NCBI GenBank assembly: GCA_031409655.1
Contig: JANNXQ010000213.1
Coordinates: 1 to 48,117 of the forward strand
Reading direction: 5' to 3'
Source: Chthoniobacteraceae bacterium
GTDB taxonomy: Bacteria; Verrucomicrobiota; Verrucomicrobiia; Chthoniobacterales; Chthoniobacteraceae
Length of the DNA: 48,117 nt
Shown here: positions 1 to 48,117 of the stretch, one piece after another
How positions within the stretch are numbered: position 1 is the first letter of the stretch
Layout: each line of letters starts with the position of its first letter
The notes under the pieces: generated by a model
What the model was told of the DNA's origin: nothing
What the model saw: only the letters and a program-made list of their open reading frames with translations
Database searches by the model: none
Translations under genes and position numbers: made by a program

Positions 1-177
1 GCCGTTGAGCGCTCAGCACTCGGCATGTCTGCCGACAAACCCCTGCGCTTCGATTTCAAATGGACGGACAACATCCCCGCCAATGCCGAAGGAATGGACT
101 TCCTCGACCATTGCGACACCGCGCCCAACGCACGCTTCAACTTCCGCTACATCGCTCCCATCATTTATGAGCCGTGA
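1..177 (+). CDS. 3' end of a hypothetical protein (partial, runs off the window)
   Basis: Frame +1 open from base 1 to TGA 175-177: ...LRFDFKWTDNIP...DFLDHCDTAPNARFNFRY...; looks like a real protein C-terminus. Confidence 0.6.
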   Translation, partial: AVERSALGMSADKPLRFDFKWTDNIPANAEGMDFLDHCDTAPNARFNFRYIAPIIYEP

Positions 178-233
178 CTCCGTCCCTCGCACGGATGGAT
201 GGATTGAGCGCAGTTCCTCGTTACCATCCTGCC

Positions 234-1046
234 ATGAGCACGGCCTACTTCACACGACGCGACCTCTTTAAACTCGGTGCCGCTGCTGCGGCGGCGATCT
301 TTATCTCTGGTGCGCACGCAGCCAATCCCAAGACGCCGCTCACCCTCATGAATGAAATCGGGAAGGTGCTGTTCGCCGATGATTTTTCCTCGCCCACTCT
401 CGATGCCCGCTGGAAGCAACCGAAGGGGCAATGGCGGGTGGTGGATGGCACGCTCAAGGGATTGGAGATCGAGGCGCAGAAGTATGGGGCGCATACCAAG
501 ACGCAGCTCGCTTTTGGTCGCACTTCGGTGATCCGCTATCGGTTCAAAATGGCTGGGACGAAGAAGACCGGGATCAACATTGATGGAGCCAAGGGGCACA
601 TCTGCCGGGTGATCATCGAGCCGCATGGGTTCATCGTGCAGAAGAATGGTTCGTCCACCGATCCCTCCGATCCGGCGCGGCTTCTGGACGCCGCTGCTTT
701 CAATTTCAAGCCGGGCGAATGGTATGCGCTCACCGTGGAGTTCAACGGCGACACCGTGCTGGCCTGGATTGACGAGCAGCACTACGTCCTCGGCTCCGAT
801 CCGAAGCTTGATCAAGAGAAGACTTCCTTCGCGCTGGCCTGCCGGGGCGTGGAGGCGAAGGACGAGGCGACGTTTTTCGATGACGTGCAAGTGTGGGATG
901 CCGCGCCTCGCGCCGACTGGGCCGCGCGTAAGGCGAAGATGCTCACGCAACATGCGCCCGCGCCTCTGCCGCCCATCGCTGGGCCGGACCACTACAAAAA
1001 CGCGCAGGCCCAGCGTGCCAGAAAAGCCGCTGCCCCGGCAAAGTGA
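234..1046 (+). CDS. Tat-exported DUF1080/LamG-like beta-sandwich protein
   Basis: ATG 234; TRRDLFK twin-arginine signal plus AHA cleavage site; LFADDFS...W..VDG.L and W..LTVEF.GD motifs. Confidence 0.65.
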   Translation: MSTAYFTRRDLFKLGAAAAAAIFISGAHAANPKTPLTLMNEIGKVLFADDFSSPTLDARWKQPKGQWRVVDGTLKGLEIEAQKYGAHTKTQLAFGRTSVIRYRFKMAGTKKTGINIDGAKGHICRVIIEPHGFIVQKNGSSTDPSDPARLLDAAAFNFKPGEWYALTVEFNGDTVLAWIDEQHYVLGSDPKLDQEKTSFALACRGVEAKDEATFFDDVQVWDAAPRADWAARKAKMLTQHAPAPLPPIAGPDHYKNAQAQRARKAAAPAK

Positions 1047-1066
1047 GGCCGCACGAAAACCTGCCC

Positions 1067-3514
1067 ATGCTCTCGCACCGTTTTATTCTCATCTGCCTCG
1101 TGCTCGCTGCGCCAATCGCCGTCGCGGCGGACTCGTCGGCATTTCAGAAAGCCATCGCGCCGTTTCTGGAAACGCATTGCGCCGACTGCCATGACGACAC
1201 GACGCAGAAAGGGAACTTCCGCGTGGACATCCTCGCGCCAGACCTGGAGAAAGCCGACTCGTTGAAACACTGGGAAAAGGTTTTCGACCGCGTGGCGAGT
1301 GGGGAGATGCCGCCGAAGAAAAAAGCGCGTCCGCCGCTGAGCGAGTCGGCGGCTTTGCTCGGCTGGATCGAGACGCAGATGAAGGCTGAGGGCGAAAAAC
1401 GTCATGCCACCGAGGGACGTGCGCAACGCCGTCGGCTTAATCGCATTGAGTTTGAAAACACCCTGCGCGATCTGCTCGGCGCGGACATCCGCGTGGCCGC
1501 GCAGCTCCCCGAGGATGGCACCGCACACGGCTTCAGCACCGTGGACGAGGCGCTCACGCTCTCCGGTGTGCAGATGGAAAAATATCTGGAAGCCGTGGAC
1601 GCCGCGCTCGACACCGCGCTCGGAGGAACCCAGCCACCACCGAGCAAAATGCGGCGCTTCACTTACATGACGAAGGATAAGTCCGACCAGTTCGAGCGGG
1701 AACGCTTCGAGATTGGCAAGCGGCTCGGAAAGTCGGTGGCGATCTTTTCCTCCAATGACGCGAAGCCGCCGTGGGGCATTCGCGAGTTCAGCGCGCCCGC
1801 GCCGGGCCGCTATCGGATTCGCGTGAAGGCCAATGCGTATCAAAGCCGCGGCCAGCCCGTCGCCTTCCAGATCACGAGCGGCTTTTTCTTTTTGCTCAAA
1901 GGTGCCCCGACGCAACTCGTCGGCTATTACAGCGCGCCCGCCGGTACTCCGACCGTCATTGAGGCGGAGGCCTACATCCAGGCGACGCGCGACAGCTTTC
2001 AGATACTCCCGTTCGGCCTGCCGAAGATGAAGGTGCCGGGCGGGGTGAAGGAATACGCCGGCCCTGGGCTGGAGGTGCATTGGATCGAGATCGAAGGCCC
2101 GCTTGATGGAATGCAATGGCCGCCCGCCACCCGCGCCGCGCTGCTCGGCAACCTCGATCCGGCGAAGGCGACTGAAACCGATCTCCACCGGCTGCTGCGG
2201 GACTTCGCGCCACGCGCTTTTCGCCGTCCGGTCGCCGACGCCGACCTTGCACCGTATTTAGAAATCGCGTCGGCTCAGTTGAAAAAAGGCGCGTCCTTTG
2301 AGCAGGCGTTGCGCACCGGCTTCAAGGCCATCCTCGTCTCGCCGCACTGCCTCATGCTCGACAGCGCACCGGGACGGCTCGACGGCCACGCGCTCGCCTC
2401 GCGACTCTCCTACTTTCTCTGGAGCACGATGCCCGACGCGCCGCTGCTCGCCGCAGCATCCGCTGGCGAACTCACGAATCCGCAAAAGCTGCACGCGCAG
2501 GTCGAGCGGATGCTCGCGCATCCCAAAGCGAGCGCTTTCACGGAAAACTTCACCGCGCAATGGCTCGCGCTGAATACGATCGATGCCACGACCCCGGACA
2601 AGCAGCTTTACCCGGAGTTCGACGCGCTGCTGCAATTCTCCATGCTCCACGAGACGCGTGGCTTCTTCGACGAGGTGCTGCGGAATGATCTCAGCGTCCT
2701 GTCGTTCATTGATTCGGACTGGGCGATGGTGAACCAGCGGTTGGCCGAGCATTACAAGCTCTTCGCGAAAGATGGTGCGCCGCCAGTCGCCGCTGAGTAT
2801 TCATCAACCGTGGCAGCCAGCCCGCTGGTCGGCGGCCTCGACGTGCAGCGCATCGCGCTCCCGCTCGGCAGCCGACGCGGCGGTTTGCTCACGCAAGGTG
2901 CCGTGCTCAAGGTGAGCGCGAATGGCACCACCACTTCGCCCGTCGTGCGCGGCGTCTGGCTGCTCGAACGCCTCCTCGGCGCTCCGGTGCCTCCACCGCC
3001 GATGAATGTCGCCGCCATCGAGCCGGACATCCGCGGTGCCACGACGATCCGCGAAATGCTCGACAAACATCGCGCCGCCGAGCAATGCGCCAGTTGCCAC
3101 AACAAGATTGATCCGCCCGGCTACGCGCTGGAAAATTACGACGTGATCGGCGGCTACCGCGAGCGCTACCGCATCGTCGCCGCCGAAGATGAAGCTGCGA
3201 AGACAGCGCAGGGTAAGGGCAAGAAACCGCAGCTCCGTTTCAAGTCCGGCCCGGCTGTTGATCCCAGCGACAAGCTGCCAACTGGCGAGGCATTTCACAA
3301 CATGGAGGAATTCAAGCGGCTCATGCTCACGCGCCCCGAACCGATCGTGCGCGGTCTCACGGAACGGCTGCTGATTTACTCCACCGGCCATGGCATCGAG
3401 TTCGCCGACCGCGCCGCCGTCTCCGCTATCGTCGGCGATGCGCAGCAGAAAAACTACGGTTTCCGCTCGCTCATCCATGCCGTGGTGCAGAGCGAGACAT
3501 TCCTCAACAAATGA
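1067..3514 (+). CDS. DUF1592/DUF1588 family protein with planctomycete-type cytochrome c domain
   Basis: Signal peptide, CADCH and CASCH heme motifs, RRLNRIEFENTLRDLLG, LASRLSYFLWS, TSPVVRGVW. Confidence 0.9.
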   Translation: MLSHRFILICLVLAAPIAVAADSSAFQKAIAPFLETHCADCHDDTTQKGNFRVDILAPDLEKADSLKHWEKVFDRVASGEMPPKKKARPPLSESAALLGWIETQMKAEGEKRHATEGRAQRRRLNRIEFENTLRDLLGADIRVAAQLPEDGTAHGFSTVDEALTLSGVQMEKYLEAVDAALDTALGGTQPPPSKMRRFTYMTKDKSDQFERERFEIGKRLGKSVAIFSSNDAKPPWGIREFSAPAPGRYRIRVKANAYQSRGQPVAFQITSGFFFLLKGAPTQLVGYYSAPAGTPTVIEAEAYIQATRDSFQILPFGLPKMKVPGGVKEYAGPGLEVHWIEIEGPLDGMQWPPATRAALLGNLDPAKATETDLHRLLRDFAPRAFRRPVADADLAPYLEIASAQLKKGASFEQALRTGFKAILVSPHCLMLDSAPGRLDGHALASRLSYFLWSTMPDAPLLAAASAGELTNPQKLHAQVERMLAHPKASAFTENFTAQWLALNTIDATTPDKQLYPEFDALLQFSMLHETRGFFDEVLRNDLSVLSFIDSDWAMVNQRLAEHYKLFAKDGAPPVAAEYSSTVAASPLVGGLDVQRIALPLGSRRGGLLTQGAVLKVSANGTTTSPVVRGVWLLERLLGAPVPPPPMNVAAIEPDIRGATTIREMLDKHRAAEQCASCHNKIDPPGYALENYDVIGGYRERYRIVAAEDEAAKTAQGKGKKPQLRFKSGPAVDPSDKLPTGEAFHNMEEFKRLMLTRPEPIVRGLTERLLIYSTGHGIEFADRAAVSAIVGDAQQKNYGFRSLIHAVVQSETFLNK

Positions 3515-3518
3515 CCCC

Positions 3519-4793
3519 ATGAAGACTTCACTTACCCGCCGCTCCTTCCTTCGCGCCGCAGGCTCCACGCTCGCGCTGCCCTTGCTTGAATCGCTGCTGC
3601 CGCGCGGAGCCTTCGCCGCCGCTGCGAGCGGGCCGCGTCGCATGGTCTGCATCTGCACCACGCTCGGCATCAACGCGGAAAACATCTTCCCGAAAGCGAC
3701 CGGGCGCGGTTACGAGCTAACGCCGTATCTCGTGCCGTTGCGCGAGCTGCGCGATGATTTCACCCTCTTCTCCGGCGTCGCGCATCCCGAGGTGGATGGC
3801 GGCCATTCGAGCGAGGTGACTTTTCTCAGCGCCGCGCCGCATCCAAAGTCACCGGGATTCAAGAACAGTATTTCGCTCGATCAATTCCTGCTCGAAAAAC
3901 AGCCCGCCACGACGCGCTATGCGAACCTCAACCTCACGACCTCCAACCTCCAGGAGAGCCTGTCCGTCTCGCGCACCGGCGTGATGCTGCCTGCCGGCGA
4001 CAAGCCGTCGGTGGTCTTTCGGCGGCTCTTCGTCAACGGCACGCCCGCTGAAGTCGCGGCGCAGACGCACCGGCTCGCCGAAGGCCGCAGCATCATGGAC
4101 CTCATGGGCGAGGAAGCGCGCCGCCTGCAGCGCCGCGTGAGCGCGCACGACGGCCAGCGGCTGGACGAGTATTTCACGAGCGTGCGCGAGGTCGAGCAGC
4201 GCCTCCACCAGTCGCAGCAATGGGCCGCGAAGCCGAAGCCGTCCGTCGCCGCCGCGCCGCCCGTGGACATTCCTGGCACCGCCGACTTCGCGGGCCAGAC
4301 GCGGCTGATGTTCGACCTCATGCAACTCGCGCTCGCGAACGATTCCACGCGCGTCATCACCTTCCGCATCCAGGGTCAGCAGGCTGTGCCACCGCTGCCT
4401 GGTGTGAAGGAAGGCTGGCACAACCTCTCCCATCACGGCAAAGACCCGGAGAAACTGGAGCAACTGCACGTCATTGAGCTTGAGCAAATGAAGCTGCTTG
4501 CCGGCTTCCTCGCGAAGCTGAAAGCCACGCAGGAGAACGGCGATTCATTGCTCAACCACACCTCCGTCCTCTACGGCTCAAACCTCGGCAACGCCTCCAG
4601 CCACGACACAACAAACCTGCCCGTGATCCTCGCCGGCGGCGGCTTCCAGCACGGCCAATACCTCGCCTACGACGCGAAGGACAATCAACCGCTCTGCAAT
4701 CTCTACGTCGCCATGCTCCGCCAGCACGGCATTGACGCGAGCAAGTTCGCATCGAGCAAAGCCACGAGCCTGCCGGGATTTCAGGGCGTCTAG
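3519..4793 (+). CDS. DUF1552 family protein (Tat signal)
   Basis: TRRSFLR..G..LALPLLESL, HNLSHHG, NLPVILAGG; usual partner of DUF1592. Confidence 0.9.
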   Translation: MKTSLTRRSFLRAAGSTLALPLLESLLPRGAFAAAASGPRRMVCICTTLGINAENIFPKATGRGYELTPYLVPLRELRDDFTLFSGVAHPEVDGGHSSEVTFLSAAPHPKSPGFKNSISLDQFLLEKQPATTRYANLNLTTSNLQESLSVSRTGVMLPAGDKPSVVFRRLFVNGTPAEVAAQTHRLAEGRSIMDLMGEEARRLQRRVSAHDGQRLDEYFTSVREVEQRLHQSQQWAAKPKPSVAAAPPVDIPGTADFAGQTRLMFDLMQLALANDSTRVITFRIQGQQAVPPLPGVKEGWHNLSHHGKDPEKLEQLHVIELEQMKLLAGFLAKLKATQENGDSLLNHTSVLYGSNLGNASSHDTTNLPVILAGGGFQHGQYLAYDAKDNQPLCNLYVAMLRQHGIDASKFASSKATSLPGFQGV

Positions 4794-4830
4794 CTGCATC
4801 TCATGACACGCATCTAGACCACCCTCTACA

Positions 4831-5595
4831 ATGGCGCTTTCATCGACCGCGACGGCATCGGCACGAAGGAATCGAAGACGGGGCGGCTGGATTAACCTCG
4901 CTGTTGAAACGCGACGGCTGGGTGCATGTTTATCGCACGGCGCGCGTATCAAGGAACTTGTCCGCGACGGTGATATGCTCCGCGGAGTCGTTTTTGAACA
5001 GGACGGCCGTGAGACTTTTCTTCGCTGCCGGCATTGCGTAGTGGCACTGGGCGGCTGGGGAGCGGAGCTTCTACGGGCGATTGACGTCGAGCTTCCAGTC
5101 CGCCGTTGGAAGAGTAACATCGCTACCGTCGAAGGTGAACTGGTGCCTCGCATCACCGCCTGGCTCGACGCCCCGTTTCTCACGGCCGTTCCCTTCCAAG
5201 GCCAAACCCTTATCGCCGATACTCGCCGTGTCCTGGTTACTTCCGGTGATGACGCGACTCCGGTCGAATCAAACCTTGAGTTGCTTCGCCATGATGCCGT
5301 TGCGAATCTACCGTTTCTGCGTTGGAGCGATCTCAAGATCGCTCGCGTGCATGCTGCCATCAAAACTGAGTTTGCGGTTGGATCAGGTGGCAATCAGGAT
5401 TTTGCAGTTTTTCAGAAAGCGGATCATGGGGTCGAGGGGTTGACGGTGGCGCTCCCCGGCAAGGCCAGCCTCATGTTTGCCCTTGCCCGGCAAGTGGCCG
5501 ACCAAGTCGAGGCTAGCCTCGCTGCGAGGCATGAATGCCGTGATCTTGTAAACGATACTGCCCGTCGTCATAATTTGGGAAAATATCCGGGTTAG
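4831..5595 (+). pseudogene. FAD-dependent oxidoreductase C-terminal fragment
   Basis: VVALGGWG and PGKASLMFALA motifs but no N-terminal GxGxxG; its stop lies inside the IS630 left end. Confidence 0.5.
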
Positions 5596-6708
5596 ATATG
5601 AGCGCATGAAGGGCGAATATGTTCGCATTAGTTTTGTATGAGGCACTAAGTTAAGGGATGACTAAGCTAGCTCTTACGGAGTCGGAACTCGAAGACATCG
5701 CCGAAGCATTGGATAGTCCGGAGGTGATGGAGAAGTTCAAGGTCAAGCTGCTGGTCTTGCGCATGCATCACGAAGGAGTCGAGCATGGGATCATCGCTCG
5801 GGCGGTGAGTAAGCATCCCAACACCATTACAAGCTATCTCAAGGAATACGCCGAGGGCGGACTCATCGCCTCACTCGAGGATCGGGCCTATAAGCCGAGC
5901 AGCACTTTGCAGCCTTTCATGACGTGCCTGCGCTGCTCTTTCACGGTGGCGGCGCCTTCCACGGTCAAACACGCCGTCGCGCGCATCGCTGCGCTCACCG
6001 CAATTACGGTCTCCGAAGAGCAAGCGCGGCGCTTGATGAAACGGCTCGGCATGCGCTATCGCAAGAGTGGCTCGATTCCCGGCAAGTCCGATCCGCAGCA
6101 ACAGTTTGATTTTCTTCGCAACGAACTGGAACCGCGGCTCATCGAAGCGGCGCATGGCCGGCGGAAGGTCTTCTTTGTCGATGCGGCGCACTTTGTTCTC
6201 GGCTGCTTTTTGGGAATGATCTGGAGCTTCAAGCGCCTCTTCATCAAGGGCGCCTCTGGCCGGCAACGCTATAACGTCCTTGGCGCTGTGGATAGCCACA
6301 GCAAAGAGGTCATGACGGTGCGCACGACGGACAATATCAATGCACTCACCATCTGCCAACTTCTCGAGATGCTTGCCACGAAGCACTCAGAGATTCCCGT
6401 CACCATTGTCTTGGACAATGCACGCTACCAGCGATGCGAATGCGTCAGAACACGGGCCGCTGAACTCGGCGTGGAGCTTCTCTTCCTCCCCGCCTACTCG
6501 CCCAACCTCAATCTGATTGAAAGACTTTGGAAACTCACGAAAACAAAATGTCTTCGCAATAGATACTATCCCGAGTTCTCGCTCTTCACCTCTGCCATTG
6601 ACTCATTCCTCGACTCGATCAACTCCTCTTATCAAAAGGAACTCGAATCCTTACTTACCCTCAACTTTCAACTCTTCAGCAAATCCTGATTTATGCAGGC
6701 GGGGAGTA
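5556..6708 (+). mobile_element. IS630-family insertion sequence
   Basis: TA at 5556-57 and 6707-08; imperfect terminal IRs TACTGCCCGTCGTCATAATTTGGGA vs revcomp TACTCCCCGCCTGCATAAATCAGGA (18/25 match). Confidence 0.8.
5658..6689 (+). CDS. IS630-family DDE transposase
   Basis: N-terminal HTH; FFVDAAHF, VLDNARYQ, LPAYSPNLNLIERLW motifs. Confidence 0.95.
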   Translation: MTKLALTESELEDIAEALDSPEVMEKFKVKLLVLRMHHEGVEHGIIARAVSKHPNTITSYLKEYAEGGLIASLEDRAYKPSSTLQPFMTCLRCSFTVAAPSTVKHAVARIAALTAITVSEEQARRLMKRLGMRYRKSGSIPGKSDPQQQFDFLRNELEPRLIEAAHGRRKVFFVDAAHFVLGCFLGMIWSFKRLFIKGASGRQRYNVLGAVDSHSKEVMTVRTTDNINALTICQLLEMLATKHSEIPVTIVLDNARYQRCECVRTRAAELGVELLFLPAYSPNLNLIERLWKLTKTKCLRNRYYPEFSLFTSAIDSFLDSINSSYQKELESLLTLNFQLFSKS

Positions 6709-6744
6709 AAGATCAGACCGGGGCAGCACCGGTAGCCGGCTCCA
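6709..6744 (+). pseudogene. 3' remnant of a tRNA (U73 + CCA) adjoining the IS630 end
   Basis: T-arm-like ACCGG-GGCAGCA-CCGGT followed by AGCCGGC-T-CCA; no 5' half found. Confidence 0.5.
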
Positions 6745-6749
6745 CTTCT

Positions 6750-6825
6750 AGCCCTGTAGCTCAATCAGCGGAGCGCCCGGCTTTGAATCGGGAGGTTGAT
6801 GGTGCGAATCCATCCGGGTCCGCCA
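6750..6825 (+). tRNA. tRNA-Gln(UUG), atypical
   Basis: Anticodon arm CCCGG-ctTTGaa-TCGGG; T-loop TGCGAAT; CCA encoded; mismatched acceptor stem. Confidence 0.75.
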
Positions 6826-6856
6826 CTCATCGCCGCGCACAGCGCGCGGCATTCAC

Positions 6857-6931
6857 GCGCCGGTAGATCACTAGCAGATCGCCGCACCGACATTGCGGAG
6901 GCAGGCGGGACAGAACCGCCCCGGCGCACCA
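6857..6931 (+). tRNA. tRNA-Val(GAC), atypical
   Basis: Perfect acceptor GCGCCGG/CCGGCGC, A73, CCA; CCGCA-ccGACat-TGCGG (C33); T-loop GACAGAA. Confidence 0.75.
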
Positions 6932-6941
6932 TTTCCTCAAG

Positions 6942-7017
6942 GCTCCCGTAGCTCAATGTATAGAGCACCGCGCTTCGAACGCGGAGGTTGCAGGCGAAAT
7001 TCCTGCCGGGAGCACCA
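6942..7017 (+). tRNA. tRNA-Arg(UCG), atypical
   Basis: GCTCCCG/CGGGAGC acceptor; CCGCG-ctTCGaa-CGCGG; T-loop CGAAATT; CCA. Confidence 0.85.
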
Positions 7018-7025
7018 CTCATTTT

Positions 7026-7100
7026 CCCGGCGTAGCCCAATGCAGAGGCAACGAGCTCAGACCTCGTCCAGTGCGGGTGCAAGTCCTGCCGCCGGGACCA
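7026..7100 (+). tRNA. tRNA-Leu(CAG), short variable loop
   Basis: CCCGGCG/CGCCGGG; ACGAG-ctCAGac-CTCGT; 5-nt variable loop; T-loop TGCAAGT; A73 + CCA. Confidence 0.85.
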
Positions 7101-7104
7101 TTTC

Positions 7105-7177
7105 GCTCTCGTAGCCCAACAGCAGAGGCAGCGGACTTAAACCCCGCGCAGTGTCGGTGCGAATCCGACCGGGAGCA
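7105..7177 (+). tRNA. tRNA-Leu(UAA), short variable loop
   Basis: GCTCTCG/CGGGAGC; GCGGA-ctTAAac-CCCGC; T-loop TGCGAAT; A73; no encoded CCA. Confidence 0.8.
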
Positions 7178-7186
7178 TTTTTCAAC

Positions 7187-7262
7187 GCCCACGTAGTCCA
7201 ACAGCAGAGACGTCCGCCTCAAAAGCGGAACAGTGCGAGTGCAACTCTCGCCGCGGGCACCA
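7187..7262 (+). tRNA. tRNA-Leu(CAA), short variable loop
   Basis: GCCCACG/CGCGGGC; TCCGC-ctCAAaa-GCGGA; T-loop TGCAACT; A73 + CCA. Confidence 0.85.
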
Positions 7263-7264
7263 AT

Positions 7265-7357
7265 GGAACGTGAACCGGACAAGCGAGCCGGGACTCTTTG
7301 CTAAAGAGATCGTTGCGCATTTCGCGTGATGGGGAGCATGCCCTCCGCGTTCCGCCA
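7265..7357 (+). tRNA. tRNA-Ser(GCU), atypical, long variable arm
   Basis: GGAACGT/GCGTTCC acceptor, G73, CCA; CTCT-ttGCTaa-AGAG; long variable arm; divergent D and T arms. Confidence 0.75.
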
Positions 7358-7368
7358 TTTCATCAAAC

Positions 7369-7444
7369 GCCCGTGAATGCAAAGAGCCGAGCCCCCGGTC
7401 TTTCAAGCCGGACCTAGTGGGTGCGAGTCCCACCACGGGTGCCA
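7369..7444 (+). tRNA. tRNA-Glu(UUC), atypical
   Basis: GCCCGTG/CACGGGT; CCGGT-ctTTCaa-GCCGG; T-loop TGCGAGT; G73 + CCA. Confidence 0.8.
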
Positions 7445-7456
7445 TTTCACAACAAC

Positions 7457-7533
7457 GGTCGCGTAGCCCAACTGGAAGAGGCACGGCGTCGAGAACGCCG
7501 CGAGTGCTGGTTCAAATCCAGCCGCGACTACCA
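7457..7533 (+). tRNA. tRNA-Leu(GAG), short variable loop
   Basis: GGTCGCG/CGCGACT; CGGCG-tcGAGaa-CGCCG (C33); canonical TTCAAAT T-loop and D-loop GG; A73 + CCA. Confidence 0.85.
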
Positions 7534-7537
7534 TTTA

Positions 7538-7609
7538 GAACCCGAAGCTTTGATAGCGAAGCCGCCGCCTTTTAAGCGGCTCAGGAGGGTGCAAGTCCCT
7601 ACGGGTTTA
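7538..7609 (+). tRNA. tRNA-Lys(UUU), atypical
   Basis: GAACCCG/CGGGTTT; GCCGC-ctTTTaa-GCGGC; T-loop TGCAAGT; A73; no CCA. Confidence 0.75.
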
Positions 7610-7617
7610 TTTCCTTT

Positions 7618-7844
7618 CCGCCGGGTTCGCCATCGCAGCCGCACGGCATCGCCGCACGCGGTTCTGCACATCGGCTCACCGGCGGCTCACCAGGTAATCG
7701 GCCTAAAAACCGAGATTGGGTTCAAGTCCCACAAAACCGATCCACGGCGGTGACCCGCGCGCAAGCGCACTCGCGACGCAGCCTGCGCAGCCAACCGAAA
7801 GGTCACACTGCCCGCTGCCGAACGGTGGCCGCCGCCGTGGATCG
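7618..7844 (+). ncRNA. Unclassified structured RNA following the tRNA array
   Basis: Long irregular hairpin 7618-7685; tRNA-like T-arm TGGG-TTCAAGT-CCCA near 7717-7731; perfect 13-bp stem 7738-7750/7832-7844 closing several small hairpins, two with GNRA loops. Confidence 0.5.
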
Positions 7845-7873
7845 CATCTTTCAACCAACAACCAACCAACACC

Positions 7874-8671
7874 ATGACCACCGAACAGATCCTCATTCTC
7901 ATCCTCGCGGTCGCCGGCTTCGTCGTGGCGAACTTTGTCCGCGCCCGCTACCGCCACGAGTTCATCGTGAACGAAGGCTTCGCGGGCCTGCTCTACCATG
8001 AGGGTAAGCTCATCGAATCACTCGCCGCGGGCCGCCACGTCCGCTGGGGTAAGAACTTCCGCGTCGCGCTCGTCGATACGCGCAAGACGCTGCTCCAGGT
8101 CGCCGGCCAGGGAGTGCTCAGCGCCGATAACGTCGGCGTAAAGCTCAGCATCGTGCTCACCGCGCAGATCGTTGATGCCGCGAAGAGCGTGCAGGCCGCG
8201 GACAACCACGCGGCGCACATCTACAGCGCAACGCAGACGGCCGTCCGCACCGTCGTCGCCGGTGTCACGATGGAAGCGCTGCTCACCCAGCGCGTCGCCA
8301 TCGGCGCGCAGCTCGGCGAACTCATCGCGCCGCAGGCCGAAGCCGTCGGCGTGCAAGTTCATGCGGTCGAGGTGCGCGACGTGATGCTGCCAGGCGAACT
8401 GCGCAAGGCCTTCAGCGAAGTGCTCAAGGCCAAGCAGGAAGGCCAGGCCGCGCTCGAACGCGCCCGCGGTGAATCTGCCGCGCTGCGCAACCTCGCGAAC
8501 GCGGCGCGCCTCATCGAAGGCCAACCGGCGCTCGCGACACTCCGCTTCCTGCAAACGCTCGAAGCGTCCAATGCGGGCCAGACGTTCGTGATGAACGACC
8601 TCTCGGCCCTGCTCCCGTCGCTCAGCTCGCGTGGCGCCAGGCCGTCCACGCCTGAGCCGGGAGAAACGTAA
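7874..8671 (+). CDS. SPFH/band-7 (slipin-like) protein
   Basis: N-terminal TM helix; LSADNVGVKLS, EVRDVMLPGELR, ALERARGESAALRNLANAAR. Confidence 0.9.
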   Translation: MTTEQILILILAVAGFVVANFVRARYRHEFIVNEGFAGLLYHEGKLIESLAAGRHVRWGKNFRVALVDTRKTLLQVAGQGVLSADNVGVKLSIVLTAQIVDAAKSVQAADNHAAHIYSATQTAVRTVVAGVTMEALLTQRVAIGAQLGELIAPQAEAVGVQVHAVEVRDVMLPGELRKAFSEVLKAKQEGQAALERARGESAALRNLANAARLIEGQPALATLRFLQTLEASNAGQTFVMNDLSALLPSLSSRGARPSTPEPGET

Positions 8672-8698
8672 ACCAAAGCTGTGAGGGGGAAACACAAA

Positions 8699-8728
8699 GC
8701 CCCGGCGGGGATTCGTCTCCGCCGGGGT
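8699..8728 (+). terminator. GC-rich hairpin (UUCG loop) after the SPFH gene
   Basis: GCCCCGGCGGGGA-TTCG-TCTCCGCCGGGGT; weak U-tract. Confidence 0.45.
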
Positions 8729-9070
8729 GATTCTCCTCCCACCAAACACCTACACCCATGCCCATCCCAAGCATCCTGGGTCAGGGCGTATTCCTCATCT
8801 GGTTTCTCCTCGTCGCCTTCGCGCGCCCGGGATCTCAAAGACGCTCAGCAATTCAGCATCGATGTTCCGAACGCGACGCCGTCGCGCCGGAACATCGCGC
8901 AAGAATCCCGCTGGATCGGTTGCCTGACAGCGCTTCGCTGGCGGGCGTGCCGCTGCGGATTCTGCTCAGCGACCGTCCCGGTCCCGGAGCCCTGCTGAGA
9001 GATACGCTCATGATCCGTCCATCCACACGCGATCCGTAATCAATCCACCAACATAGAAAGGAGGTTCCCC

Positions 9071-9937
9071 ATGCACGGGAACGAAGTCTTCCAGCGCGTC
9101 CGCCACGCGCTCGCTCAGGTCGAAGCCGAGCGAAACGTGCGCGTGCTTTTCGCGTGCGAGAGCGGCAGCCGCGCGTGGGGTTTTGCCTCGCGCGACAGCG
9201 ACTACGACGTGCGCTTTCTCTACGTCCACCGGCGCGACTGGTATCTCTCGGTCGAGGACCGGCGCGACGTCATCGAACAGCCCATCGCCGACGATCTCGA
9301 CGTGAGCGGCTGGGAACTCCGCAAGGTGCTGCGACTGCTCCGCAAGAGCAACCCGCCGCTGCTCGAATGGCTGAAGTCGCCGGTCGTGTATCGTCACGAT
9401 CCGGCCTTCGCCGCCGAGTTCGGCGCGCTGGCGACGGAGTTCTATTCGCCGCGGCGCTGCTTTGCGCACTACCTGCACATGGCCTTCGGCAACTGGCGCG
9501 ATTACCTGCGCGGTCGCGAGGAAGTGAGCCTGAAGAAGTATCTCTACGTCTTCCGACCGCTGCTCGCGTGCCGCTGGATCGAGCGCCAACTCGGCCAGGT
9601 GCCGATGCTCTTCGCGCAACTCGTGGAGAGCGTGCTCGACGAAGCCGACGTGCGCGCCGCGCTCGCGGAACTCGTCGCGCGCAAGCAGGCCGGCGAAGAA
9701 CTCGCCGTCGCGCCGCCGGTCGAAGTGCTCACGCGATTCATCGAGGCCGAACTGCCAAGGCTCGAAGCGCTCAACGAGCCTGACGATGCCGCGGGCGAAG
9801 TGGAGGAGCTGAACGGCTTCCTCCGCGCTACGCGCTCGCGGCTTGAGAGGAGGAGGAGCTTCGTCGGGGTGTGGAATGCGTCGCAAGCGGGACGAGGCGT
9901 CCAACGATCAGAATGGCGATTGGAGAAGCGAACTTGA
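9071..9937 (+). CDS. RlaP/YcgL-like Pol-beta nucleotidyltransferase
   Basis: ESGSRAWGFAS.DSDYDVRF, DVSGWELRK, SNPPLLEWL.SP, LKKYLY; SD GAAAGGAGG; C-terminus probably extended by a 1-nt frameshift (alternative frame ends YALAA* at TGA 9844-46). Confidence 0.9.
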   Translation: MHGNEVFQRVRHALAQVEAERNVRVLFACESGSRAWGFASRDSDYDVRFLYVHRRDWYLSVEDRRDVIEQPIADDLDVSGWELRKVLRLLRKSNPPLLEWLKSPVVYRHDPAFAAEFGALATEFYSPRRCFAHYLHMAFGNWRDYLRGREEVSLKKYLYVFRPLLACRWIERQLGQVPMLFAQLVESVLDEADVRAALAELVARKQAGEELAVAPPVEVLTRFIEAELPRLEALNEPDDAAGEVEELNGFLRATRSRLERRRSFVGVWNASQAGRGVQRSEWRLEKRT

Positions 9938-11105
9938 GCGAATTGGGAACGGCAGCTATTTGGGAAGTCGGGGCGCGTCGAACCGCTTCGTTTATCAACT
10001 CATGGCCACCGATGATTTCATCCTCCGTGCCGCTGAATACGGCGGGTGCGCAACTCCTTCCCAATGGGATGTTGCGCAACAAGCTAGGGCTAACCACATT
10101 GAGAAGCTGTTTGACAAACTGACCGAATATTATCTGCGCTCGGTAGTTCCTCCCGAAGCCATCCATTGGGTTGATTCGCTAAAACTCGACTGGATCAACG
10201 ATGAAAGTGTCAATGCGCTTGCAATGTTTTCTGGCCGGAAATGTCGCATTGCATTCTTTTCCGGCATTGTAGGGAGACTATGGGACGCTTTCGTGGCGGT
10301 AGCCGCTCATCCGTTGCACCTCAAATCCGTGCCAGGCGCAATACCTCCGAAAGAAATTTTCCGCCTCAATCTTTCACAAATGGTGCCTAAAATCATCCGC
10401 CGCGGCGCCGATGATACAACTAGAGCGACTCTTGATAGTTTCGCCAGCTTGGCCTCAAGACGCATCGATATCGTCACAGATCTTTATCGTGTTAGCGTCG
10501 AATTCTTGTTGATGCACGAAATTCATCACTTCTGGGGGGGGCATCTCTTTTATTCACAAGCACTTCGCAAACGAGGCCTGACACAAGCGGAGAGCACATC
10601 TTGGCCTCCCTTGGAGCCGCTTCTTCATCAAGCCTTTGAATGGCAGGCTGACTACCTCGCGGTGAAACGACTAGTCGAAGCTTATGCGCTTATGGAGATC
10701 GATCGGGAAGTCTTTCTCACCAATTGGATAACCGCACTGGCGGTTCTGTTTTTACTCTTTCACCCATCTCCCACCGATTTCAAAGACCATGAAGCCAGTT
10801 TCTACCTGCATCCTCACGTCCGCTTTCTTGAGATAATTACCTCCTTGTGCGTCCATGTCCAAGCGGCATTCGACTTTTCGGATGAAAAATTCGATGCCAT
10901 TCTTTCCCAGGCCTTCGCCGAGGTGGCGTTAATCGATGTTTCTGGCAAAAATGACGTTCTCGGACCGTTCTATTTCGCATTTCAGAACTCGGCCATTGGT
11001 CAGCAGAGATCCGCGGTCGTTCGGGAACGACTTCGCGAAGCGCTTCCTCTGTTGGAGGAATCAAGACTTCAAATGCTGGTCTTTTTAGCCGCTGAAAACA
11101 CTTAG
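9843..11105 (+). CDS. HExxH zinc peptidase, Lit/peptidase U49-like (start uncertain)
   Basis: FLLMHEIHHFWGGH, E.QAD..A, HP.VRF motifs; visibly lower GC than the flanks. Confidence 0.6.
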   Translation: MRGGGASSGCGMRRKRDEASNDQNGDWRSELERIGNGSYLGSRGASNRFVYQLMATDDFILRAAEYGGCATPSQWDVAQQARANHIEKLFDKLTEYYLRSVVPPEAIHWVDSLKLDWINDESVNALAMFSGRKCRIAFFSGIVGRLWDAFVAVAAHPLHLKSVPGAIPPKEIFRLNLSQMVPKIIRRGADDTTRATLDSFASLASRRIDIVTDLYRVSVEFLLMHEIHHFWGGHLFYSQALRKRGLTQAESTSWPPLEPLLHQAFEWQADYLAVKRLVEAYALMEIDREVFLTNWITALAVLFLLFHPSPTDFKDHEASFYLHPHVRFLEIITSLCVHVQAAFDFSDEKFDAILSQAFAEVALIDVSGKNDVLGPFYFAFQNSAIGQQRSAVVRERLREALPLLEESRLQMLVFLAAENT

Positions 11106-11566
11106 GTGTCGCTCAGAGCGAGCGGCTTGCCTGTCTTCGGGTCTATCAGGTTCTGACTCACGCAATAGGCAGCGACACTTATTTTGGCGATACTCACGAT
11201 AAGGAGTTTCACAAAAGGCGCTAGAATCGCCGCCTCGATGCCGAGTGTCTTACCGAACGCTGATATTAAACCCGTCAATAAAATCGTTTCAAAAACGGCG
11301 TTTGCGTTCCGAGCCTTTTCTCGAATATCGGCATATTTCGGCTCATCAGTGCATACGAACAGCCGAAACTCCAGTTTGAGTTGGTTCCAGTAACGAGGCA
11401 GAGTCGCAAAATGTGCATCCGGGTGAACCCGCCTCGCGAGTTCTTCGCCCGCAATCTCTACATCTCTACTCGCTGCGGCCCATAACACTCGATCCGACAT
11501 CAACTCGTTCGTCAGCATTGGCTCCGCGCTTACAAATAGTATGTCGAGCGACCTCTGATGTGGCAT
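11102..11566 (-). CDS. Hypothetical protein with hydrophobic C-terminal helices
   Basis: 154-aa lower-GC ORF convergent with the peptidase; YW..LK.EF..F.C.D..KY motif. Confidence 0.55.
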   Translation of the reverse strand: MPHQRSLDILFVSAEPMLTNELMSDRVLWAAASRDVEIAGEELARRVHPDAHFATLPRYWNQLKLEFRLFVCTDEPKYADIREKARNANAVFETILLTGLISAFGKTLGIEAAILAPFVKLLIVSIAKISVAAYCVSQNLIDPKTGKPLALSDT

Positions 11567-11848
11567 GCAGCAAGTTATACTGCTCTACCGCTCCGCAATC
11601 AACCGCGATATCGAGGGCCGGGCCGGTCCACGGCCTGGCCTAGGCGGAGGCACCACGCTATTTGATGGAGGCAGATTCTTCCGAACGGAATCACCAAACG
11701 AAATGCTAAGCCCTCATCGCCCTCGACCCGACGGCGGCGCGCTGGGGCTGGCAGGTCCGCTTCCGCAATGCGGAGGTGTATGCGCGCGCGGCAATGTGCG
11801 TCATCGCGACCACGCGACGATCCGCTGCAGTAGTGGCACCGCGTCTGA

Positions 11849-11902
11849 ATGAACACCGAAACTGCGACGCCCGCTACGGCGAACGTCGCATTCCTCGATT
11901 GA
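11849..11902 (+). other. Candidate leader peptide MNTETATPATANVAFLD upstream of rtcB
   Basis: 17-codon uORF within two hairpins, ending 13 nt before a strong terminator-like stem; no clear SD. Confidence 0.35.
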
Positions 11903-11915
11903 GGAAAGACACAAC

Positions 11916-11958
11916 GCAGCCGGGGAGGGTGACAAGCCTTCCCCGGCTGTATTCTTTC
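11916..11958 (+). terminator. Terminator/attenuator-like hairpin upstream of rtcB
   Basis: GCAGCCGGGGAGGG-loop-CCTTCCCCGGCTGT followed by ATTCTTTC. Confidence 0.55.
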
Positions 11959-12038
11959 GACAAAAAAAGAACAAACACCGCTGCGCACTCGGAGTGTGTC
12001 CGCACGCTGCGCCCATCATTTACAACCGAACCAAAACC

Positions 12039-13517
12039 ATGAACACCAAAGACCTCATCCGCCTCGGCGTGCCTGTCGGCGAGCCGATCGAGCTCGCGCA
12101 CGAGTTCATCCAGAACTTCATCGCGGAGGGGAAGGACGGCGCGTTGCTTGAGGCCGAGATTTTCAACATCGTCGCCAACCCTCCGGAGTTCTTCGCCGAT
12201 GAACTGCGCGCGCCGCTGGCTCGCGCGATCTATCGCCCGGCGTTCACGCCGCGCGCGGAATTGCCGCTCCGGCGGCTATGCGGTGACCGTTCCGCGGTTG
12301 GGAGGAAGGCGCTGCCGCGCAGAGCGTTCGCGCCGTGGCGCCAGTGGGGCGAGGGGCTCGAAGCCGAGGCGGTGAAGCAGATGGCCAATGCGTGTGCGCT
12401 GCCGGTCGCGGTCGCGGGCGCGCTCATGCCGGATGCGCACGTCGGCTACGGCCTGCCGATCGGCGGCGTGCTCGCGACGGATAACGCGGTGATTCCTTAC
12501 GCCGTGGGCGTGGACATCGCGTGCCGCATGAAGTTGACCGTCTATGATCGCAAGGCGAACACCCTCGCCGGCCAGCGCGACCGCCTCGCGAACCTCATCG
12601 AGAGCGAGACGCGCTTCGGCATGGGCTGCGAGTTCAAGCAGCGCCGCGAACACGACGTGATGGACGAAGATTGGAGCGTTTCGCCGGTGACGAACCGGCT
12701 GCGCGACAAGGCTTGGTCGCAGCTCGGCACGAGCGGAAGCGGCAACCACTTCGTCGAGTTCGGTGCGTTCACCGCAGATGCGGAGCAGGCGCAGGCGCTT
12801 GGCCTTTCTCACGAAGGACCGGGCGAATACCTCGCGCTGCTCACGCACTCGGGTTCGCGCGGAACCGGTGCGCAGGTGTGCGACTACTACAGCAAGCGCG
12901 CGATGGCTCGCCACGAGCACTTGCCGAAGGAACTCAAACACCTCGCGTGGCTCTCGCTCGACGACGCCGATGGCCAGGAATACTGGGCCGCGATGAACTT
13001 GATGGGCCGCTACGCCGCGGCGAATCACGCGCTCACCCACAAGCACATCGGCAAGAAGCTCGGTGCGCACGTGATCCTCGACATCGAGAACCATCACAAC
13101 TTCGCGTGGAAAGAAACGCACGTCGTGAATGGTGAAGAGCGCGAGGTCATCGTGCATCGCAAGGGCGCAACGCCTGCGGGCGCCGGCGTGCTCGGGGTCA
13201 TCCCAGGCTCGATGGCGTCTCCGGGCTACGTCGTGCGCGGCAAGGGTTCGCCCGAGTCCCTCACCAGCGCGTCGCACGGCGCAGGCCGCGTGATGAGCCG
13301 CACCAAGGCGATGCAGTCGTTCACCTGGAGCGCGACCAAGAAGCTGCTCGCGGAGCGCGGCGTCGAGCTGCTCTCCGCGGGTCTCGATGAAGTGCCGGGC
13401 GTCTATAAGGACATCCACGCTGTCATGGCCGCGCAGACCGATCTGGTCGAACTCCTCGGCCAGTTCGACCCGAAGCTCGTGAAGATGTGCCCAGCCGGCG
13501 ACCGCGCCGAAGACTGA
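12039..13517 (+). CDS. rtcB: RtcB RNA-splicing/repair ligase
   Basis: MPDAHVGYGLPIGG, VGVDIAC, QLGTSGSGNHF, HSGSRG, HHNFAW, HRKGAT, SASHGAGR, DEVPGVYKDI. Confidence 0.97.
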   Translation: MNTKDLIRLGVPVGEPIELAHEFIQNFIAEGKDGALLEAEIFNIVANPPEFFADELRAPLARAIYRPAFTPRAELPLRRLCGDRSAVGRKALPRRAFAPWRQWGEGLEAEAVKQMANACALPVAVAGALMPDAHVGYGLPIGGVLATDNAVIPYAVGVDIACRMKLTVYDRKANTLAGQRDRLANLIESETRFGMGCEFKQRREHDVMDEDWSVSPVTNRLRDKAWSQLGTSGSGNHFVEFGAFTADAEQAQALGLSHEGPGEYLALLTHSGSRGTGAQVCDYYSKRAMARHEHLPKELKHLAWLSLDDADGQEYWAAMNLMGRYAAANHALTHKHIGKKLGAHVILDIENHHNFAWKETHVVNGEEREVIVHRKGATPAGAGVLGVIPGSMASPGYVVRGKGSPESLTSASHGAGRVMSRTKAMQSFTWSATKKLLAERGVELLSAGLDEVPGVYKDIHAVMAAQTDLVELLGQFDPKLVKMCPAGDRAED

Positions 13518-13522
13518 CCACC

Positions 13523-13556
13523 GCGGAGGCGGGACGCTGACCCGTCTCGCCTCCGC
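13523..13556 (+). other. Intergenic hairpin between rtcB and HNH
   Basis: GCGGAGGCGGGACG/CGTCTCGCCTCCGC 14-bp stem. Confidence 0.5.
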
Positions 13557-13580
13557 ATCACTCTCAACAATCACTTTTCA

Positions 13581-14162
13581 ATGAACGACATCCTCAACAA
13601 ATCGACCGTGCTGGTGCTGAACCGGCACTGGCAGGCGATCCACGTGAAGACGCCCGCAGAGGCGTTCTGCATGATCGCCACCGGCGCCGCCACCGCGCTC
13701 GACGTGCAGGGCGACGACTACATCACGCCCGTGCGCTGGGACGACTGGCTCAAGCTGCCCGTCCGCGAGCACGACAACGCCGTGAACACCCCACGCGGTC
13801 CCGTGCGCGTGCCCACCGTCATCGTCGCCGCCAACTACGCCAAGGTTCCGCTGCGCCGCCCGCGCTTCGGCGCCCGCGGCATCTGGGAGCGCGACGGCGG
13901 CATCTGCCAATACACCGGCCGCAAGCTCGCGCCGAAGGACGGCAACATCGACCACGTCGTTCCGCGCTCCCGCGGTGGCAAAACGTCCTGGGACAACTGC
14001 GTCCTCGCCCACCGCGAAGTGAACTCGCGCAAAGCCAACCGCCTGCCCCACGAAGCCGGTCTGCGCCTGCGCAAGCAACCAGTCGCGCCGCGCGTGGTGC
14101 CAGCCAGCGTGTTGATCCGCAATCACCACGGCGTCCCCGACTGGCAGCATTTCCTCGGTTAG
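13581..14162 (+). CDS. HNH endonuclease
   Basis: VLVLN, RDGGICQYTG, IDHVVPRSRGG.TSWDNCV, N.RKANR.P.EAG. Confidence 0.93.
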   Translation: MNDILNKSTVLVLNRHWQAIHVKTPAEAFCMIATGAATALDVQGDDYITPVRWDDWLKLPVREHDNAVNTPRGPVRVPTVIVAANYAKVPLRRPRFGARGIWERDGGICQYTGRKLAPKDGNIDHVVPRSRGGKTSWDNCVLAHREVNSRKANRLPHEAGLRLRKQPVAPRVVPASVLIRNHHGVPDWQHFLG

Positions 14163-14388
14163 CGCCAAATCGCGACCGTCACCTACCTGCGCTATATACC
14201 AGATGAGCAGCTTGTGTATCCCGCCGTGTATCCCCGTGGAAAAACTCCGTGCATCAACGTGCCGCTCTGTGCCGCTAATCTATCACCCGCGAAGCCCGAT
14301 GTTACCTTGGTGCGGTGGCATTCCGTGCCGCATTGTGCCCCTTCCTTCCACTCCATGCCGCTTCCTCTGTGCGAACCGCTACCCCTGA

Positions 14389-14433
14389 ATGGGGTTCAAG
14401 AGGTCGTGGGTTCGAATCCCGCCAGCCCGACCA
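14389..14433 (+). repeat. att core, 3' half of tRNA-Pro(GGG), copy 1
   Basis: ATGGGGTTCAAGAGGTCGTGGGTTCGAATCCCGCCAGCCCGACCA, identical to 46722-46766; no tRNA 5' half upstream. Confidence 0.9.
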
Positions 14434-14724
14434 GTTAATGAATTGAAGGCAAGCCGGTTACGCACGGAGCGACCGTCTTTTAGACATCTAATAGTGGCCT
14501 CGTGTGGTAGCCCCATCACAAAAGGAAGTGCCCAAGGAGAGCATCGCGGCACGTAACCTCACCGCAAAGATTCGGTAATTGGTCCATGCTGCCGCACGCG
14601 TGGGTGAGCGGGATGCGGTGGGCCAGGCAGAGTTCGAGGAGCGACTTGCTAGGCTAATTGGGCAGCGCGGTGGCCTTCGGCTGCACCTGAATTCCCGATG
14701 GCACGCAATCGGCCCTGGTGTTCA

Positions 14725-15560
14725 TCAAGCGGCGTGCACTGTGCGGAGTTTCAGCTCCAGGACTTCGCCGCGGAGCTGGCGGGCGAGTTGTTTGCGGTCG
14801 CCGCGGTGGAAGGCGGGTGCGCTGAAGGCGATGACTGCGCGGGCGCGGCAGCGAGTGAGAAGTTGCGCGAGCTGGCTGAGGCCGCGCGTCTTTTGCGTGA
14901 AGAGCGGGGTCGAGTGGTCGCCGTCGCGTTCGAAGTAGTAGTTGATCGCGGCGGCGGTGAGAGTGCAGCCGAGTTCGGCGGCGGGCTGGAAGAGCGCGGA
15001 GGCGAAGGCGCGCAGCGTGGTGCCGTCGGAGCCGCCGCATTCGGAGAAGATGACGACGAGCAGGCGGCGCTGGACGGCACGCTGGATCATGAAGTAGATC
15101 CGCGCGGTGTCATTGCGGCCGCTGGGCTCGACGAACAGGGTGCTGCCAAGCCAGGCGAGGAGGCCGATGATCGGCCAGCGGCGCACTTCCGCTCCCGCGA
15201 CGAAGACGCACGGGCGCACGGCGGCGAGCAGGATGGCGTCGAGCACGCTGGTGTGATTCGCGACGACGATGCCGGAGACCGGTGTGAAACCGCGCCGGTC
15301 CAATCGCAATCCGAGCACACGATGCGCGATGCGACTCCAGCGGTGCAGTCATGCGGCGCGAGTGTACGCGAGGGCGATGCCGGTGGGTGTCGTGACGAGC
15401 CGCTGCCAGGCCGCGTCGGCCACGGCCAACGGAAACAGAACGGCGAGGACGGTCGCGCGGAGGATCGCACGGATGGCTTTCCCGGCTGTCAACAGCGCTA
15501 GCCGCATCGCAGAGATTTCGGTGCCTCCCGGCCACGCCGCGGCCGGAAATGCGATCGTGT

Positions 15561-15564
<4 letters not shown>
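14725..15564 (-). pseudogene. Lysophospholipid acyltransferase (PlsC/OlsA-like) with in-frame TGA
   Basis: ATG 15564 coupled to the GH63 stop; TGA at 15349-51 in RAA*LHRW, where the paralog at 45517 has RALWLQR; NHTSVLD motif, degenerate FSECG. Confidence 0.75.
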
Positions 15565-18326
<2,762 letters not shown>

Positions 18327-18354
18327 GGGTGGACAGGCGAAATGGGCGTGCTCC

Positions 18355-18382
18355 TTCGTCGTGGCCGCGCGCGATTCCTTAC
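18355..18382 (-). promoter_or_regulatory. Putative ECF promoter (GH63 operon)
   Basis: GTAAGGA-N14-CGACGAA. Confidence 0.8.
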
Positions 18383-18462
18383 AAACGGTGGAGAGGCGCG
18401 GGCCGCTCGCAGAAAGACAAAACGACTCGGGTGGTCCGCGGCCGCGTGGCAGCGGTTGCGAC

Positions 18463-19044
18463 CTAGGCGTTTACCTTTGCGACAAAATCCACGAGCGCGG
18501 CGGCGAGCTTAGCCACCTGCTTCGCCTGGCGCTCATCCTTGAGTTTTCCGGCGTCGTCGAAGGCTTCGTGGGCGGTGGGGATGGCGACTTGGTCGGGGAG
18601 GACGAGGACACCAATGTTGCCTAGGATGGAGCGCAGGGTGACGAGGCCGCGCAGGCCGCCGAGAGCGCCGGGTGAGGTGGCCATGAGCGCGGCGGCTTTG
18701 CCCTTGTAAGCCGCGAGCGGCGCCTCGTCGTCGGTCTCGGCGCGCGAGGCCCAGTCGATCGCGTTCTTCAGCGCGGCGGTGATCGAGCTGTTGTATTCCG
18801 GCGAGGCGATGAGGAAGCCGTCGCTCGCGCGGAGCAATGCTTTGAATTTCTTCGCGCCTTCGGGGAGTCCGCTGGTGGCCTCGAGGTCTTCATCGAAGAC
18901 CGGAAGGGCGAGGTCGCGGAGATCGACGACGGTGACTTCCGCGCCGGCCGCACGCGCGGCGTCGGCGGCGAGGGCGACGAGCTTTTTGTTGAAGGATCCG
19001 GTGCGCAGGCTGCCGGCGAAGGCGACGATTTTGGGTTGGCTCAT
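18463..19044 (-). CDS. NADPH-dependent FMN reductase
   Basis: FAGSLRTGSFN, ASPEYNSS, LKNAIDWASR, SPGALGG. Confidence 0.93.
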   Translation of the reverse strand: MSQPKIVAFAGSLRTGSFNKKLVALAADAARAAGAEVTVVDLRDLALPVFDEDLEATSGLPEGAKKFKALLRASDGFLIASPEYNSSITAALKNAIDWASRAETDDEAPLAAYKGKAAALMATSPGALGGLRGLVTLRSILGNIGVLVLPDQVAIPTAHEAFDDAGKLKDERQAKQVAKLAAALVDFVAKVNA

Positions 19045-19057
19045 GAGTGGTTTGGTA

Positions 19058-21115
19058 TCAGCCAAGGATGGTGTGTTCGAGGCGCAAGAGTTCGGCCAGC
19101 GACCAGGCTTGGAAGGGGCAGCCGCGCGGGGTGTGCGGGGACTCGGCATCGGCGATCTCGGAAATGTGGCCGAGGCCCGCGGTGGCGAGATGTTCGTGGA
19201 GCGGTGCGAGGAAGCGGGTGCGCGCTTCGGCTTTTGCTTCGGCGGCGTTTCCCATGATGCGCAGCCAGGCTTCGACGAATGGGCCGATGAGCCACGGCCA
19301 GACGGTGCCTTGATGATAACTGCCGTCACGCTGCCACACGCCGCCTTCGTAGCGCGGCGCGTAGTTTTGTTCGCCCGGCGCGAGCGAGCGGAGGCCGAGC
19401 GGCGTGAGGAGTTTCTCCTGCACAGTTTCGACGACGCGGCGAGCGCGCTCGCCTTCGAGCAACGCGAGGGGAAGTCCGCCGACGGCGAAGATTTGATTCG
19501 GGCGAATCGTGGCGTCGTTCACGCCGGGCTGGTGGTCGCAATCGATCACATCGAAAAGACCGCCGTTCGCCTCGTTCCAAAAGCGTTCGGCGAAGCTGGC
19601 GCGGGCTTTTTCGAACAGATGCTCCCAGCGCGATGATGATTGCAGGCCGATCCACAGTGCGTTGATCCACAGCGCCTGAATCTCGACGGGCTTGCCGATG
19701 CGCGGCGTGACGACCCAATCGCCGACTTTCGCGTCCATCCAGGTGAGTTGGACGCCGGGCTGGCCGCAGGCGAGCAGGCCGTCGTCATCGGCGCGGATGC
19801 CGAAGCGCGTCCCGCTGCTGTAGCCGGCGAGGATTTCCTCCACGGCCGTCCGCAGCGCTTGCGTATGACCGTCGGCGACGAACGTCGCGGGCCGTTGATC
19901 CTCGACGGCGCGGATGTATTCGTGGACGGCGATGACATACCAGAGCGAGGCATCCACGGAGTTGAACTCGGGCGTCTCGCCGCGATCGGGGAAGCGATTG
20001 GGCAGCATGCCTTCCGAGACGGCGCCGGCCCATTCGACCAAAATGTCGCGGGCGTCTTCGAGTCGTCCGGTGGCGATGCACAGACCGCGCAGGGCGATGA
20101 AGGTGTCGCGCCCCCAATCGCCGAACCACGGGTAGCCAGCGATGAGCGTGCGGCCCGCGCCGCGCTTCACGAGGTAGGCGTCCGCGGCGCGATGCAGCGG
20201 CGACTCGAAAGCTTCGCGGCGCGCGAGCTCGGTGCGCCGCGTCATGACGTAGAGTTCCTCGGTGGATTCGAGATGGTTGAGTGGCTGGCTCTCGGGCGCG
20301 AAGAGCCACACCGCAGGTTTCGCAGCGAGGTCCCAGTGGAAGGTGCCGGGCGAGGCGAGATCCTCGGTGGCGTCGAGGCCGCGCGCGGCTTCCTCGGCGT
20401 AGAGGAAATTGCGATACCACGTCGGCTCGTGGCGGTAGTGGCCGTTGCTGCGTGCGACGACGCCGGGCGCGCCGTCGTAAGGCTGCCACACGACATGCTC
20501 GAAGCTCTCGCTCGGCTCGAAACGGAACGCGCCGTTCTCGTGCTGCATTCCGTGAAAGTCGCGGGTGGAGAGGAACGGCCGCGCTTTCAGCGTCACCGAA
20601 CCGTGCAACTCGCCAATGAGTTTCCACGCGACGAAGACCGCCGACTTTCCATGCACCACAAAGATCTCCTGCTCGATCGCGAGATCGTCCGTCAGCCGCC
20701 ACGTCCAACGCGGCCACGGCTCGTGGGTGAAGCTTTCCAGCCGCGCGACGCCATCGGGATGCACCACATCCGGCGCGTAGCGTTGCGCGGAAATCGCGAA
20801 GGTGCCGTGCGGTGTTTCGACCCACGCGTCGAAGCCGTTGACCAGCGCCATGCGTCCTGCGGGCGGCGTGGTGGCCGTGAGCAGCAACGCGTGGTAGCGC
20901 CGGGCGCGGATGCCGGAGACGGTGCCGCTGGCGAAGCCGCCGAGGCCGTCGGCTTCGAGCCATTCGGCGTCGAGATCAAGGAGGGGCGGCTGCCAGCCGC
21001 CCTGCGTGGCCTCAGTCGCGCCAGTCGGAAAAGTGTCACGGCGCGGGAAGTGTGATTCGGCGGCAGGCTGCCGCCGCTCCTTGGGGGCGGCTTCGATCAA
21101 TGTGGATGCGTTCAT
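19058..21115 (-). CDS. Amylo-alpha-1,6-glucosidase (glycogen debranching, GDE_N/GDE_C)
   Basis: EWLEADGLGGFASGT, IAGYPWFGDWGRDTFI, QLTWMDAK, YHQGTVWPW, GCPFQAWS. Confidence 0.93.
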   Translation of the reverse strand: MNASTLIEAAPKERRQPAAESHFPRRDTFPTGATEATQGGWQPPLLDLDAEWLEADGLGGFASGTVSGIRARRYHALLLTATTPPAGRMALVNGFDAWVETPHGTFAISAQRYAPDVVHPDGVARLESFTHEPWPRWTWRLTDDLAIEQEIFVVHGKSAVFVAWKLIGELHGSVTLKARPFLSTRDFHGMQHENGAFRFEPSESFEHVVWQPYDGAPGVVARSNGHYRHEPTWYRNFLYAEEAARGLDATEDLASPGTFHWDLAAKPAVWLFAPESQPLNHLESTEELYVMTRRTELARREAFESPLHRAADAYLVKRGAGRTLIAGYPWFGDWGRDTFIALRGLCIATGRLEDARDILVEWAGAVSEGMLPNRFPDRGETPEFNSVDASLWYVIAVHEYIRAVEDQRPATFVADGHTQALRTAVEEILAGYSSGTRFGIRADDDGLLACGQPGVQLTWMDAKVGDWVVTPRIGKPVEIQALWINALWIGLQSSSRWEHLFEKARASFAERFWNEANGGLFDVIDCDHQPGVNDATIRPNQIFAVGGLPLALLEGERARRVVETVQEKLLTPLGLRSLAPGEQNYAPRYEGGVWQRDGSYHQGTVWPWLIGPFVEAWLRIMGNAAEAKAEARTRFLAPLHEHLATAGLGHISEIADAESPHTPRGCPFQAWSLAELLRLEHTILG
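20977..21083. repeat. REP doublet, in-frame at the GDE N-terminus
   Basis: CAAGGAGGGGCGGCTGCCAGCCGCCC...CGGCGGCAGGCTGCCGCCGCTCCTTG. Confidence 0.85.
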
Positions 21116-21195
21116 GGTTTAGACGGTGGAAGGTGGTTCGATGCGCAGCAGCAGGATGGCGAGCGACAGCGCAAGAGCGGCGAGCGAGGCCGCGC

Positions 21196-22053
21196 CTAGC
21201 CGCCGGTCTCGAAGCCCGGATAGAGCGTCATGCCGCCATCGACGAAGAGCGTGATGCCGTGGATGTAGTCGGCGTCGTCGCTGGCGAGCCACGCAGCGGC
21301 GCGGCCGATTTCGTTCGGCTCGCCGATGCGCTTGTAGGGGATGAGTTTCAGCAACTCGGCATAAGCTTCGGGCGTTTCCCACGCCGAGGTATTGATCGGC
21401 GTGCGAATGGCGCCGGGGGCGATCGAGTTCACGCGAATGCGCCACGGGGCGACTTCCTGGGCGATGCTTTTCATCATGAGCATCACACCGCCTTTCGACG
21501 TGGCGTAGTTCACATGCCCAGCCCACGGGATGACTTCATGCACCGAACTGATGCAAATGATCTTCCCCGCCGCGCACGAGACATCCGCGACGACCCCGCG
21601 CCGTTTGAATTCGCGCACCGCCTCGCGGGAGCAGAGAAACTGCCCGGTGAGATTCACGTCGATGACCCGCTGCCACTGCGCGAGCGTCATCTCGGAGAAG
21701 GGCGCATCGGACTGGAGCCCGGCGTTGTTCACCAGAATATCGACCGTCCCGAATTCCTCCTTCGCCGTCGCGAACATCGCCTGCACCTCCGCTTCCTTGG
21801 AAACATCGGCTTTCGCGGCGACTGCGTGGCTGCCACCATTCTCGATTTCGGCGACGACTTCCTCGGCCTTGTCTGGCCCGCTCACAAAGTTGACCACGAC
21901 ATTCGCGCCGGCCTTCCCGAGTTCGATCGCGATCGCCCGGCCAATCCCCGAGCTGGCGCCGGTGACGATGGCGGTCTGTCCTTCGAGCAAGCGGCGCACG
22001 GGCACGTTGGGAAGGACGGGTTGCGGGTAGTGGGAGTGGTGGTGTTTGTGCAT
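21196..22053 (-). CDS. SDR oxidoreductase (glucose 1-dehydrogenase-like)
   Basis: TGASSGIG, NNAG, SSVHEVIPW, YATSK, PGAIRTPIN. Confidence 0.92.
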   Translation of the reverse strand: MHKHHHSHYPQPVLPNVPVRRLLEGQTAIVTGASSGIGRAIAIELGKAGANVVVNFVSGPDKAEEVVAEIENGGSHAVAAKADVSKEAEVQAMFATAKEEFGTVDILVNNAGLQSDAPFSEMTLAQWQRVIDVNLTGQFLCSREAVREFKRRGVVADVSCAAGKIICISSVHEVIPWAGHVNYATSKGGVMLMMKSIAQEVAPWRIRVNSIAPGAIRTPINTSAWETPEAYAELLKLIPYKRIGEPNEIGRAAAWLASDDADYIHGITLFVDGGMTLYPGFETGG

Positions 22054-22110
22054 GGCGAGTTGTTGGTGCGGTTCGATGGATCGCCGCGACACGAAGCCCG
22101 GCATACTCAC

Positions 22111-22138
22111 TTCGTCGCGCCCGCATCGAGTTCCTTAC
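22111..22138 (-). promoter_or_regulatory. Putative ECF promoter (SDR-GDE-FMN reductase operon)
   Basis: GTAAGGA-N14-CGACGAA. Confidence 0.8.
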
Positions 22139-22289
22139 ATCCTTTTCCCCCCGGCTTGCGTTTCGATTCCATAATTGATTCGCCCGCCTCACTTTCATGC
22201 CGCGCGGTTTTATTCGTGCGTTGCTCCTCATTTCAGGTAGTGCGAGTCCGACAAGCCGCCGCAGCAGATCGAGTCACCACCGCCCCACC

Positions 22290-22913
22290 ATGAATGCACC
22301 TGAAACCAACGCGCCTCCTTCCCGGGCGGGAGCTTCGCGCGCCGATCCCGAACGCTGGGTCGATGAACACGGCGACTGCCTCTACCGCTACGCACTCACC
22401 CGCGTGCGCAAGGAGGAAGTCGCCGAGGATCTCGTGCAGGAGACGCTGCTCGTCGCCGTGCGCACGCACGAGAAATTCGGCGGACGCTCGACGGAGCGGA
22501 GTTGGCTCATCGGTATTTTGAAAAACAAAATCTGCGATCACTTTCGCAAGCTGGGTCGCGAGACAAACTTCACCGACCTCGAATTTTTCAGCGACGAGCA
22601 TTCGGACAAATTTGACGGCGAGAACTACTGGATTCACGAACGCGGCCCTTCGGACTGGAAGCCCGAGGGCGAGGAGGCGATGAAACGCGCGGAGTTTTGG
22701 CAGGCGCTGCAAGGTTGTCTCGGCAAGCTGCCCGAGCGCGGGGCGCAGGTCTTCATGCTGCGCGAAATGGACGACGTCCCGAGCAAGGAAGTGTGCGCGA
22801 CGCTGAACATCAGCGAGGCGAATCTGTGGGTGATGCTGCACCGTGCCCGTATGGCCCTGCGGCAATGCCTGGAGATGAACTTCTTCGACGGACCGGGAGG
22901 CGCGAAGCTGTGA
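22290..22913 (+). CDS. ECF RNA polymerase sigma-70 factor (TIGR02943-like)
   Basis: AEDLVQETLL, SWLIGILKNKI.D, CL.KLP, FMLRE, NLWVMLHRAR.ALRQCLE. Confidence 0.93.
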   Translation: MNAPETNAPPSRAGASRADPERWVDEHGDCLYRYALTRVRKEEVAEDLVQETLLVAVRTHEKFGGRSTERSWLIGILKNKICDHFRKLGRETNFTDLEFFSDEHSDKFDGENYWIHERGPSDWKPEGEEAMKRAEFWQALQGCLGKLPERGAQVFMLREMDDVPSKEVCATLNISEANLWVMLHRARMALRQCLEMNFFDGPGGAKL

Positions 22914-23215
22914 CTGAGCCGACCAACTGGTGGAAGACGAAGCTGGTCACCTTCATCGCCGCGCACACCCCGAAGTGCCACGACATGACCCGCCTCATCT
23001 CGCAATCGCTCGACCACCCGCTCCCGCTGCGCACACGGATCGCGATGTGGAGTCACTTCCGCATCTGCGTCTGGTGCGCGCGTTACCGCGATCAACTCGG
23101 TTTTATCGGCAAGGCAGTGAAATCCTGCTCGGAACAGGGCGCGGAGAAAATGCGCGGCGGGCTTTCACCGGAGGCGCGGACCCGGCTGAAGATCGCGGTG
23201 CAACCAAAGACCTGA
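22910..23215 (+). CDS. zf-HC2 anti-sigma factor 1
   Basis: GTG overlaps the sigma stop; C-x-HxxxCxxC (HFRICVWC); no TM helix. Confidence 0.85.
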   Translation: MTEPTNWWKTKLVTFIAAHTPKCHDMTRLISQSLDHPLPLRTRIAMWSHFRICVWCARYRDQLGFIGKAVKSCSEQGAEKMRGGLSPEARTRLKIAVQPKT

Positions 23216-23279
23216 CTCCGGCGAGAAGCCGGTTGTTCGCGGCAGCGGCGCAAAACTCGCTTTCCCACGAAGAAAGCGT

Positions 23280-23307
23280 GTAAGTATTTACGTCGAGCGA
23301 CGACCAA
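23280..23307 (+). promoter_or_regulatory. Putative ECF promoter (anti-sigma 2)
   Basis: GTAAGTA-N14-CGACCAA, 8 nt before GTG. Confidence 0.65.
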
Positions 23308-23315
23308 GAATTAAA

Positions 23316-23687
23316 GTGGCGCAATCACCTCACGACCATGCCCCGCCCCACTGGCTCAAGACGAAAGTCTCTGGCTGGTTCTGGTCGCTCACGCCCGCCT
23401 GCAAGGAAGTCTCGCGGCTGACCTCCGAGGGCCGCGACCGTGCGCTGCCCGTCGGGTTGCGCCTTCGCCTCGGCCTGCACCGTGCGTTTTGCAAATGGTG
23501 TGCGCGCTACGCCCGGCAGCTCGATTTCGTGCATGAGGCGAGTCAACTCTTCCCCGAGCACCTTGATCAGATCGCTGGGCCGACTCTCAAATGCGACGCC
23601 AAGACGCGGATGAAGCGAACGATCCAGGAAGCGGTGGAGAAACAAATCGTCGCCATGGGTGGGTCGGTTCTCTGCTTAATCGCCTGA
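23316..23687 (+). CDS. zf-HC2 anti-sigma factor 2
   Basis: C-x-HRAFCKWC; paralog of the preceding gene. Confidence 0.8.
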   Translation: MAQSPHDHAPPHWLKTKVSGWFWSLTPACKEVSRLTSEGRDRALPVGLRLRLGLHRAFCKWCARYARQLDFVHEASQLFPEHLDQIAGPTLKCDAKTRMKRTIQEAVEKQIVAMGGSVLCLIA

Positions 23688-24578
23688 TCGCTGGCTCACA
23701 CGATCCGTGACGACGCGGAGCGCCGCTGCGACGGCATCCGGATGTTCCCACGGAATGAAGTGGTTGTATTCCGGGAAGACCAGCGGCTCGAATTGATTGC
23801 CCTTGCCTGCCGCGGCCAGTTGCGCCCGGAGGTAGTCCACGTTGGCGACCGGCACTTGTGAGTCCTTGCCACCGTGGAGCATGACCACGGGCACGGCGAG
23901 TTGCGGGAGCACCGGCTGCAAGCGCACCAGGTCATCGCGCAGCGTGAGCAGTTCCCGATTGCACTGCCGCAGTGAGCGCGGCACGAGCCACGAGATGAGC
24001 GGCCATTCGGCGACTCTTTGCGCCGCGTAGATTCGTTCGAGCGACGGGTCAATACTCCCGCCGATTAACACGACCCCGGCGATCTCGTTGGGGAAATTAA
24101 GAGCGGCAAGCAGCGCGACGGGCGCACCGTAGGAATGGCCGACGAGAATGGTTCTGCGCGGCGGTTCGTTCGTCAGCAACGCGCCGATGGCATTGGCCTG
24201 ATCTTCGAGACTGGGCTCACGGCGATCCGGGCCGGATGCGCCGAAACCGGGCCGGTCTGGGGCCAGCAGATTGGCGCGTGGAAATGGATGGCGGAATTGC
24301 TCCCCGAATATCGCCGCCGTGGCAGGCGTGCCGTGAATGAAAACAATGTCCCAGGCAGCATCGGGTTGTTTCAGCTCGTAGCAGCGCAGCGTGTGACCGA
24401 GCGAACTCGTGACCATCTTCGACGCGAAGGGCTTCATGCTGCGGTCGTGCAGGGAGAAGAAAAAACTCACGGCGTGCAGCAAGACTACCGGCAAAACCAG
24501 CAGCACCGCCGCGCTCGTGAGCACGATTCGAACGGCGCAGCGGCGGCGTAATTTCGGTTGTTGGGACAGCGTACTCAA
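23676..24578 (-). CDS. Alpha/beta hydrolase
   Basis: FIHGTP, DRPGFG, GHSYG, HG.KD, HFIPW; N-terminal TM helix. Confidence 0.9.
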   Translation of the reverse strand: MSTLSQQPKLRRRCAVRIVLTSAAVLLVLPVVLLHAVSFFFSLHDRSMKPFASKMVTSSLGHTLRCYELKQPDAAWDIVFIHGTPATAAIFGEQFRHPFPRANLLAPDRPGFGASGPDRREPSLEDQANAIGALLTNEPPRRTILVGHSYGAPVALLAALNFPNEIAGVVLIGGSIDPSLERIYAAQRVAEWPLISWLVPRSLRQCNRELLTLRDDLVRLQPVLPQLAVPVVMLHGGKDSQVPVANVDYLRAQLAAAGKGNQFEPLVFPEYNHFIPWEHPDAVAAALRVVTDRVSQRSGD

Positions 24579-24645
24579 AGCGTGGTCAGCCGCTTGGCTG
24601 GCGATCGCACGTTAGCACGCGAGAGCTGTCGGCGAGGAGGGCTTT

Positions 24646-24673
24646 GTAAGGATTCGCGGGCGGTGGCGACAAA
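24646..24673 (+). promoter_or_regulatory. Putative ECF promoter
   Basis: GTAAGGA-N14-CGACAAA. Confidence 0.75.
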
Positions 24674-24746
24674 GGAGGAGCGCTCTGTGGCCGTGCCACT
24701 GGGGGCGCTCAAACCAAAACAATAACCGACAAACCTCACTATCCAC

Positions 24747-25130
24747 ATGAACCTCAAATCCATCCTCACAACCTTCGCCGCGCTCGTCGCCACGGCCACC
24801 CTCTCGCTCGCCGAGCATCCCGAACACAAGACCGGAATGTTCGCAGGAGCCAAGGCTAACAAGGGCAACGCCACCCACTCGACCCACGACGGCAAGAGCG
24901 TGCTGAAAGTCTCCGACGACTTCGTCATTCCCGACACGCCCGCGCCGAGCTGGCAGGTCGTGGACTCGAAGGGCAACACCTATCTGCTCAATCAGATGAA
25001 GATCAAAGGCGGCACCAACCGTCAGGTGACGGTGCCGGCTTACGTCCAAGACATCGCCAAGGTGCAGGTGTGGTGCTCGTTCGCCGAGGTGCTGCTCGGT
25101 GAGGCGAAGTTCGAGAAACCCGTGAAGTAA
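24747..25130 (+). CDS. Secreted DM13-like domain protein
   Basis: Signal peptide; SDDF..PDTPAP, VWCSFAEVLLGEA. Confidence 0.65.
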   Translation: MNLKSILTTFAALVATATLSLAEHPEHKTGMFAGAKANKGNATHSTHDGKSVLKVSDDFVIPDTPAPSWQVVDSKGNTYLLNQMKIKGGTNRQVTVPAYVQDIAKVQVWCSFAEVLLGEAKFEKPVK

Positions 25131-25203
25131 CCAATCCGGCGCGGAACGCCGGTCGGTCCAAGCGACCGACCGGCACCGCCGTGGACTCTAAATACTCACC
25201 CTC

Positions 25204-26085
25204 ATGAAAACTCTCGCGCACACCTTTTCGGCTCTGCTCCTTCTTGCCAGCTTCGCACCCGCACAGGTCGCGGAAAAGAAGAGCCTCACCCTCGACGGCG
25301 CACGGCAGGTCATTGCCGGTGCGGTCGCTTATGCGAAAGCCAACCACGCCCCCGGCGGAGCCATCGCGGTCGTCGATGACGGCGGCAATTTGATGGCGCT
25401 CGAACGTCTCGACGGCACCTTTGCCGCGGGTCCCAATATCTCCATCGGCAAGGCGCGCACCTCGGCGCTCTTTAAGAAGCCGACGAAGTTTTTCGAGGAC
25501 GTGATCAACAAAGGCCGCACCGCGATGGCGGCGATGCATGAGAACTTCACGCCTCTGCAAGGCGGGGTGCCGATCCTCGTCGATGGGCAGGTCGTCGGCG
25601 CAATCGGCGTCAGCGGCGCGAGCAGCGCGCAGCAGGACGAAGAGGTCGCGATGGCAGGTGCGGCGGTGATCGCCGGCAGTCCGAAGACTGGCGCGGCGTC
25701 TCCTCCGACCGCGCCTGCGACGGTCTTCCACGCGAAGGATGTTCTCGCAGGATTTGCGAAAGACGGGCACCTGATCGAGACGGCTGCTTACAAGGTCAAC
25801 ACGAGTCGCCGCACGGAGCCAGGCCTCGCCGAGGTGCACGCGCGGGAGACGGACGTCTTTTACATCGTCGAAGGCAGCGCCACGCTAGTCCTCGGCGGCA
25901 CGGTCGTCGAGCCGCAGGCAGGCTCCTCCGCCGATGAAGTGCGCGGCAAGTCCATCGCCGGCGGCGAGACTCATCAACTCAAGCCGGGCGATGTCGTCGT
26001 CATCCCGCCGGGGACGCCGCATCAGTTCACCCACGTCAAAGGGCCATTTCACTACTTCGTCGTGAAACCCATCTCCAGCCGCTGA
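25204..26085 (+). CDS. GlcG/HbpS heme-binding protein fused to a cupin
   Basis: IAVVDDGG, KARTS, GGVPI..DG.VVGAIGVSG; C-terminal GDVVVIPPGTPH. Confidence 0.85.
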   Translation: MKTLAHTFSALLLLASFAPAQVAEKKSLTLDGARQVIAGAVAYAKANHAPGGAIAVVDDGGNLMALERLDGTFAAGPNISIGKARTSALFKKPTKFFEDVINKGRTAMAAMHENFTPLQGGVPILVDGQVVGAIGVSGASSAQQDEEVAMAGAAVIAGSPKTGAASPPTAPATVFHAKDVLAGFAKDGHLIETAAYKVNTSRRTEPGLAEVHARETDVFYIVEGSATLVLGGTVVEPQAGSSADEVRGKSIAGGETHQLKPGDVVVIPPGTPHQFTHVKGPFHYFVVKPISSR

Positions 26086-26129
26086 TTTTCCTGAACCCAA
26101 TCCGCACTAAACAACCAAACCAAACTCCT

Positions 26130-26591
26130 ATGAAAAAATACCTCATCACCACCCTCGCCCTCCTCGCCCTCGCGGTCGTCGCCAGCGCTGAAGAGCGCGT
26201 CAATGTCGATAAGCACGGCCTCGCGCTCCAGGGTTACGATCCCGTCGGTTACTTCACCGAAAGCCGGCCCGTGGAGGGCAACCCGTCCTTCTCGGCGACT
26301 TACAAAGGCGCGCTCTATCATTTCGCCTCGGCGAAAAACCGCGACGCCTTCCGCAAGAACCCCGCGAAGTATGAACCGCAATTCGGCGGCCACTGCGGCT
26401 TCGCGGCGTCCATCGATACAATCTCCCCGATCAGCCCGCACTACTGGCAGATCGTGAACGGACGCCTCGTGCTGCAACACAACCAGAAGGCGTGGAACCT
26501 CTGGACGAAGGACTTGAAAGGCAATCTCGCCAAGGCGGACGCGAACTGGCCGCACCTCAAAGAAAAGAAGGCCGGACTTTTCGGACGCTAG
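26130..26591 (+). CDS. YHS domain protein (secreted)
   Basis: GYDPVGYF, Y.FAS..N...F..NP.KYEPQFGGHC. Confidence 0.9.
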   Translation: MKKYLITTLALLALAVVASAEERVNVDKHGLALQGYDPVGYFTESRPVEGNPSFSATYKGALYHFASAKNRDAFRKNPAKYEPQFGGHCGFAASIDTISPISPHYWQIVNGRLVLQHNQKAWNLWTKDLKGNLAKADANWPHLKEKKAGLFGR

Positions 26592-26618
26592 ACCGCTTCC
26601 GCGCACCTTCGCACCGCT

Positions 26619-28220
26619 ATGAAAGCCATCCACCTCCTCGGCGTTGCCGCGCTCACCCTCATGCCCGGTCGCCTGCTCTTTGCGCAGGTGACCGAGGCGC
26701 GCCTCGGCCGCCCGGCGGCTATCATCGATCTCGCCACGCCCGGAGGCGCACAGCTCGCGAAAGCGCAGTGGCGCTACCACGACGTAAAGATCAAGGAAGT
26801 CGCCCATCACGACGTCGGCCCCGACCTCAAAGCGAGCGGGGCGGCGAACAAGACCAACGACTACGAGCCGCACGCTGGTGTCGGGGATTTTGACGACGCG
26901 AAGTGGGAGGTCATCGCGCCGGAGTCGCTCGACCAGCGGCGCGGCCACGGCAAGGTCAGCTTCAACTGGTATCGCACCAGCGTGGCGATCCCCGAGAAAG
27001 TCGGCACCTTCGATCCGACCGGCGCGACCGTCGTCTTCGAGATCGTCGTCGATGACTACGCCGAGGTGTGGGTCGATGGAAAACTCAGCTTCACCTACGG
27101 CCAGAGCGGCGGTCAGGTCGTGCGCGGCTGGAATGCCCAGAACCGTGTGGTGCTCACCCGCGATGCAAGGCCAGGACAGAAGTTCCAGCTCGCGGTCTTC
27201 GGCATGAACGGTCCGATCTCCTCCACGCCCGCGACCTTCATCTGGGTGAAATCCGCGACGCTCGACTTCCACGCCGCGCGCAAGCCGGAGCTCGTCGAAA
27301 CGAAGATCGAGCGGCTCGACCCGGCGCTCGACGCCATCGTGCAGCGTGACGCGCAGCTCGAAAAGGTCGCAACCGGATTCACCTTCACCGAAGGCCCGGT
27401 GTGGTCGCGCGAACTCGGCGCATTGCTCTTCAGCGATCCCAACGAAAACACCATCTACCGCCTCACGCCCGAGGGCGAAGTCAGTGTCTTCCGCGCGAAG
27501 AGCGGCTACGCTGGCACCGACATCGGCGAGTATGGCCAACCCGGCTCGAACGGCCTGACCTTTGACAAGGAAGGTCGGCTGACTCTCGACCAGCATGGAA
27601 ACCGGCGCGTCCTGCGCATCGAGAAAAACGGCGTCGTCACCGTGCTTGCCGACAAGTTCGACGGCAAACGTCTCAACTCGCCAAACGATCTGGTGTATCG
27701 CAGCGACGGGGTGCTTTTCTTCACCGACCCGCCATTCGGCCTGCCGAAACACGACAAAGACCCGCAGAAGGAACTGCCCTTCTCCGGCGTCTTCGCCGCG
27801 CGCGACGGCAAGCTCTCGCTCGTTACCAAGGAACTCAGCGGCCCGAACGGCATCGCCTTTTCGCCCGACGAAAAGTTTCTCTACGTCGGCAACTGGGACG
27901 ACCACAAGAAGGTCGTGATGCGTTACCGCATCGCTGAGGATGGCAGTGCGAGCGGTGGTGAAGTCTTCGCCGATTTCACCGCCGAAGGAACCGAGAATGC
28001 CATCGACGGCATCAAGGTGGACAAGGCTGGAAACGTCTATATCTCCGGCCCGCGCGGCCTGTGGATCGTCTCGCCCGAAGGCAAACGCCTCGGCCTCATC
28101 AGCGGCCCCGAGCAGCCGCATAATTTTGCCTGGGGCGGCGAAGACGGCCGCACGCTCTACATTTGCGCGCACACCAGCATCTATCGCGTGCGGCTGGAAA
28201 GCGCCGGCCTTCGCCCGTAA
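26619..28220 (+). CDS. SMP-30/gluconolactonase family protein with N-terminal extension
   Basis: FTEGPVW, GSNGL, LNSPND, FTDPPFG, PNGIAFSPD, DGIKVD. Confidence 0.92.
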   Translation: MKAIHLLGVAALTLMPGRLLFAQVTEARLGRPAAIIDLATPGGAQLAKAQWRYHDVKIKEVAHHDVGPDLKASGAANKTNDYEPHAGVGDFDDAKWEVIAPESLDQRRGHGKVSFNWYRTSVAIPEKVGTFDPTGATVVFEIVVDDYAEVWVDGKLSFTYGQSGGQVVRGWNAQNRVVLTRDARPGQKFQLAVFGMNGPISSTPATFIWVKSATLDFHAARKPELVETKIERLDPALDAIVQRDAQLEKVATGFTFTEGPVWSRELGALLFSDPNENTIYRLTPEGEVSVFRAKSGYAGTDIGEYGQPGSNGLTFDKEGRLTLDQHGNRRVLRIEKNGVVTVLADKFDGKRLNSPNDLVYRSDGVLFFTDPPFGLPKHDKDPQKELPFSGVFAARDGKLSLVTKELSGPNGIAFSPDEKFLYVGNWDDHKKVVMRYRIAEDGSASGGEVFADFTAEGTENAIDGIKVDKAGNVYISGPRGLWIVSPEGKRLGLISGPEQPHNFAWGGEDGRTLYICAHTSIYRVRLESAGLRP

Positions 28221-28237
28221 AGAACCCCGACACTGCC

Positions 28238-29071
28238 GTGATCCGCGCCTTGCGTTCGCATTGGCCTGAATATCTCATCGAGGCCACGCTCCTCGGGCTC
28301 TTCATGATCTCCGCCAGCGTCTTTACGATGCTCTTGGAGTATCCTGGCTCGCCGCTGGTTGCCGCACTGCCGGATGCGTTTGTGCGGCGGATGCTCATCG
28401 GCATCGCCATGGGATTGACGGCGCTCGCGCTCATTCTTTCGCCCATGGGGAAGCGTTCCGGCGCGCACTTCAATCCGGCGGTGACGCTCACCTTTTGGTG
28501 GCTGGGAAAAGTGCAGACTTGGGACGCTATCTTCTATGTGATCGCGCAGTTTCTCGGCGGCATCGCGGCCGTGGCATTGGTTGCCGCAGTGACCCCTCGA
28601 TTGCTGGCGGATCCGAGCGTGAACTTTGTCGCAACCTTACCCGGCGCGACGGGTGTCGGTCGGGCTTTCGCTGCGGAGTTTACGATTTCGTTCGTGCTCA
28701 TGCTCACGGTGCTGAACGTCAGCAATCATCCGCGCCTAGCCCGCTACACGCCCTTCTTCGCCGCGACGCTCGTGGCGACGTTCATCACGTTCGAAGCGCC
28801 GCTCTCTGGCATGAGCATGAATCCGGCGCGCACGTTCGGTTCAGCTTTCGTCGGCCACATTTGGACGGCGCTGTGGATCTACTTCACCGCGCCCGTGCTG
28901 GCGATGCTCTGCGCCGCGTTCGCCTATCGCCGCACGGGCCGGGTGGTGTATTGCGCCAAGCTGCATCACCACAACGGCGCGCGCTGTATCTTCAATTGCG
29001 CTTTTGGCGAACTCGAAGATGGTGAGCGGCGTGCTTCGCGACACCGCGAGGCGGGCGCGTCCAGAAGTTGA
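28238..29071 (+). CDS. MIP/aquaporin family channel
   Basis: SGAHFNPAVT and SMNPARTFG NPA boxes; C-terminal CAKLHH..RCIF.C tail. Confidence 0.92.
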   Translation: MIRALRSHWPEYLIEATLLGLFMISASVFTMLLEYPGSPLVAALPDAFVRRMLIGIAMGLTALALILSPMGKRSGAHFNPAVTLTFWWLGKVQTWDAIFYVIAQFLGGIAAVALVAAVTPRLLADPSVNFVATLPGATGVGRAFAAEFTISFVLMLTVLNVSNHPRLARYTPFFAATLVATFITFEAPLSGMSMNPARTFGSAFVGHIWTALWIYFTAPVLAMLCAAFAYRRTGRVVYCAKLHHHNGARCIFNCAFGELEDGERRASRHREAGASRS

Positions 29072-29109
29072 AGGCGACTGGGTGGCTCGGAAAATTGGGG
29101 TGATTTTTT

Positions 29110-29137
29110 GTAAGGAACCGAGAGCCAACCCGACGGA
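29110..29137 (+). promoter_or_regulatory. Putative ECF promoter
   Basis: GTAAGGA-N14-CGACGGA. Confidence 0.75.
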
Positions 29138-29152
29138 ACTCCCCAAGTCCCC

Positions 29153-29689
29153 ATGAAAACCAACCCCCTCCTCGTCCTTGTCCTCACCCTCCTCGTTTCC
29201 ATCTCCGCGACCCGTGCAGAAAATCCCGCCGACTTCACGCTCGATTCGGCGCTCGACGCGTCCAAATTCACCCTCTCGCACAACCGCCTCAAAGTCGTCG
29301 TGCTGCACTTTTTGCTGAAAACGGAGTGCCCGGTCTGCCTCCGGCACACGCATCTTTACGCCGAACTCGCCGCGACCACTCCGGATGTCGTGCACGTCTT
29401 CATCAAGCCCGACAGCAAGGCGGAGATAGAGGCGTGGGCACAAAAGATCGGCAAGGAGGGTCTGAAAGAATTGCCGCCGATTTACCGCGATCCGAATGCC
29501 AAATTGGCGGAGAAATACGGGATTCCCGATGGCTACTCTTTCCACGGGCAAACGGTGCGCTACCCTGCGCTGGTTGCGCTCGATGGCAGTGGCAAGGAAC
29601 TCTTCCGTTATGTCGGCAAGAGCAATTCAGACCGGATGAGCACCACGGACTTCACGGCGAAGCTAGCCGAGGCAACGGGGAAGAAATAG
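29153..29689 (+). CDS. Secreted thioredoxin-fold/redoxin protein
   Basis: Signal peptide, DFTL, CPVC motif, IYRDP...LA..YG, YPALV. Confidence 0.8.
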   Translation: MKTNPLLVLVLTLLVSISATRAENPADFTLDSALDASKFTLSHNRLKVVVLHFLLKTECPVCLRHTHLYAELAATTPDVVHVFIKPDSKAEIEAWAQKIGKEGLKELPPIYRDPNAKLAEKYGIPDGYSFHGQTVRYPALVALDGSGKELFRYVGKSNSDRMSTTDFTAKLAEATGKK

Positions 29690-29704
29690 CGACTGATGAT
29701 TCGA

Positions 29705-30069
29705 GTCGGCCCGAGGCAGGTTGCGCGGTGCTGATTCCAATCAAGAAAAACGCCAAGTGGTGGGCGATGACGCAGGACGAACGCCGGGCAATTTTTGAGG
29801 AGCAGTCGCATCACACGCAGATCGGCCTCGACTACCTGCCCGCCGTCGCGCGCCGCCTGCACCACTGCCGCGATTTGAGCGAAGCCGAGCCGTTCGACTT
29901 CCTGACTTGGTTCGAATTTGCAAAAGCGGACACCGCGGGTTTCGACAAGCTGCTGTCCCGGTTGCGCGCTTCTGAGGAATGGCAATACGTCGAGCACGAG
30001 GTGGAGATCCGCTTTGATTGCGCCCCCGCTTCGTCCGCTGGCGTTGACCGTGCCCAGGCCGGAGCGTAG
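29705..30069 (+). pseudogene. Chlorite dismutase-like heme protein, C-terminal fragment
   Basis: IPIKK...WW.MTQDERR, ARRLHHCRD, FDFLTWFE, LRASEEWQYV; no N-terminal half or start codon. Confidence 0.7.
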
Positions 30070-30078
30070 CCTGCGGCC

Positions 30079-30336
30079 ATGACGACGATTCTTTCCGCCG
30101 AGGGCCTGCTCGAAATCCCGGAAGCGTTCCGCAAAGCCGACGCGCTCCAGCCGGGCCAGCGTTGCGAAATCGAGCGAGTGGGCCGCGGCGAATATCGCTT
30201 GCGGATGGGCGAGATCGGTGCGGCTGCGGGGAACTGGGTCGAGTGGCTGCTGGCTTGTCCCGAGAAAGGCTGGTTCGTGGAGCCTGACCGCAGCGAGCGG
30301 ACTTCCCTGCAACCACCTGCTCTCTTTGCCGAGTGA
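30079..30336 (+). CDS. AbrB-like antitoxin
   Basis: TILSAEGLLEIPEAFR...L.PG; overlaps the PIN toxin start (GTGA). Confidence 0.75.
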   Translation: MTTILSAEGLLEIPEAFRKADALQPGQRCEIERVGRGEYRLRMGEIGAAAGNWVEWLLACPEKGWFVEPDRSERTSLQPPALFAE

Positions 30337-30740
30337 AGTATCTCGCGGACGTCAACGTGCTCTCGGAGCCGACCAAGCCGCAGGCAAACCCGAGGGTCGT
30401 GCAATGGTTGCTCGCGAACTACGCGGAGATTGTCGTGGACCCGATCGTGATGGGTGAGTTGTGGGAGGGCATCGTCGCGCTGCCCGATGGTCGGCGGAAA
30501 GAAAACCTCGCGGCGTGGTTTCAGCAAAGTCCCGCCGGGCTGGTCTGCCTGGACTGGACGCTGCGCACGGCGGTCGTGTGGGCGGAATTGCGCGACGCCG
30601 TTCGACGCCGCGGCTTCACCGTGCCGGTAAAAGACACCATGATCGCGGCCACCGCGCAGCTTCATGGCCTGACCGTCGCGACGCGCAATGTGGACGATTT
30701 CACGCACTGCGGCGTGCCGGTGGTGAATCCGTTCGCGTGA
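30333..30740 (+). CDS. vapC: PIN-domain toxin
   Basis: YLADVNVLSE, DTMIAATA, TRNVDDF, VNPF. Confidence 0.93.
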   Translation: MKYLADVNVLSEPTKPQANPRVVQWLLANYAEIVVDPIVMGELWEGIVALPDGRRKENLAAWFQQSPAGLVCLDWTLRTAVVWAELRDAVRRRGFTVPVKDTMIAATAQLHGLTVATRNVDDFTHCGVPVVNPFA

Positions 30741-30870
30741 GGCGCGGCGTCGCGTGCAACGCGACTCGCAAAACGCAGCGGCGAAGTTTTGCGGCAGCAT
30801 CGTGCGCACTTCCCGTGCGGTCCTTGGAATGGACCGCTGTTTTCGCCCGTCTCCATTTCAACCACCTGCC

Positions 30871-31047
30871 ATGAAGCTTCATCTCTTCTCTCTCCTCCTC
30901 GCCGCACCGCTGTCCTGCACCGCGCAACCCATCGAAACCGGCACGGCGAAGTGGGGCCGCGATCCCGATGAGATGACGAACAAGCGGACGCCCTTATTCC
31001 CGCCGCATGGAAAAAACGCGGTGGAGGTGATGGGTGCAGGGAAGTAA
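30871..31047 (+). pseudogene. Truncated or chimeric secreted protein remnant
   Basis: Signal peptide plus QPIETGTAKWGRD (resembles the N-terminus of VPGUxxT thioredoxin-like proteins), then an unrelated tail. Confidence 0.35.
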
Positions 31048-31112
31048 GATCGCCGCGCACGATCGAAGCACCTCCGGCGCTGCCCGTGCGTAAAGATTCT
31101 TAAGGCAACGTT

Positions 31113-31140
31113 GTAAGGATGTTTCGGATCCCGCGACGAA
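31113..31140 (+). promoter_or_regulatory. Putative ECF promoter (GMC-VOC)
   Basis: GTAAGGA-N14-CGACGAA, 8 nt before ATG 31149. Confidence 0.8.
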
Positions 31141-31148
31141 TCGGGACC

Positions 31149-32747
31149 ATGAGCACCGACAAACACTACGATTTCATCATCATTGGCACCGGAGCAGGCG
31201 GCGGGACGCTGGCCTGGAAACTGGCGCCGAGCGGCAAGCGCATCCTCGTCATCGAACGCGGGCCGTATGTGCCGCGCGAAAAGGACAACTGGAGCTCCCA
31301 GGCGGTGAACGCCGAGGGCAAATACAACACGAAGGAATCGTGGCGCGATGTGGATGGGAAGCCGATGCATCCGCACACGAACTACTACGTCGGCGGCAAC
31401 ACGAAGTTTTACGGAGCGGCGCTCTTCCGGCTGCGCGCGGAGGACTTCGGCGAGCTCAAACATCATGGCGGCATCTCGCCGGCGTGGCCGATTTCGTATG
31501 ATGAAATGGAGCCGCACTACACGGCAGCGGAAGAGCTCTACCACGTCCACGGCGCGACGGGCGAAGACCCGACGGAACCCTGGCATAGCGCGCCGTATCC
31601 GTATCCCGCGGTGAGCCACGAGCGGCGCATCCAGCTCCTCAGCGAGGACTTTGCCGCACAGGGCTTGCGTCCTTTTCACACCCCGCTCGGCGTGATGCTG
31701 AATGAAAGCGATCCGCACAAGAGCGCCTGCATCCGCTGCAATACTTGCGACGGCTTTCCCTGTCTGATCAACGCGAAGTCTGACTCGCAGGTCTGCTGCG
31801 TGGACCCGGCGCTGGAGAGTCCAAATGTGACGCTGATGACCGAGGCGAAGGTGACGCGCCTAGAGACGAGCGCTTCGGGCCGCGAGGTGACCGGCGTGGT
31901 CGTGGAACGCAAGGGCGCGACGGAGACTTACTCGGCGGACATCGTCGTCGTCGCGGGTGGTGCGATCAATTCCGCGGCCCTGCTGCTGCGCTCGGCGAAT
32001 GACAAGCATCCGCGCGGACTCGCGAACGGTTCGGACGTCGTGGGGCGGCACTACATGGGGCACACGAACTCCGTGCTCATGGCGCTCTCGAAATGCGAGA
32101 ACCCGACGGTTTTCCAAAAGACGATGTCGGTGAATGACTTCTACTTCGCGAACGACGAGTGGGAGTTTCCGATGGGGCACATTTCCTTTGTCGGAAAGCT
32201 CGACGGCGACACGCTCAAAGCAGGCGCTCCGGCCATCGCGCCAGGCTGGACGCTCGACCTCATGGGCAAACACTCGATCGATTTCTGGCTGACCAGCGAA
32301 GACCTGCCCGCGCCGGAGAACCGCGTGACGCTCGACAGCGAGGGGAACATCGTCCTCGCCTACACGCCGAACAATGAGGCGGGCCACAAGCGGCTGATCA
32401 AGAAGCTGGAGCACCTGCTGAACACGCAATGCAAATGTCCGCATCACGCCCACGACTGCCACGAGGGCCTCTTCGCGCGGAATCTCTTCCTCGGCCAGCG
32501 CATCCCGCTCGCCGGAGTCGCGCATCAGAATGGCACCATCCGCTTCGGCCACGATCCGATGACCAGCGCGCTCGACGTGAACTGCAAGGCGCACGAACTC
32601 GACAACCTCTACGTCGTTGACGGCAGCTTCTTCCCGTCGAGCGCGGCGGTGAATCCCGGGCTCACCATCATCGCGAATGCGCTGCGCGTCGGGCAGCATT
32701 TGTTGGAGCGTGCCGGCGTCAGCGTGAAAGAGGAGGTTTTCGCATGA
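31149..32747 (+). CDS. GMC family oxidoreductase
   Basis: IGTGAGGG, VGGNTKFYGA, C..C..CDGFPC, AHQNGT, NLYVVDGSFFP, NPGLTI. Confidence 0.95.
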   Translation: MSTDKHYDFIIIGTGAGGGTLAWKLAPSGKRILVIERGPYVPREKDNWSSQAVNAEGKYNTKESWRDVDGKPMHPHTNYYVGGNTKFYGAALFRLRAEDFGELKHHGGISPAWPISYDEMEPHYTAAEELYHVHGATGEDPTEPWHSAPYPYPAVSHERRIQLLSEDFAAQGLRPFHTPLGVMLNESDPHKSACIRCNTCDGFPCLINAKSDSQVCCVDPALESPNVTLMTEAKVTRLETSASGREVTGVVVERKGATETYSADIVVVAGGAINSAALLLRSANDKHPRGLANGSDVVGRHYMGHTNSVLMALSKCENPTVFQKTMSVNDFYFANDEWEFPMGHISFVGKLDGDTLKAGAPAIAPGWTLDLMGKHSIDFWLTSEDLPAPENRVTLDSEGNIVLAYTPNNEAGHKRLIKKLEHLLNTQCKCPHHAHDCHEGLFARNLFLGQRIPLAGVAHQNGTIRFGHDPMTSALDVNCKAHELDNLYVVDGSFFPSSAAVNPGLTIIANALRVGQHLLERAGVSVKEEVFA

Positions 32748-34525
32748 GTGCGCGATCAAGGAGCCGCGGCAGCCTGCCGCGTGTCAAAAACCAAGGGCGC
32801 AGGCTGCGCCCTCTCCTTGAGTCACTCGATCCCTTTCACCAACTCGCTCTCGAAGTGGACAAACTCGCCTGCTGGCAGCCGCGCCTTGGTCGGATTGCGG
32901 CGAATGTAGCGGACGCAATTCGTGAAGTGCGTCTCGTCCCGCACCAGCCGATCAAAGTAATCGCGCTGCCAAAACTGGGAGGGGCGCCTGCCAGGTGCCT
33001 TCGACGGCTGGCAGCCGTCGCTCCTTTCCAGCAGCGCGTTGATTCGGTTCGCGGTGAAACTTTTCCAAGTGTGCAACACCTTCTCCAGCGCCCAAGCAGC
33101 GTGCAGCGAGAAGAGCACGTGGACATGGTTCGGCATGACAACCCAGGCGTGCTGGACGTAACGGTCGCCGTCGAAACGTCGGAGACACTCGGCCACAACG
33201 CCCGCCGGCTCAGGTCGGCGCAACGCACACGACCCGTGTCCGGCATCGAGCCAGCGCTCCACCGCGCCGGAGAAACGCCGATGGTATTCGCGTTCGGTCG
33301 CCGCATCCCACGGCTCGGGGTGATGCTTCAGCCAAGCCACACGCTCCTCCTCAAGCCGGTCGCGAAGTTCGCGGGGAATCGAGTCGGCCAAATGAAAGGT
33401 GACGAAGTAAGTGGCGCCGGGTTGCTGCCAATGAGGGAGCCGACTCTTCGTGCGGCGAATGTCGTCCCACCGATTGAAGAACGTGAGGCCGTCCATGCCC
33501 CAACAAGGAGCGGGGCCAGCCTGGCCCCGTCGAGCAGAAATTTGGCGGCTGGCAGCCGCCGCTCCTTGGGGGTCGCTCTCGCGATTCTTCTTTTTCTCGT
33601 TTCCTTGGCGAGCGGAGAGCCGCTGAAGCCGCTGGCGGTCGGCCCGATCGGGATGACCGTCGCGGACATGGATCGCTCGGTCGCGTTTTTTTGCGAGGTG
33701 CTGGCGTTTGAGAAAACGGCCGATGCGGAGTTTCACGACGACGCGTTTGACCGGCTGCAAGGCGTCTTCGGAGCGCGGGTGCGCGTGGTGGATCTGCGCC
33801 TCGGCGAAGAGACCATTCGGCTCACGCAGTATCTCACGCCGCAGGGCCGCCCGATCCCGGTGGACTCGCGGAGCAATGACCGCTGGTTCCAGCACATCGC
33901 GATCGTCGTGCGCGACATGGACGCCGCCTACGCCCGCCTGCGCGAGCACAAGGTGCGGCCTGTCTCCACCGTGCCGCAGACGCTGCCGGAGTGGAACAAG
34001 GGCGCCGCGGGCATCCGCGCGTTCTATTTCCGCGATCCCGACAATCACAACCTGGAGCTGATCTACTTCCCCGCCGGGAAAGGCGACCCGCGCTGGCAGC
34101 AGAAAACGGATGCGCTCTTCCTCGGCATCGATCACACCGCCATTGCCGTCGCTGACACCGACACAAGCCTGCGCTTTTACCGCGACACGCTCGGCCTGCG
34201 CGTGGCGGGCGAGAGCGAGAACTACGGCCCCGAGCAGGAGCATCTGAACCACGTCTTCGGCGCGCGGGTGCGCATCACCGGGCTGCGTGCGCCGAAGGGA
34301 CCGGGCATCGAGTTCCTCGAATATCTCGCGCCACGCGATGGCCGCGCCTTTCCGCCCGATGTGCAGCCGAGCGACGTGGTGCATTGGCAGACGACCGTCA
34401 TCGTGCAATCAGCCGAGCCAGTCGCTCGTTCTCCCATCGACATCGCGAAGCTCCCGCTTGGCGGTCGCCGCGCCGCTCTGGTGCGCGATCCCGACGGACA
34501 TGCGGTGCAACTCACTGAACCATGA
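32744..34525 (+). CDS. VOC/glyoxalase family protein whose N-terminus carries an antisense RAYT-REP insert
   Basis: ATG coupled to the GMC stop; hydrophobic signal and VOC domain (TVADMDRS..FF, QHIAIVV, DPD.H.LE) begin after ~33570. Confidence 0.8.
   Translation: MSARSRSRGSLPRVKNQGRRLRPLLESLDPFHQLALEVDKLACWQPRLGRIAANVADAIREVRLVPHQPIKVIALPKLGGAPARCLRRLAAVAPFQQRVDSVRGETFPSVQHLLQRPSSVQREEHVDMVRHDNPGVLDVTVAVETSETLGHNARRLRSAQRTRPVSGIEPALHRAGETPMVFAFGRRIPRLGVMLQPSHTLLLKPVAKFAGNRVGQMKGDEVSGAGLLPMREPTLRAANVVPPIEEREAVHAPTRSGASLAPSSRNLAAGSRRSLGVALAILLFLVSLASGEPLKPLAVGPIGMTVADMDRSVAFFCEVLAFEKTADAEFHDDAFDRLQGVFGARVRVVDLRLGEETIRLTQYLTPQGRPIPVDSRSNDRWFQHIAIVVRDMDAAYARLREHKVRPVSTVPQTLPEWNKGAAGIRAFYFRDPDNHNLELIYFPAGKGDPRWQQKTDALFLGIDHTAIAVADTDTSLRFYRDTLGLRVAGESENYGPEQEHLNHVFGARVRITGLRAPKGPGIEFLEYLAPRDGRAFPPDVQPSDVVHWQTTVIVQSAEPVARSPIDIAKLPLGGRRAALVRDPDGHAVQLTEP
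32757..32819. repeat. REP doublet flanking RAYT (downstream)
   Basis: CAAGGAGCCGCGGCAGCCTGCCGCG...AGGGCGCAGGCTGCGCCCT-CTCCTTG. Confidence 0.85.
32822..33496 (-). CDS. REP-associated tyrosine transposase (RAYT, IS200/Y1-like)
   Basis: LPHW....TYFVTF.LADS, WVVMPNHVH (HUH), WQRDYFDR..RD, YIRRNP; flanked by REP doublets. Confidence 0.92.
   Translation of the reverse strand: MDGLTFFNRWDDIRRTKSRLPHWQQPGATYFVTFHLADSIPRELRDRLEEERVAWLKHHPEPWDAATEREYHRRFSGAVERWLDAGHGSCALRRPEPAGVVAECLRRFDGDRYVQHAWVVMPNHVHVLFSLHAAWALEKVLHTWKSFTANRINALLERSDGCQPSKAPGRRPSQFWQRDYFDRLVRDETHFTNCVRYIRRNPTKARLPAGEFVHFESELVKGIE
32977..33026. repeat. Degenerate REP doublet inside the RAYT gene
   Basis: GGAGGGGCGCCTGCCAGGTGCC...CGACGGCTGGCAGCCGTCGCTCCTT; encodes ERSDGCQPSKAPGRRPS. 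Confidence 0.7.
33504..33568. repeat. REP doublet flanking RAYT (upstream)
   Basis: CAAGGAGCGGGGCCAGCCTGGCCCCG...GGCGGCTGGCAGCCGCCGCTCCTTG. Confidence 0.85.
34398..34525 (+). repeat. 128-bp direct repeat, copy 1 (VOC 3' end)
   Basis: Matches 36492-36619 with 3 substitutions. Confidence 0.9.
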
Positions 34526-34538
34526 GAGAACCTGAAAC

Positions 34539-35147
34539 TCACCTCTCGATCTCTTTCGTGAAAAAGTCTGACAGCTTTTCCAACGTGCGAGCAAACGACG
34601 GTATTGAAGAAGCCTCGGCGAAGCTAAAAGCTGCGGTCAGCCTCGGTTGGTGATTCGGCTCGTTGTATGGAACTCCCATGCGGGCTGCCAACCAAGCCTT
34701 GGCATCCCTCGAGGATTCGGGATCGGCTGGTGGCTCGATGTCGGCCGGCAAATTGCAGACTCCCTGGAGCGAATGGGCCGCAGCCAAAAACCAAGTTTCG
34801 TATTCTCGATAAGCAAGGGTAACGAGGATGGCGGTATCTGGCCGGCAACTGATCGCTCGCTGGAGAATAGCTGGTCCAACGACAGCGGGACAATCGTCTT
34901 CACAGTCCAAAAGAATCCAGACACATGACTTCGACCACGGCTTAACCTTACGAGCCGCCAATTCCACATGCTTCTGAAAATAGTCTTCATCACGGAGAAA
35001 CGAGCCCGACTTTATCCGCAACGGCGGATTGATCTTCAATTCGAGCGCCGGCGCATATTCGGCAGCGATCCGTCGCAGCAGGATGGGCACGGCCTGAACC
35101 TCTCCATGCCCCTCCACTATCGGAGCAACAAAGGCGACCCCGCTCAT
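34539..35147 (-). CDS. DUF4276-like (TOPRIM-fold) protein
   Basis: IVEGHGE..AVP.LLRR, LLDCEDDCP, EYETWFLA, SIPSF; coupled to the ATPase. Confidence 0.8.
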   Translation of the reverse strand: MSGVAFVAPIVEGHGEVQAVPILLRRIAAEYAPALELKINPPLRIKSGSFLRDEDYFQKHVELAARKVKPWSKSCVWILLDCEDDCPAVVGPAILQRAISCRPDTAILVTLAYREYETWFLAAAHSLQGVCNLPADIEPPADPESSRDAKAWLAARMGVPYNEPNHQPRLTAAFSFAEASSIPSFARTLEKLSDFFTKEIER

Positions 35148-36346
35148 GCGCCGAGTTCAAACAGTTTGAGTTGACGCTCGTCTTGAATCTCTTTGAACGA
35201 CTCCGATGAAGGCGACAACTGGTTCTGCCGAAGCAATTCGCCCGGGGTAAAAAGGCGATCACGCAACACGGATCGACCGGCGTCATCGACTGGCCCAATG
35301 ACGGTTACTCCATCACGGCTCTCAACCGCGAGGATGGAACCATCCGGGATGTTGGAGTCATCGAGCAGATCCGGGCTGTGACTAGTGACGACCACCTGAG
35401 AACTCGTGCTTGCCTCCTGGAGCGCCCCGAGCAGCACACCGGTCGCGGCAGGGTGCAGTGCGACTTCAGGTTCTTCCAAGCCGACGAACTGTGGAGCTTC
35501 GCCATTTCGTCCACGTCCTTGGAACAGTGCGAGCAACACTCCGAACGCCCGCAGCGTTCCATCGGACATACTGGAAGCCAAAAACCGCCACGCATGCTGC
35601 TGCCCTTTGACTCCCTGTCGAAACTCCAGTGTCTCCTGAGATCCCAAAACTTTGGGTTCCACTCCAGACACACCAGGAACAATTCGACCCAGATAGGAAG
35701 CGATTTCCTCGCGGGTCGATTCCGGCAGACGGGAGAAAACGCTCGCGCTGTTCCAGCCTTCGCGGGCGAGCAAATCTCCCGCGTCTGGTTTCTGCATTGC
35801 CGCGATTTCGCGCGGGTTCAGGTTGTAGAAACTCATTCGGGAAAGCGCGTCATAGACTGGTCTGAACTCAGGCAGGCCCGCCGCCGCTACGAGAAAAAGC
35901 CGGTCAGGGACGGCTGGAGGAAGAACCTCGGCGGATGACTTCAACACCGTCCCTCCGCGGACGTGAAAATGCGCCTCTTTCATGCTATTCCCAGCGAACG
36001 AAAGGCTGCACTCCTCGTTTTGAACTTCAAAGCCACCGGAGGGCTTGGCTCCGATGCGGAACGAGTAGTGTCCGATAGCGCCATTCAACAGTGTGAAGTC
36101 TAGGCGGATAGCGAAGTGATTGGGATGTCCTCCGCTTCTCCTCCGAACCTCCTTGATGGTGCCGCGATCACGCAACGCGTGATCGAGCGTCGTACTCAGC
36201 GCGTCGGAGACGAATCGCAACGCATCGAGAAAATTGCTTTTTCCTGAACCATTGGGGCCAACCAAAAACGTGAGCGCCTTCAAATCCACACGACAACTCG
36301 CAATGCTCTTGTAGTTGCGAAGCGTGACTGTGGAGATCAGGGGCAT
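35144..36346 (-). CDS. AAA_15/AAA_21 ABC-type ATPase
   Basis: GPNGSGKSN Walker A, MSDGTLR signature, LEEPE.ALHP, TSHSP. Confidence 0.92.
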   Translation of the reverse strand: MPLISTVTLRNYKSIASCRVDLKALTFLVGPNGSGKSNFLDALRFVSDALSTTLDHALRDRGTIKEVRRRSGGHPNHFAIRLDFTLLNGAIGHYSFRIGAKPSGGFEVQNEECSLSFAGNSMKEAHFHVRGGTVLKSSAEVLPPAVPDRLFLVAAAGLPEFRPVYDALSRMSFYNLNPREIAAMQKPDAGDLLAREGWNSASVFSRLPESTREEIASYLGRIVPGVSGVEPKVLGSQETLEFRQGVKGQQHAWRFLASSMSDGTLRAFGVLLALFQGRGRNGEAPQFVGLEEPEVALHPAATGVLLGALQEASTSSQVVVTSHSPDLLDDSNIPDGSILAVESRDGVTVIGPVDDAGRSVLRDRLFTPGELLRQNQLSPSSESFKEIQDERQLKLFELGA

Positions 36347-36403
36347 AGAGGAAGCCTACGCAGAACGGGCGATGGAGGTGCAGAAAAAATCCATTTCCGC
36401 GAC

Positions 36404-36431
36404 GTAAGGATTCCAAGCCCAACCCGACGAA
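36404..36431 (+). promoter_or_regulatory. Putative ECF promoter (msr operon)
   Basis: GTAAGGA-N14-CGACGAA. Confidence 0.8.
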
Positions 36432-36491
36432 GAGGGGAGCTGGCAATCGATTGCACTGGCCAAATTCATGAAACGCATCCGCCTCCACTCC

Positions 36492-36619
36492 TCATCGTGC
36501 AATCAGCCGAGCCAGTCGCTCGTTCTCCCATCGACATCACGAAGCTCCCGCTTGGCGGTCGCCGCGCCGCTCTGGTGCGCGATCCCGACGGACACGCGGT
36601 GCAACTCACTGAACCCTGA
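36492..36619 (+). repeat. 128-bp direct repeat, copy 2
   Basis: Duplicate of 34398-34525, directly before the msr ATG. Confidence 0.9.
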
Positions 36620-36622
36620 CCT

Positions 36623-37666
36623 ATGACCAAACGCACTTTTCTCACGACGATCCTCGGCAGCGCGGGCATTCTCGCCGCGGCCAGCCAGCTCCACTTCCGC
36701 AAAGGCTCTACGAATATGAATACCGACACCTCACCTGTCACCGTCCGCCTGCTCGATGAATCCGGCGCGCTCACCGCGCCGATCTCGGTGCCGAAGGTCG
36801 TGAAGTCCGACGCGGCCTGGCGCGTGCAGCTCACCGACGAACAGTTTCGCGTCACGCGCACGGAGGGCACCGAGCGCGCGTTCTGCGGCATCTTTCACGA
36901 CAACCACAAGGCGGGTCTCTACACCTGCGTCGGCTGCGGACTGCCGCTCTTTCGCTCGGATGCGAAATTTGAGTCCGGCACGGGCTGGCCGAGCTTCTTC
37001 CAGCCGGTCGCGAAGGAGAACATCGGCGAGACGCGCGACGTGAGCTTTGGCATGGCCCGCACGGAGGTCCACTGCGCGCGGTGCGACTCGCATTTCGGGC
37101 ATGTCTTCGAGGACGGGCCGGCGCCGACCGGGCTGCGCTATTGCATGAACTCCGCGTCGATGTCCTTTCGCGAGGATGGGGCGAAGCCGGCGCGGGAAAA
37201 GGCGCTCTTCGGCGCGGGTTGCTTTTGGGGCGTCGAGGCGGATTTCGCGAAAGTGAAAGGTGTGACGGCCACACGGGTCGGCTACTCCGGCGGCATGACG
37301 AAGAACCCGAGCTATGACGACGTGTGCGCGCACAACACCGGCCATGCCGAGGTGGTCGAGGTGGAATACGATCCCGCGCAACTCAACTTCGCCGCGCTGC
37401 TCGATGCCTTTTGGGAAGCGCATGATCCGACCACGCATCATCGCCAGGGGCCGGACGTGGGCAGCCAGTATCGGTCAGCGATCTTTTTCACCACGCCCGA
37501 GCAGGAAGCCGCGGCCCGCGCATCCGCAGCACGACTGGAAAAGAGCGGTAAACTTTCCGGCGCAATCACGACCGAGATCGCGCTCGCGACGCCGTTCTAC
37601 GCGGCGGAGGAGTATCACCAGAAATACTACGCGAAAAAGGGCGGCGGGAGCTGCCGCATCCCATGA
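36623..37666 (+). CDS. msrAB: Bifunctional methionine sulfoxide reductase MsrB-MsrA with Tat-like leader
   Basis: [22 protein letters not shown] (MsrB); [26 protein letters not shown] (MsrA). Confidence 0.96.
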
Positions 37667-38082
37667 TCGAAAGCGTCTTCACCGCGCTGGTGAATACCGC
37701 CGCGATTTATGCCGGGTGCGGTTTGATCGTCGCGGTGCTCTTCCTCGCACTTTGGTGCAAGTCATTCGATCCATCGGCAATGGAAGGTTCGTGGGGCTTT
37801 CGCGTGCTCATCGTGCCGGGGATCGTCGCACTTTGGCCGGTAATTCTCGCGAAAGTGCTGGCCGTCCGGCGCGGCGGCAGCGCGCAGGGACCGGCGGAAA
37901 CTCCGGTCCGGCAGGAGACGCTGCGGCGCAATCACGGGCTCGCGTTCATCGCACTGGCGATCCTCGGACCGCTGCTTTTCGCGGTGGCATTTGTCTGGCG
38001 CGCGCCGGAGATCCCAAGGAGCGGCGGCAGCCTGCCGCCGGTGGCGCTCCAGGGCGGCAAGCTGCCGCCCCTCCCTGAATAA
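37663..38082 (+). CDS. Small membrane protein
   Basis: Three hydrophobic segments, [13 protein letters not shown]; translationally coupled; tail encoded by a REP doublet. Confidence 0.7.
38015..38077. repeat. REP doublet forming the C-terminus of 37663-38082
   Basis: CAAGGAGCGGCGGCAGCCTGCCGCCG...GGGCGGCAAGCTGCCGCCC-CTCCCTG. Confidence 0.85.
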
Positions 38083-38083
38083 C

Positions 38084-39997
38084 ATGGGGCACGCCTACAA
38101 AGCCGTCGGCTGGAACCGGCAGAAGAAGCTCTACGACTTCACGCTGCTCGGCCTCGTCCTGCTCGCCGCGAGTGTCTTCGGCACGATCACCGCGCTCCGG
38201 CATCCGGGCACGACGGCGGAGACTTTCATCATCCGCTTCACGTCGGTCGCGGCGTTTCTGCTGCTCCACGTCATTCTGGTTATCGGCCCGCTCGCGCGAC
38301 TCGATACGCGCTTCCTCCCGCTGCTCTACAACCGGCGCCATCTCGGCGTGACGATGGCGCTGCTCGCGCTCGTGCATGGCGTCTTCGCGATCATCCAGTT
38401 CCACGCGCTCGGCGACACGAACCCGCTGGTCAGCGTCTTCACCGCCTATGGCCGCGACTACGCCACGCCTTTCACCGACTTCCGCTCCATCTCGCAATTC
38501 CCGTTCGAGATCTTCGGCTTCGGCGCGCTCGTCATTCTCTTCGTCATGGCCGCGACGAGCCACGATTTCTGGCTGCGCAATCTCGGCCCATCCGTGTGGA
38601 AGGCGCTGCACCAGCTCGTGTATGTCGCCTATTCGCTGCTCCTCGCGCACGTGCTCTTCGGCGCCCTGCAATCCGAGCGCAGCCCGGTCTATCCGGTGCT
38701 GCTCGGGCTCGGCTTCGTGAGTATCGTTGGGCCGCATCTTCTCGCTGCGCGAAAAGAGCGGGCGTCGGATCGGCAGCGCACATCCGCGGAAGCGGATGGT
38801 TTCTTCGCCGTGGCGAAAGCGGACGAACTGCGCGAGGGCGAAGGCAAAGTCGTCGTCGCGGGCGGCCAGCGGCTTGCACTCTACGCCCAAGGTGGGCGCG
38901 TCTTCGCGCTCTCGAATGTCTGCCGGCATCAGGGTGGGCCGGTGGGTGAGGGGCGCATCGTCCACGGCTGCATCACCTGCCCCTGGCACGGCTTTCAATA
39001 CAAGGCCGAGGACGGGTGCAGTCCGCCGCCGTTCAACGAAGTGCTGCCGACTTATCCCGTGCGGATCGTTGGCGATGCGATCTTCCTTTCTCCGCAGGCT
39101 CTTCCGCTCGGAAGCAAATCGGACGGAGTGGAACTCAAGGAGCCGGGGCGTCCCGCCCCGAACGAACACGCTGGGGCCGGGACGGCCCCACTCCTTGAAC
39201 GGTCGTTCTTCATCGGCTGGCAATCGAAGCTGACGCCCGCCCTCTCGCGTTTCATTCGTAGAGCGACCATCGCCCTTGCCGCGCTCGTGCCCGTGGTCGT
39301 CGGGGCTGCGGTTTGGTTTCAGCATCCGGTGGATCGCGGGCGCTTCGAGTTTGGCGTCGAGAAGCAATTCGAGGGCGTGCTTTACGAGCGCCCGATCCCG
39401 CGGCTGCGCCTTGCGACCGCGGATGGAAAGCAGGTCGATCATGTGCTCGTCGGCGCTGGGAAATTTGGTCCGCCAGCCGTCATCGCGGGTGCGCACGGTA
39501 AGCGCGTGCGCTTCAGCGGCAGCCTCATCGTCCGCGAGCCGCTGCACCTGATCGAACTCAATCGCCCCGACACCTTCACGATCCTCGACCGCGACGCCAA
39601 ACCCGCCGCCGAGCCTGCCGTGTCGCCGCTCGGAGAAGGCCGCTTCGTCGGCGAACTCGTGGACACGAAATGTTATTCCGGCGTCATGCGCCCTGCGACG
39701 GGGAAGGTCCACCGCGCCTGCGCCATTCGCTGCCTGAGCGGCGGTGTCCCGCCCGGCCTGCTCGTGCGAGATCGCAACGGCGATGGCGTGGTCTTCCTCC
39801 TCGCCGGTCCCGGCGACGCGCCGCTGAGCTACGATGTGCAACTGGCCGGCACGCTCATTGAGGTGGAAGGCGCGCTGGAGTTGAACGGCGAGACGCCGGT
39901 GCTGCGCGCCGCGTCAATCCGCCCTCATCCATCGAACACGCGGCTGCGCGCGTTCTCTTTCCTTGAAGCAAAACAACCCAAACAAAACAAACCATGA
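38084..39997 (+). CDS. Ferric reductase-like (MsrQ-type) TM domain + Rieske [2Fe-2S] + extra C-terminal Cys domain
   Basis: RRHLG, WKALHQLVY; CRHQGGP..CPWHG; C-terminal DTKCY.G.M.P..GK.HRACA..C.SGG. Confidence 0.85.
   Translation: MGHAYKAVGWNRQKKLYDFTLLGLVLLAASVFGTITALRHPGTTAETFIIRFTSVAAFLLLHVILVIGPLARLDTRFLPLLYNRRHLGVTMALLALVHGVFAIIQFHALGDTNPLVSVFTAYGRDYATPFTDFRSISQFPFEIFGFGALVILFVMAATSHDFWLRNLGPSVWKALHQLVYVAYSLLLAHVLFGALQSERSPVYPVLLGLGFVSIVGPHLLAARKERASDRQRTSAEADGFFAVAKADELREGEGKVVVAGGQRLALYAQGGRVFALSNVCRHQGGPVGEGRIVHGCITCPWHGFQYKAEDGCSPPPFNEVLPTYPVRIVGDAIFLSPQALPLGSKSDGVELKEPGRPAPNEHAGAGTAPLLERSFFIGWQSKLTPALSRFIRRATIALAALVPVVVGAAVWFQHPVDRGRFEFGVEKQFEGVLYERPIPRLRLATADGKQVDHVLVGAGKFGPPAVIAGAHGKRVRFSGSLIVREPLHLIELNRPDTFTILDRDAKPAAEPAVSPLGEGRFVGELVDTKCYSGVMRPATGKVHRACAIRCLSGGVPPGLLVRDRNGDGVVFLLAGPGDAPLSYDVQLAGTLIEVEGALELNGETPVLRAASIRPHPSNTRLRAFSFLEAKQPKQNKP
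39136..39197. repeat. REP doublet, in-frame at the Rieske/C-terminal domain junction
   Basis: CAAGGAGCCGGGGCGTCCCGCCCCG...TGGGGCCGGGACGGCCCCA-CTCCTTG. Confidence 0.8.
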
Positions 39998-40446
39998 CGA
40001 CAAACTCGAATCCCACTGAATCCACACGCCGCGATACCCTCAAAGTGCTCGCTGCAGCCGCCATCGGCCTCGCCAGCGCCGCCACGTCGCGGGCGGCCGA
40101 GCATGCCTCCCACACCAGCAGCCATGCCGAGCACTGCGCCAGAGCCTGCGCCGCCTCGCTTATCGAATGCGCGAAACACATCCACCATTGCACGGAGCAT
40201 CTGGTCGCTGGAAAAAAGGAGTATGCGCGCTGCCTTGAACTCTGCGCCGCTTGCTCGCAGATCTGCGGCACGTGCGCCAGCGCGTGCTTCAGTCCACTCG
40301 CGAAGACGATGGCCGAGGCTTGTGCAAAGGCCTGCGAGGAGTGCGCCGCCGAGTGCGAAAAGTTCAAGGATGACGCGGCGATGATGCAGTGCGCGAAGAC
40401 CTGCCGCGACTGCGCCAAGGCGTGCCGCGAACTGGCGCGCATTTGA
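39994..40446 (+). CDS. Tat-exported Cys-rich four-helix bundle (Csp-like copper storage protein)
   Basis: TRRDTLK signal; repeated CxxxC/CxxC motifs. Confidence 0.85.
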   Translation: MTTNSNPTESTRRDTLKVLAAAAIGLASAATSRAAEHASHTSSHAEHCARACAASLIECAKHIHHCTEHLVAGKKEYARCLELCAACSQICGTCASACFSPLAKTMAEACAKACEECAAECEKFKDDAAMMQCAKTCRDCAKACRELARI

Positions 40447-40472
40447 AATAGGCGACAGGCACGCTGGTGCGC

Positions 40473-40506
40473 ACGCTCTCCCGGTCTCGGGAGAGCGTTG
40501 CTTTTT
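40473..40506 (+). terminator. Rho-independent terminator
   Basis: ACGCTCTCCCG-GTCT-CGGGAGAGCGT then TGCTTTTT. Confidence 0.7.
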
Positions 40507-40540
40507 CGCCCTGAACCGCCCGCGCGCTGCGAAATCGCGT

Positions 40541-40568
40541 GTAAGGAATCCCCGCCTCGCGCGACAAA
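40541..40568 (+). promoter_or_regulatory. Putative ECF promoter
   Basis: GTAAGGA-N14-CGACAAA, 7 nt before ATG 40576. Confidence 0.8.
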
Positions 40569-40575
40569 GGCGTGA

Positions 40576-41070
40576 ATGAATACTCCAACCTCACTCCAAT
40601 CCATCATCCACAGCATCGCGAAATTCGCATTCGCGATCACCCTCTTCCTCGGAATCGGTGATGCGGCGTTCGCGCAATCCAAGAACCTGATCAACGTCGA
40701 TCGCTCCGGCGTCGCCGTGCAAGGCTACGACCCCGTGGCTTTCTTCACCGATGGCAAACCGGTGAAGGGCAATCCGCAGTTCACGGGCAACCTGAAAGGC
40801 GCGACGTATTACTTCGCCTCCGCGGAACACAAGGCGGCGTTCGACAAAGAGCCGGCAAAATATGAGCCGCAGTTCGGCGGCTACTGCGCGTATGGCGTGA
40901 CCAAGGGCAAGACGGTCCCGATCGAAGTCGATGCCTTCCAGGTCGTAAACGGCCGGCTGCTGCTGCAATACGACAAGGGTATCCGCGACAAATTCAACAA
41001 GGACATCCAGGGCAATCTTAAACTCGCGGACAGCAAATGGCCTGGCCTCGTGACGTCGAAGGGCAAGTAG
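40576..41070 (+). CDS. YHS domain protein (secreted), paralog of 26130
   Basis: GYDPVAFF, YYFAS, KYEPQFGGYCAYG. Confidence 0.9.
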   Translation: MNTPTSLQSIIHSIAKFAFAITLFLGIGDAAFAQSKNLINVDRSGVAVQGYDPVAFFTDGKPVKGNPQFTGNLKGATYYFASAEHKAAFDKEPAKYEPQFGGYCAYGVTKGKTVPIEVDAFQVVNGRLLLQYDKGIRDKFNKDIQGNLKLADSKWPGLVTSKGK

Positions 41071-41088
41071 TGCTCGTGAAGCCCCGGC

Positions 41089-41116
41089 GTAAGGAATTCG
41101 CCCCAGTCCCGACGAA
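41089..41116 (+). promoter_or_regulatory. Putative ECF promoter
   Basis: GTAAGGA-N14-CGACGAA, 6 nt before ATG 41123. Confidence 0.8.
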
Positions 41117-41122
41117 TCGCCC

Positions 41123-41536
41123 ATGAACACCACCATGCAAGCCCTCAGCAAACCGGAGGTCATCGTGAGCTGGATCTGTCGCGTCGTCGCGGCGGTCATC
41201 CTGCTGCAGACGCTCTTCTTCAAATTCACCGGCGCGCCCGAGTCGGTCTATATCTTTACCCAAGTAGGGCTGGAGCCGTGGGGCCGCATCGGCTCCGGTG
41301 TCGCGGAACTCATCGCGGCGATCCTGCTTTTCGTGCCGGGGACGACGTGGCTCGGCGCGGGCCTGGCGCTTGGGGTCATGGGCGGGGCGATCATGAGCCA
41401 TCTCACCGTGCTCGGCATCGTGGTGAAGGATGACGGCGGGTTGCTCTTCGGCCTCGCGGTGGTCGTGGCCCTTTGTTCGTCCGTCGTGCTTTTCATTCAT
41501 CGCAAGGCGCTGCCCATCGTCGGAGGTTCGCTATGA
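41123..41536 (+). CDS. DoxX-like membrane protein
   Basis: QTLFFKFTGAPESVYIF, GRIGSGVAEL, GAIMSHL. Confidence 0.88.
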   Translation: MNTTMQALSKPEVIVSWICRVVAAVILLQTLFFKFTGAPESVYIFTQVGLEPWGRIGSGVAELIAAILLFVPGTTWLGAGLALGVMGGAIMSHLTVLGIVVKDDGGLLFGLAVVVALCSSVVLFIHRKALPIVGGSL

Positions 41537-43659
41537 ACGAGCAGACGATTCTTCGCGGCGTGACCGAAGTGCTCCGGCAGGGCGAAACGCTCCTGCACGC
41601 GCTTGATGACGCGGCTTACACGACGCGGATTCCCGGCGCCTTCAATGCCAGCATTGGGGGCCACTACCGGCATTGCCTGGATCACTTCCAGAGCCTGCTC
41701 GATGCGCTCGATGCCGATGAAGTGAACTACGACCATCGCCAGCGCGACCCGCGGATCGAGACGGAGCGCGACTTCGCCGCAAGTGAGACGCGCCGCATTT
41801 TCCAAGGTATCGAATCCATTCCCGATGAGTGGCTTCGTCGCCCGCTATTCGCGCGCTGCAAGGTCAGCTATGGCGATGAGGAAGCGCCGGTCATGCCTTC
41901 CACCATCGGTCGCGAGCTGATGTATGCCGTGGCGCACGCGATTCATCACTACGCGCTCATCGGCATAATGTGCGGGATGCAAGGTGTGCCGCTGCCGGCG
42001 GGCTTCGGCGTCGCGCCATCGACGCTCAAGCATCAGGCCGACGAAGCAAGGAGCGGGGCCGAAGCTGCCGGGCTTTTTGCGCTGACCTTTCTCTCGGAGG
42101 ATGCCGCGGTGCTGAGCGCGGCGGTCATGGTCGCGAGCGGGATGCTGCCGTGGGAACTCGGTTTCGCCGCGTGCTTCTTCGGCATCTGGCTCGGCGACCT
42201 GTGGCTCTACGGCATGGCGCGGGCGTTCGGTGCGCCGTTCGCGGCGCGCTTCGAGGTGGCTCCGGCGATGATGCGCAGCCAGGCTTGGTTTGCGAAACGC
42301 GGGGCGTTGGTCCTGGTGGTGAGCCGGTTCGTGCCGGGGCTGCGCCTGCCGAGCTATCTCGCCGCCGGGGCGATGCGGTTTCCGGTGAAGATGTTCACGC
42401 TGGTGACGGGCCTGGTCGCAGCGGTCTGGGTGGCGGCAATCTTTGTGGGCGGGCATTTCCTCGGCGTCGGGAAGATTCCATTTCTCCGCGATCACGCGAT
42501 CTGGCTGGCCGTCGGAGCAGTCGCCACGGCGGGCGCTTCGATGGCCTTGAAGTCGCTGCTCCGGCGCCCGGCGGCACGACAACAACTCGCCCGGTTTTCC
42601 CAATGGCTCGCGCCTATGCGCCGCTGGACGCAGTGGGAGTTTTGGCCGTCGTGGTTGTTCTATACGCCGGTCGGTTTCTTCTATGCGTGGCTCGGTCTGC
42701 GACATCGCAGCTTCACGCTGCCGACCGCGGCGAATCCGGGCATTCCGATGGGCGGTCTCGTCGGCGAATCGAAGTATGACACGTTGCGCCTCCTCCAGAA
42801 CACCTGTCCGAATGAAACCGCGCAGACTTGGTTGATTGAGCCGGCCAACGTCGATGCTCGCTTCGCCGAACTGCACAAGCTCGTCGAAAGCCAGGCCGTC
42901 GCACTGCCCTTCATCTTGAAGCCGGACGTCGGCCAGCGCGGCGTAGGCGTGAAGCTGATTCGTTCAATGGATGCTGCCCACGAATACCTCGCCGCCGTCA
43001 GCGTGCCGGTGCTCCTCCAGCGCTACGCGCCGGGGCCGCGCGAAGTCGGCGTCTTCTACTACCGCCTGCCCGATGAACCGACCGGCCACATCTTCGCGAT
43101 CACCGAGAAGATTTTCCCAGTCATCGAAGGCGATGGCGAACGCACGGTCGAGGAGCTGATTCTCGCCGATCCTCGGGCCGCGATCGTCGCACACACCTAT
43201 CTGCGACGCTTTGCCGATTTGCGCGACACCGTGCTCGCCCGCGGCGAGACGCTCAAGCTCGTCGAGGCCGGCAATCACGCGCAGGGCTGTATTTTCCAGG
43301 ACGGGATGCACCTCGCCACGCCGGAACTGCTGAAAGCGCTGGATCGCATCTCGCAGTCGGTGCCCGGCTTTTACATCGGCCGCTACGACATCCGCTACGC
43401 GACCGACGATGACCTGCGAGCCGGTCGCGGCCTCGCCATTCTGGAGTTGAACGGCGCGGGGGCCGAAGCCACGAGCATCTACGACGCGCGCAACACGCTG
43501 CTCTCCGCCTACCGCACGCTCTACCGCCAATGGGAACTCGTCTTCCGCATCGGCGCGCTTAACCGCACCCGCGGTGCGCGCCCCGCCTCCATCCCGACGC
43601 TCCTCCGTGAATGGCGGCGCACGTCCGCACTCATCGCGGACTATCCCCACGCCGACTGA
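41533..43659 (+). CDS. Fusion: DinB-like domain + DedA/VTT domain + ATP-grasp-like domain
   Basis: SIGGHYRH.LDHF, HAIHHYA (DinB); TFLSED, SRFVPGLR (DedA); WEFWP, ANPG, LKPDVGQRG.GV, GRYDIR, ELNG (ATP-grasp). Confidence 0.8.
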   Translation: MNEQTILRGVTEVLRQGETLLHALDDAAYTTRIPGAFNASIGGHYRHCLDHFQSLLDALDADEVNYDHRQRDPRIETERDFAASETRRIFQGIESIPDEWLRRPLFARCKVSYGDEEAPVMPSTIGRELMYAVAHAIHHYALIGIMCGMQGVPLPAGFGVAPSTLKHQADEARSGAEAAGLFALTFLSEDAAVLSAAVMVASGMLPWELGFAACFFGIWLGDLWLYGMARAFGAPFAARFEVAPAMMRSQAWFAKRGALVLVVSRFVPGLRLPSYLAAGAMRFPVKMFTLVTGLVAAVWVAAIFVGGHFLGVGKIPFLRDHAIWLAVGAVATAGASMALKSLLRRPAARQQLARFSQWLAPMRRWTQWEFWPSWLFYTPVGFFYAWLGLRHRSFTLPTAANPGIPMGGLVGESKYDTLRLLQNTCPNETAQTWLIEPANVDARFAELHKLVESQAVALPFILKPDVGQRGVGVKLIRSMDAAHEYLAAVSVPVLLQRYAPGPREVGVFYYRLPDEPTGHIFAITEKIFPVIEGDGERTVEELILADPRAAIVAHTYLRRFADLRDTVLARGETLKLVEAGNHAQGCIFQDGMHLATPELLKALDRISQSVPGFYIGRYDIRYATDDDLRAGRGLAILELNGAGAEATSIYDARNTLLSAYRTLYRQWELVFRIGALNRTRGARPASIPTLLREWRRTSALIADYPHAD
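42047..42060 (+). repeat. Half-REP scar at the DinB/DedA junction
   Basis: CAAGGAGCGGGGCC, identical to the start of the 33504 REP. Confidence 0.55.
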
Positions 43660-44531
43660 TGTGTTCTGTCTCCTTCCTTCCGCATGCGCGCGGCTTTTAC
43701 GTCGCGATGAACCGCGACGAATCGCTGCAGCGCCCAGCGGCTAATCCGCCCGCGCGCTTTACCCGAGTTGGACGCGTCGCGCTTTATCCCACGGAGCCCA
43801 CCGGTGGCTCGTGGGTGGGTGTGAATGATGCCGGCCTCACGCTCGCGTTGATCAACTGGTATGCGATTCCGCGCGAATCGGGCATCGGTCGCGTGAGCCG
43901 CGGCGTCGTCGTGCCGTCGCTGCTTGCCGCGACGAGTGTGGAGGAAGCGCGTGCCGCCATCGCCGCGCTGCCGAAACAAGACATGGCACCATTTCGTCTG
44001 CTCATCTTCGCGCCGCACGAACGAAAGACGTTCGAGTTTCGCTGGGATCAACACGCGCTCGACGAAGTGCCGCACGCGTGGGAGCCGCGGCACTGGTTTT
44101 CTTCCGGCTACGACGAGCCACGCGCCCAGCTCGAGCGCGGCCAGGTCGCCTGCGAAGCGTCGCGGGAAGCTCGCGCGGGCAGTCTGCCGTGGCTGCGCCG
44201 GCTGCACGGTTCGCACGAGCCGGCGCGCGGGCCGTTTTGCTTTTGCATGCACCGAAAAGACGCGGCGACGGTCAGCTATACCGAAGTCGTCGTCACCCAT
44301 CGGGCTGCCACGATGCGCTACCACGACGGCCCGCTCTGCATTGCGCCACATCCGAGCACGACGCACAAAATTTCCCTGCAAGCGGCATGTAAGGAATCCC
44401 TGCTGATCCCGACGAATCAGCAACCAGGAGACCACCATGAAAACCACGAATCCTCGCTTCAATCGTCTTGTCGCCCGCTACTACCCAGCGGTCTTTCACC
44501 TCGCGGCGACCTTCTCGAAATCGCCCACTGA
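43659..44531 (+). CDS. NRDE/TANGO2-like Ntn-hydrolase family protein
   Basis: MCSVSF start, NRDE, GGSW.GVN..G, SRG, TVS; C-terminus runs on over the next promoter and gene. Confidence 0.85.
   Translation: MCSVSFLPHARGFYVAMNRDESLQRPAANPPARFTRVGRVALYPTEPTGGSWVGVNDAGLTLALINWYAIPRESGIGRVSRGVVVPSLLAATSVEEARAAIAALPKQDMAPFRLLIFAPHERKTFEFRWDQHALDEVPHAWEPRHWFSSGYDEPRAQLERGQVACEASREARAGSLPWLRRLHGSHEPARGPFCFCMHRKDAATVSYTEVVVTHRAATMRYHDGPLCIAPHPSTTHKISLQAACKESLLIPTNQQPGDHHENHESSLQSSCRPLLPSGLSPRGDLLEIAH
44389..44416 (+). promoter_or_regulatory. Putative ECF promoter
   Basis: GTAAGGA-N14-CGACGAA. Confidence 0.8.
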
Positions 44532-44658
44532 AGCCGTCGCGCTCACCCACCGCACCTTCGAGCGCGCCGCCCGGCAACTCCCGCGCTTTCGCTCGGAGCA
44601 CGAGATCCCCTTTCTCCTCCTGACCTCGCTCAGCGCTGCCACGCCAAAGGCGGCGTAG
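44437..44658 (+). CDS. 73-aa protein resembling an isolated ECF sigma region 2
   Basis: SD AGGAG; F..LV.RY...VF.LA...EA..LT..TF..A.R.L..FR pattern; no region 4. Confidence 0.6.
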   Translation: MKTTNPRFNRLVARYYPAVFHLAATFSKSPTEAVALTHRTFERAARQLPRFRSEHEIPFLLLTSLSAATPKAA

Positions 44659-44747
44659 GCACCAGCACTCATCACGAGAATTTCACGTCGCCGCCGTCTA
44701 ACCGGCACGAGGTCCGAGAAAATCCTAACCTCACCGAACCCATCTCC

Positions 44748-45512
44748 ATGACGACTGCCAATTCGACGCAAACGATTCGCGTGCGCGGAACGCGAGCGAG
44801 CTACCGCCTCCGGCTCGCCACCACCCCGGAAGACCTGTGCGCCGCTCAACGGCTGCGCTTCGAGGTCTTCAATCTCGAACTCGGCGAAGGGCTCGCCGCC
44901 TCGCACGCGCTCGGGCGCGACGAAGATACCTACGACGCCTACTGCGACCACTTGCTTGTCGAGCAGGAAGACACCGGCGAAGTCGTCGGGACCTATCGCC
45001 TGCAGACCGGCCAACTCGCCGCCGCGCGTCTCGGCTACTACAGCGAACAGGAATTCGACTTCGCTCCTTACGAGTCGCTGCGTTGCGAACTGGTGGAACT
45101 CGGTCGCGCCTGCGTGCATCGCGACCACCGCCATCTCGGCGTCCTCGGCCTGCTCTGGCGCGGCATTGTAGCCTACGCCCTCGACCGCCGGGCGCGGTAT
45201 CTCATCGGCTGCAGCTCGCTCACTTCGCAGGACGCGGCGATCGGCGCGGCGACGCACGCCTATTTTGCGGACCAGGGATTCCTCGCTCATCCGCGACTGC
45301 GCACGGTGCCCACGCCGGCCTTCGCCTGCCCGCTCGACGTCATCGCAGTGACGTGCCCGCCGCCGCCAAAGCTGCTCCGCACTTACCTTTCGATTGGCGC
45401 GAAGATTTGCGGACCACCGGCGATCGACCGGGAGTTCGGCACCATCGACTTCCTGACCCTGCTCGATCTCCACACGTTGGCGGAAAGCGCGAAAGCCCAC
45501 TTCGGCGTTTGA
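44748..45512 (+). CDS. GNAT N-acyltransferase (OlsB/hemolysin-like)
   Basis: AQRLRFEVF, D.D.YD..CDHL, VGTYRL, ELGRACV, Y..GCSS, LLR.YL..GA...G.PA.D..F...D. Confidence 0.88.
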   Translation: MTTANSTQTIRVRGTRASYRLRLATTPEDLCAAQRLRFEVFNLELGEGLAASHALGRDEDTYDAYCDHLLVEQEDTGEVVGTYRLQTGQLAAARLGYYSEQEFDFAPYESLRCELVELGRACVHRDHRHLGVLGLLWRGIVAYALDRRARYLIGCSSLTSQDAAIGAATHAYFADQGFLAHPRLRTVPTPAFACPLDVIAVTCPPPPKLLRTYLSIGAKICGPPAIDREFGTIDFLTLLDLHTLAESAKAHFGV

Positions 45513-45516
45513 CCCC

Positions 45517-46350
45517 ATGACTGGTCACTCCACGGCCACGGCCACCGGCGCACTCGATCCCGCTAATCCGCGCCGAACAGCCGCAGCCTTCGGCCTCCTG
45601 CGATCCGCGATCCGCAGCGGCGGTTTCGCCCTGGTGCTCGCCCTCGCCGGCTTGGACTTCGCACGCGCTTTTTGCTTTTGCCGCCGCCACGAACCAAAGC
45701 GCTGGCGAGCGCTGTGGCTGCAACGCTGTAGCCGAATGATCTCACGGCTCATTGGGCTCGAATTGCACCACCGCGGCACGCCGCCGAGTTCCGGGATGAT
45801 CGTCAGCAATCATCTCAGCTACCTCGACATCCTCGCCTATGGCGCGCTCGTGCCGTGCGTCTTTGTCGCGAAGAAAGAGGTCGCGAACTGGCCGGTCTTC
45901 GGACTCTTCGCGCGAATGTCTGGCACCATCTTCGCAGACCGCACCCGGCGGACGGCAGTTGCATCTGCGAACCAGCGCATCACGGAAGCGTTGCAGGCTG
46001 GCATGGTCGTGGTGCTTTTCGCCGAAGGCACCAGCTCGGATGGCCAGACGGTGCTGCCCTTCCGCTCCTCCCTGCTCGAACCGGCGACCGTCTCCCAATG
46101 CCCGGTCACGCCCGCCGCCATCGGGTATCACCTGGACCAAGGCTCCGTGCCTGACGAGGTGTGCTACTGGCGCGACATGACCCTGCTGCCTCATTTGCTC
46201 AACCTATTTTCCAAACCCAGCATCCGCGCGCGCATCGCATTTGGAGTCTCGGAAGCTGAGACGCTTGCATCCTCTCGGAAAGAGGCAGCGCGGCAACTCC
46301 ACCGCAACGTTGCACATGCCTACGCGACGCTGGCGAAGCTGTGCCGGTAG
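45517..46350 (+). CDS. Lysophospholipid acyltransferase (PlsC/OlsA-like)
   Basis: SNHLSYLD, FVAK.EV..WP, FAEGTSSDG..VLPF. Confidence 0.9.
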   Translation: MTGHSTATATGALDPANPRRTAAAFGLLRSAIRSGGFALVLALAGLDFARAFCFCRRHEPKRWRALWLQRCSRMISRLIGLELHHRGTPPSSGMIVSNHLSYLDILAYGALVPCVFVAKKEVANWPVFGLFARMSGTIFADRTRRTAVASANQRITEALQAGMVVVLFAEGTSSDGQTVLPFRSSLLEPATVSQCPVTPAAIGYHLDQGSVPDEVCYWRDMTLLPHLLNLFSKPSIRARIAFGVSEAETLASSRKEAARQLHRNVAHAYATLAKLCR

Positions 46351-46721
46351 CGGCAAGATTCAGACTTGGGAAATAACTCGTCGTGCCGGATTGAAGTGCG
46401 CCCGCAATTGCGCATGGTGATGATCCCGAGCGAATGGGTTCGAGAAAGCTACGCTGCCCATCCCGAAATCAAGACGATCATTCACAGAACCGCGTCTCCA
46501 GCGGGCTTGCGCATGGTGTTGGACCAACGGAGACACAGCGTTGGGCATGGTGGCCCCGTTGGTGGCCCCGGCGAAAAAATCGTGTGCCGTTCCGTGCCGG
46601 GTTGTGCTGCACTTCCATCGCACGGAAAGCTTTCACCAAAGATGCTTTCCGGCTCATGGTGCCGCTCTGTGCCGGGGTGCGCCGCGCCCTGCCGAATGGT
46701 GCTGAAAGGGCCCTAGTCTTT

Positions 46722-46766
46722 ATGGGGTTCAAGAGGTCGTGGGTTCGAATCCCGCCAGCCCGACCA
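46722..46766 (+). repeat. att core, 3' half of tRNA-Pro(GGG), copy 2
   Basis: Identical to 14389-14433; preceded by GTGCCG repeats with ~10-bp period, as at 14259-14350. Confidence 0.9.
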
Positions 46767-46869
46767 CCTCCGTCTTTCCGCTGTGAATCGTGATCCGCAG
46801 ATGGTGGATTGTGGGGTCGAGCGCCCGACTCCATTCACCATTCACCGATCCCCATTTACGTTTCCCCCG

Positions 46870-47814
46870 ATGCTCCGCCTCGCCCTCCTTTCCGCCGCGA
46901 CTTACGGATACAGGGGCGCTCCGCGCACGCTTGGATCGAATCACGGCACCGCTTTTGCCACGACTTTCAATGGCTGGGATGAGGCGAAGGCGAAGGAGTT
47001 CAAGGGGACGTTTGTCCGGTCAGGTCGCCGGGTCGATGGGGCGCGGGTGGTGAAGGTGTGGGATCCGGATAAAGCCGCTGCCCAGCAGCTCGCGGAGGTG
47101 TGCGGGATCGAGCAGGTGGCGGACACGCCGGAGGCGGCGTGCGAGGGGGTGGATGCGGTGCTCATCGTCGATGACGGCAGCGGCACGCAGGTAAAATATG
47201 CGGCGCACCCGCTGCGCAAAGGGGTCCCGGTTTTCTGCGACAAACCGCTCTCCATGACGGCGCGCGAGGCGCAGGCGGTGGCGAAGCTCGTCCGCGAGAC
47301 GAAGACGCGCTTTATGTCCGCGAGTGCGCTGCGCTTCGTGCCGGACATCGTGAAGCTGCGGGAGGAACTCCCAAGCCTTGGTGCGGTGCATCTCGCGAGT
47401 GCGACCTGTGGCAATGAACTCGTCTATTATGGCATCCACGCGCTCTCGATGATCTACGCGGTGCTCGGCGGCGGCGCGGTCTCCGCACTGAATGTCGGGC
47501 AGCCGGGAAGCAACATCGTGCGGCTGCGCTTTGCGAATCATCGCGACGTGGTCCTGATGGTCGCGGAGAAGGAGTGGATGAGAGCCGGGTATCAGATCAA
47601 TCTCTACGGCGAAAAGGGTTGGCGCTCGGTGCAGCCGGATTTGCAGAACTTGTACGCGTATCTGCTCAAGGCCTTTCTCGAACTCTTGAGCACGGGCCAA
47701 GAGAGCGTGCCGGTGGAGGAAGAGGTGGAAGTGATCGCCGCGCTCGAAGCTGGCAAGGATTCGCTGCGTCTGAATCGCGAGGTGACGCTCGCGGAAGTGC
47801 TGAGGCGTGCCTGA
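46870..47814 (+). CDS. Gfo/Idh/MocA family oxidoreductase
   Basis: VDAVLI, PVFCDKPL, MSASALRF, YYGIH. Confidence 0.88.
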   Translation: MLRLALLSAATYGYRGAPRTLGSNHGTAFATTFNGWDEAKAKEFKGTFVRSGRRVDGARVVKVWDPDKAAAQQLAEVCGIEQVADTPEAACEGVDAVLIVDDGSGTQVKYAAHPLRKGVPVFCDKPLSMTAREAQAVAKLVRETKTRFMSASALRFVPDIVKLREELPSLGAVHLASATCGNELVYYGIHALSMIYAVLGGGAVSALNVGQPGSNIVRLRFANHRDVVLMVAEKEWMRAGYQINLYGEKGWRSVQPDLQNLYAYLLKAFLELLSTGQESVPVEEEVEVIAALEAGKDSLRLNREVTLAEVLRRA

Positions 47815-47819
47815 CTGGC

Positions 47820-48117
47820 TTACGCGCCGGTCGCGTAGCGCAGATACCAGGCGAATAGCTCGCTGCCTCCAAAGAGCCAGACGAGCGCACCGAGCGCGAG
47901 ATACGGCCCGAAAGGAATCTTCGCCGACCATTCGCGATGGCCGATGGCGAGCATGAGTCCGCCAATGACGGCGCCGAACGTCGAGCCGGCCATGATCGTG
48001 AAGACGACCGCCTTCCAGCCGAGAAACGCGCCGATACAGGCGATGAATTTCACATCGCCGAAACCCATCGCTTCGCGGGGAAACACCGCTTCGTTGACGA
48101 CCCCGCGGATCACGTCC
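47820..48117 (-). CDS. pilD: Prepilin peptidase (A24) C-terminal part (partial)
   Basis: [10 protein letters not shown]...[16 protein letters not shown]. Confidence 0.9.

Follow-up and report, generated by a model that had tools for sequence, protein, structure and literature searches.

A truncated tRNA array with a recoded elbow, A18 with G55, beside RNA-repair and HNH endonuclease genes in a Chthoniobacteraceae bacterium

The DNA analysed here, referred to below as the window, is a stretch of 48,117 nucleotides from a Chthoniobacteraceae bacterium (GCA_031409655.1, JANNXQ010000213.1:1-48117), in which ten tRNA units in tandem are preceded by a transposase gene and followed by a structured non-coding stretch and by genes for a Band-7 protein, the nucleotidyltransferase RlaP, the RNA ligase RtcB and an HNH endonuclease (Table 1). 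Going by the sequence, we judge the ten units to be what remains, the 3′ third, of a longer tRNA array of the L-array type, probably spread by horizontal transfer and sitting together with RNA-repair and HNH genes.

Table 1. Features of the tRNA array and its flanks, in window coordinates
Feature	Position	Strand	Characteristics and evidence
IS630-type DDE transposase gene	5658-6689	+	Pfam DDE_3 9.6e-23; HTH_33 above curated cut-off; HTH_29 23.3 bits, under the 28.1 cut-off
Cut tRNA 3′ fragment	6717-6744	+	T-arm ACCGG-GGCAGCA-CCGGU, acceptor 3′ strand, discriminator U, CCA; hairpin scan and reading
Unit A, Gln-UUG	6750-6825	+	T-loop UGCGAAU, D-loop AAUCAGCG (A18 G19), G73, CCA; Rfam 49.9 bits
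Unit B, Val-GAC-like	6857-6931	+	T-loop GACAGAA, D-loop ACUAGCA, CCA; loop-blind cloverleaf search
Unit C, Arg-UCG	6942-7017	+	T-loop CGAAAUU (G55 A56), D-loop AAUGUAUA (U19 A20); Rfam 64.8 bits
Unit D, class-I-shaped Leu-CAG	7026-7100	+	T-loop UGCAAGU, D-loop AAUGCAG (U18 G19); ARAGORN, Rfam
Unit E, class-I-shaped Leu-UAA	7105-7177	+	T-loop UGCGAAU, D-loop AACAGCAG; ARAGORN, Rfam
Unit F, class-I-shaped Leu-CAA	7187-7262	+	T-loop UGCAACU, D-loop AACAGCAG, CCA; ARAGORN, Rfam
Unit G, class-II Ser-GCU-like, long variable arm	7265-7357	+	T-loop AGCAUGC (A54 G55 C56 ... U58), D-loop ACAAGCGAG
Unit H, Glu-UUC	7369-7444	+	T-loop UGCGAGU, D-loop AAGAGCCG, G73, CCA; Rfam 30.5 bits
Unit I, class-I-shaped Leu-GAG	7457-7533	+	T-loop UUCAAAU, D-loop AACUGGAAG with UGG; Rfam 53.1 bits
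Unit J, Lys-UUU	7538-7609	+	T-loop UGCAAGU, D-loop UGAUAGCG; 20/21 stem pairs (loop-blind cloverleaf search)
Conserved structured non-coding stretch	7625-7860	+	Between array and Band-7 gene; long stem, T-arm-like hairpin UGGG-UUCAAGU-CCCA
SPFH/Band-7 gene	7874-8671	+	Pfam Band_7 8.3e-30; 95% identical copy after the G026 array
RlaP nucleotidyltransferase gene	9071-9937	+	Pfam RlaP 3.8e-92; syntenic in G017, G002, G026, G029 and G028
Low-GC insertion	9900-11560	.	49-51% GC against ~65% in the surroundings
RtcB RNA ligase gene	11994-13517	+	Pfam RtcB 7.5e-85
HNH endonuclease gene, L-array-accompanying type	13581-14162	+	Pfam HNH_4 and HNH; syntenic in 8 related loci

The window units fold as cloverleaves with stems of 7/4/5/5 bp and a 7-nt anticodon loop, and the nine class-I units together form 178 of their 189 stem pairs, which agrees with the description of the stems as largely intact in the initial annotation. 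The Rfam tRNA model (RF00005) placed seven of the ten units above its gathering score, at 30.5-64.8 bits, while ARAGORN at default settings detected five, so that recoded arrays of this kind are under-annotated by standard tRNA finders. Unit B was missed by both and was found by the loop-blind cloverleaf search with all 21 stem pairs formed; unit G was recovered by ARAGORN once its threshold was lowered and by folding an alignment of four copies, in which both the variable arm and the anticodon arm show compensatory pairs. Irregularities include two acceptor-stem mismatches in unit A (A1xC72 and C3xU70), an A31xC39 mismatch in unit E, a weak D-stem in unit H and an A8-U14 swap in unit J. Eight of the ten units have U33, the other two (B and I) having C33, a base that occurs in 22 of 125 distinct units across arrays. 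CCA is encoded in eight window units (E and J lack it) and in 86 of those 125.

The contact between G18 and Ψ55 is regarded as near-invariant in cytoplasmic tRNAs. The canonical elbow comprises G18 and G19 together with U54, U55 and C56, and both U55 and the D-loop GG are missing in nine of the ten window units. TTC is absent from nine T-loops (TGC in six; GAC, CGA and AGC in one each) and GG is found only in the D-loop of Leu-GAG, the single TTC unit, just as was first noticed. Despite the recoded positions 18 and 55, G19-C56 or U19-A56 is retained, the latter in unit C, where it replaces G19-C56 as a second compensation. Orthologs qualify the two outliers: the A55 of unit B is a private change from G55, the base found in four orthologous units (GGC in three, GGT in one), and the sole canonical elbow, that of unit I, has counterparts in the genomes G017, G023 and G033 that have AGC or AGU together with UGC. 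Elsewhere in the genome ARAGORN made 52 further predictions, several of them doubtful, which cover every amino acid except Ile and include class-II Leu tRNAs for all five anticodons, making the window array supernumerary to a canonical housekeeping set. When these predictions were filtered for a fully paired T-stem (5/5) and no fewer than 6/7 acceptor pairs, 45 remained and 43 of them had TTC, so the TGC-type loops of the window are not due to chance; TTC was missing only from a questionable 63-nt call and from a solitary Cys tRNA on contig C210, which has TGC.

In a loop-blind survey of 367 distinct array tRNAs, A18 accompanied G55 in 180 of 213 units (the remaining 33 G55 units lacking A18) and G18 accompanied U55 in 140 of 147, with the mixed states A18/U55 (n = 2) and G18/G55 (n = 10) being scarce. 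All six G55 units that lie inside otherwise canonical arrays have A18. The ortholog groups of Leu-GAG, Gly-GCC, Arg-TCG and Glu-UUC each contain both states, and within them positions 18 and 55 always switch jointly; in Arg-TCG, G19-C56 additionally becomes U19-A56. Purine 57 is retained in 206 of 208 G55 units. Since C20 is commoner with G55 (54% vs 32%), position 20 could be the true partner of G55. The initial annotation had proposed replacement of G18 by either A or U; A18 is indeed the predominant state, while U or C stands at position 18 in only 17 of the 192 units that make up the verrucomicrobial-type set. Its remark that the substrate of TruB would be missing follows from chemistry: a G at position 55 cannot be isomerised, so no Ψ55 can arise from TruB, whose gene is encoded in this genome.

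When homologous arrays were aligned with a model derived from the units of the window itself, N54-G55-C56 was present in 133 of 146 aligned units. The same window-derived alignment gives 95.9% paired stem cells, a value equalled by none of 500 shuffles, and 960 compensatory stem cells. Between genera, the anticodons and the order of the genes are maintained. Acceptor and discriminator bases of the array tRNAs include G3:U70 in Ala, U73 in Cys, C73 in His and G73 in Gln, Glu, Asp and Asn, which are textbook identity elements of those tRNAs. Taken together, the coupled switches at 18 and 55, the intact stems and the kept identity elements argue that the elbow is compensated and maintained by selection and is no product of decay, as had been suggested from the window alone and is borne out by the comparison of homologous arrays. 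We therefore hold it very probable that the compensated elbow is functional by design in this lineage.

The copy in the window is nevertheless damaged, and it is here that decay has to be weighed, either as the claim that the units are pseudogenes or, in a weaker form, that the window copy alone is the inert remnant of a once-working array. The IS630-type insertion, for which no terminal inverted repeats were found, cuts the array on its 5′ side: homology to the array of the related genome G028 begins only at 6715, and where the window has the cut 3′ fragment, G028 has an uncut Thr-GGT unit that shares its T-stem. From there the window matches the last third of the G028 array at 89% identity over 901 bases, and no remaining array pieces were found elsewhere in the 94.9%-complete assembly, where C210 carries only the lone Cys tRNA with TGC. 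Besides this truncation and a second insertion that disrupts the cassette downstream, decay could call upon the private A55 of unit B, a stem mismatch in each of units A, E and F that is not present in the G028 or G026 orthologs, the two units without encoded CCA, and a scan with the sigma-70 consensus that recognised no promoter before the truncated array. For the lineage, decay is excluded by the coupled loop changes, the paired and compensated stems and the conserved anticodons, gene order and identity bases, and the explanation as a whole strikes us as very improbable. Even in the window, 178 of 189 stem pairs compare with 181 of 189 in the G028 orthologs, relative to which the window copy has one or two extra mismatches, so erosion is slight at most. 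As to whether the shortened copy still serves its host, we put the odds as even.

Downstream of the array, the structured non-coding stretch folds in an alignment of three genomes with 68 pairs, eight of which show compensatory change, and belongs to no Rfam family detectable at E up to 10 (positions 6400-8200); the same search found no YrlA-type RNA in the window. At the counterpart position in G028 there is a YrlA-like match of 40.8 bits, under the 69-bit cut-off, and there a TROVE/Ro60 gene and the YrlA-like RNA lie between array and RlaP, at the position taken by Band-7 in the window. A Ro60 (TROVE) gene is absent by Pfam from the 13 window ORFs scanned within 174-18512. The RlaP domain is intact, its C-terminal tail being changed by the downstream insertion when compared with the G017 copy. 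That low-GC insertion contains two ORFs (9843-11105, +, and 11102-11566, -) and displaces a 268-aa gene of the relatives, a remnant of which lies at 11565-11852; neither these ORFs, nor those at 14698-15501 and 15549-18512, nor the relatives' 268-aa gene had a Pfam or NCBIfam match. RtcB copies 73-86% identical to that of the window follow the arrays of G028, G008, G029, G017 and G055.

Arrays 73-90% identical to that of the window occur in several other genera, and identities of 84-90% are seen between different genera. Matches occur in 25 of the 61 genomes searched (G000 included), among them 16 of the 36 in the same family. These relatives' arrays are longer, with 15-32 class-I units each in the loop-blind search (32 in G028) and 30 or more genes, and the order array, RlaP, RtcB, HNH recurs in loci of eight related genomes, with the array upstream and with Band-7 or Ro60 present in some. 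The recoded elbow predominates in arrays from records labelled Verrucomicrobia and in two phage-like contigs, L174 (24 of 29 units with G55) and L165 (14 of 15), whose arrays share only weak, single-tRNA-sized similarity with the verrucomicrobial ones. A BLAST search of plasmids with the array returned four single-tRNA matches and no array, and one of cultured phages returned 140 records with single-tRNA similarity only and no cultured carrier; the two records inspected, those of Mycobacterium phage Sheen and Gordonia phage Remus, show GGTTCGA and GG, the canonical forms, and L174 matches cultured phages via canonical Met tRNAs only.

L-arrays as such are already known; their defining traits include a length well beyond that of arrays formed by accretion, a patchy distribution, horizontal transfer and silence during normal growth. 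One closely comparable array is the trn array on plasmid delta of Anabaena PCC 7120 (Santamaria-Gomez et al. 2021, PMC8421152), which shares with the window a tandem, same-strand organisation of supernumerary tRNA genes for most amino acids and a linked HNH gene of the all8564 type; the HNH protein of the window is 30% identical to the one encoded beside the Anabaena trn operon over its full length (E 2e-22). An rtcB gene nearby is also common to both, as are Leu tRNAs of class-I size (75-78 nt in Anabaena, 73-77 nt in the window). The same article places L-arrays in several phyla including Verrucomicrobia, with up to 43 genes on one strand, compared with which the window copy is cut to ten, and reports that 23 of 26 Anabaena array tRNAs are aminoacylated in vivo. 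The elbow is what sets the two apart: in the Anabaena array ARAGORN finds TTC in 22 of 24 tRNAs, the other two being one TGC and one misparsed T-arm, and the loop-blind search finds U55 in 16 of 17, whereas nine of ten window units are non-canonical and about 90% of units in its relatives have G55 with A18. HNH-linked arrays of other phyla are likewise canonical, and L-arrays of Acidobacteria, Elusimicrobia and Planctomycetota keep U55. T-loop, D-loop, G18, elbow and tertiary contacts go unmentioned in the text of PMC8421152. We could find no description of the A18/G55 elbow in print (subscription-only papers and bioRxiv supplements lay outside the search, so an earlier description is possible), and it is the recoded elbow that appears to be new.

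One explanation for the recoding is that it makes folding self-sufficient, so that a burst of 30-45 tRNAs could fold without Ψ55, Gm18 or TruB as a chaperone under translational stress, when new modification enzymes cannot be made. Impaired translation does induce L-arrays (PMC8421152). The G55 of the recoded units is out of reach of the genome-encoded TruB, and the T-loop classes that recur in unrelated arrays (UGCRANY, GGCRGMA, AGCRUUA and CGCRAUA) resemble structural solutions more than escape from one reader. The same difficulty confronts the canonical L-arrays of Anabaena, Acidobacteria, Elusimicrobia and Planctomycetota, however, and these have U55 nonetheless; the initiator-like array tRNAs, which have TTC and GG in every case, would also be left unexplained, and we consider this account unlikely.

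We regard as similarly improbable a neutral history, in which A18/G55 is one of several equally fit elbows that had a single origin in a mobile-element lineage and then passed by descent or copying among array members, with no adaptive meaning. The near restriction of the state to arrays labelled Verrucomicrobia and two viral contigs would fit such a history, as would the acceptor stem GCUCCCG/CGGGAGC common to Leu-UAA, Arg-UCG, Arg-UCU and Arg-GCG, since acceptor stems shared by different identities hint at duplication and remoulding inside the array. When the stems of the 32 G028 units were compared with 123 U55 units from canonical arrays, the best same-amino-acid match exceeded the best other match in only 8 of the 32. 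With a mean best stem identity of 0.63 within the array and 0.62-0.66 to other arrays, however, the members of one array resemble each other no more than they resemble tRNAs of different arrays, and the similarity of the viral arrays to the verrucomicrobial ones is weak and of single-tRNA size. The six isolated A18/G55 units in otherwise canonical arrays and the joint flips in four ortholog groups also speak against a single neutral origin; such recurrence of A18/G55 argues for a favoured, discrete solution.

The driver might also have acted on DNA, if loss of the conserved GGTTCGANTCC box shields the array from a homing endonuclease that cuts tRNA genes (the linked HNH enzyme or that of a competitor) or from recombination with housekeeping genes, the D-loop change then being a secondary repair at the RNA level. 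An HNH gene is present in all eight syntenic related loci and on the viral contigs, in several copies in L174, and T4 SegB, cited in the L-array article (PMC8421152), prefers to cut within tRNA genes. Homologous HNH genes adjoin canonical arrays too, though, and all four T-loop classes retain G55-C56, which looks like a constraint on RNA; we give this possibility little credence. As for the HNH clade dictating the elbow type, this idea was rejected, given that the HNH protein of L126, a U55-majority array, is 50.5% identical to that of the window, compared with 35% and 41% for the G55 arrays L174 and L165.

The reading that we lean towards is that the units are real tRNAs with a recoded tertiary core, supplied by an L-array, whose elbow was recoded to escape a factor that reads the canonical elbow. 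The contact of G18 with Ψ55 would be replaced by A18 with G55, and with G19-C56 (or U19-A56) and purine 57 kept, the L-shape should still form. The recoded tRNAs would thereby escape a hypothetical factor reading U54-U55 and G18, the likeliest such reader being a tRNA-inactivating nuclease, for instance a T-loop nuclease, deployed in phage-host or interbacterial conflict. At least one tRNase toxin that cuts the T-loop exists (CdiA-CT E479; PMC9086364). Phage tRNAs are known to evade tRNA nucleases via loop changes (van den Berg et al. 2023, PMC10264068; also PMC11555353 and PMC11464382), and they share with the recoded array, whose design also occurs on phage-like contigs, the principle of mobile-element tRNAs that decode with changed nuclease-read nucleotides. 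The changes in the escape phage tRNAs lie in the anticodon loop, as opposed to the tertiary core of nearly a whole set here, and the text of PMC10264068 makes no mention of T-loop, D-loop or elbow.

The neighbouring genes would complete this scheme: while the array provides working tRNAs, RtcB and RlaP would repair the cleaved housekeeping tRNAs. RlaP adds one or two nucleotides to damaged RNA 3′ ends and helps to restore the function of repaired tRNAs, as stated in a preprint (10.64898/2025.12.29.696909). Repair operons of the rsr-yrlBA-rtcBA type and RlaP cassettes have RtcB and RlaP in common with the window, and Ro60 and a YrlA-like RNA in common with G028; the window differs from the Ro60/Y-RNA/RtcB operon in having Band-7 and a different structured RNA, with no RtcA or RtcR seen. 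The classical form of that operon is not known to include a tRNA array. In other phyla, RtcB or Ro60 is also found next to arrays with canonical U55 (L074, L077), and the link to repair therefore does not explain the recoding.

That evasion of an elbow-reading factor is what drove the recoding we put, taken by itself, at somewhat below an even chance. Counting against it, the initiator-like tRNAs with their TTC and GG would still be vulnerable unless the factor spares initiators. More tentative still is an extended version, in which the arrays are transferable, near-complete kits, borne by phages or islands, with A18/G55, four T-loop classes, frequent C33 and A8-U14 swaps, that are blind to an undiscovered elbow-reading weapon or sensor, the initiator being exempt as the weapon hits elongators only, for example those bound to EF-Tu.

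Two other systems bear comparison with the altered loops. In work from the Steinberg laboratory, laboratory-selected tRNAs with alternative T-loop and D-loop combinations reportedly function in vivo, so that the elbow can be rebuilt from other nucleotides; those were artificial suppressors, unlike the natural, near-complete set with one recurrent alternative seen here. The tymovirus tRNA-like structure is aminoacylated and accepted by tRNA enzymes, and its consensus T-loop (RF00233), UGCAACU with G at position 55, equals that of unit F. It is an element of the viral 3′ UTR with a pseudoknotted acceptor, in contrast to the free tRNAs of the window, and unit F scores 18.5 bits against RF00233 (gathering score 40), so the likeness is confined to the T-loop and there is no homology.

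Transcripts of the array may be present in public RNA libraries. A 73-nt metatranscriptome contig, from an RNA library that may hold DNA, spans 7369-7441 (unit H) exactly, and contigs from RNA libraries, which again may contain DNA, match the array at 90-99% likeness. In three metatranscriptomes, contigs extend over parts of the array and of the Band-7 gene but not over 7710-8117, with DNA carry-over being possible. From their sequences, we infer that the array tRNAs are charged and used in translation.

For the biology of tRNA, the arrays mean that a near-invariant contact has been replaced in dozens of tRNAs of differing identity, with a defined compensating partner. They form a natural set of variants on which the construction of the elbow can be studied, as can its recognition by RNase P, the CCA-adding enzyme, TruB, the ribosome and nucleases, and they offer synthetic biology natural tRNA scaffolds that are expected to be non-substrates of TruB. 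If escape was the motive, they would be a sign of an as yet undiscovered tRNA weapon aimed at the elbow, countered by replacing the whole set of tRNAs.

The array in the window comprises ten forward-strand tRNA-like units (A to J), a total reached by direct reading, a lowered-threshold ARAGORN run and a loop-blind cloverleaf search; ARAGORN at its default settings called five tRNAs within 6750-7533, and the Rfam tRNA model gave seven matches over its gathering score. The T-loop TTC is absent from nine of the ten units, six of which carry TGC (A, Gln-UUG; D, Leu-CAG; E, Leu-UAA; F, Leu-CAA; H, Glu-UUC; J, Lys-UUU) and the others GAC (B, Val-GAC), CGA (C, Arg-UCG) and AGC (G, the class II Ser-GCU). 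AGC or UGC replaces the expected GG in the D-loops of all six TGC units, and UUCAAAU occurs together with UGG only in unit I (Leu-GAG). The nine class-I units form 178 of 189 stem pairs, and CCA is encoded by eight of the ten units. The initial annotation had reported this loss of TTC, the loss of the D-loop GG in the TGC units with its retention in the sole TTC copy, and largely intact stems, and its description was accurate; since nine of ten units deviate while TTC is present in 43 of the 45 well-formed ARAGORN predictions from the rest of the genome, the pattern is also far from chance. The housekeeping tRNA set is complete elsewhere in the genome and includes five class-II Leu tRNAs of 82-86 nt. 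Unlike these, the four units with Leu anticodons are all class-I sized (73-77 nt, 5-nt variable region), as are the Leu tRNAs (75-78 nt) of the Anabaena array (locus L038), and short Leu tRNAs look like a trait common to L-arrays, the long tRNA arrays of Santamaria-Gomez et al. 2021. Units B and I also have C33 in place of the near-universal U33, a change seen in 22 of 125 distinct array tRNAs, chiefly Val-GAC, Ile-GAU, Asp-GUC and Leu-GAG.

Features of the window and of related loci
Feature	Location	Strand	Remarks
IS630-type transposase gene	5658-6689		directly upstream of array
Cut tRNA 3' half	6717-6744		directly upstream of units A-J
Units A-J	6750-7609	+	ten tRNA-like units
Unit B (Val-GAC)	6857-6931	+	
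Units D-F (Leu)	7026-7262	+	
Unit I (Leu-GAG)	7457-7533	+	
Conserved structured non-coding stretch	7625-7860		8 compensatory pairs among three genomes; long stem and canonical T-arm-like hairpin
Low-GC insertion (49-51%)	9900-11560		two ORFs, 420 aa (+) and 154 aa (-)
Remnant of 268-aa gene	11565-11852		motif ARG-VRHRDHATI
RtcB gene	11994-13517		
Two ORFs 3' of HNH gene	14698-18512		267 aa and 987 aa; no Pfam match
Intact 268-aa gene	L024 (relative G017) 6501-7307		between RlaP and RtcB
Genes just upstream of complete array	L021 (relative G028) 1774-6030		group II intron reverse transcriptase, DUF3102 protein, DUF5131 protein
Solitary Cys-GCA tRNA	own genome, contig C210 1904-1979		outside any array; T-loop UGCGAGU, D-loop without GG

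BLASTN with the array against 60 relatives and its own genome returned matches in 25 of 61 genomes (16 of 36 within the same family), strong in eight of them (E < 1e-40, identity 73-94%), and a covariance model built from the nine class-I units gave 171 matches in the 260 kb surrounding the relatives' matches. The relatives' arrays are much longer and collinear, with 32 class-I units in 3.5 kb in G028 and a conserved order (Gly, fMet, Ala, Asp, Arg ... Gln, Val, Arg, Leu, Leu, Leu, Ser, Glu, Leu, Lys). Because the window aligns solely with the final third of the G028 array (89% identity over 901 bases, from 6715), a cut tRNA and a transposase gene lie upstream, and no other part was found in the 94.9%-complete assembly, the window array is a truncated copy. 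A second insertion took the place of a conserved 268-aa gene and the RlaP tail, unit B has a private A55 and the units show one or two extra stem mismatches; the window's own copy is eroded, but not by much. Contigs from three metatranscriptome studies match parts of the array with 90-99% likeness and one of 73 nt equals unit H exactly, all being RNA-library contigs and as such no proof of transcription. The genes just upstream of the complete G028 array suggest a mobile or phage-derived setting. Array Gly tRNAs mostly have A73 (L021, L022, L024, L025, L027) versus U73 in three of the host's four Gly tRNAs, and the acceptor stem GCUCCCG/CGGGAGC is common to Leu-UAA, Arg-UCG, Arg-UCU and Arg-GCG of related arrays, which suggests that identity was remoulded within the array. 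The solitary Cys tRNA of contig C210 weakly resembles its Cys counterpart in the G028 array (78% over 59 nt).

Of the 150 best-scoring units in the alignment, 146 remained once three flanking housekeeping tRNAs and one unit with a T-loop insertion had been removed. At position 55, 133 of these had G, 12 had U and one had A; at position 56, 137 had C; and the 54/58 combinations were U-A (92), C-A (17), G-G (17), A-U (13) and A-A (5). Since this alignment was fitted to a window-derived model, we repeated the count loop-blind, with a search that scores stem pairing alone and with 18/19 assigned from the D-loop 3' end by the rule that 19 pairs with 56, position 55 being ignored. The recount was restricted to distinct sequences and to arrays with four or more class-I units, present at 9 of 80 HNH-linked genome loci and 7 of 80 viral loci, plus the Anabaena array and the loci of the relatives; sets were defined by collection and by how the locus ranked in HNH similarity.

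Elbow states in the loop-blind recount
Set	Distinct units	A18/G55	G18/U55	Other
Window, six relatives' loci and 15 closest-HNH loci (most labelled Verrucomicrobia)	192	148	11	G18/G55 10; pyrimidine-18/G55 17; unassigned 5; A18/A55 1
Other bacterial phyla	92	5	80	7
Viral contigs	83	27	49	7

The covariation that the initial annotation had expected between positions 18 and 55 of homologous array tRNAs was evident in the pooled recount (A18 in 180 of 213 G55 units, G18 in 140 of 147 U55 units, A18/U55 twice), in which the counts are phylogenetically non-independent. We therefore sought separate switch events, and found both elbow states, always switched jointly, within four ortholog groups (same anticodon, near-identical stems): Leu-GAG, Gly-GCC, Arg-UCG and Glu-UUC. 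Leu-GAG has UGG with UUC in the window, G028 and G026 versus AGC/AGU with UGC in G017, G023, G033 and L042, and Gly-GCC has GGG with UUC in G055 versus AGC/AGU with UGC elsewhere. G55 units within otherwise canonical arrays had A18 in six of six cases (Anabaena, a Planctomycetaceae record, a Kofleriaceae record and three viral contigs). Other tertiary contacts have been exchanged too: in each of the seven aligned Arg-UCG copies the CGA T-loop (A56) is matched by a UAUA D-loop (U19 A20), a Watson-Crick swap of G19-C56, and A8-U14 stands in for U8-A14 in nine distinct units, from the Lys and Thr-GGU groups, while purine 57 is retained in 206 of 208 G55 units. Stem cells are paired in 95.9% of 2888 cases, 960 of them compensatory, a level reached by none of 500 shuffles, in an alignment that leans towards the model. 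The units also keep G3:U70 in Ala, U73 in Cys, C73 in His, G73 in Gln/Glu/Asp/Asn and a weak 1-72 pair in Gln, which are textbook synthetase identity elements. Taken together, the coupled switches, tertiary swaps, paired stems and kept identity bases show that a functional L-shape with another 18/55 solution has been under selection, as the initial annotation had proposed, and make decay, as an account of the lineage, very improbable. Four discrete classes of G55 T-loop can be told apart, UGCRANY, GGCRGMA, AGCRUUA and CGCRAUA, with 54/58 partners U-A, G-G, A-U and C-A, respectively; the 7-mer AGCGUUA is shared by low-GC viral contigs and verrucomicrobial-type arrays, and GGCAGUA, the T-loop of the G55 unit in Anabaena, falls in the second class.

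The array and its context match the L-arrays, which hold up to 43 genes, have spread horizontally across several phyla including Verrucomicrobia, and adjoin a conserved HNH gene, with a co-regulated rtcB nearby; in Anabaena, 23 of 26 array tRNAs are aminoacylated in vivo (PMC8421152). The HNH protein of the window shares 30% identity over its full length with that next to the Anabaena array (E 2e-22), and the public-genome records that hold its closest relatives carry the labels Luteolibacter, Verrucomicrobiaceae or Verrucomicrobia, which makes a verrucomicrobial host probable. Downstream of the array lie, in order, the structured non-coding stretch, Band-7, RlaP, the low-GC insertion, RtcB and the HNH endonuclease gene, and the array-RlaP-RtcB-HNH synteny is repeated in loci of eight related genomes. 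RlaP adds 1-2 nt to damaged RNA 3' ends and is required for heavily damaged, repaired tRNAs to regain function (10.64898/2025.12.29.696909). The non-coding stretch matched no Rfam family; it may act as an operon leader or be analogous to a Y-RNA. At the Band-7 position G028 has a Ro60 (TROVE) gene that follows a YrlA-like permuted tRNA-like RNA scoring below threshold. Neither ORF of the insertion matched Pfam or NCBIfam. This insertion displaces most of the gene sited between RlaP and RtcB in G017, whose 268-aa product, of no known family, also occurs in the related cassette L044 (48.6% identity). Relative to its G017 copy, the window RtcB has about 43 more N-terminal residues, of which 15 precede the first shared methionine and the rest come from a more divergent segment, and a 22-residue in-frame insertion following ...TPRAEL.

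Arrays of Verrucomicrobia-labelled records are 80-100% G55 (L042, L044, L047, L053 and the relatives' loci), whereas HNH-relative-linked arrays of Planctomycetota, Elusimicrobia, Acidobacteria and Anabaena are canonical, with no or one G55 each; one Kofleriaceae locus is mixed (4 of 10 units). Canonical arrays are also flanked by RtcB or Ro60 (L074, L077), and therefore the repair link is general and the recoding an added feature. Recoded arrays occur in two of the 80 viral loci, a 160-kb contig (L174, 24 of 29 units G55) and an 83-kb contig (L165, 14 of 15), both with phage-type genes (several HNH, a Ro-like RNA-binding protein family, a DNA methyltransferase and a head-tail adaptor); their arrays have weak, single-tRNA-sized similarity to verrucomicrobial ones. 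A search for a cultured phage or plasmid with a recoded array found none. Initiator-like CAU tRNAs always have UUC and GG, in verrucomicrobial and viral arrays alike. Protection of the DNA from a tRNA-gene-cutting endonuclease is an improbable purpose of the recoding, as elbow type is not tracked by HNH similarity.

Published work already covers L-arrays with their HNH gene and rtcB link, and the recoded elbow appears to be the new part: the accessible text of PMC8421152 makes no mention of T-loop, D-loop, G18, elbow or tertiary contacts, nor does the searchable text of the eLife phage-tRNA paper (PMC10264068), and full-text searches of the openly accessible literature returned nothing relevant. 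Among natural RNAs, the tymovirus tRNA-like structure (Rfam consensus T-loop UGCAACU) comes closest to being a precedent for a T-loop with G55. The genome encodes TruB; despite this, it follows from chemistry that Psi55 is impossible at G55. The A18 amino group would take over the hydrogen bond to position 55, with O6/N7 of G now the acceptor; the sharp turn should still be feasible, and the G19-C56/R57 stacking platform used by RNase P, the CCA-adding enzyme and the ribosome would be untouched. Alternatively, G55 may pair with C20 instead of A18, as C20 is found in 54% of G55 units versus 32% of U55 units.

The array tRNAs show the hallmarks of working genes, and their altered elbow is both compensated and recurrent. 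As to what drove the change, folding free of modification during stress-induced bursts seems unlikely, and a neutral alternative elbow fixed by descent is an equally doubtful account. We tentatively favour, at somewhat less than even chances, that the elbow was recoded to escape a factor reading U54-U55/G18, because RNA repair and mobile or phage DNA form the setting, a tRNase toxin that cuts the T-loop exists (PMC9086364), phage tRNAs evade nucleases via loop changes (PMC10264068), and residue 33, the turn nucleotide next to classic cleavage sites, is itself altered in array units that include B and I.

Follow-up and report, generated by a model that had tools for sequence, protein, structure and literature searches.

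Short-arm tRNA-Leu genes in a probable accessory tRNA array remnant beside RNA repair genes of a Chthoniobacteraceae bacterium

Between positions 7026 and 7533 of the DNA analysed here (the window, 48,117 nt of contig JANNXQ010000213.1 from a Chthoniobacteraceae bacterium), four tRNA genes carry leucine anticodons together with a very short variable loop, raising the question of whether they are genuine tRNAs and, if so, which amino acid they would accept. A preliminary description had given Leu(CAG), Leu(UAA), Leu(CAA) and Leu(GAG) a 5-nt variable loop, a 3-bp D-stem, a large D-loop and A73, and ARAGORN and our own parse agree with it on each of these points. The four genes, all detected by both ARAGORN and RF00005, are as follows.

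7026..7100, plus strand: short-arm tRNA-Leu(CAG), 75 nt; C1-G72, D-loop CAAUGCAGA with no GG, variable loop CCAGU, T-loop UGCAAGU (G55), A37, A73, CCA encoded.
7105..7177, plus strand: short-arm tRNA-Leu(UAA), 73 nt; D-loop CAACAGCAGA, variable loop GCAGU, T-loop UGCGAAU (G55), A73, CCA not encoded.
7187..7262, plus strand: short-arm tRNA-Leu(CAA), 76 nt; D-loop CAACAGCAGA, variable loop ACAGU, T-loop UGCAACU (G55), A73, CCA encoded.
7457..7533, plus strand: short-arm tRNA-Leu(GAG), 77 nt; G1-U72, D-loop CAACUGGAAGA with GG, variable loop CGAGU, canonical T-loop UUCAAAU, C33, A37, A73, CCA encoded.

ARAGORN drawings and our own parse give all four the same build: the acceptor stem has 7 bp and the D-stem 3 bp, the D-loop has 9-11 nt and the variable loop 5 nt, and position 73 is A. 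CCA is encoded in three, Leu(UAA) being the exception. Their RF00005 scores of 46.1, 46.1, 48.9 and 53.1 bits (E 9e-7 to 1e-8) all exceed the gathering score of 29 bits, and 19-20 of 20 stem positions are paired, with one A-C mismatch in the acceptor stem of Leu(CAA) and one mismatch in the anticodon stem of Leu(UAA). The long class II variable arm is absent from all four, and their length of 73-77 nt leaves no room for one. When they were refolded without constraint, a check that the preliminary description had proposed, none formed a conventional long arm; three returned the short-variable-loop cloverleaf and Leu(CAG) an alternative fold. The host's conventional tRNA-Leu, five genes of 82-86 nt (CAA, CAG, GAG, UAA and UAG), are found on other contigs of the same assembly, and the short-arm genes duplicate four of these five isoacceptors.

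Covariation was assessed over 20 cloverleaf pairs in a set of 31 orthologues and paralogues of the Leu genes from related genomes. Standard pairs fill 98.0% of the cells, compared with 32-43% when the partners are slid, and changes on both sides were seen in 17 of the 20 pairs, a level reached by none of 500 shuffles. This degree of pairing and the number of double-change pairs indicate that the short-arm feature is not due to chance, and the compensatory changes across the alignment show selection for the cloverleaf of the short-arm Leu genes. The columns for C13-A14-A15 and for U at the end of the variable loop are invariant in all 31 aligned genes. The four genes are confirmed as real and evolutionarily maintained.

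They stand in a longer array which the preliminary description had overlooked, with Gln, Arg(UCG), a weak tRNA-like element and Lys(UUU) around the Leu genes, so that 6750-7609 holds seven firm tRNA genes and one weak. Also overlooked were the repair genes and the non-canonical elbow (T-loop UGC, D-loop without GG) of three of the four Leu genes. The neighbouring features are listed here.

5658..6689, plus strand: DDE-type transposase (Pfam DDE_3 9.6e-23, rve, HTH_33).
6750..6825, plus strand: tRNA-Gln(UUG), array member (ARAGORN; Rfam 49.9 bits), T-loop UGCGAAU (G55).
6942..7014, plus strand: tRNA-Arg(UCG), array member (Rfam 64.8 bits), T-loop CGAAAUU.
7369..7441, plus strand: weak tRNA-like gene (Rfam 30.5 bits in an own-genome search).
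7538..7609, plus strand: tRNA-Lys(UUU), array member (ARAGORN, lowered threshold), T-loop UGCAAGU (G55).
7874..8671, plus strand: SPFH/Band-7 protein (Pfam Band_7 8.3e-30).
9071..9937, plus strand: RlaP nucleotidyltransferase of the RNA-ligase-associated Pol-beta family (PF10127 3.8e-92; phrog_14344 2.2e-75).
9843..11988: variable spacer between RlaP and RtcB, of lower GC and not kept in relatives.
11102-11566, minus strand: spacer ORF, PADLOC candidate defence family PDC-M35B (1.4e-16).
11994..13517, plus strand: RtcB RNA ligase (Pfam PF01139 7.5e-85).
13581..14162, plus strand: HNH endonuclease (Pfam HNH_4 3e-10).

Arg(UCG) was not called by ARAGORN on the plus strand and its anticodon was taken from the Rfam alignment; its orthologues are called Arg(tcg) in three relatives' loci. 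The element at 7369..7441, judged by eye, has the anticodon loop CUUUCAA (UUC, Glu-like), G73 and an aberrant D-arm; it is kept in four genomes, and its alignment with the copies of three relatives contains compensatory changes in the anticodon and T stems. A Lys(ttt) orthologue directly follows Leu(gag) in six relatives' loci.

Array DNA was matched (E<=1e-3) in 24 of the 61 genomes searched, our own assembly counted, including 15 of 36 same-family genomes and one of three other genomes of the genus. The relatives' arrays hold 15-23 genes and end Leu(cag)-Leu(taa)-Leu(caa)-Leu(gag)-Lys; the orthologous array of one relative (G028) gave 23 ARAGORN calls in 6695-10264, and two others gave about 22 each. 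Window genes are 89-91% identical to these intact arrays, and the alignment of the G028 array is restricted to window 6715-7607. Since the similarity of relatives' arrays begins at about 6715, just downstream of the transposase, the 5' part of the window array is missing, and the four Leu genes appear to belong to what is left, at the 3' end, of an accessory tRNA array (L-array) of roughly 20 genes. The transposase has one copy in the assembly; no convincing terminal inverted repeats were found around it. Tran et al. (2016, PMC4758250), in the available text, define a tRNA array unit as at least 20 tRNA genes at a density of at least 2 per kb; the window array reaches the density, with a gene number below 20. 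Other hallmarks of array units are present. Patchy distribution and a related 44-tRNA array on a 137-kb viral contig are consistent with horizontal transfer, the genes are supernumerary (host Leu CAA, CAG, GAG and UAA, Gln UUG and Lys UUU also lie on other contigs), and linked HNH and RtcB genes are kept beside the array in relatives.

RtcB, RlaP and HNH lie downstream of the array in most of the 14 relatives' loci fetched. RtcB homologues adjoin it at 73-86% identity in six loci, with a divergent homologue in a further locus and one interrupted by the contig end in another; full-length RlaP homologues (67-95% identity) occur in 6 of the 14, HNH homologues (69-95% identity) in 9 of the 14, and SPFH homologues adjoin the array in three. 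Comparison of these loci shows the array and repair genes recurring across genera, and the HNH gene is likely the array's homing or mobility gene. RtcB and RlaP lie on the same strand about 2 kb apart, so that the RtcB-RlaP neighbour pair of the RNA repair operon is present; the RtcA cyclase and RtcR activator, part of the E. coli and Pseudomonas operons, were not among the 37 ORFs (>=80 aa) scanned in the window. RlaP, according to a preprint, adds nucleotides to damaged RNA 3' ends and aids in restoring repaired tRNA. The GC of 10001-12000, in the spacer region, is 0.528, and the spacer ORFs at 9843 and 11102 had no tblastn matches in relatives and no Pfam family. PADLOC assigned no families to SPFH, RlaP or RtcB. 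A second copy of RlaP-RtcB-HNH is carried on another contig (C77). We rejected the idea of a phage island, as the contig has planctomycete-type PSD/PSCyt/DUF1552 genes as well as genes of metabolism, and matches to PHROGs were confined to the repair genes, HNH and a few genes of generic type.

Which amino acid these tRNAs would carry was approached through the body of the molecule. An anticodon-free D-arm pattern was searched over genome and viral-contig collections, and the figures that follow are samples among the matches listed. Leu anticodons were found on at least 224 of 232 tRNAs retrieved: 114 of 116 from 120 listed genome loci (73-78 nt; taa 59, caa 23, tag 19, cag 8, gag 5) and 110 of 116 from 126 listed viral-contig loci. 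The 114 listed genome Leu matches have the LeuRS identity set almost throughout (A73 in 114, A14-A15 in 113, U48 in 110), together with GG in 113 and a D-loop ending in AGA in all. Within our assembly the Leu-type D-arm pattern matched 6 of 56 tRNAs, all Leu, and in 16 array loci arms are short in 40 of 41 Leu genes but long in 9 of 10 Ser and 5 of 5 Tyr genes. This comparison shows a short-arm body that is widespread in bacterial genomes and viral contigs and bears Leu anticodons almost exclusively.

The window genes fit this picture. A Leu anticodon, A73, A14, and A15 with U48 (the Levitt pair) are present in all four, and their D-arm has the same build as that of the host's true tRNA-Leu. 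Whole-sequence identity to host tRNAs, with variable region and anticodon removed, is 0.64-0.75 and spread over many isotypes, the best host Leu ranking 1st, 2nd, 3rd and 9th of 50 for the four genes. In E. coli, A73, A15-U48, G18G19 and A20a count for LeuRS, the long arm is uncorrelated with leucylation, and work cited in the same review found G18:U55 and G19:C56 important (PMC9976931). The full G18G19/A20a set with G18:U55, G19:C56 and U54:A58 is present only in Leu(GAG); in Leu(CAG), Leu(UAA) and Leu(CAA), G18 and U55 are absent, and since these contacts are important in E. coli (PMC9976931), recognition of the three by LeuRS is uncertain. Charging with leucine is nevertheless the reading that we infer to be best, and it would be most secure for Leu(GAG), with its canonical elbow, and less so for the three G55 genes. 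Of two readings offered by the preliminary description, that of minimal class-I-shaped Leu tRNAs is thus borne out by A73, A14-A15, U48, the host-like Leu D-arm and a body found almost only with Leu anticodons. The CUN-reading array genes have A37 where the host has G37, and Leu(GAG) also has C33, deviations that could impair decoding.

The elbow itself departs from the usual form. G55 replaces U55, without G18, in about 80% of the array tRNAs examined in the lineage, three of the window Leu genes included. In Leu(CAG), Leu(UAA) and Leu(CAA), A or U stands at 18 and G at 55, and G19, C56, U54, A58 and the AGA end of the D-loop are kept. U55 is the site of pseudouridine 55, the tRNA modification with the highest conservation, and reviews call it universally conserved. 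Members of the G55-elbow array lineage were seen in genomes of planctomycete type, in verrucomicrobial genomes and in some phages. We would tentatively suggest, and hold it to be somewhat doubtful, that a mobile tRNA-array lineage has rebuilt a near-universal elbow (U55 changed to G and G18 lost, with the G19-C56 platform kept) alongside A37/C33 loops. If working in translation, such tRNAs may form a parallel pool without pseudouridine 55, distinct from housekeeping tRNAs, possibly invisible to T-loop-reading nucleases or modification enzymes and serviced by the co-inherited RlaP-RtcB. For a natural G55 elbow, the literature covered (subscription journals lying outside it) gave only a G55 in the available text of a listing in a tRNA-Pyl paper. 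The Tymovirus tRNA-like structure (RF00233) has the T-loop consensus UGCAACU, the G55-type loop of Leu(CAA), and its D/T-loop association is described as nearly identical to that of tRNA in the accessible part of an elbow review; it is, however, a pseudoknotted 3' UTR mimic of plant RNA viruses, not homologous, and RF00233 matched here at 18.5 bits against a threshold of 40 bits.

Taken together, we consider it probable that the four genes encode genuine, selected class-I-shaped leucine tRNAs of a horizontally spreading accessory array (L-array or tRNA array unit). The single host LeuRS would charge them with leucine, and the long arm may have been dropped as bacterial LeuRS has no need of it; Leu would lose the arm while Ser and Tyr keep theirs because the Ser and Tyr synthetases need it. 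The Anabaena trn operon suggests, by analogy, that the array could be a reserve tRNA set, normally quiet, which is called upon after damage to translation or to the pool of housekeeping tRNAs and cooperates with the repair of tRNA by RtcB/RlaP. Nucleases directed at housekeeping tRNAs may find the array tRNAs poor targets, given the deviant anticodon loops (A37, C33) and elbows (G55 without G18).

The same deviations affect features believed to matter to LeuRS and to keeping the reading frame, and they would also suit decoys or sponges for tRNA-targeting nucleases, or substrates or signals of the adjacent RtcB/RlaP repair, with decoding not the main use. Tight linkage of RtcB and RlaP to the array is in keeping with this idea, and the Anabaena authors raise a sponge role and non-canonical functions in the available text (PMC8421152). 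We think it unlikely, as conservation extends to the acceptor stem, A73, CCA in three genes, the anticodon stems and the exact set of Leu anticodons, all of it superfluous for a mere decoy, and the Anabaena operon tRNAs are described there as charged and present in polysome fractions (PMC8421152).

Slightly less likely still is that the window genes are a silent relic in this genome, a truncated fragment whose promoter was cut off by the transposase, of a family functional elsewhere. The beginning of intact-array similarity right behind the transposase points that way, as do the stem mismatches of Leu(CAA) and Leu(UAA) and the C77 copy of RlaP-RtcB-HNH, which could serve another array. A promoter scan of 6500-8000, made with a sigma-70 consensus that this phylum may not share, gave no site, and two terminator-like sites were found there on the minus strand at shuffle level; with the 5' part lost and no sigma-70-like promoter in 6500-8000, the array copies may be poorly expressed. 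Against a relic stand the 89-91% identity to intact arrays and the nearly complete stem pairing, and read-through from the transposase gene is possible.

Deliberate-mistranslation tRNAs place one amino acid's anticodon on another's body, often with a dedicated synthetase. The preliminary description's second reading, charging with another amino acid and hence regulated mistranslation of Leu codons under stress, is very improbable here: a class I shape is atypical among bacterial Leu tRNAs, but no foreign identity element was seen (no G3:U70, no long arm with G73), the Leu determinants are kept in the body, the same body carries all six Leu anticodons of both boxes and few others (224/232 among the matches listed), as expected if the body means leucine, and the 37 window ORFs scanned include no extra synthetase, the assembly having one LeuRS. 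In Anabaena, two other operon tRNAs (Phe, Ile) have aberrant acid-gel mobility, and the available text reports no mistranslation at the codon tested (PMC8421152).

The preferred reading, leucine tRNAs of an accessory array, can be set beside several known systems. The closest is the trn operon on plasmid delta of Anabaena/Nostoc sp. PCC 7120, which, according to the available text, is induced by translation inhibitors and co-regulated with rtcB, with 23 of 26 tRNAs charged in vivo on acid gels that show charging and not the amino acid (Santamaria-Gomez et al. 2021, PMC8421152). It follows that at least one of its four short Leu tRNAs is aminoacylated in vivo, with an amino acid not determined in that text. 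This L-array is likewise supernumerary and horizontally spread, with a functional rtcB link, and an HNH gene linked to L-arrays and an rtcB-type RNA-processing neighbourhood are reported in the same available text (PMC8421152). Its four short-arm tRNA-Leu are 75-78 nt long with a CAAUUGGCAGA D-loop and A73, and its Ser(GCU) and Tyr are long-armed. In contrast to the window array, elbows there are canonical (UUC T-loop in 24 of 25 ARAGORN-called operon tRNAs), rtcB has a separate location in the genome, and neither RlaP nor SPFH is linked; the window array is truncated and chromosomal, in a planctomycete-type genome. A blastn comparison of the Leu block with plasmids matched two records, blastn being insensitive for tRNAs. 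Mycobacterial tRNA clusters and array units are also horizontally acquired, with embedded HNH, and redundant with chromosomal tRNAs (PMC6582537; PMC12803027; PMC4758250, available text). They differ in that the short loop is the subject of a single sentence there, on one isoacceptor and with identity left unanalysed (Behra et al. 2019, PMC6582537), and in that the available texts contain neither a mention of RtcB/RlaP nor a report of an altered elbow (Behra et al. 2019, PMC6582537; Yano et al. 2026, PMC12803027; Tran et al. 2016, PMC4758250).

Phage tRNA clusters contain annotated tRNA-Leu of 75-77 nt (Bacillus phage P59, Streptomyces phage Tomas, Corynebacterium phages Lederberg, StAB and Adelaide). 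The P59 and Tomas genes share the D-arm, short variable loop and A73, and in Tomas a nucleotidyltransferase gene adjoins the tRNAs; unlike ours, they have canonical UUC/GG elbows and are carried by virions rather than by a chromosomal island that includes RtcB. The annotated tRNA-Leu of the three Corynebacterium phages match Leu(GAG) at 78-80% identity, a likeness based on matches and annotation. LeuRS also charges armless tRNA-Leu, through A73, A14 and the D/T-loop core, in a minimalist E. coli tRNA-Leu and in human mitochondrial tRNA-Leu(UUR) (Giege and Eriani 2023, PMC9976931). The former is engineered and the latter organellar, neither being a natural bacterial or phage gene, and the minimalist constructs lose activity when D/T-loop interactions are disrupted (PMC9976931).

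Far from being a curiosity, the missing arm recurs regularly across mobile and phage tRNA sets. In the literature covered, again outside subscription journals, short-arm bacterial or phage Leu appears only as a one-sentence mention in the available text of Behra et al. (2019, PMC6582537). As arm loss seems to obey synthetase rules, the short-arm Leu genes may be regarded as natural minimal LeuRS substrates, and stating the short-arm Leu rule explicitly would make the tRNA genes of phages and arrays easier to annotate and to assign to an isotype. That a spare tRNA set is linked to RtcB and RlaP favours the view of arrays and tRNA repair as joint defences against tRNA damage. In importance we would rank the G55 elbow above the missing arm. 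If the G55 tRNAs translate, LeuRS must accept a substrate without the long arm and without the G18:U55 contact, and a lineage in which about 80% of tRNAs do without U55, yet appear to be under structural selection, would offer a natural test of the need for G18:U55 and pseudouridine 55.

The window is the entire 48-kb contig C213 of a 6.85-Mb assembly in 306 contigs, and its four short leucine tRNA genes are embedded in a tight run of tRNA genes with the following neighbours.

5658-6689, DDE transposase, upstream of the tRNA run
6750-6825, tRNA-Gln(UUG)
6942-7014, tRNA-Arg(UCG), Rfam only, 64.8 bits
7026-7100, plus strand, tRNA-Leu(CAG), ARAGORN
7105-7177, plus strand, tRNA-Leu(UAA), ARAGORN
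7187-7262, plus strand, tRNA-Leu(CAA), ARAGORN
7369-7441, weak tRNA-like element, 30.5 bits
7457-7533, plus strand, tRNA-Leu(GAG), ARAGORN
7538-7609, tRNA-Lys(UUU), ARAGORN at a lowered threshold
7874-8671, SPFH/Band-7 protein, downstream of the tRNA run
9071-9937, RlaP (PF10127, 3.8e-92), downstream
11994-13517, RtcB (PF01139, 7.5e-85), downstream
13581-14162, HNH endonuclease, downstream

A phage context was rejected because genes of ordinary metabolism and for planctomycete-type PSD/PSCyt and DUF1552 proteins lie on the contig; PHROGs matches are limited to a few window genes. The RlaP-RtcB spacer (9843-11988) is a non-conserved insert of lower GC (0.53), in which a minus-strand ORF (11102-11566) matches the candidate phage-defence family PDC-M35B (1.4e-16) and a 420-aa ORF (9843-11105) matched no Pfam or PADLOC family. 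Elsewhere, an AAA ATPase (35144-36346, minus strand) very strongly matches the candidate defence family HEC-01A (1.1e-155) and is adjoined on the same strand by an ORF at 34539-35147. The weak element between Leu(CAA) and Leu(GAG) is kept in three relatives (G028, G026 and G017), against which its anticodon and T stems show compensatory changes; by eye it has a UUC (Glu) anticodon, G73, an encoded CCA and an aberrant D-arm.

The preliminary description held that the four Leu genes lack the long variable arm, and this was borne out by ARAGORN, Rfam and our own parse. All four exceed the gathering score of the Rfam tRNA model (46.1 to 53.1 bits), and the ARAGORN drawings and our parse agree on an acceptor stem of 7 bp, a D-stem of 3 bp, 9-11 nt in the D-loop, 5 nt in the variable loop and A73 for each. 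Three of the genes encode CCA. Unconstrained refolding formed a long arm in none of the four: three gave a cloverleaf whose 5-nt variable region is unpaired, and CAG took an alternative fold. Because the assembly has a normal long-arm tRNA-Leu set on other contigs (CAA, CAG, GAG, UAA and UAG; 82-86 nt), the short genes duplicate host isoacceptors. The first pair of Leu(CAG) (7026-7100) is C1-G72 instead of G1-C72, in an acceptor sequence identical in 7 of 11 aligned cag genes, and G1-U72 occurs in several of the Leu(GAG) genes and in many viral members of the family.

Mobile tRNA sets of this kind are known. Tran et al. 2016 defined tRNA array units (PMC4758250), and Santamaria-Gomez et al. 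2021 describe horizontally spreading "L-arrays" in several phyla, Planctomycetes among them, often with linkage to rtcB and an HNH endonuclease, the Anabaena array being induced together with rtcB by impaired translation (PMC8421152). RlaP is reported to extend damaged RNA 3' ends by one or two nucleotides and to assist in restoring repaired tRNA (preprint 10.64898/2025.12.29.696909), and mycobacterial array units are presented in a 2026 paper as a putative antidefence system whose function it calls unresolved (PMC12803027). A short variable loop is noted in one sentence of Behra et al. 2019, for a cluster-encoded mycobacterial tRNA-Leu(TAG) (PMC6582537); the literature searched held no fuller treatment.

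The same build is found in the plasmid-borne trn operon of Anabaena, where ARAGORN gives four tRNA-Leu of 75-78 nt with A73 and the D-loop CAAUUGGCAGA (AAAUUGGUAAA in the gag gene). Long arms are retained by its Ser(GCU), of 90 nt, and its Tyr, of 87 nt. Experiment supports the charging of such tRNAs indirectly: since 23 of that operon's 26 tRNAs are charged in vivo and four are short Leu, at least one short Leu was charged, going by the published text, which names neither the amino acid nor the three undetected tRNAs; gene-specific probes for Leu(UAG) and Leu(UAA) are in its supplement (PMC8421152). Annotated tRNA-Leu of Bacillus phage P59 and Streptomyces phage Tomas (75-77 nt) are built like those of the window, and those of three Corynebacterium phages match Leu(GAG) at 78-80% identity. 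Across 16 array-bearing loci, 40 of 41 Leu genes have the short form, and the long arm is kept in 9 of 10 Ser genes and in all 5 Tyr genes. As predicted from gene sequence, Leu in mobile and phage tRNA sets regularly lacks the arm, which has been noted once in print.

A DNA search of 61 genomes (this assembly and 60 relatives; E<=1e-3) found matches in 24, including 15 of the family's 36 other genomes, with identities reaching 91%. Regions fetched from relatives hold arrays of about 15-23 tRNA genes (ARAGORN) covering most amino acids, several of which finish as the window does, Leu(cag)-Leu(taa)-Leu(caa)-Leu(gag)-Lys. The G028 array aligns with the window only from about 6715, just past the transposase gene, and therefore the 5' two-thirds of the array is absent here. 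When window proteins were compared with 14 fetched loci by tblastn, RtcB homologues were found at 73-86% identity in six, with a seventh divergent and an eighth cut at a contig end; RlaP was full-length in six, HNH homologues were present in nine and SPFH homologues in three. A second RlaP-RtcB-HNH module (87-95% protein identity) lies on short contig C77, beginning inside RlaP at the contig end, and 4.8-kb contig C210 holds one further array-type tRNA, a G55-type tRNA-Cys(GCA); the two may come from a further copy of the array that was fragmented in assembly.

Two oddities of these arrays deserve mention. ARAGORN calls of tRNA-Ile(UAU) in arrays and phage reach 89-91 nt (L016 9490-9580, L017 9352-9440, L019 1734-1824, L275 10776-10865), with some 20 nt extra after the anticodon arm in alignment, and may be Ile tRNAs with a long variable arm or an insertion; in relatives G023 and G033, Ile(UAU) takes the slot of the window's Glu-like element. 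At the end of the phage array on viral contig G061 (L275 18624-18946), three calls with anticodons 'tc', 'aatg' and 'aatg' could be unusual anticodon loops or simple miscalls.

The short Leu genes are maintained by selection. In an alignment of 31 from the window's array lineage, the 20 cloverleaf pairs are standard in 98.0% of cells, against 32-43% with slid 3' partners, and in 17 of the 20 both partners have changed (137 cells). No shuffle out of 500 reached any of five measures, a significance overstated by the relatedness of the sequences; the controls with slid partners and the large number of different pair types point the same way.

Concerning amino acid identity, we searched genomes and viral contigs by D-arm pattern alone, with no anticodon information, and classified the hits with ARAGORN. 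Among the matches listed, 120 genome loci gave 116 tRNAs with the pattern, 114 with Leu anticodons (73-78 nt; taa 59, caa 23, tag 19, cag 8, gag 5), and 126 viral loci gave 116, 110 with Leu anticodons (73-79 nt). These anticodons cover both Leu codon boxes and almost nothing else, as would be expected of a body that specifies leucine with an anticodon free to vary within the Leu set. A review gives A73, the A15-U48 pair, G18G19 and A20a as determinants for E. coli LeuRS, and leucylation as uncorrelated with the long arm (PMC9976931). Judged by its residues, the short-arm body in the 114 listed genome Leu matches carries these determinants: A73 and a D-loop with AGA at its end are present in all 114, A14-A15 and GG in 113 each, and U48 in 110. 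An apparent U73 in a few viral matches reflects an ARAGORN 5' end placed one base early. Within the assembly, a Leu-type D-arm pattern, written after seeing the genes and hence a description, not an independent test, picks out 6 of 56 tRNAs, namely the four array Leu plus two Leu of the host set, and no other isotype. The assembly encodes one bacterial-type LeuRS, C-terminal domain included, and no synthetase was found among the 37 window ORFs scanned.

The elbow of these tRNAs is altered as well. In the CAG, UAA and CAA genes the T-loop opens UGC not UUC, with a single G in the D-loop where GG is expected; Leu(GAG) is canonical. A census of 145 ARAGORN calls from relatives' loci and C213, a few flanking housekeeping genes included, gave T-loops starting TGC (81), AGC (24), CGC (7), GGC (6) and TTC (23), against TTC in 50 of 52 calls in the rest of the assembly; the altered elbow is not peculiar to Leu. 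The two changes go together: GG is present in all 23 U55 tRNAs and absent in 105 of 120 G55 tRNAs (Fisher p ~7e-17, without correction for relatedness). Among the 31 aligned Leu genes G19, C56 and A58 are invariant, U54 is kept in all but one, and position 18 is A, U or a gap; the outer G19-C56 platform is thus retained, with replacement of the G18:U55 contact. Both elbow states are found among orthologous Leu(GAG) genes, and a 137-kb viral contig with a 44-tRNA array mixes 31 UUC with 11 UGC genes, each of the latter carrying AG in place of GG. In phage tRNA-Leu of 82-84 nt (L275 15171-15252; also L264 and L274) the extra arm is kept alongside a G55 elbow and AG in the D-loop, so elbow change and arm loss are independent events.

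Among the matches listed, few tRNAs of the broad samples have G55: 2 of the 136 at genome loci (verrucomicrobial MAGs in both cases) and 5 of the 205 at viral loci. Pseudouridine 55 is called universally conserved in reviews (PMC4810234, PMC7912444); a review of non-canonical tRNAs held no occurrence of G55, U55 or phage, and a literature search for G55 returned a tRNA-Pyl paper only. The joint loss of G18 and U55 throughout an array lineage thus appears undescribed in the literature searched. G55-C56-R57-A58 could form a putative GNRA-like turn replacing the U-turn at position 55. The tymovirus tRNA-like structure, whose Rfam consensus T-loop UGCAACU is also that of Leu(CAA), forms a tRNA-like elbow, so a G55 loop is compatible with the L-shape. 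In tRNA-Arg(UCG) (6942-7014) the T-loop is CGAAAUU (C54, G55, A56) and the D-loop AAUGUAUA; by eye, U19 with A56 could substitute for the G19-C56 pair. Its G023 orthologues read CGAGAUU and CGAGAGU.

Anticodon loops also differ: in the window's array lineage A37 is found in 19 of 20 CUN-reading short Leu genes, against G37 in the three host CUN Leu, and C33 in 9 of the 20. Taking all isotypes together, 20 of 145 array calls have C33, versus 1 of 52 elsewhere in the assembly. A 2023 proposal holds that anticodon-loop changes let phage tRNAs evade tRNA-targeting defences (PMC10264068).

We consider it probable that the four genes encode leucine-accepting reserve tRNAs of a mobile array, which would work alongside RtcB and RlaP upon damage to tRNAs or to translation. 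The chief weakness of this reading is that the G18:U55 and G19:C56 contacts are, per the review, important for leucylation in E. coli (PMC9976931), so LeuRS may accept the three G55 Leu poorly unless the altered elbow is tolerated by the host enzyme. That the four tRNAs instead serve as decoys or signalling molecules seems unlikely, and that the truncated copy in the window is silent slightly more so. Of the two readings first put forward, short class-I-shaped Leu tRNAs is the better, and charging with another amino acid is very improbable, as an anticodon set almost wholly of Leu among the matches listed is not as expected of another amino acid's body.

By its missing arm alone, the locus is a further case of an already known type. 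More surprising is the disappearance of G18 together with U55, and it is this coupled loss that sets the locus apart as a variant.

Follow-up and report, generated by a model that had tools for sequence, protein, structure and literature searches.

The ten copies of a bipartite motif found in the window (the whole 48,117-nucleotide stretch of Chthoniobacteraceae DNA analyzed here) are probably promoters read by the ECF sigma factor whose gene lies at 22290-22913. This protein would be a Verrucomicrobial (Chthoniobacterales) relative of σE/Ecf of Neisseria and RpoE2 of Haemophilus, working under ZAS anti-sigma control and with a clustered output. The core of this reading is supported by four independent lines of evidence: the family of the sigma factor, the likeness of the sites to known promoters, the co-occurrence and enrichment of motif and sigma factor, and the conservation of targets. 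The link to the Neisseria msrAB system drawn in the earlier note is thereby strengthened, through the ECF293 traits, the −35 core and spacing, the co-occurrence and the conserved targets.

The ten sites and their likeness to known promoters

All ten sites lie at the positions and on the strands first reported for them.

18355..18382, minus: promoter P1, exact motif; ATG 28 nt downstream
22111..22138, minus: promoter P2, exact motif; divergent from the sigma gene
23280..23307, plus: promoter P3, weakest copy, two mismatches; AS2 GTG 8 nt downstream
24646-24673, plus: promoter P4, one mismatch
29110-29137, plus: promoter P5, one mismatch
31113-31140, plus: promoter P6, exact motif
36404-36431, plus: promoter P7, exact motif, in the unique right end of a cassette insert
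40541-40568, plus: promoter P8, one mismatch
41089-41116, plus: promoter P9, exact motif
44389-44416, plus: promoter P10, exact motif

The exact motif, GTAAGGA-N14-CGACGAA, occurs six times in the window (0.00 expected from 100 shuffles of it), and ten matches are found when up to two mismatches are allowed, against 0.27 expected and a shuffle maximum of 2. At a spacing of 14, the window (contig C213) holds all six exact copies and three of the five one-mismatch copies in the genome (6,853,817 bases, 306 contigs). A refined consensus, TGTAAGGW-N14-CGACNAA (alternatively written TGTAAGGWWT-N12-CGACNAA), matches six window sites exactly and four with one mismatch, and outside the window has no exact, two one-mismatch and 35 two-mismatch copies. 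Thus, the window contains 10 of the 12 sites in 6.85 Mb that differ from this consensus at no more than one position; the other two are probably chance matches because both are intragenic, within open frames of 1274 and 1065 amino acids. The claim that the motif is absent elsewhere therefore stands, with no credible copy outside the window in the 6.85-Mb assembly; this is a metagenome bin (94.9% complete, 5.26% contamination), so that "none outside" means none among assembled sequence.

The −35 core and the geometry of the motif are shared with the promoter of Neisseria σE, for which Hopman 2010 (PMC2893595) describes a −35 element GTMAGBWTT (GTAAGGTT), a −10 element CGTCTAAH, a spacer of 12-13 nt and a start site 6 nt past the −10; the window motif, in the same terms, is GTAAGGAWT-N12-CGACGAA against GTAAGGTT and CGTCTAA. 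Promoter motifs are described as differing among ECF293 subgroups rather than conserved (Casas-Pastor 2021). As had been claimed, every site is co-oriented with the gene that follows, the likely start codon lying 6-74 nt downstream. In a survey of the relatives' sigma loci, a start codon stands 5-8 nt past the motif at 39 of 114 sites, with ATG or GTG at an offset of exactly 8 in 21 of 118 sites (up to two mismatches, around sigma orthologues). Examples in the window are the GTG of AS2 (8 nt) and the ATG codons of the GMC (8), YHS2 (7) and DoxX (6) genes. Such short distances suggest that many of the mRNAs are leaderless.

Instead of promoters, the sites might be targets of a conventional transcription factor or copies of a short repetitive element, a notion that could draw on the overlap of P10 with the longest TANGO2-like open frame, in its unconserved tail, and on the short distance of P3 and P7 behind coding sequence. 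We regard it as highly improbable, given a pair of short boxes kept 14 nt apart by a spacer of free sequence, no palindromic or direct-repeat symmetry, constant co-orientation, the peak of start codons 5-8 nt downstream and an ECF promoter layout that matches the Neisseria consensus as described (PMC2893595). The flanks of the ten sites are also mutually unrelated, so a copied mobile repeat does not account for them.

The sigma factor, its anti-sigmas and their relatives

The earlier note placed an ECF sigma factor and zinc anti-sigmas on the island, and profile searches bear this out.

22290..22913, plus: ECF sigma factor, ECF293-like, 207 aa from ATG 22290; Sigma70_r2 and r4_2
22910..23215, plus: anti-sigma AS1 (ZAS), GTG start; C-x25-H-x3-C-x2-C
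23316..23687, plus: anti-sigma AS2 (ZAS), GTG 8 nt past P3; NF052368 53.1 bits (cut-off 50)

The sigma factor scores 173.7 bits against TIGR02943 (cut-off 162.2). Its σ2-σ4 linker is about 48 aa long (region 2 ends near residue 121 in long-ORF numbering, region 4 begins at 169), and its σ4 contains three cysteines. An extended linker, three σ4 cysteines and an adjoining soluble zinc-finger anti-sigma are the traits by which Casas-Pastor 2021 (supplementary file 1 part 31) describes ECF293, to which Neisseria Ecf/RpoE (σE) belongs. The window protein fits this published description, and the group classification proposed as a check in the earlier note points to ECF293 on the basis of described traits.

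The AS1 GTG and the sigma stop share a 4-nt overlap, and in L001-L005 and L007 the match to the sigma factor ends at the coordinate where AS1 begins. AS1 and AS2 are 35% identical and have the same C-x25-H-x3-C-x2-C pattern, the ligands C29, H55, C59 and C62 of AS2 being invariant among 21 AS2 sequences. AS2 has no PDB relative by sequence in a profile search. Its predicted complex with the sigma factor scores 0.79, a mark attained among solved complexes by 116 of 157 and among mismatched pairs by 2 of 215, whereas the best control scored 0.01; the runs had at least 91% of contacts in common and a partner pLDDT of at least 77. Position 8 nt past P3 makes AS2 apparently both sigma-dependent and leaderless.

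Sigma orthologues (E ≤ 1e-40) were called in three of 41 relatives, G000, G021 and G022. Of the 15 exact motif copies in the set, 13 fall in these genomes (eight, four and one, respectively), the other two being single copies in G005 and G027. Around 58 sigma orthologues, 118 sites with up to two mismatches lie in 844,224 bases, with at least one site at 50 of the 58 loci; relative to a background of 46 sites in the 6.8 Mb of G000 outside the window, the motif is enriched ∼20-fold. The unselected −1 position is T in 83% of the 118 sites. Clustering recurs, with 8 of 11 exact sites inside 33 kb in G042 and 6 of 7 sites (at most one mismatch) inside 18 kb in G044. Chthoniobacter flavus also has an orthologue of the sigma factor.

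The motif precedes the same gene families in other genera, and regulon gene order is kept across relatives. Among 113 first downstream ORFs there are SDR (9), YHS (9), DoxX (8), GMC (6 loci, each at 7-8 nt), NDH2-type (4), MsrBA/MsrB (3), GH63 (3; L019, L020 and L022), OlsB-like (3; L045, L046 and L053) and MIP (2) proteins. Ten are ECF sigma genes: the orthologous sigma itself in three (L040, L046 and L048) and a second, different ECF sigma in seven (L030, L035 and the Acidobacterial loci L049-L052 and L056).

These second sigmas raise the question of whether the sites are read by another ECF sigma of the genome, the cluster sigma being a target or bystander. First-look searches gave 29 candidates for related sigma genes, and the motif might in principle be read by another one of them; the region upstream of the cluster sigma gene contains no motif copy (searches with up to two mismatches and with the refined consensus) and no recognizable sigma-70 promoter; and an ORF resembling sigma region 2 follows P10. 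We nevertheless consider this improbable. The exact copies concentrate in the three genomes with the sigma orthologue; the motif stands ahead of that orthologue at three loci and of its anti-sigma at many; the −35 core equals that described for the homologous Neisseria sigma (PMC2893595); and the 73-aa ORF behind P10, being devoid of regions 2.3-2.4 and 4, could not recognize a promoter. Most close relatives encode a STAS protein and a sigma-54 activator between the SDR and the sigma factor; both are deleted in the window genome, and regulation there may therefore be atypical.

Genes behind the sites and borders of the segment

14389..14433, plus: left 45-nt direct repeat, att-like boundary; perfect match to 46722-46766
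14725..15318, minus: PlsC-type acyltransferase, possible last gene of unit P1; PF01553 E 1.8e-15
15561..18326, minus: GH63/MGH1-like glycoside hydrolase, unit P1; PF22422 9.8e-29, PF03200 9.2e-12
18463..22053, minus: unit P2 (Pfam matches)
about 18463-19060, minus: FMN reductase (P2)
19058-21115, minus: GDE-like amylo-1,6-glucosidase (P2)
21196-22053, minus: SDR (P2)
24646..29071, plus: unit P4, secreted 127-aa protein, GlcG/HbpS-like+cupin, YHS1, SMP-30/gluconolactonase-like protein, MIP channel
29153-29689, plus: secreted redoxin (P5), Pfam
about 29704-30069, plus: chlorite-dismutase-like C-terminal-half fragment (P5), profile match
31149-32747, plus: GMC oxidoreductase (P6), ATG 8 nt past motif
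32744-34525, plus: VOC/glyoxalase protein (P6), Pfam
34526..36491, minus: inserted cassette, non-member; DUF4276 (34539-35147) and AAA_21 ATPase (35144-36346)
36404..40446, plus: unit P7, which also encodes a 3-TM 139-aa protein
36623-37666, plus: MsrBA (P7), profile match
37991-39997, plus: MsrQ-like ferric reductase + Rieske fusion (P7), profile match
39994-40446, plus: Csp1-like Cys-rich protein, twin-arginine signal (P7), below NCBIfam cut-off
40541..41070, plus: unit P8, secreted YHS2, ATG 7 nt past motif; Pfam
41089..44400, plus: unit P9, beginning with DoxX (ATG 6 nt past motif)
41473-43659, plus: DinB_2 + DedA/VTT + weak ATP-grasp fusion (P9), profile match
43611 to about 44400, plus: TANGO2-like protein (P9), profile match
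44389..46350, plus: unit P10
44437-44658, plus: 73-aa sigma-region-2-like ORF (P10), 77% conserved in G042
44748-45512, plus: OlsB-like (GNAT) N-acyltransferase (P10), Pfam
45517-46350, plus: PlsC/OlsA-like acyltransferase (P10), Pfam
46722..46766, plus: right 45-nt direct repeat, tRNA-Pro 3' half

Most families in the original target list were matched, the weak labels being DM13 for the secreted 127-aa protein (E 0.053, below the Pfam cut-off) and Csp, a Csp1-like Cys-rich four-helix-bundle protein with a sub-cut-off NCBIfam score. The regulon is smaller than the ∼30 genes proposed: the ten units comprise about 25, many with export signals, and five genes of the segment (VapBC, the DUF4276/AAA_21 pair and an alpha/beta hydrolase) are non-members. 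The PlsC-type gene at 14725..15318 possibly belongs to unit P1, following the GH63-like gene after 243 nt in the same orientation. The order of unit P4 is identical in G042, L003 and L004. On either side of the cassette lies one copy of a duplicated 128-nt stretch from the VOC 3' end (34398-34525 and 36492-36619). The cassette has a GC3 of 0.60-0.61 versus 0.76-0.83 in its neighbors and is missing from the VOC-MsrBA interval of relatives.

All ten sites lie inside a 32.3-kb segment bordered by the perfect 45-nt repeats, which are identical to the 3' half, from the anticodon loop onward, of an intact tRNA-Pro(GGG) on contig C187 and give structural support to the word "portable" used of the regulon. 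The segment is most simply read as a decayed integrative island, from which we infer past mobility. Alternatively, and in our view possible but doubtful, the cluster descends vertically from an ancient chromosomal neighborhood that many lineages have lost, with the repeats derived from neighboring integrated elements. The segment has no integrase and a flank-like GC content, no tRNA is called at the left repeat and neither end has an intact one; the left repeat would be the end of another element, because sequence to its left shares 80% identity with the right end of an integrase-bearing island on C187. Moreover, the cluster does not adjoin tRNA-Pro sequence in G041-G044, the nearest copy in G022 is 59 kb away, and the sigma tree needs only one label change for Verrucomicrobia. 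Against vertical descent, the repeats frame exactly the ten-promoter segment, and the 16-mer GTGCCGCTCTGTGCCG has only two copies in the genome, one upstream of each repeat. Neither sigma factor nor motif was found in three genomes of the same genus (97, 96 and 74% complete), and of the 21 other genera in the family, only 2 yielded them. The sigma factor also occurs, with parts of the same gene order, at Acidobacterial and Planctomycete loci (in L049, GMC is 71% and GH63 60% identical, exceeding some Verrucomicrobia), and their sigmas nest inside Verrucomicrobia in a tree rooted with the second sigmas.

A proposed stress switch

Sigma dependence and start sites of the ten promoters are deduced from sequence, and the candidates for an inducing signal (oxidant, HOCl, copper or electrophile) come from homologues. 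In the absence of stress, the sigma factor would be bound by the two small soluble ZAS proteins. AS1 would be co-produced with it, as the overlap of its start with the sigma stop implies. AS2 would be made from P3 and, being sigma-driven, would climb after induction and switch the response off. A thiol-reactive insult, most likely an oxidant such as H2O2 or HOCl, or else copper or electrophiles, would hit the Cys/His zinc site and release the sigma factor. Oxidation sensing is not a property of every ZAS protein. In meningococci, an inducing stimulus was sought in the work described but not found (Hopman 2010, PMC2893595), and Haemophilus RpoE2 is reported to respond to HOCl and H2O2 (PMC7907618).

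RNA polymerase with the released sigma would read TGTAAGGWWT (−35) and CGACNAA (−10) and start some 6-8 nt past the −10, such that 4 of the 10 messages would begin at or beside the start codon and be leaderless. The output would include methionine-sulfoxide repair by MsrBA, its MsrQ-like/Rieske electron donor and the redoxin; copper or metal buffering by the two YHS proteins and the Csp1-like protein; redox and electrophile enzymes (DoxX, FMN reductase, GMC, VOC and DinB-type); sugar hydrolases; and amino-lipid synthesis by the OlsB/OlsA-like proteins. Known homologous regulons are described as including msrAB and a DoxX operon (PMC7907618). The window regulon would be a related version of the Neisseria and Haemophilus stress switch, larger and neatly packaged, which in a soil or sediment Verrucomicrobium may join envelope repair to copper handling and lipid genes.

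The sigma factor, its anti-sigma proteins and their promoter

The ECF sigma factor of the window (22290–22913, + strand; likely start ATG 22290, 207 amino acids) has the ECF layout with regions 2 and 4 only, matching PF04542 (1.2e-13), PF08281 (3.1e-12) and TIGR02937 (69 bits against a cut-off of 42.9). It also scores above the cut-off of TIGR02943 (173.7 against 162.2 bits), on which basis ECF18 was first considered and then dropped in favor of the description of ECF293. The published description gives ECF293 an extended σ2–σ4 linker and a soluble zinc-finger anti-sigma at +1 (Casas-Pastor 2021, PMC7826278, supplementary file 1 part 31), together with three σ4 cysteines in most subgroups (Casas-Pastor 2021, PMC7826278). 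The group is ascribed a likely role in oxidative stress and includes a few Verrucomicrobial members; the members studied to date are Ecf of Neisseria gonorrhoeae and RpoE of Neisseria meningitidis (PMC7826278). In the protein of the window, the linker is ~48 residues long (region 2 ends near residue 121 and region 4_2 begins at 169 of a 238-residue open reading frame), and three σ4 cysteines (in QGC, EVC, and RQC) are all present in the consensus of 45 sequences, with C169 invariant. The long linker, the three cysteines, and a soluble anti-sigma at +1 are all ECF293 traits, and the sigma factor fits an ECF293-type protein, a predicted membership that rests on the described traits and on TIGR02943 as the nearest substitute model.

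Two small soluble ZAS (zinc-binding anti-sigma) proteins are encoded next to the sigma factor. AS1 (22910–23215, 101 amino acids) has a GTG start that overlaps the sigma stop codon by 4 bases, and in six of the loci around sigma orthologues (L001–L005 and L007) the AS1 match starts at the very position at which that of sigma stops. AS2 (23316–23687), located behind promoter P3, scores above the cut-off for NF052368. The two are paralogues (35% identity) in neither of which a hydrophobic segment was found, and both contain the ZAS motif C/H-x23-26-H-x3-C-x2-C (C29-x25-H55-x3-C59-x2-C62 in AS2, with equal spacing in AS1); the four predicted zinc ligands of AS2 are invariant in 21 sequences. The claim of the earlier note that an ECF sigma and zinc anti-sigmas lie in the island is borne out by the TIGR02943 score and by these predicted zinc sites. 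An overlapping frame, 22930–23283, was rejected as a gene, being a different frame over AS1.

A modeled complex of sigma and AS2 lends support to a putative binding of one by the other. It scores 0.79, a value part of which may reflect likeness because sigma/anti-sigma complexes of that class are solved, against 0.01 for the best control; of 157 solved complexes, 116 attain the 0.79 mark, as do 2 of 215 mismatched pairs. Model runs had at least 91% of contacts in common with a partner pLDDT of at least 77, and the modeled contacts, at residues 18–58 and 155–195, span σ2 and σ4. When PDB sequences were searched with the AS2 profile, no relative was returned.

The bipartite motif GTAAGGA-N14-CGACGAA occurs as six exact copies in the window and was absent from 100 shuffles. 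Allowing up to two mismatches, ten sites were found against 0.27 expected, the largest shuffle value being 2. The whole bin (6.85 Mb in 306 contigs, 94.9% complete, with the window the entire contig C213) was also scanned at a spacing of 14, and the window accounted for six of six exact copies, three of five one-mismatch copies, and one of 45 two-mismatch copies. Alignment of the ten sites gave the sharper consensus T-GTAAGG-A-W-T ... C-CGAC-N-A-A, and the corresponding pattern TGTAAGGW-N14-CGACNAA has six exact and four one-mismatch sites in the window, compared with no exact and two one-mismatch sites in the other 6.8 Mb, both of the latter within open frames of >1000 amino acids. The shuffle, whole-bin, and refined-consensus counts therefore confirm what had been observed: the ten sites and strands first listed are exactly those that the search returns, all ten face the same way as the next gene, and the motif is absent outside the island across the assembled 94.9% of the genome.

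Comparison with relatives links this motif to the sigma factor. The source organism is a member of the Chthoniobacterales (Verrucomicrobiota), and the nearest named orthologue of its sigma is that of Chthoniobacter flavus Ellin428 (78% identity). Among 41 related genomes, an orthologue (E ≤ 1e-40) is present in three, namely the source genome, G021, and G022, and these contain 8, 4, and 1 copies, respectively, that match the motif exactly when its fifth −10 position is written as R; two further genomes have one copy each, and a reversed control pattern gave single matches in three of the 41. The 844 kb surrounding 58 sigma orthologues contain 118 sites with up to two mismatches, at least one in 50 of the 58 loci, which is an enrichment of ~20-fold over the background of 46 sites per 6.8 Mb in the source genome outside the window. 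The base preceding the −35 element, which played no part in selecting the sites, is T in 83% of the 118 sites. Open reading frames follow 114 of these sites, and 113 were scanned after a duplicate of the GMC gene in L008 was dropped. The first gene is an SDR or a YHS gene in nine loci each, DoxX in eight, GMC in six, an NDH2-type gene in four, MsrBA/MsrB, GH63, and an OlsB-like gene in three each, and MIP in two; many of the others encode small proteins without a Pfam family, several of which are anti-sigmas according to tblastn coordinates. An ECF sigma gene stands behind the motif in ten loci. In three (L040, L046, and L048) it is the orthologous sigma, and in seven (L030, L035, and the five Acidobacterial loci L049–L052 and L056) a second, different ECF sigma that is ~30% identical to that of the window, lies ~2 kb from the orthologous sigma, and may represent a sigma cascade.

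Clustering is likewise a feature of the relatives: 8 of 11 exact sites in G042 lie within 33 kb around sigma, 3 of 4 exact sites in G043 within 11 kb, and 6 of 7 sites with at most one mismatch in G044 within 18 kb, with gene order mostly kept across these three genomes and the loci L003 and L004. Family traits, co-occurrence of motif and sigma, enrichment, and conserved targets together uphold the central proposal of the earlier note, of one ECF sigma with zinc anti-sigmas and a clustered regulon. We also observed that in C. flavus (L011, 1868–6370) an exact motif lies 9 nt before a 1500-residue autotransporter, a target seen in no other locus; DoxX and further genes of L011 also have motif copies ahead of them. 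A contig labeled Candidatus Acidoferrum (Acidobacteriota; L010) encodes a sigma that hardly differs from the one in a Verrucomicrobial bin (L009), and is either mis-binned or the product of a very recent transfer.

Gene layout and homologous systems suggest a sigma/ZAS switch in which AS2, itself predicted to be under sigma control, would provide feedback. Upstream of sigma, the arrangement varies. A STAS-domain gene directly precedes it in L001–L005, L008, L009, and L011, and at least in L003 this is in turn preceded by a sigma-54 activator of 986 residues (PAS-GAF-GAF-PAS-AAA+-HTH; L003 6544–10017). The window and L006 have neither. In the window, the last ~100 nt of the STAS 3′ end remain as a remnant at about 22200–22289, and P2 with its SDR gene abuts sigma. 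No sigma-70-like promoter was found in 22000–23800, and no weaker copy of the motif was found upstream of sigma in the window.

Units and genes behind the ten motif copies

Genes were called from third-position GC, Pfam, and NCBIfam, and each motif copy, P1–P10, was read as the promoter of one unit.

Units behind P1–P10 and segment genes lacking the motif. Offset is the distance from the end of the motif to the likely start codon.
P1 unit; − strand; GH63/MGH1-like hydrolase; offset 28 nt
P2 unit; − strand; SDR, GDE-like glucosidase, FMN reductase; offset 57 nt
P3 unit; + strand; anti-sigma AS2; offset 8 nt (GTG)
P4 unit; + strand; secreted 127-residue protein, GlcG/HbpS-like + cupin, YHS1, SMP-30-like, MIP channel; offset 73 nt
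P5 unit; + strand; secreted redoxin, C-terminal chlorite-dismutase-like fragment; offset 15 nt
P6 unit; + strand; GMC oxidoreductase, VOC protein; offset 8 nt
P7 unit; + strand; MsrBA, 3-TM protein, MsrQ-like ferric reductase/Rieske fusion, Csp1-like Cys-rich protein; offset 191 nt
P8 unit; + strand; YHS2; offset 7 nt
P9 unit; + strand; DoxX, DinB + DedA/VTT fusion with weak ATP-grasp match, TANGO2-like protein; offset 6 nt
P10 unit; + strand; 73-residue sigma-region-2-like ORF, OlsB-like and PlsC/OlsA-like acyltransferases; offset 20 nt
23676–24578; − strand; alpha/beta hydrolase, inside the segment without motif
30079–30740; VapBC pair, inside the segment without motif
34539–36346; − strand; DUF4276/AAA_21 pair, inside the segment without motif

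The ten units sum to ~25 genes, so that the original figure of ~30 has to be lowered. Signal peptides were found on at least eight products (the 127-residue protein, the GlcG-like protein, YHS1, YHS2, the SMP-30-like protein, the redoxin, MsrBA, and the Csp1-like protein, whose signal peptide has a twin-arginine motif), and the output is therefore largely directed at the envelope.

Several motif copies lie close to the genes that follow them. The distance from motif to start is 8 nt for AS2 and GMC, 7 nt for YHS2, and 6 nt for DoxX. In relatives, the start codon lies 5–8 nt after the motif in 39 of 114 first ORFs, and of 118 sites, 21 have ATG or GTG at precisely offset 8, compared with 0–5 at each of the offsets 0–4. 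With the start site placed as mapped in gonococci, the messages would have 0–2 untranslated bases, and by this analogy those of AS2, GMC, YHS2, and DoxX would be leaderless.

P7 presents a different picture. Its offset is measured to the MsrBA ATG at 36623; an ATG 36 nt after P7 opens only a frame of 52 residues (36468–36626) that was rejected as a gene, as it is the duplicated 3′ end of the VOC gene. In L004, L007, L008, G042, and G043, MsrBA directly follows VOC without a copy of the promoter between them, whereas in the window the two are separated by an insert of 1966 nt (34526–36491). This insert carries DUF4276 and AAA_21 (an OLD/AbiEii-like ATPase) on the opposite strand, has a foreign GC3 of 0.60, and is flanked by a 98% identical duplication, 128 nt long, of the VOC 3′ end (whole region 34398–36619). 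P7, which matches the motif exactly, sits in the right-hand 140 nt of the insert, and this stretch had no relative either among the loci or in the remainder of the genome. Control was thus retained over the downstream half of the broken operon. In the mobile-module reading discussed below, which we regard as rather improbable, the insert would be a defense cassette, and selection would have held the module together after GMC-VOC-MsrBA was split, as seen in the perfect promoter that the downstream half now has.

The ORF of 73 residues behind P10 (44437–44658) has a Pfam match (E = 3e-5) to sigma regions 2.1–2.2 only. Conservation is 77% in G042 and partial in G043, always with the OlsB-like gene next in line. 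There is a distant likeness (29% identity over 55 residues) to the N-terminus of the second, motif-driven ECF sigma of L030, whereas BLASTP detected none to the sigma of the island. The ORF may represent either a remnant or a small regulator. On the mobile-module reading, this conserved protein with sigma region 2 only could add a further regulatory part, for example as a decoy for the anti-sigma or for core polymerase.

Also observed within the segment were two pairs of imperfect direct repeats, 32757–32825/38015–38083 (72% identical) and 17482–17530/20954–21002 (82% identical), which have in common an inverted, GC-rich core (GGCGGCAGCCTGCCGCC/GGGGCGGCTGCCAGCCGCCC) and are located at the ends of genes or within those ends. 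They may constitute a small dispersed hairpin repeat.

The tRNA-Pro repeats and the origin of the segment

The segment is bounded by a perfect direct repeat of 45 nt (14389–14433 and 46722–46766, 100% identical) that corresponds to the 3′ half of tRNA-Pro(GGG), from the anticodon loop to the 3′ end. This half appears to be a working attachment site in the source genome, as contig C187 (94167–119089) has an intact tRNA-Pro(GGG) followed immediately by an integrase (95022–95393) and, 24.8 kb further on, another half copy, and so looks like a complete integrative island. Over the 175 nt that precede the left repeat, the window shows 80% identity to the right-hand end of this island on C187, and the 16-mer GTGCCGCTCTGTGCCG is present upstream of both repeats and at no other place in the genome. 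No tRNA was called at either repeat of the window, and the window contig has none of the 12 genome matches to the integrase family PF00589, nor a remnant of one. The simplest reading is that two elements integrated in tandem at the tRNA-Pro site, and that the right-hand element (14434–46721, 32.3 kb), which holds sigma, AS1, AS2, and the ten promoters, would later have shed both the integrase and the intact end of the tRNA.

Evidence on a past acquisition points both ways. Sigma and motif were not found in three genomes of the same genus, which are 97, 96, and 74% complete, and 19 of the family's 21 other genera likewise yielded neither; the left flank contains an IS630-type transposase and accessory genes; this patchy distribution and the content of the flank fit an acquisition. 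Against it count a GC content like that of the flanks (0.59–0.66 inside and 0.53–0.66 outside, with only the DUF4276/AAA_21 insert deviating) and the five relatives in which no tRNA-Pro sequence was found adjoining the cluster. Contigs assembled from four DNA runs covered 9000–19000 as short unitigs only, which stopped at the tRNA-like repeat and had numerous unrelated loose ends. The halves of tRNA-Pro at both ends and the patchy distribution speak for the portability proposed in the earlier note, and the lack of integrase and intact tRNA and the host-like GC against it. On balance, we consider it probable that the segment was once mobile.

A more ambitious version of that reading concerns spread between phyla. 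Acidobacterial loci and one Planctomycete locus contain sigma with parts of the common gene order, and the GMC and GH63 proteins of the Acidobacterial L049 are 71 and 60% identical to those of the window. When rooted with the second sigmas, the sigma tree nests the Acidobacterial/Planctomycete clade among Verrucomicrobia (support 97/86 and 99/94), on a root made uncertain by the long outgroup branch. The regulon may conceivably be a self-sufficient stress module that moves as one piece, has spread among Verrucomicrobia and crossed from them to Acidobacteria and Planctomycetes, and is kept coherent by selection, although we regard this as rather improbable. If true, a recipient would gain a complete, insulated regulon without rewiring, since sigma, both sensors, and all promoters would travel together.

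Two further features were noted left of the island. A dense array of six tRNAs (6750–7735) begins right after an IS630/DDE_3 transposase (5658–6689), with tRNA-like fragments continuing to ~7735; four of its members are short 'tRNA-Leu' of 73–77 nt according to ARAGORN, Rfam adds one at 6942–7014, and over the window Rfam found six tRNAs at 6750–7530 and no other RNA family. At 9071–14162 lies an RNA-repair set, RlaP–unknown–RtcB–HNH endonuclease, with a second, roughly 90% identical copy on contig C77; its terminal arm and the right end of the C187 island have 80% identity.

Known systems, the inducing signal and significance

The switch is of a known kind, an ECF293-type sigma with a ZAS anti-sigma, and is here unusually large and tightly packaged. 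Streptomyces coelicolor SigR-RsrA offers one comparison: the anti-sigma RsrA is soluble and has the zinc site H-x3-C-x2-C, a layout like that of AS1 and AS2. Thiol oxidation releases it, and the SigR regulon includes msr and thiol-redox genes and employs feedback by sigma-dependent transcription. The SigR promoter, GGAAT-N18-GTT, and its ECF group differ from those of the window sigma, and, unlike the targets here, those of SigR are numerous and dispersed and their products cytoplasmic rather than exported. This ECF12 pair is described as the model redox-sensing ZAS switch (PMC3177212).

Closer likeness is found in the σE (Ecf; NMB2144/NGO1944) of N. meningitidis and N. gonorrhoeae, an ECF sigma beside the small soluble ZAS anti-sigma MseR as described in PMC2893595 and PMC3240639, and classed as ECF293s9 (Casas-Pastor 2021). 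Hopman 2010 (PMC2893595) gives its promoter as a −35 element GTMAGBWTT (GTAAGGTT in meningococci), a −10 element CGTCTAAH, and a spacer of 12–13, and places the start of transcription six bases downstream of the −10. In the same notation, the motif of the window is (T)GTAAGGAWT-N12-CGACGAA. The two have in common the −35 core GTAAGG, a CG(T/A)C −10, and 12–13 nt between the 9-mer and the −10, but differ in the −10 itself, CGTCTAA there and CGACGAA here, with T and A as third base. Methionine sulfoxide reductase and DoxX are targets of both. However, the Neisseria regulon as reported consists of the rpoE operon, which includes the DoxX gene, and msrAB (PMC2893595, PMC7907618), that is, two promoters and ~7–11 genes, compared with ten promoters and ~25 genes here; msrAB is unlinked there, whereas all targets here lie beside sigma; one anti-sigma is described there, compared with two paralogues here, one of them under sigma control; and DUF692/DUF2063, the partners of DoxX in those accounts, are absent from the window.

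Haemophilus influenzae RpoE2, with the 67-residue HrsE, similarly places periplasmic repair enzymes (MsrAB) and a DoxX operon under a cytoplasmic ZAS sensor, and has msrAB close to the sigma gene (PMC7907618). By contrast, its regulon is reported as small, partly dispersed, and overlapping with that of OxyR, and the targets described in the text of that paper include no YHS, Csp1-like, GMC/VOC, glycosidase, or lipid genes (PMC7907618). A literature search restricted largely to main texts found no description of such an ECF regulon in Verrucomicrobia.

The inducing signal is the weakest step of the mechanism. By analogy, the case that it would be oxidants, including HOCl, seems to us evenly balanced, on account of the Msr enzymes, the redoxin, and the reported induction of RpoE2 by HOCl and H2O2 (PMC7907618). 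Copper seems less likely; it is suggested by the two exported YHS proteins, the exported Csp1-like protein, and the link described between DoxX and copper-binding peptides in Haemophilus and others (PMC11626156, PMC11252979). What probability remains falls to electrophiles or another signal. Bacillus quinone and electrophile responses resemble the set of DoxX, VOC, FMN reductase, and DinB.

Whatever the signal, ~25 genes are placed under one stress switch, providing a clean case that lends itself to experiment in a phylum that has received little study, with an orthologous sigma in the cultured relative C. flavus Ellin428. They include several poorly understood families (TANGO2-like, the DinB-DedA-ATP-grasp fusion, secreted YHS, a weakly DM13-like protein, the MsrQ-like/Rieske fusion, and the exported Csp1-like protein), which gain a testable functional context because such a switch answers to oxidants in other bacteria. 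The regulon shows the extent to which the small σE regulon of Neisseria and Haemophilus can expand, and it may also show how a whole regulon is packaged for horizontal transfer.
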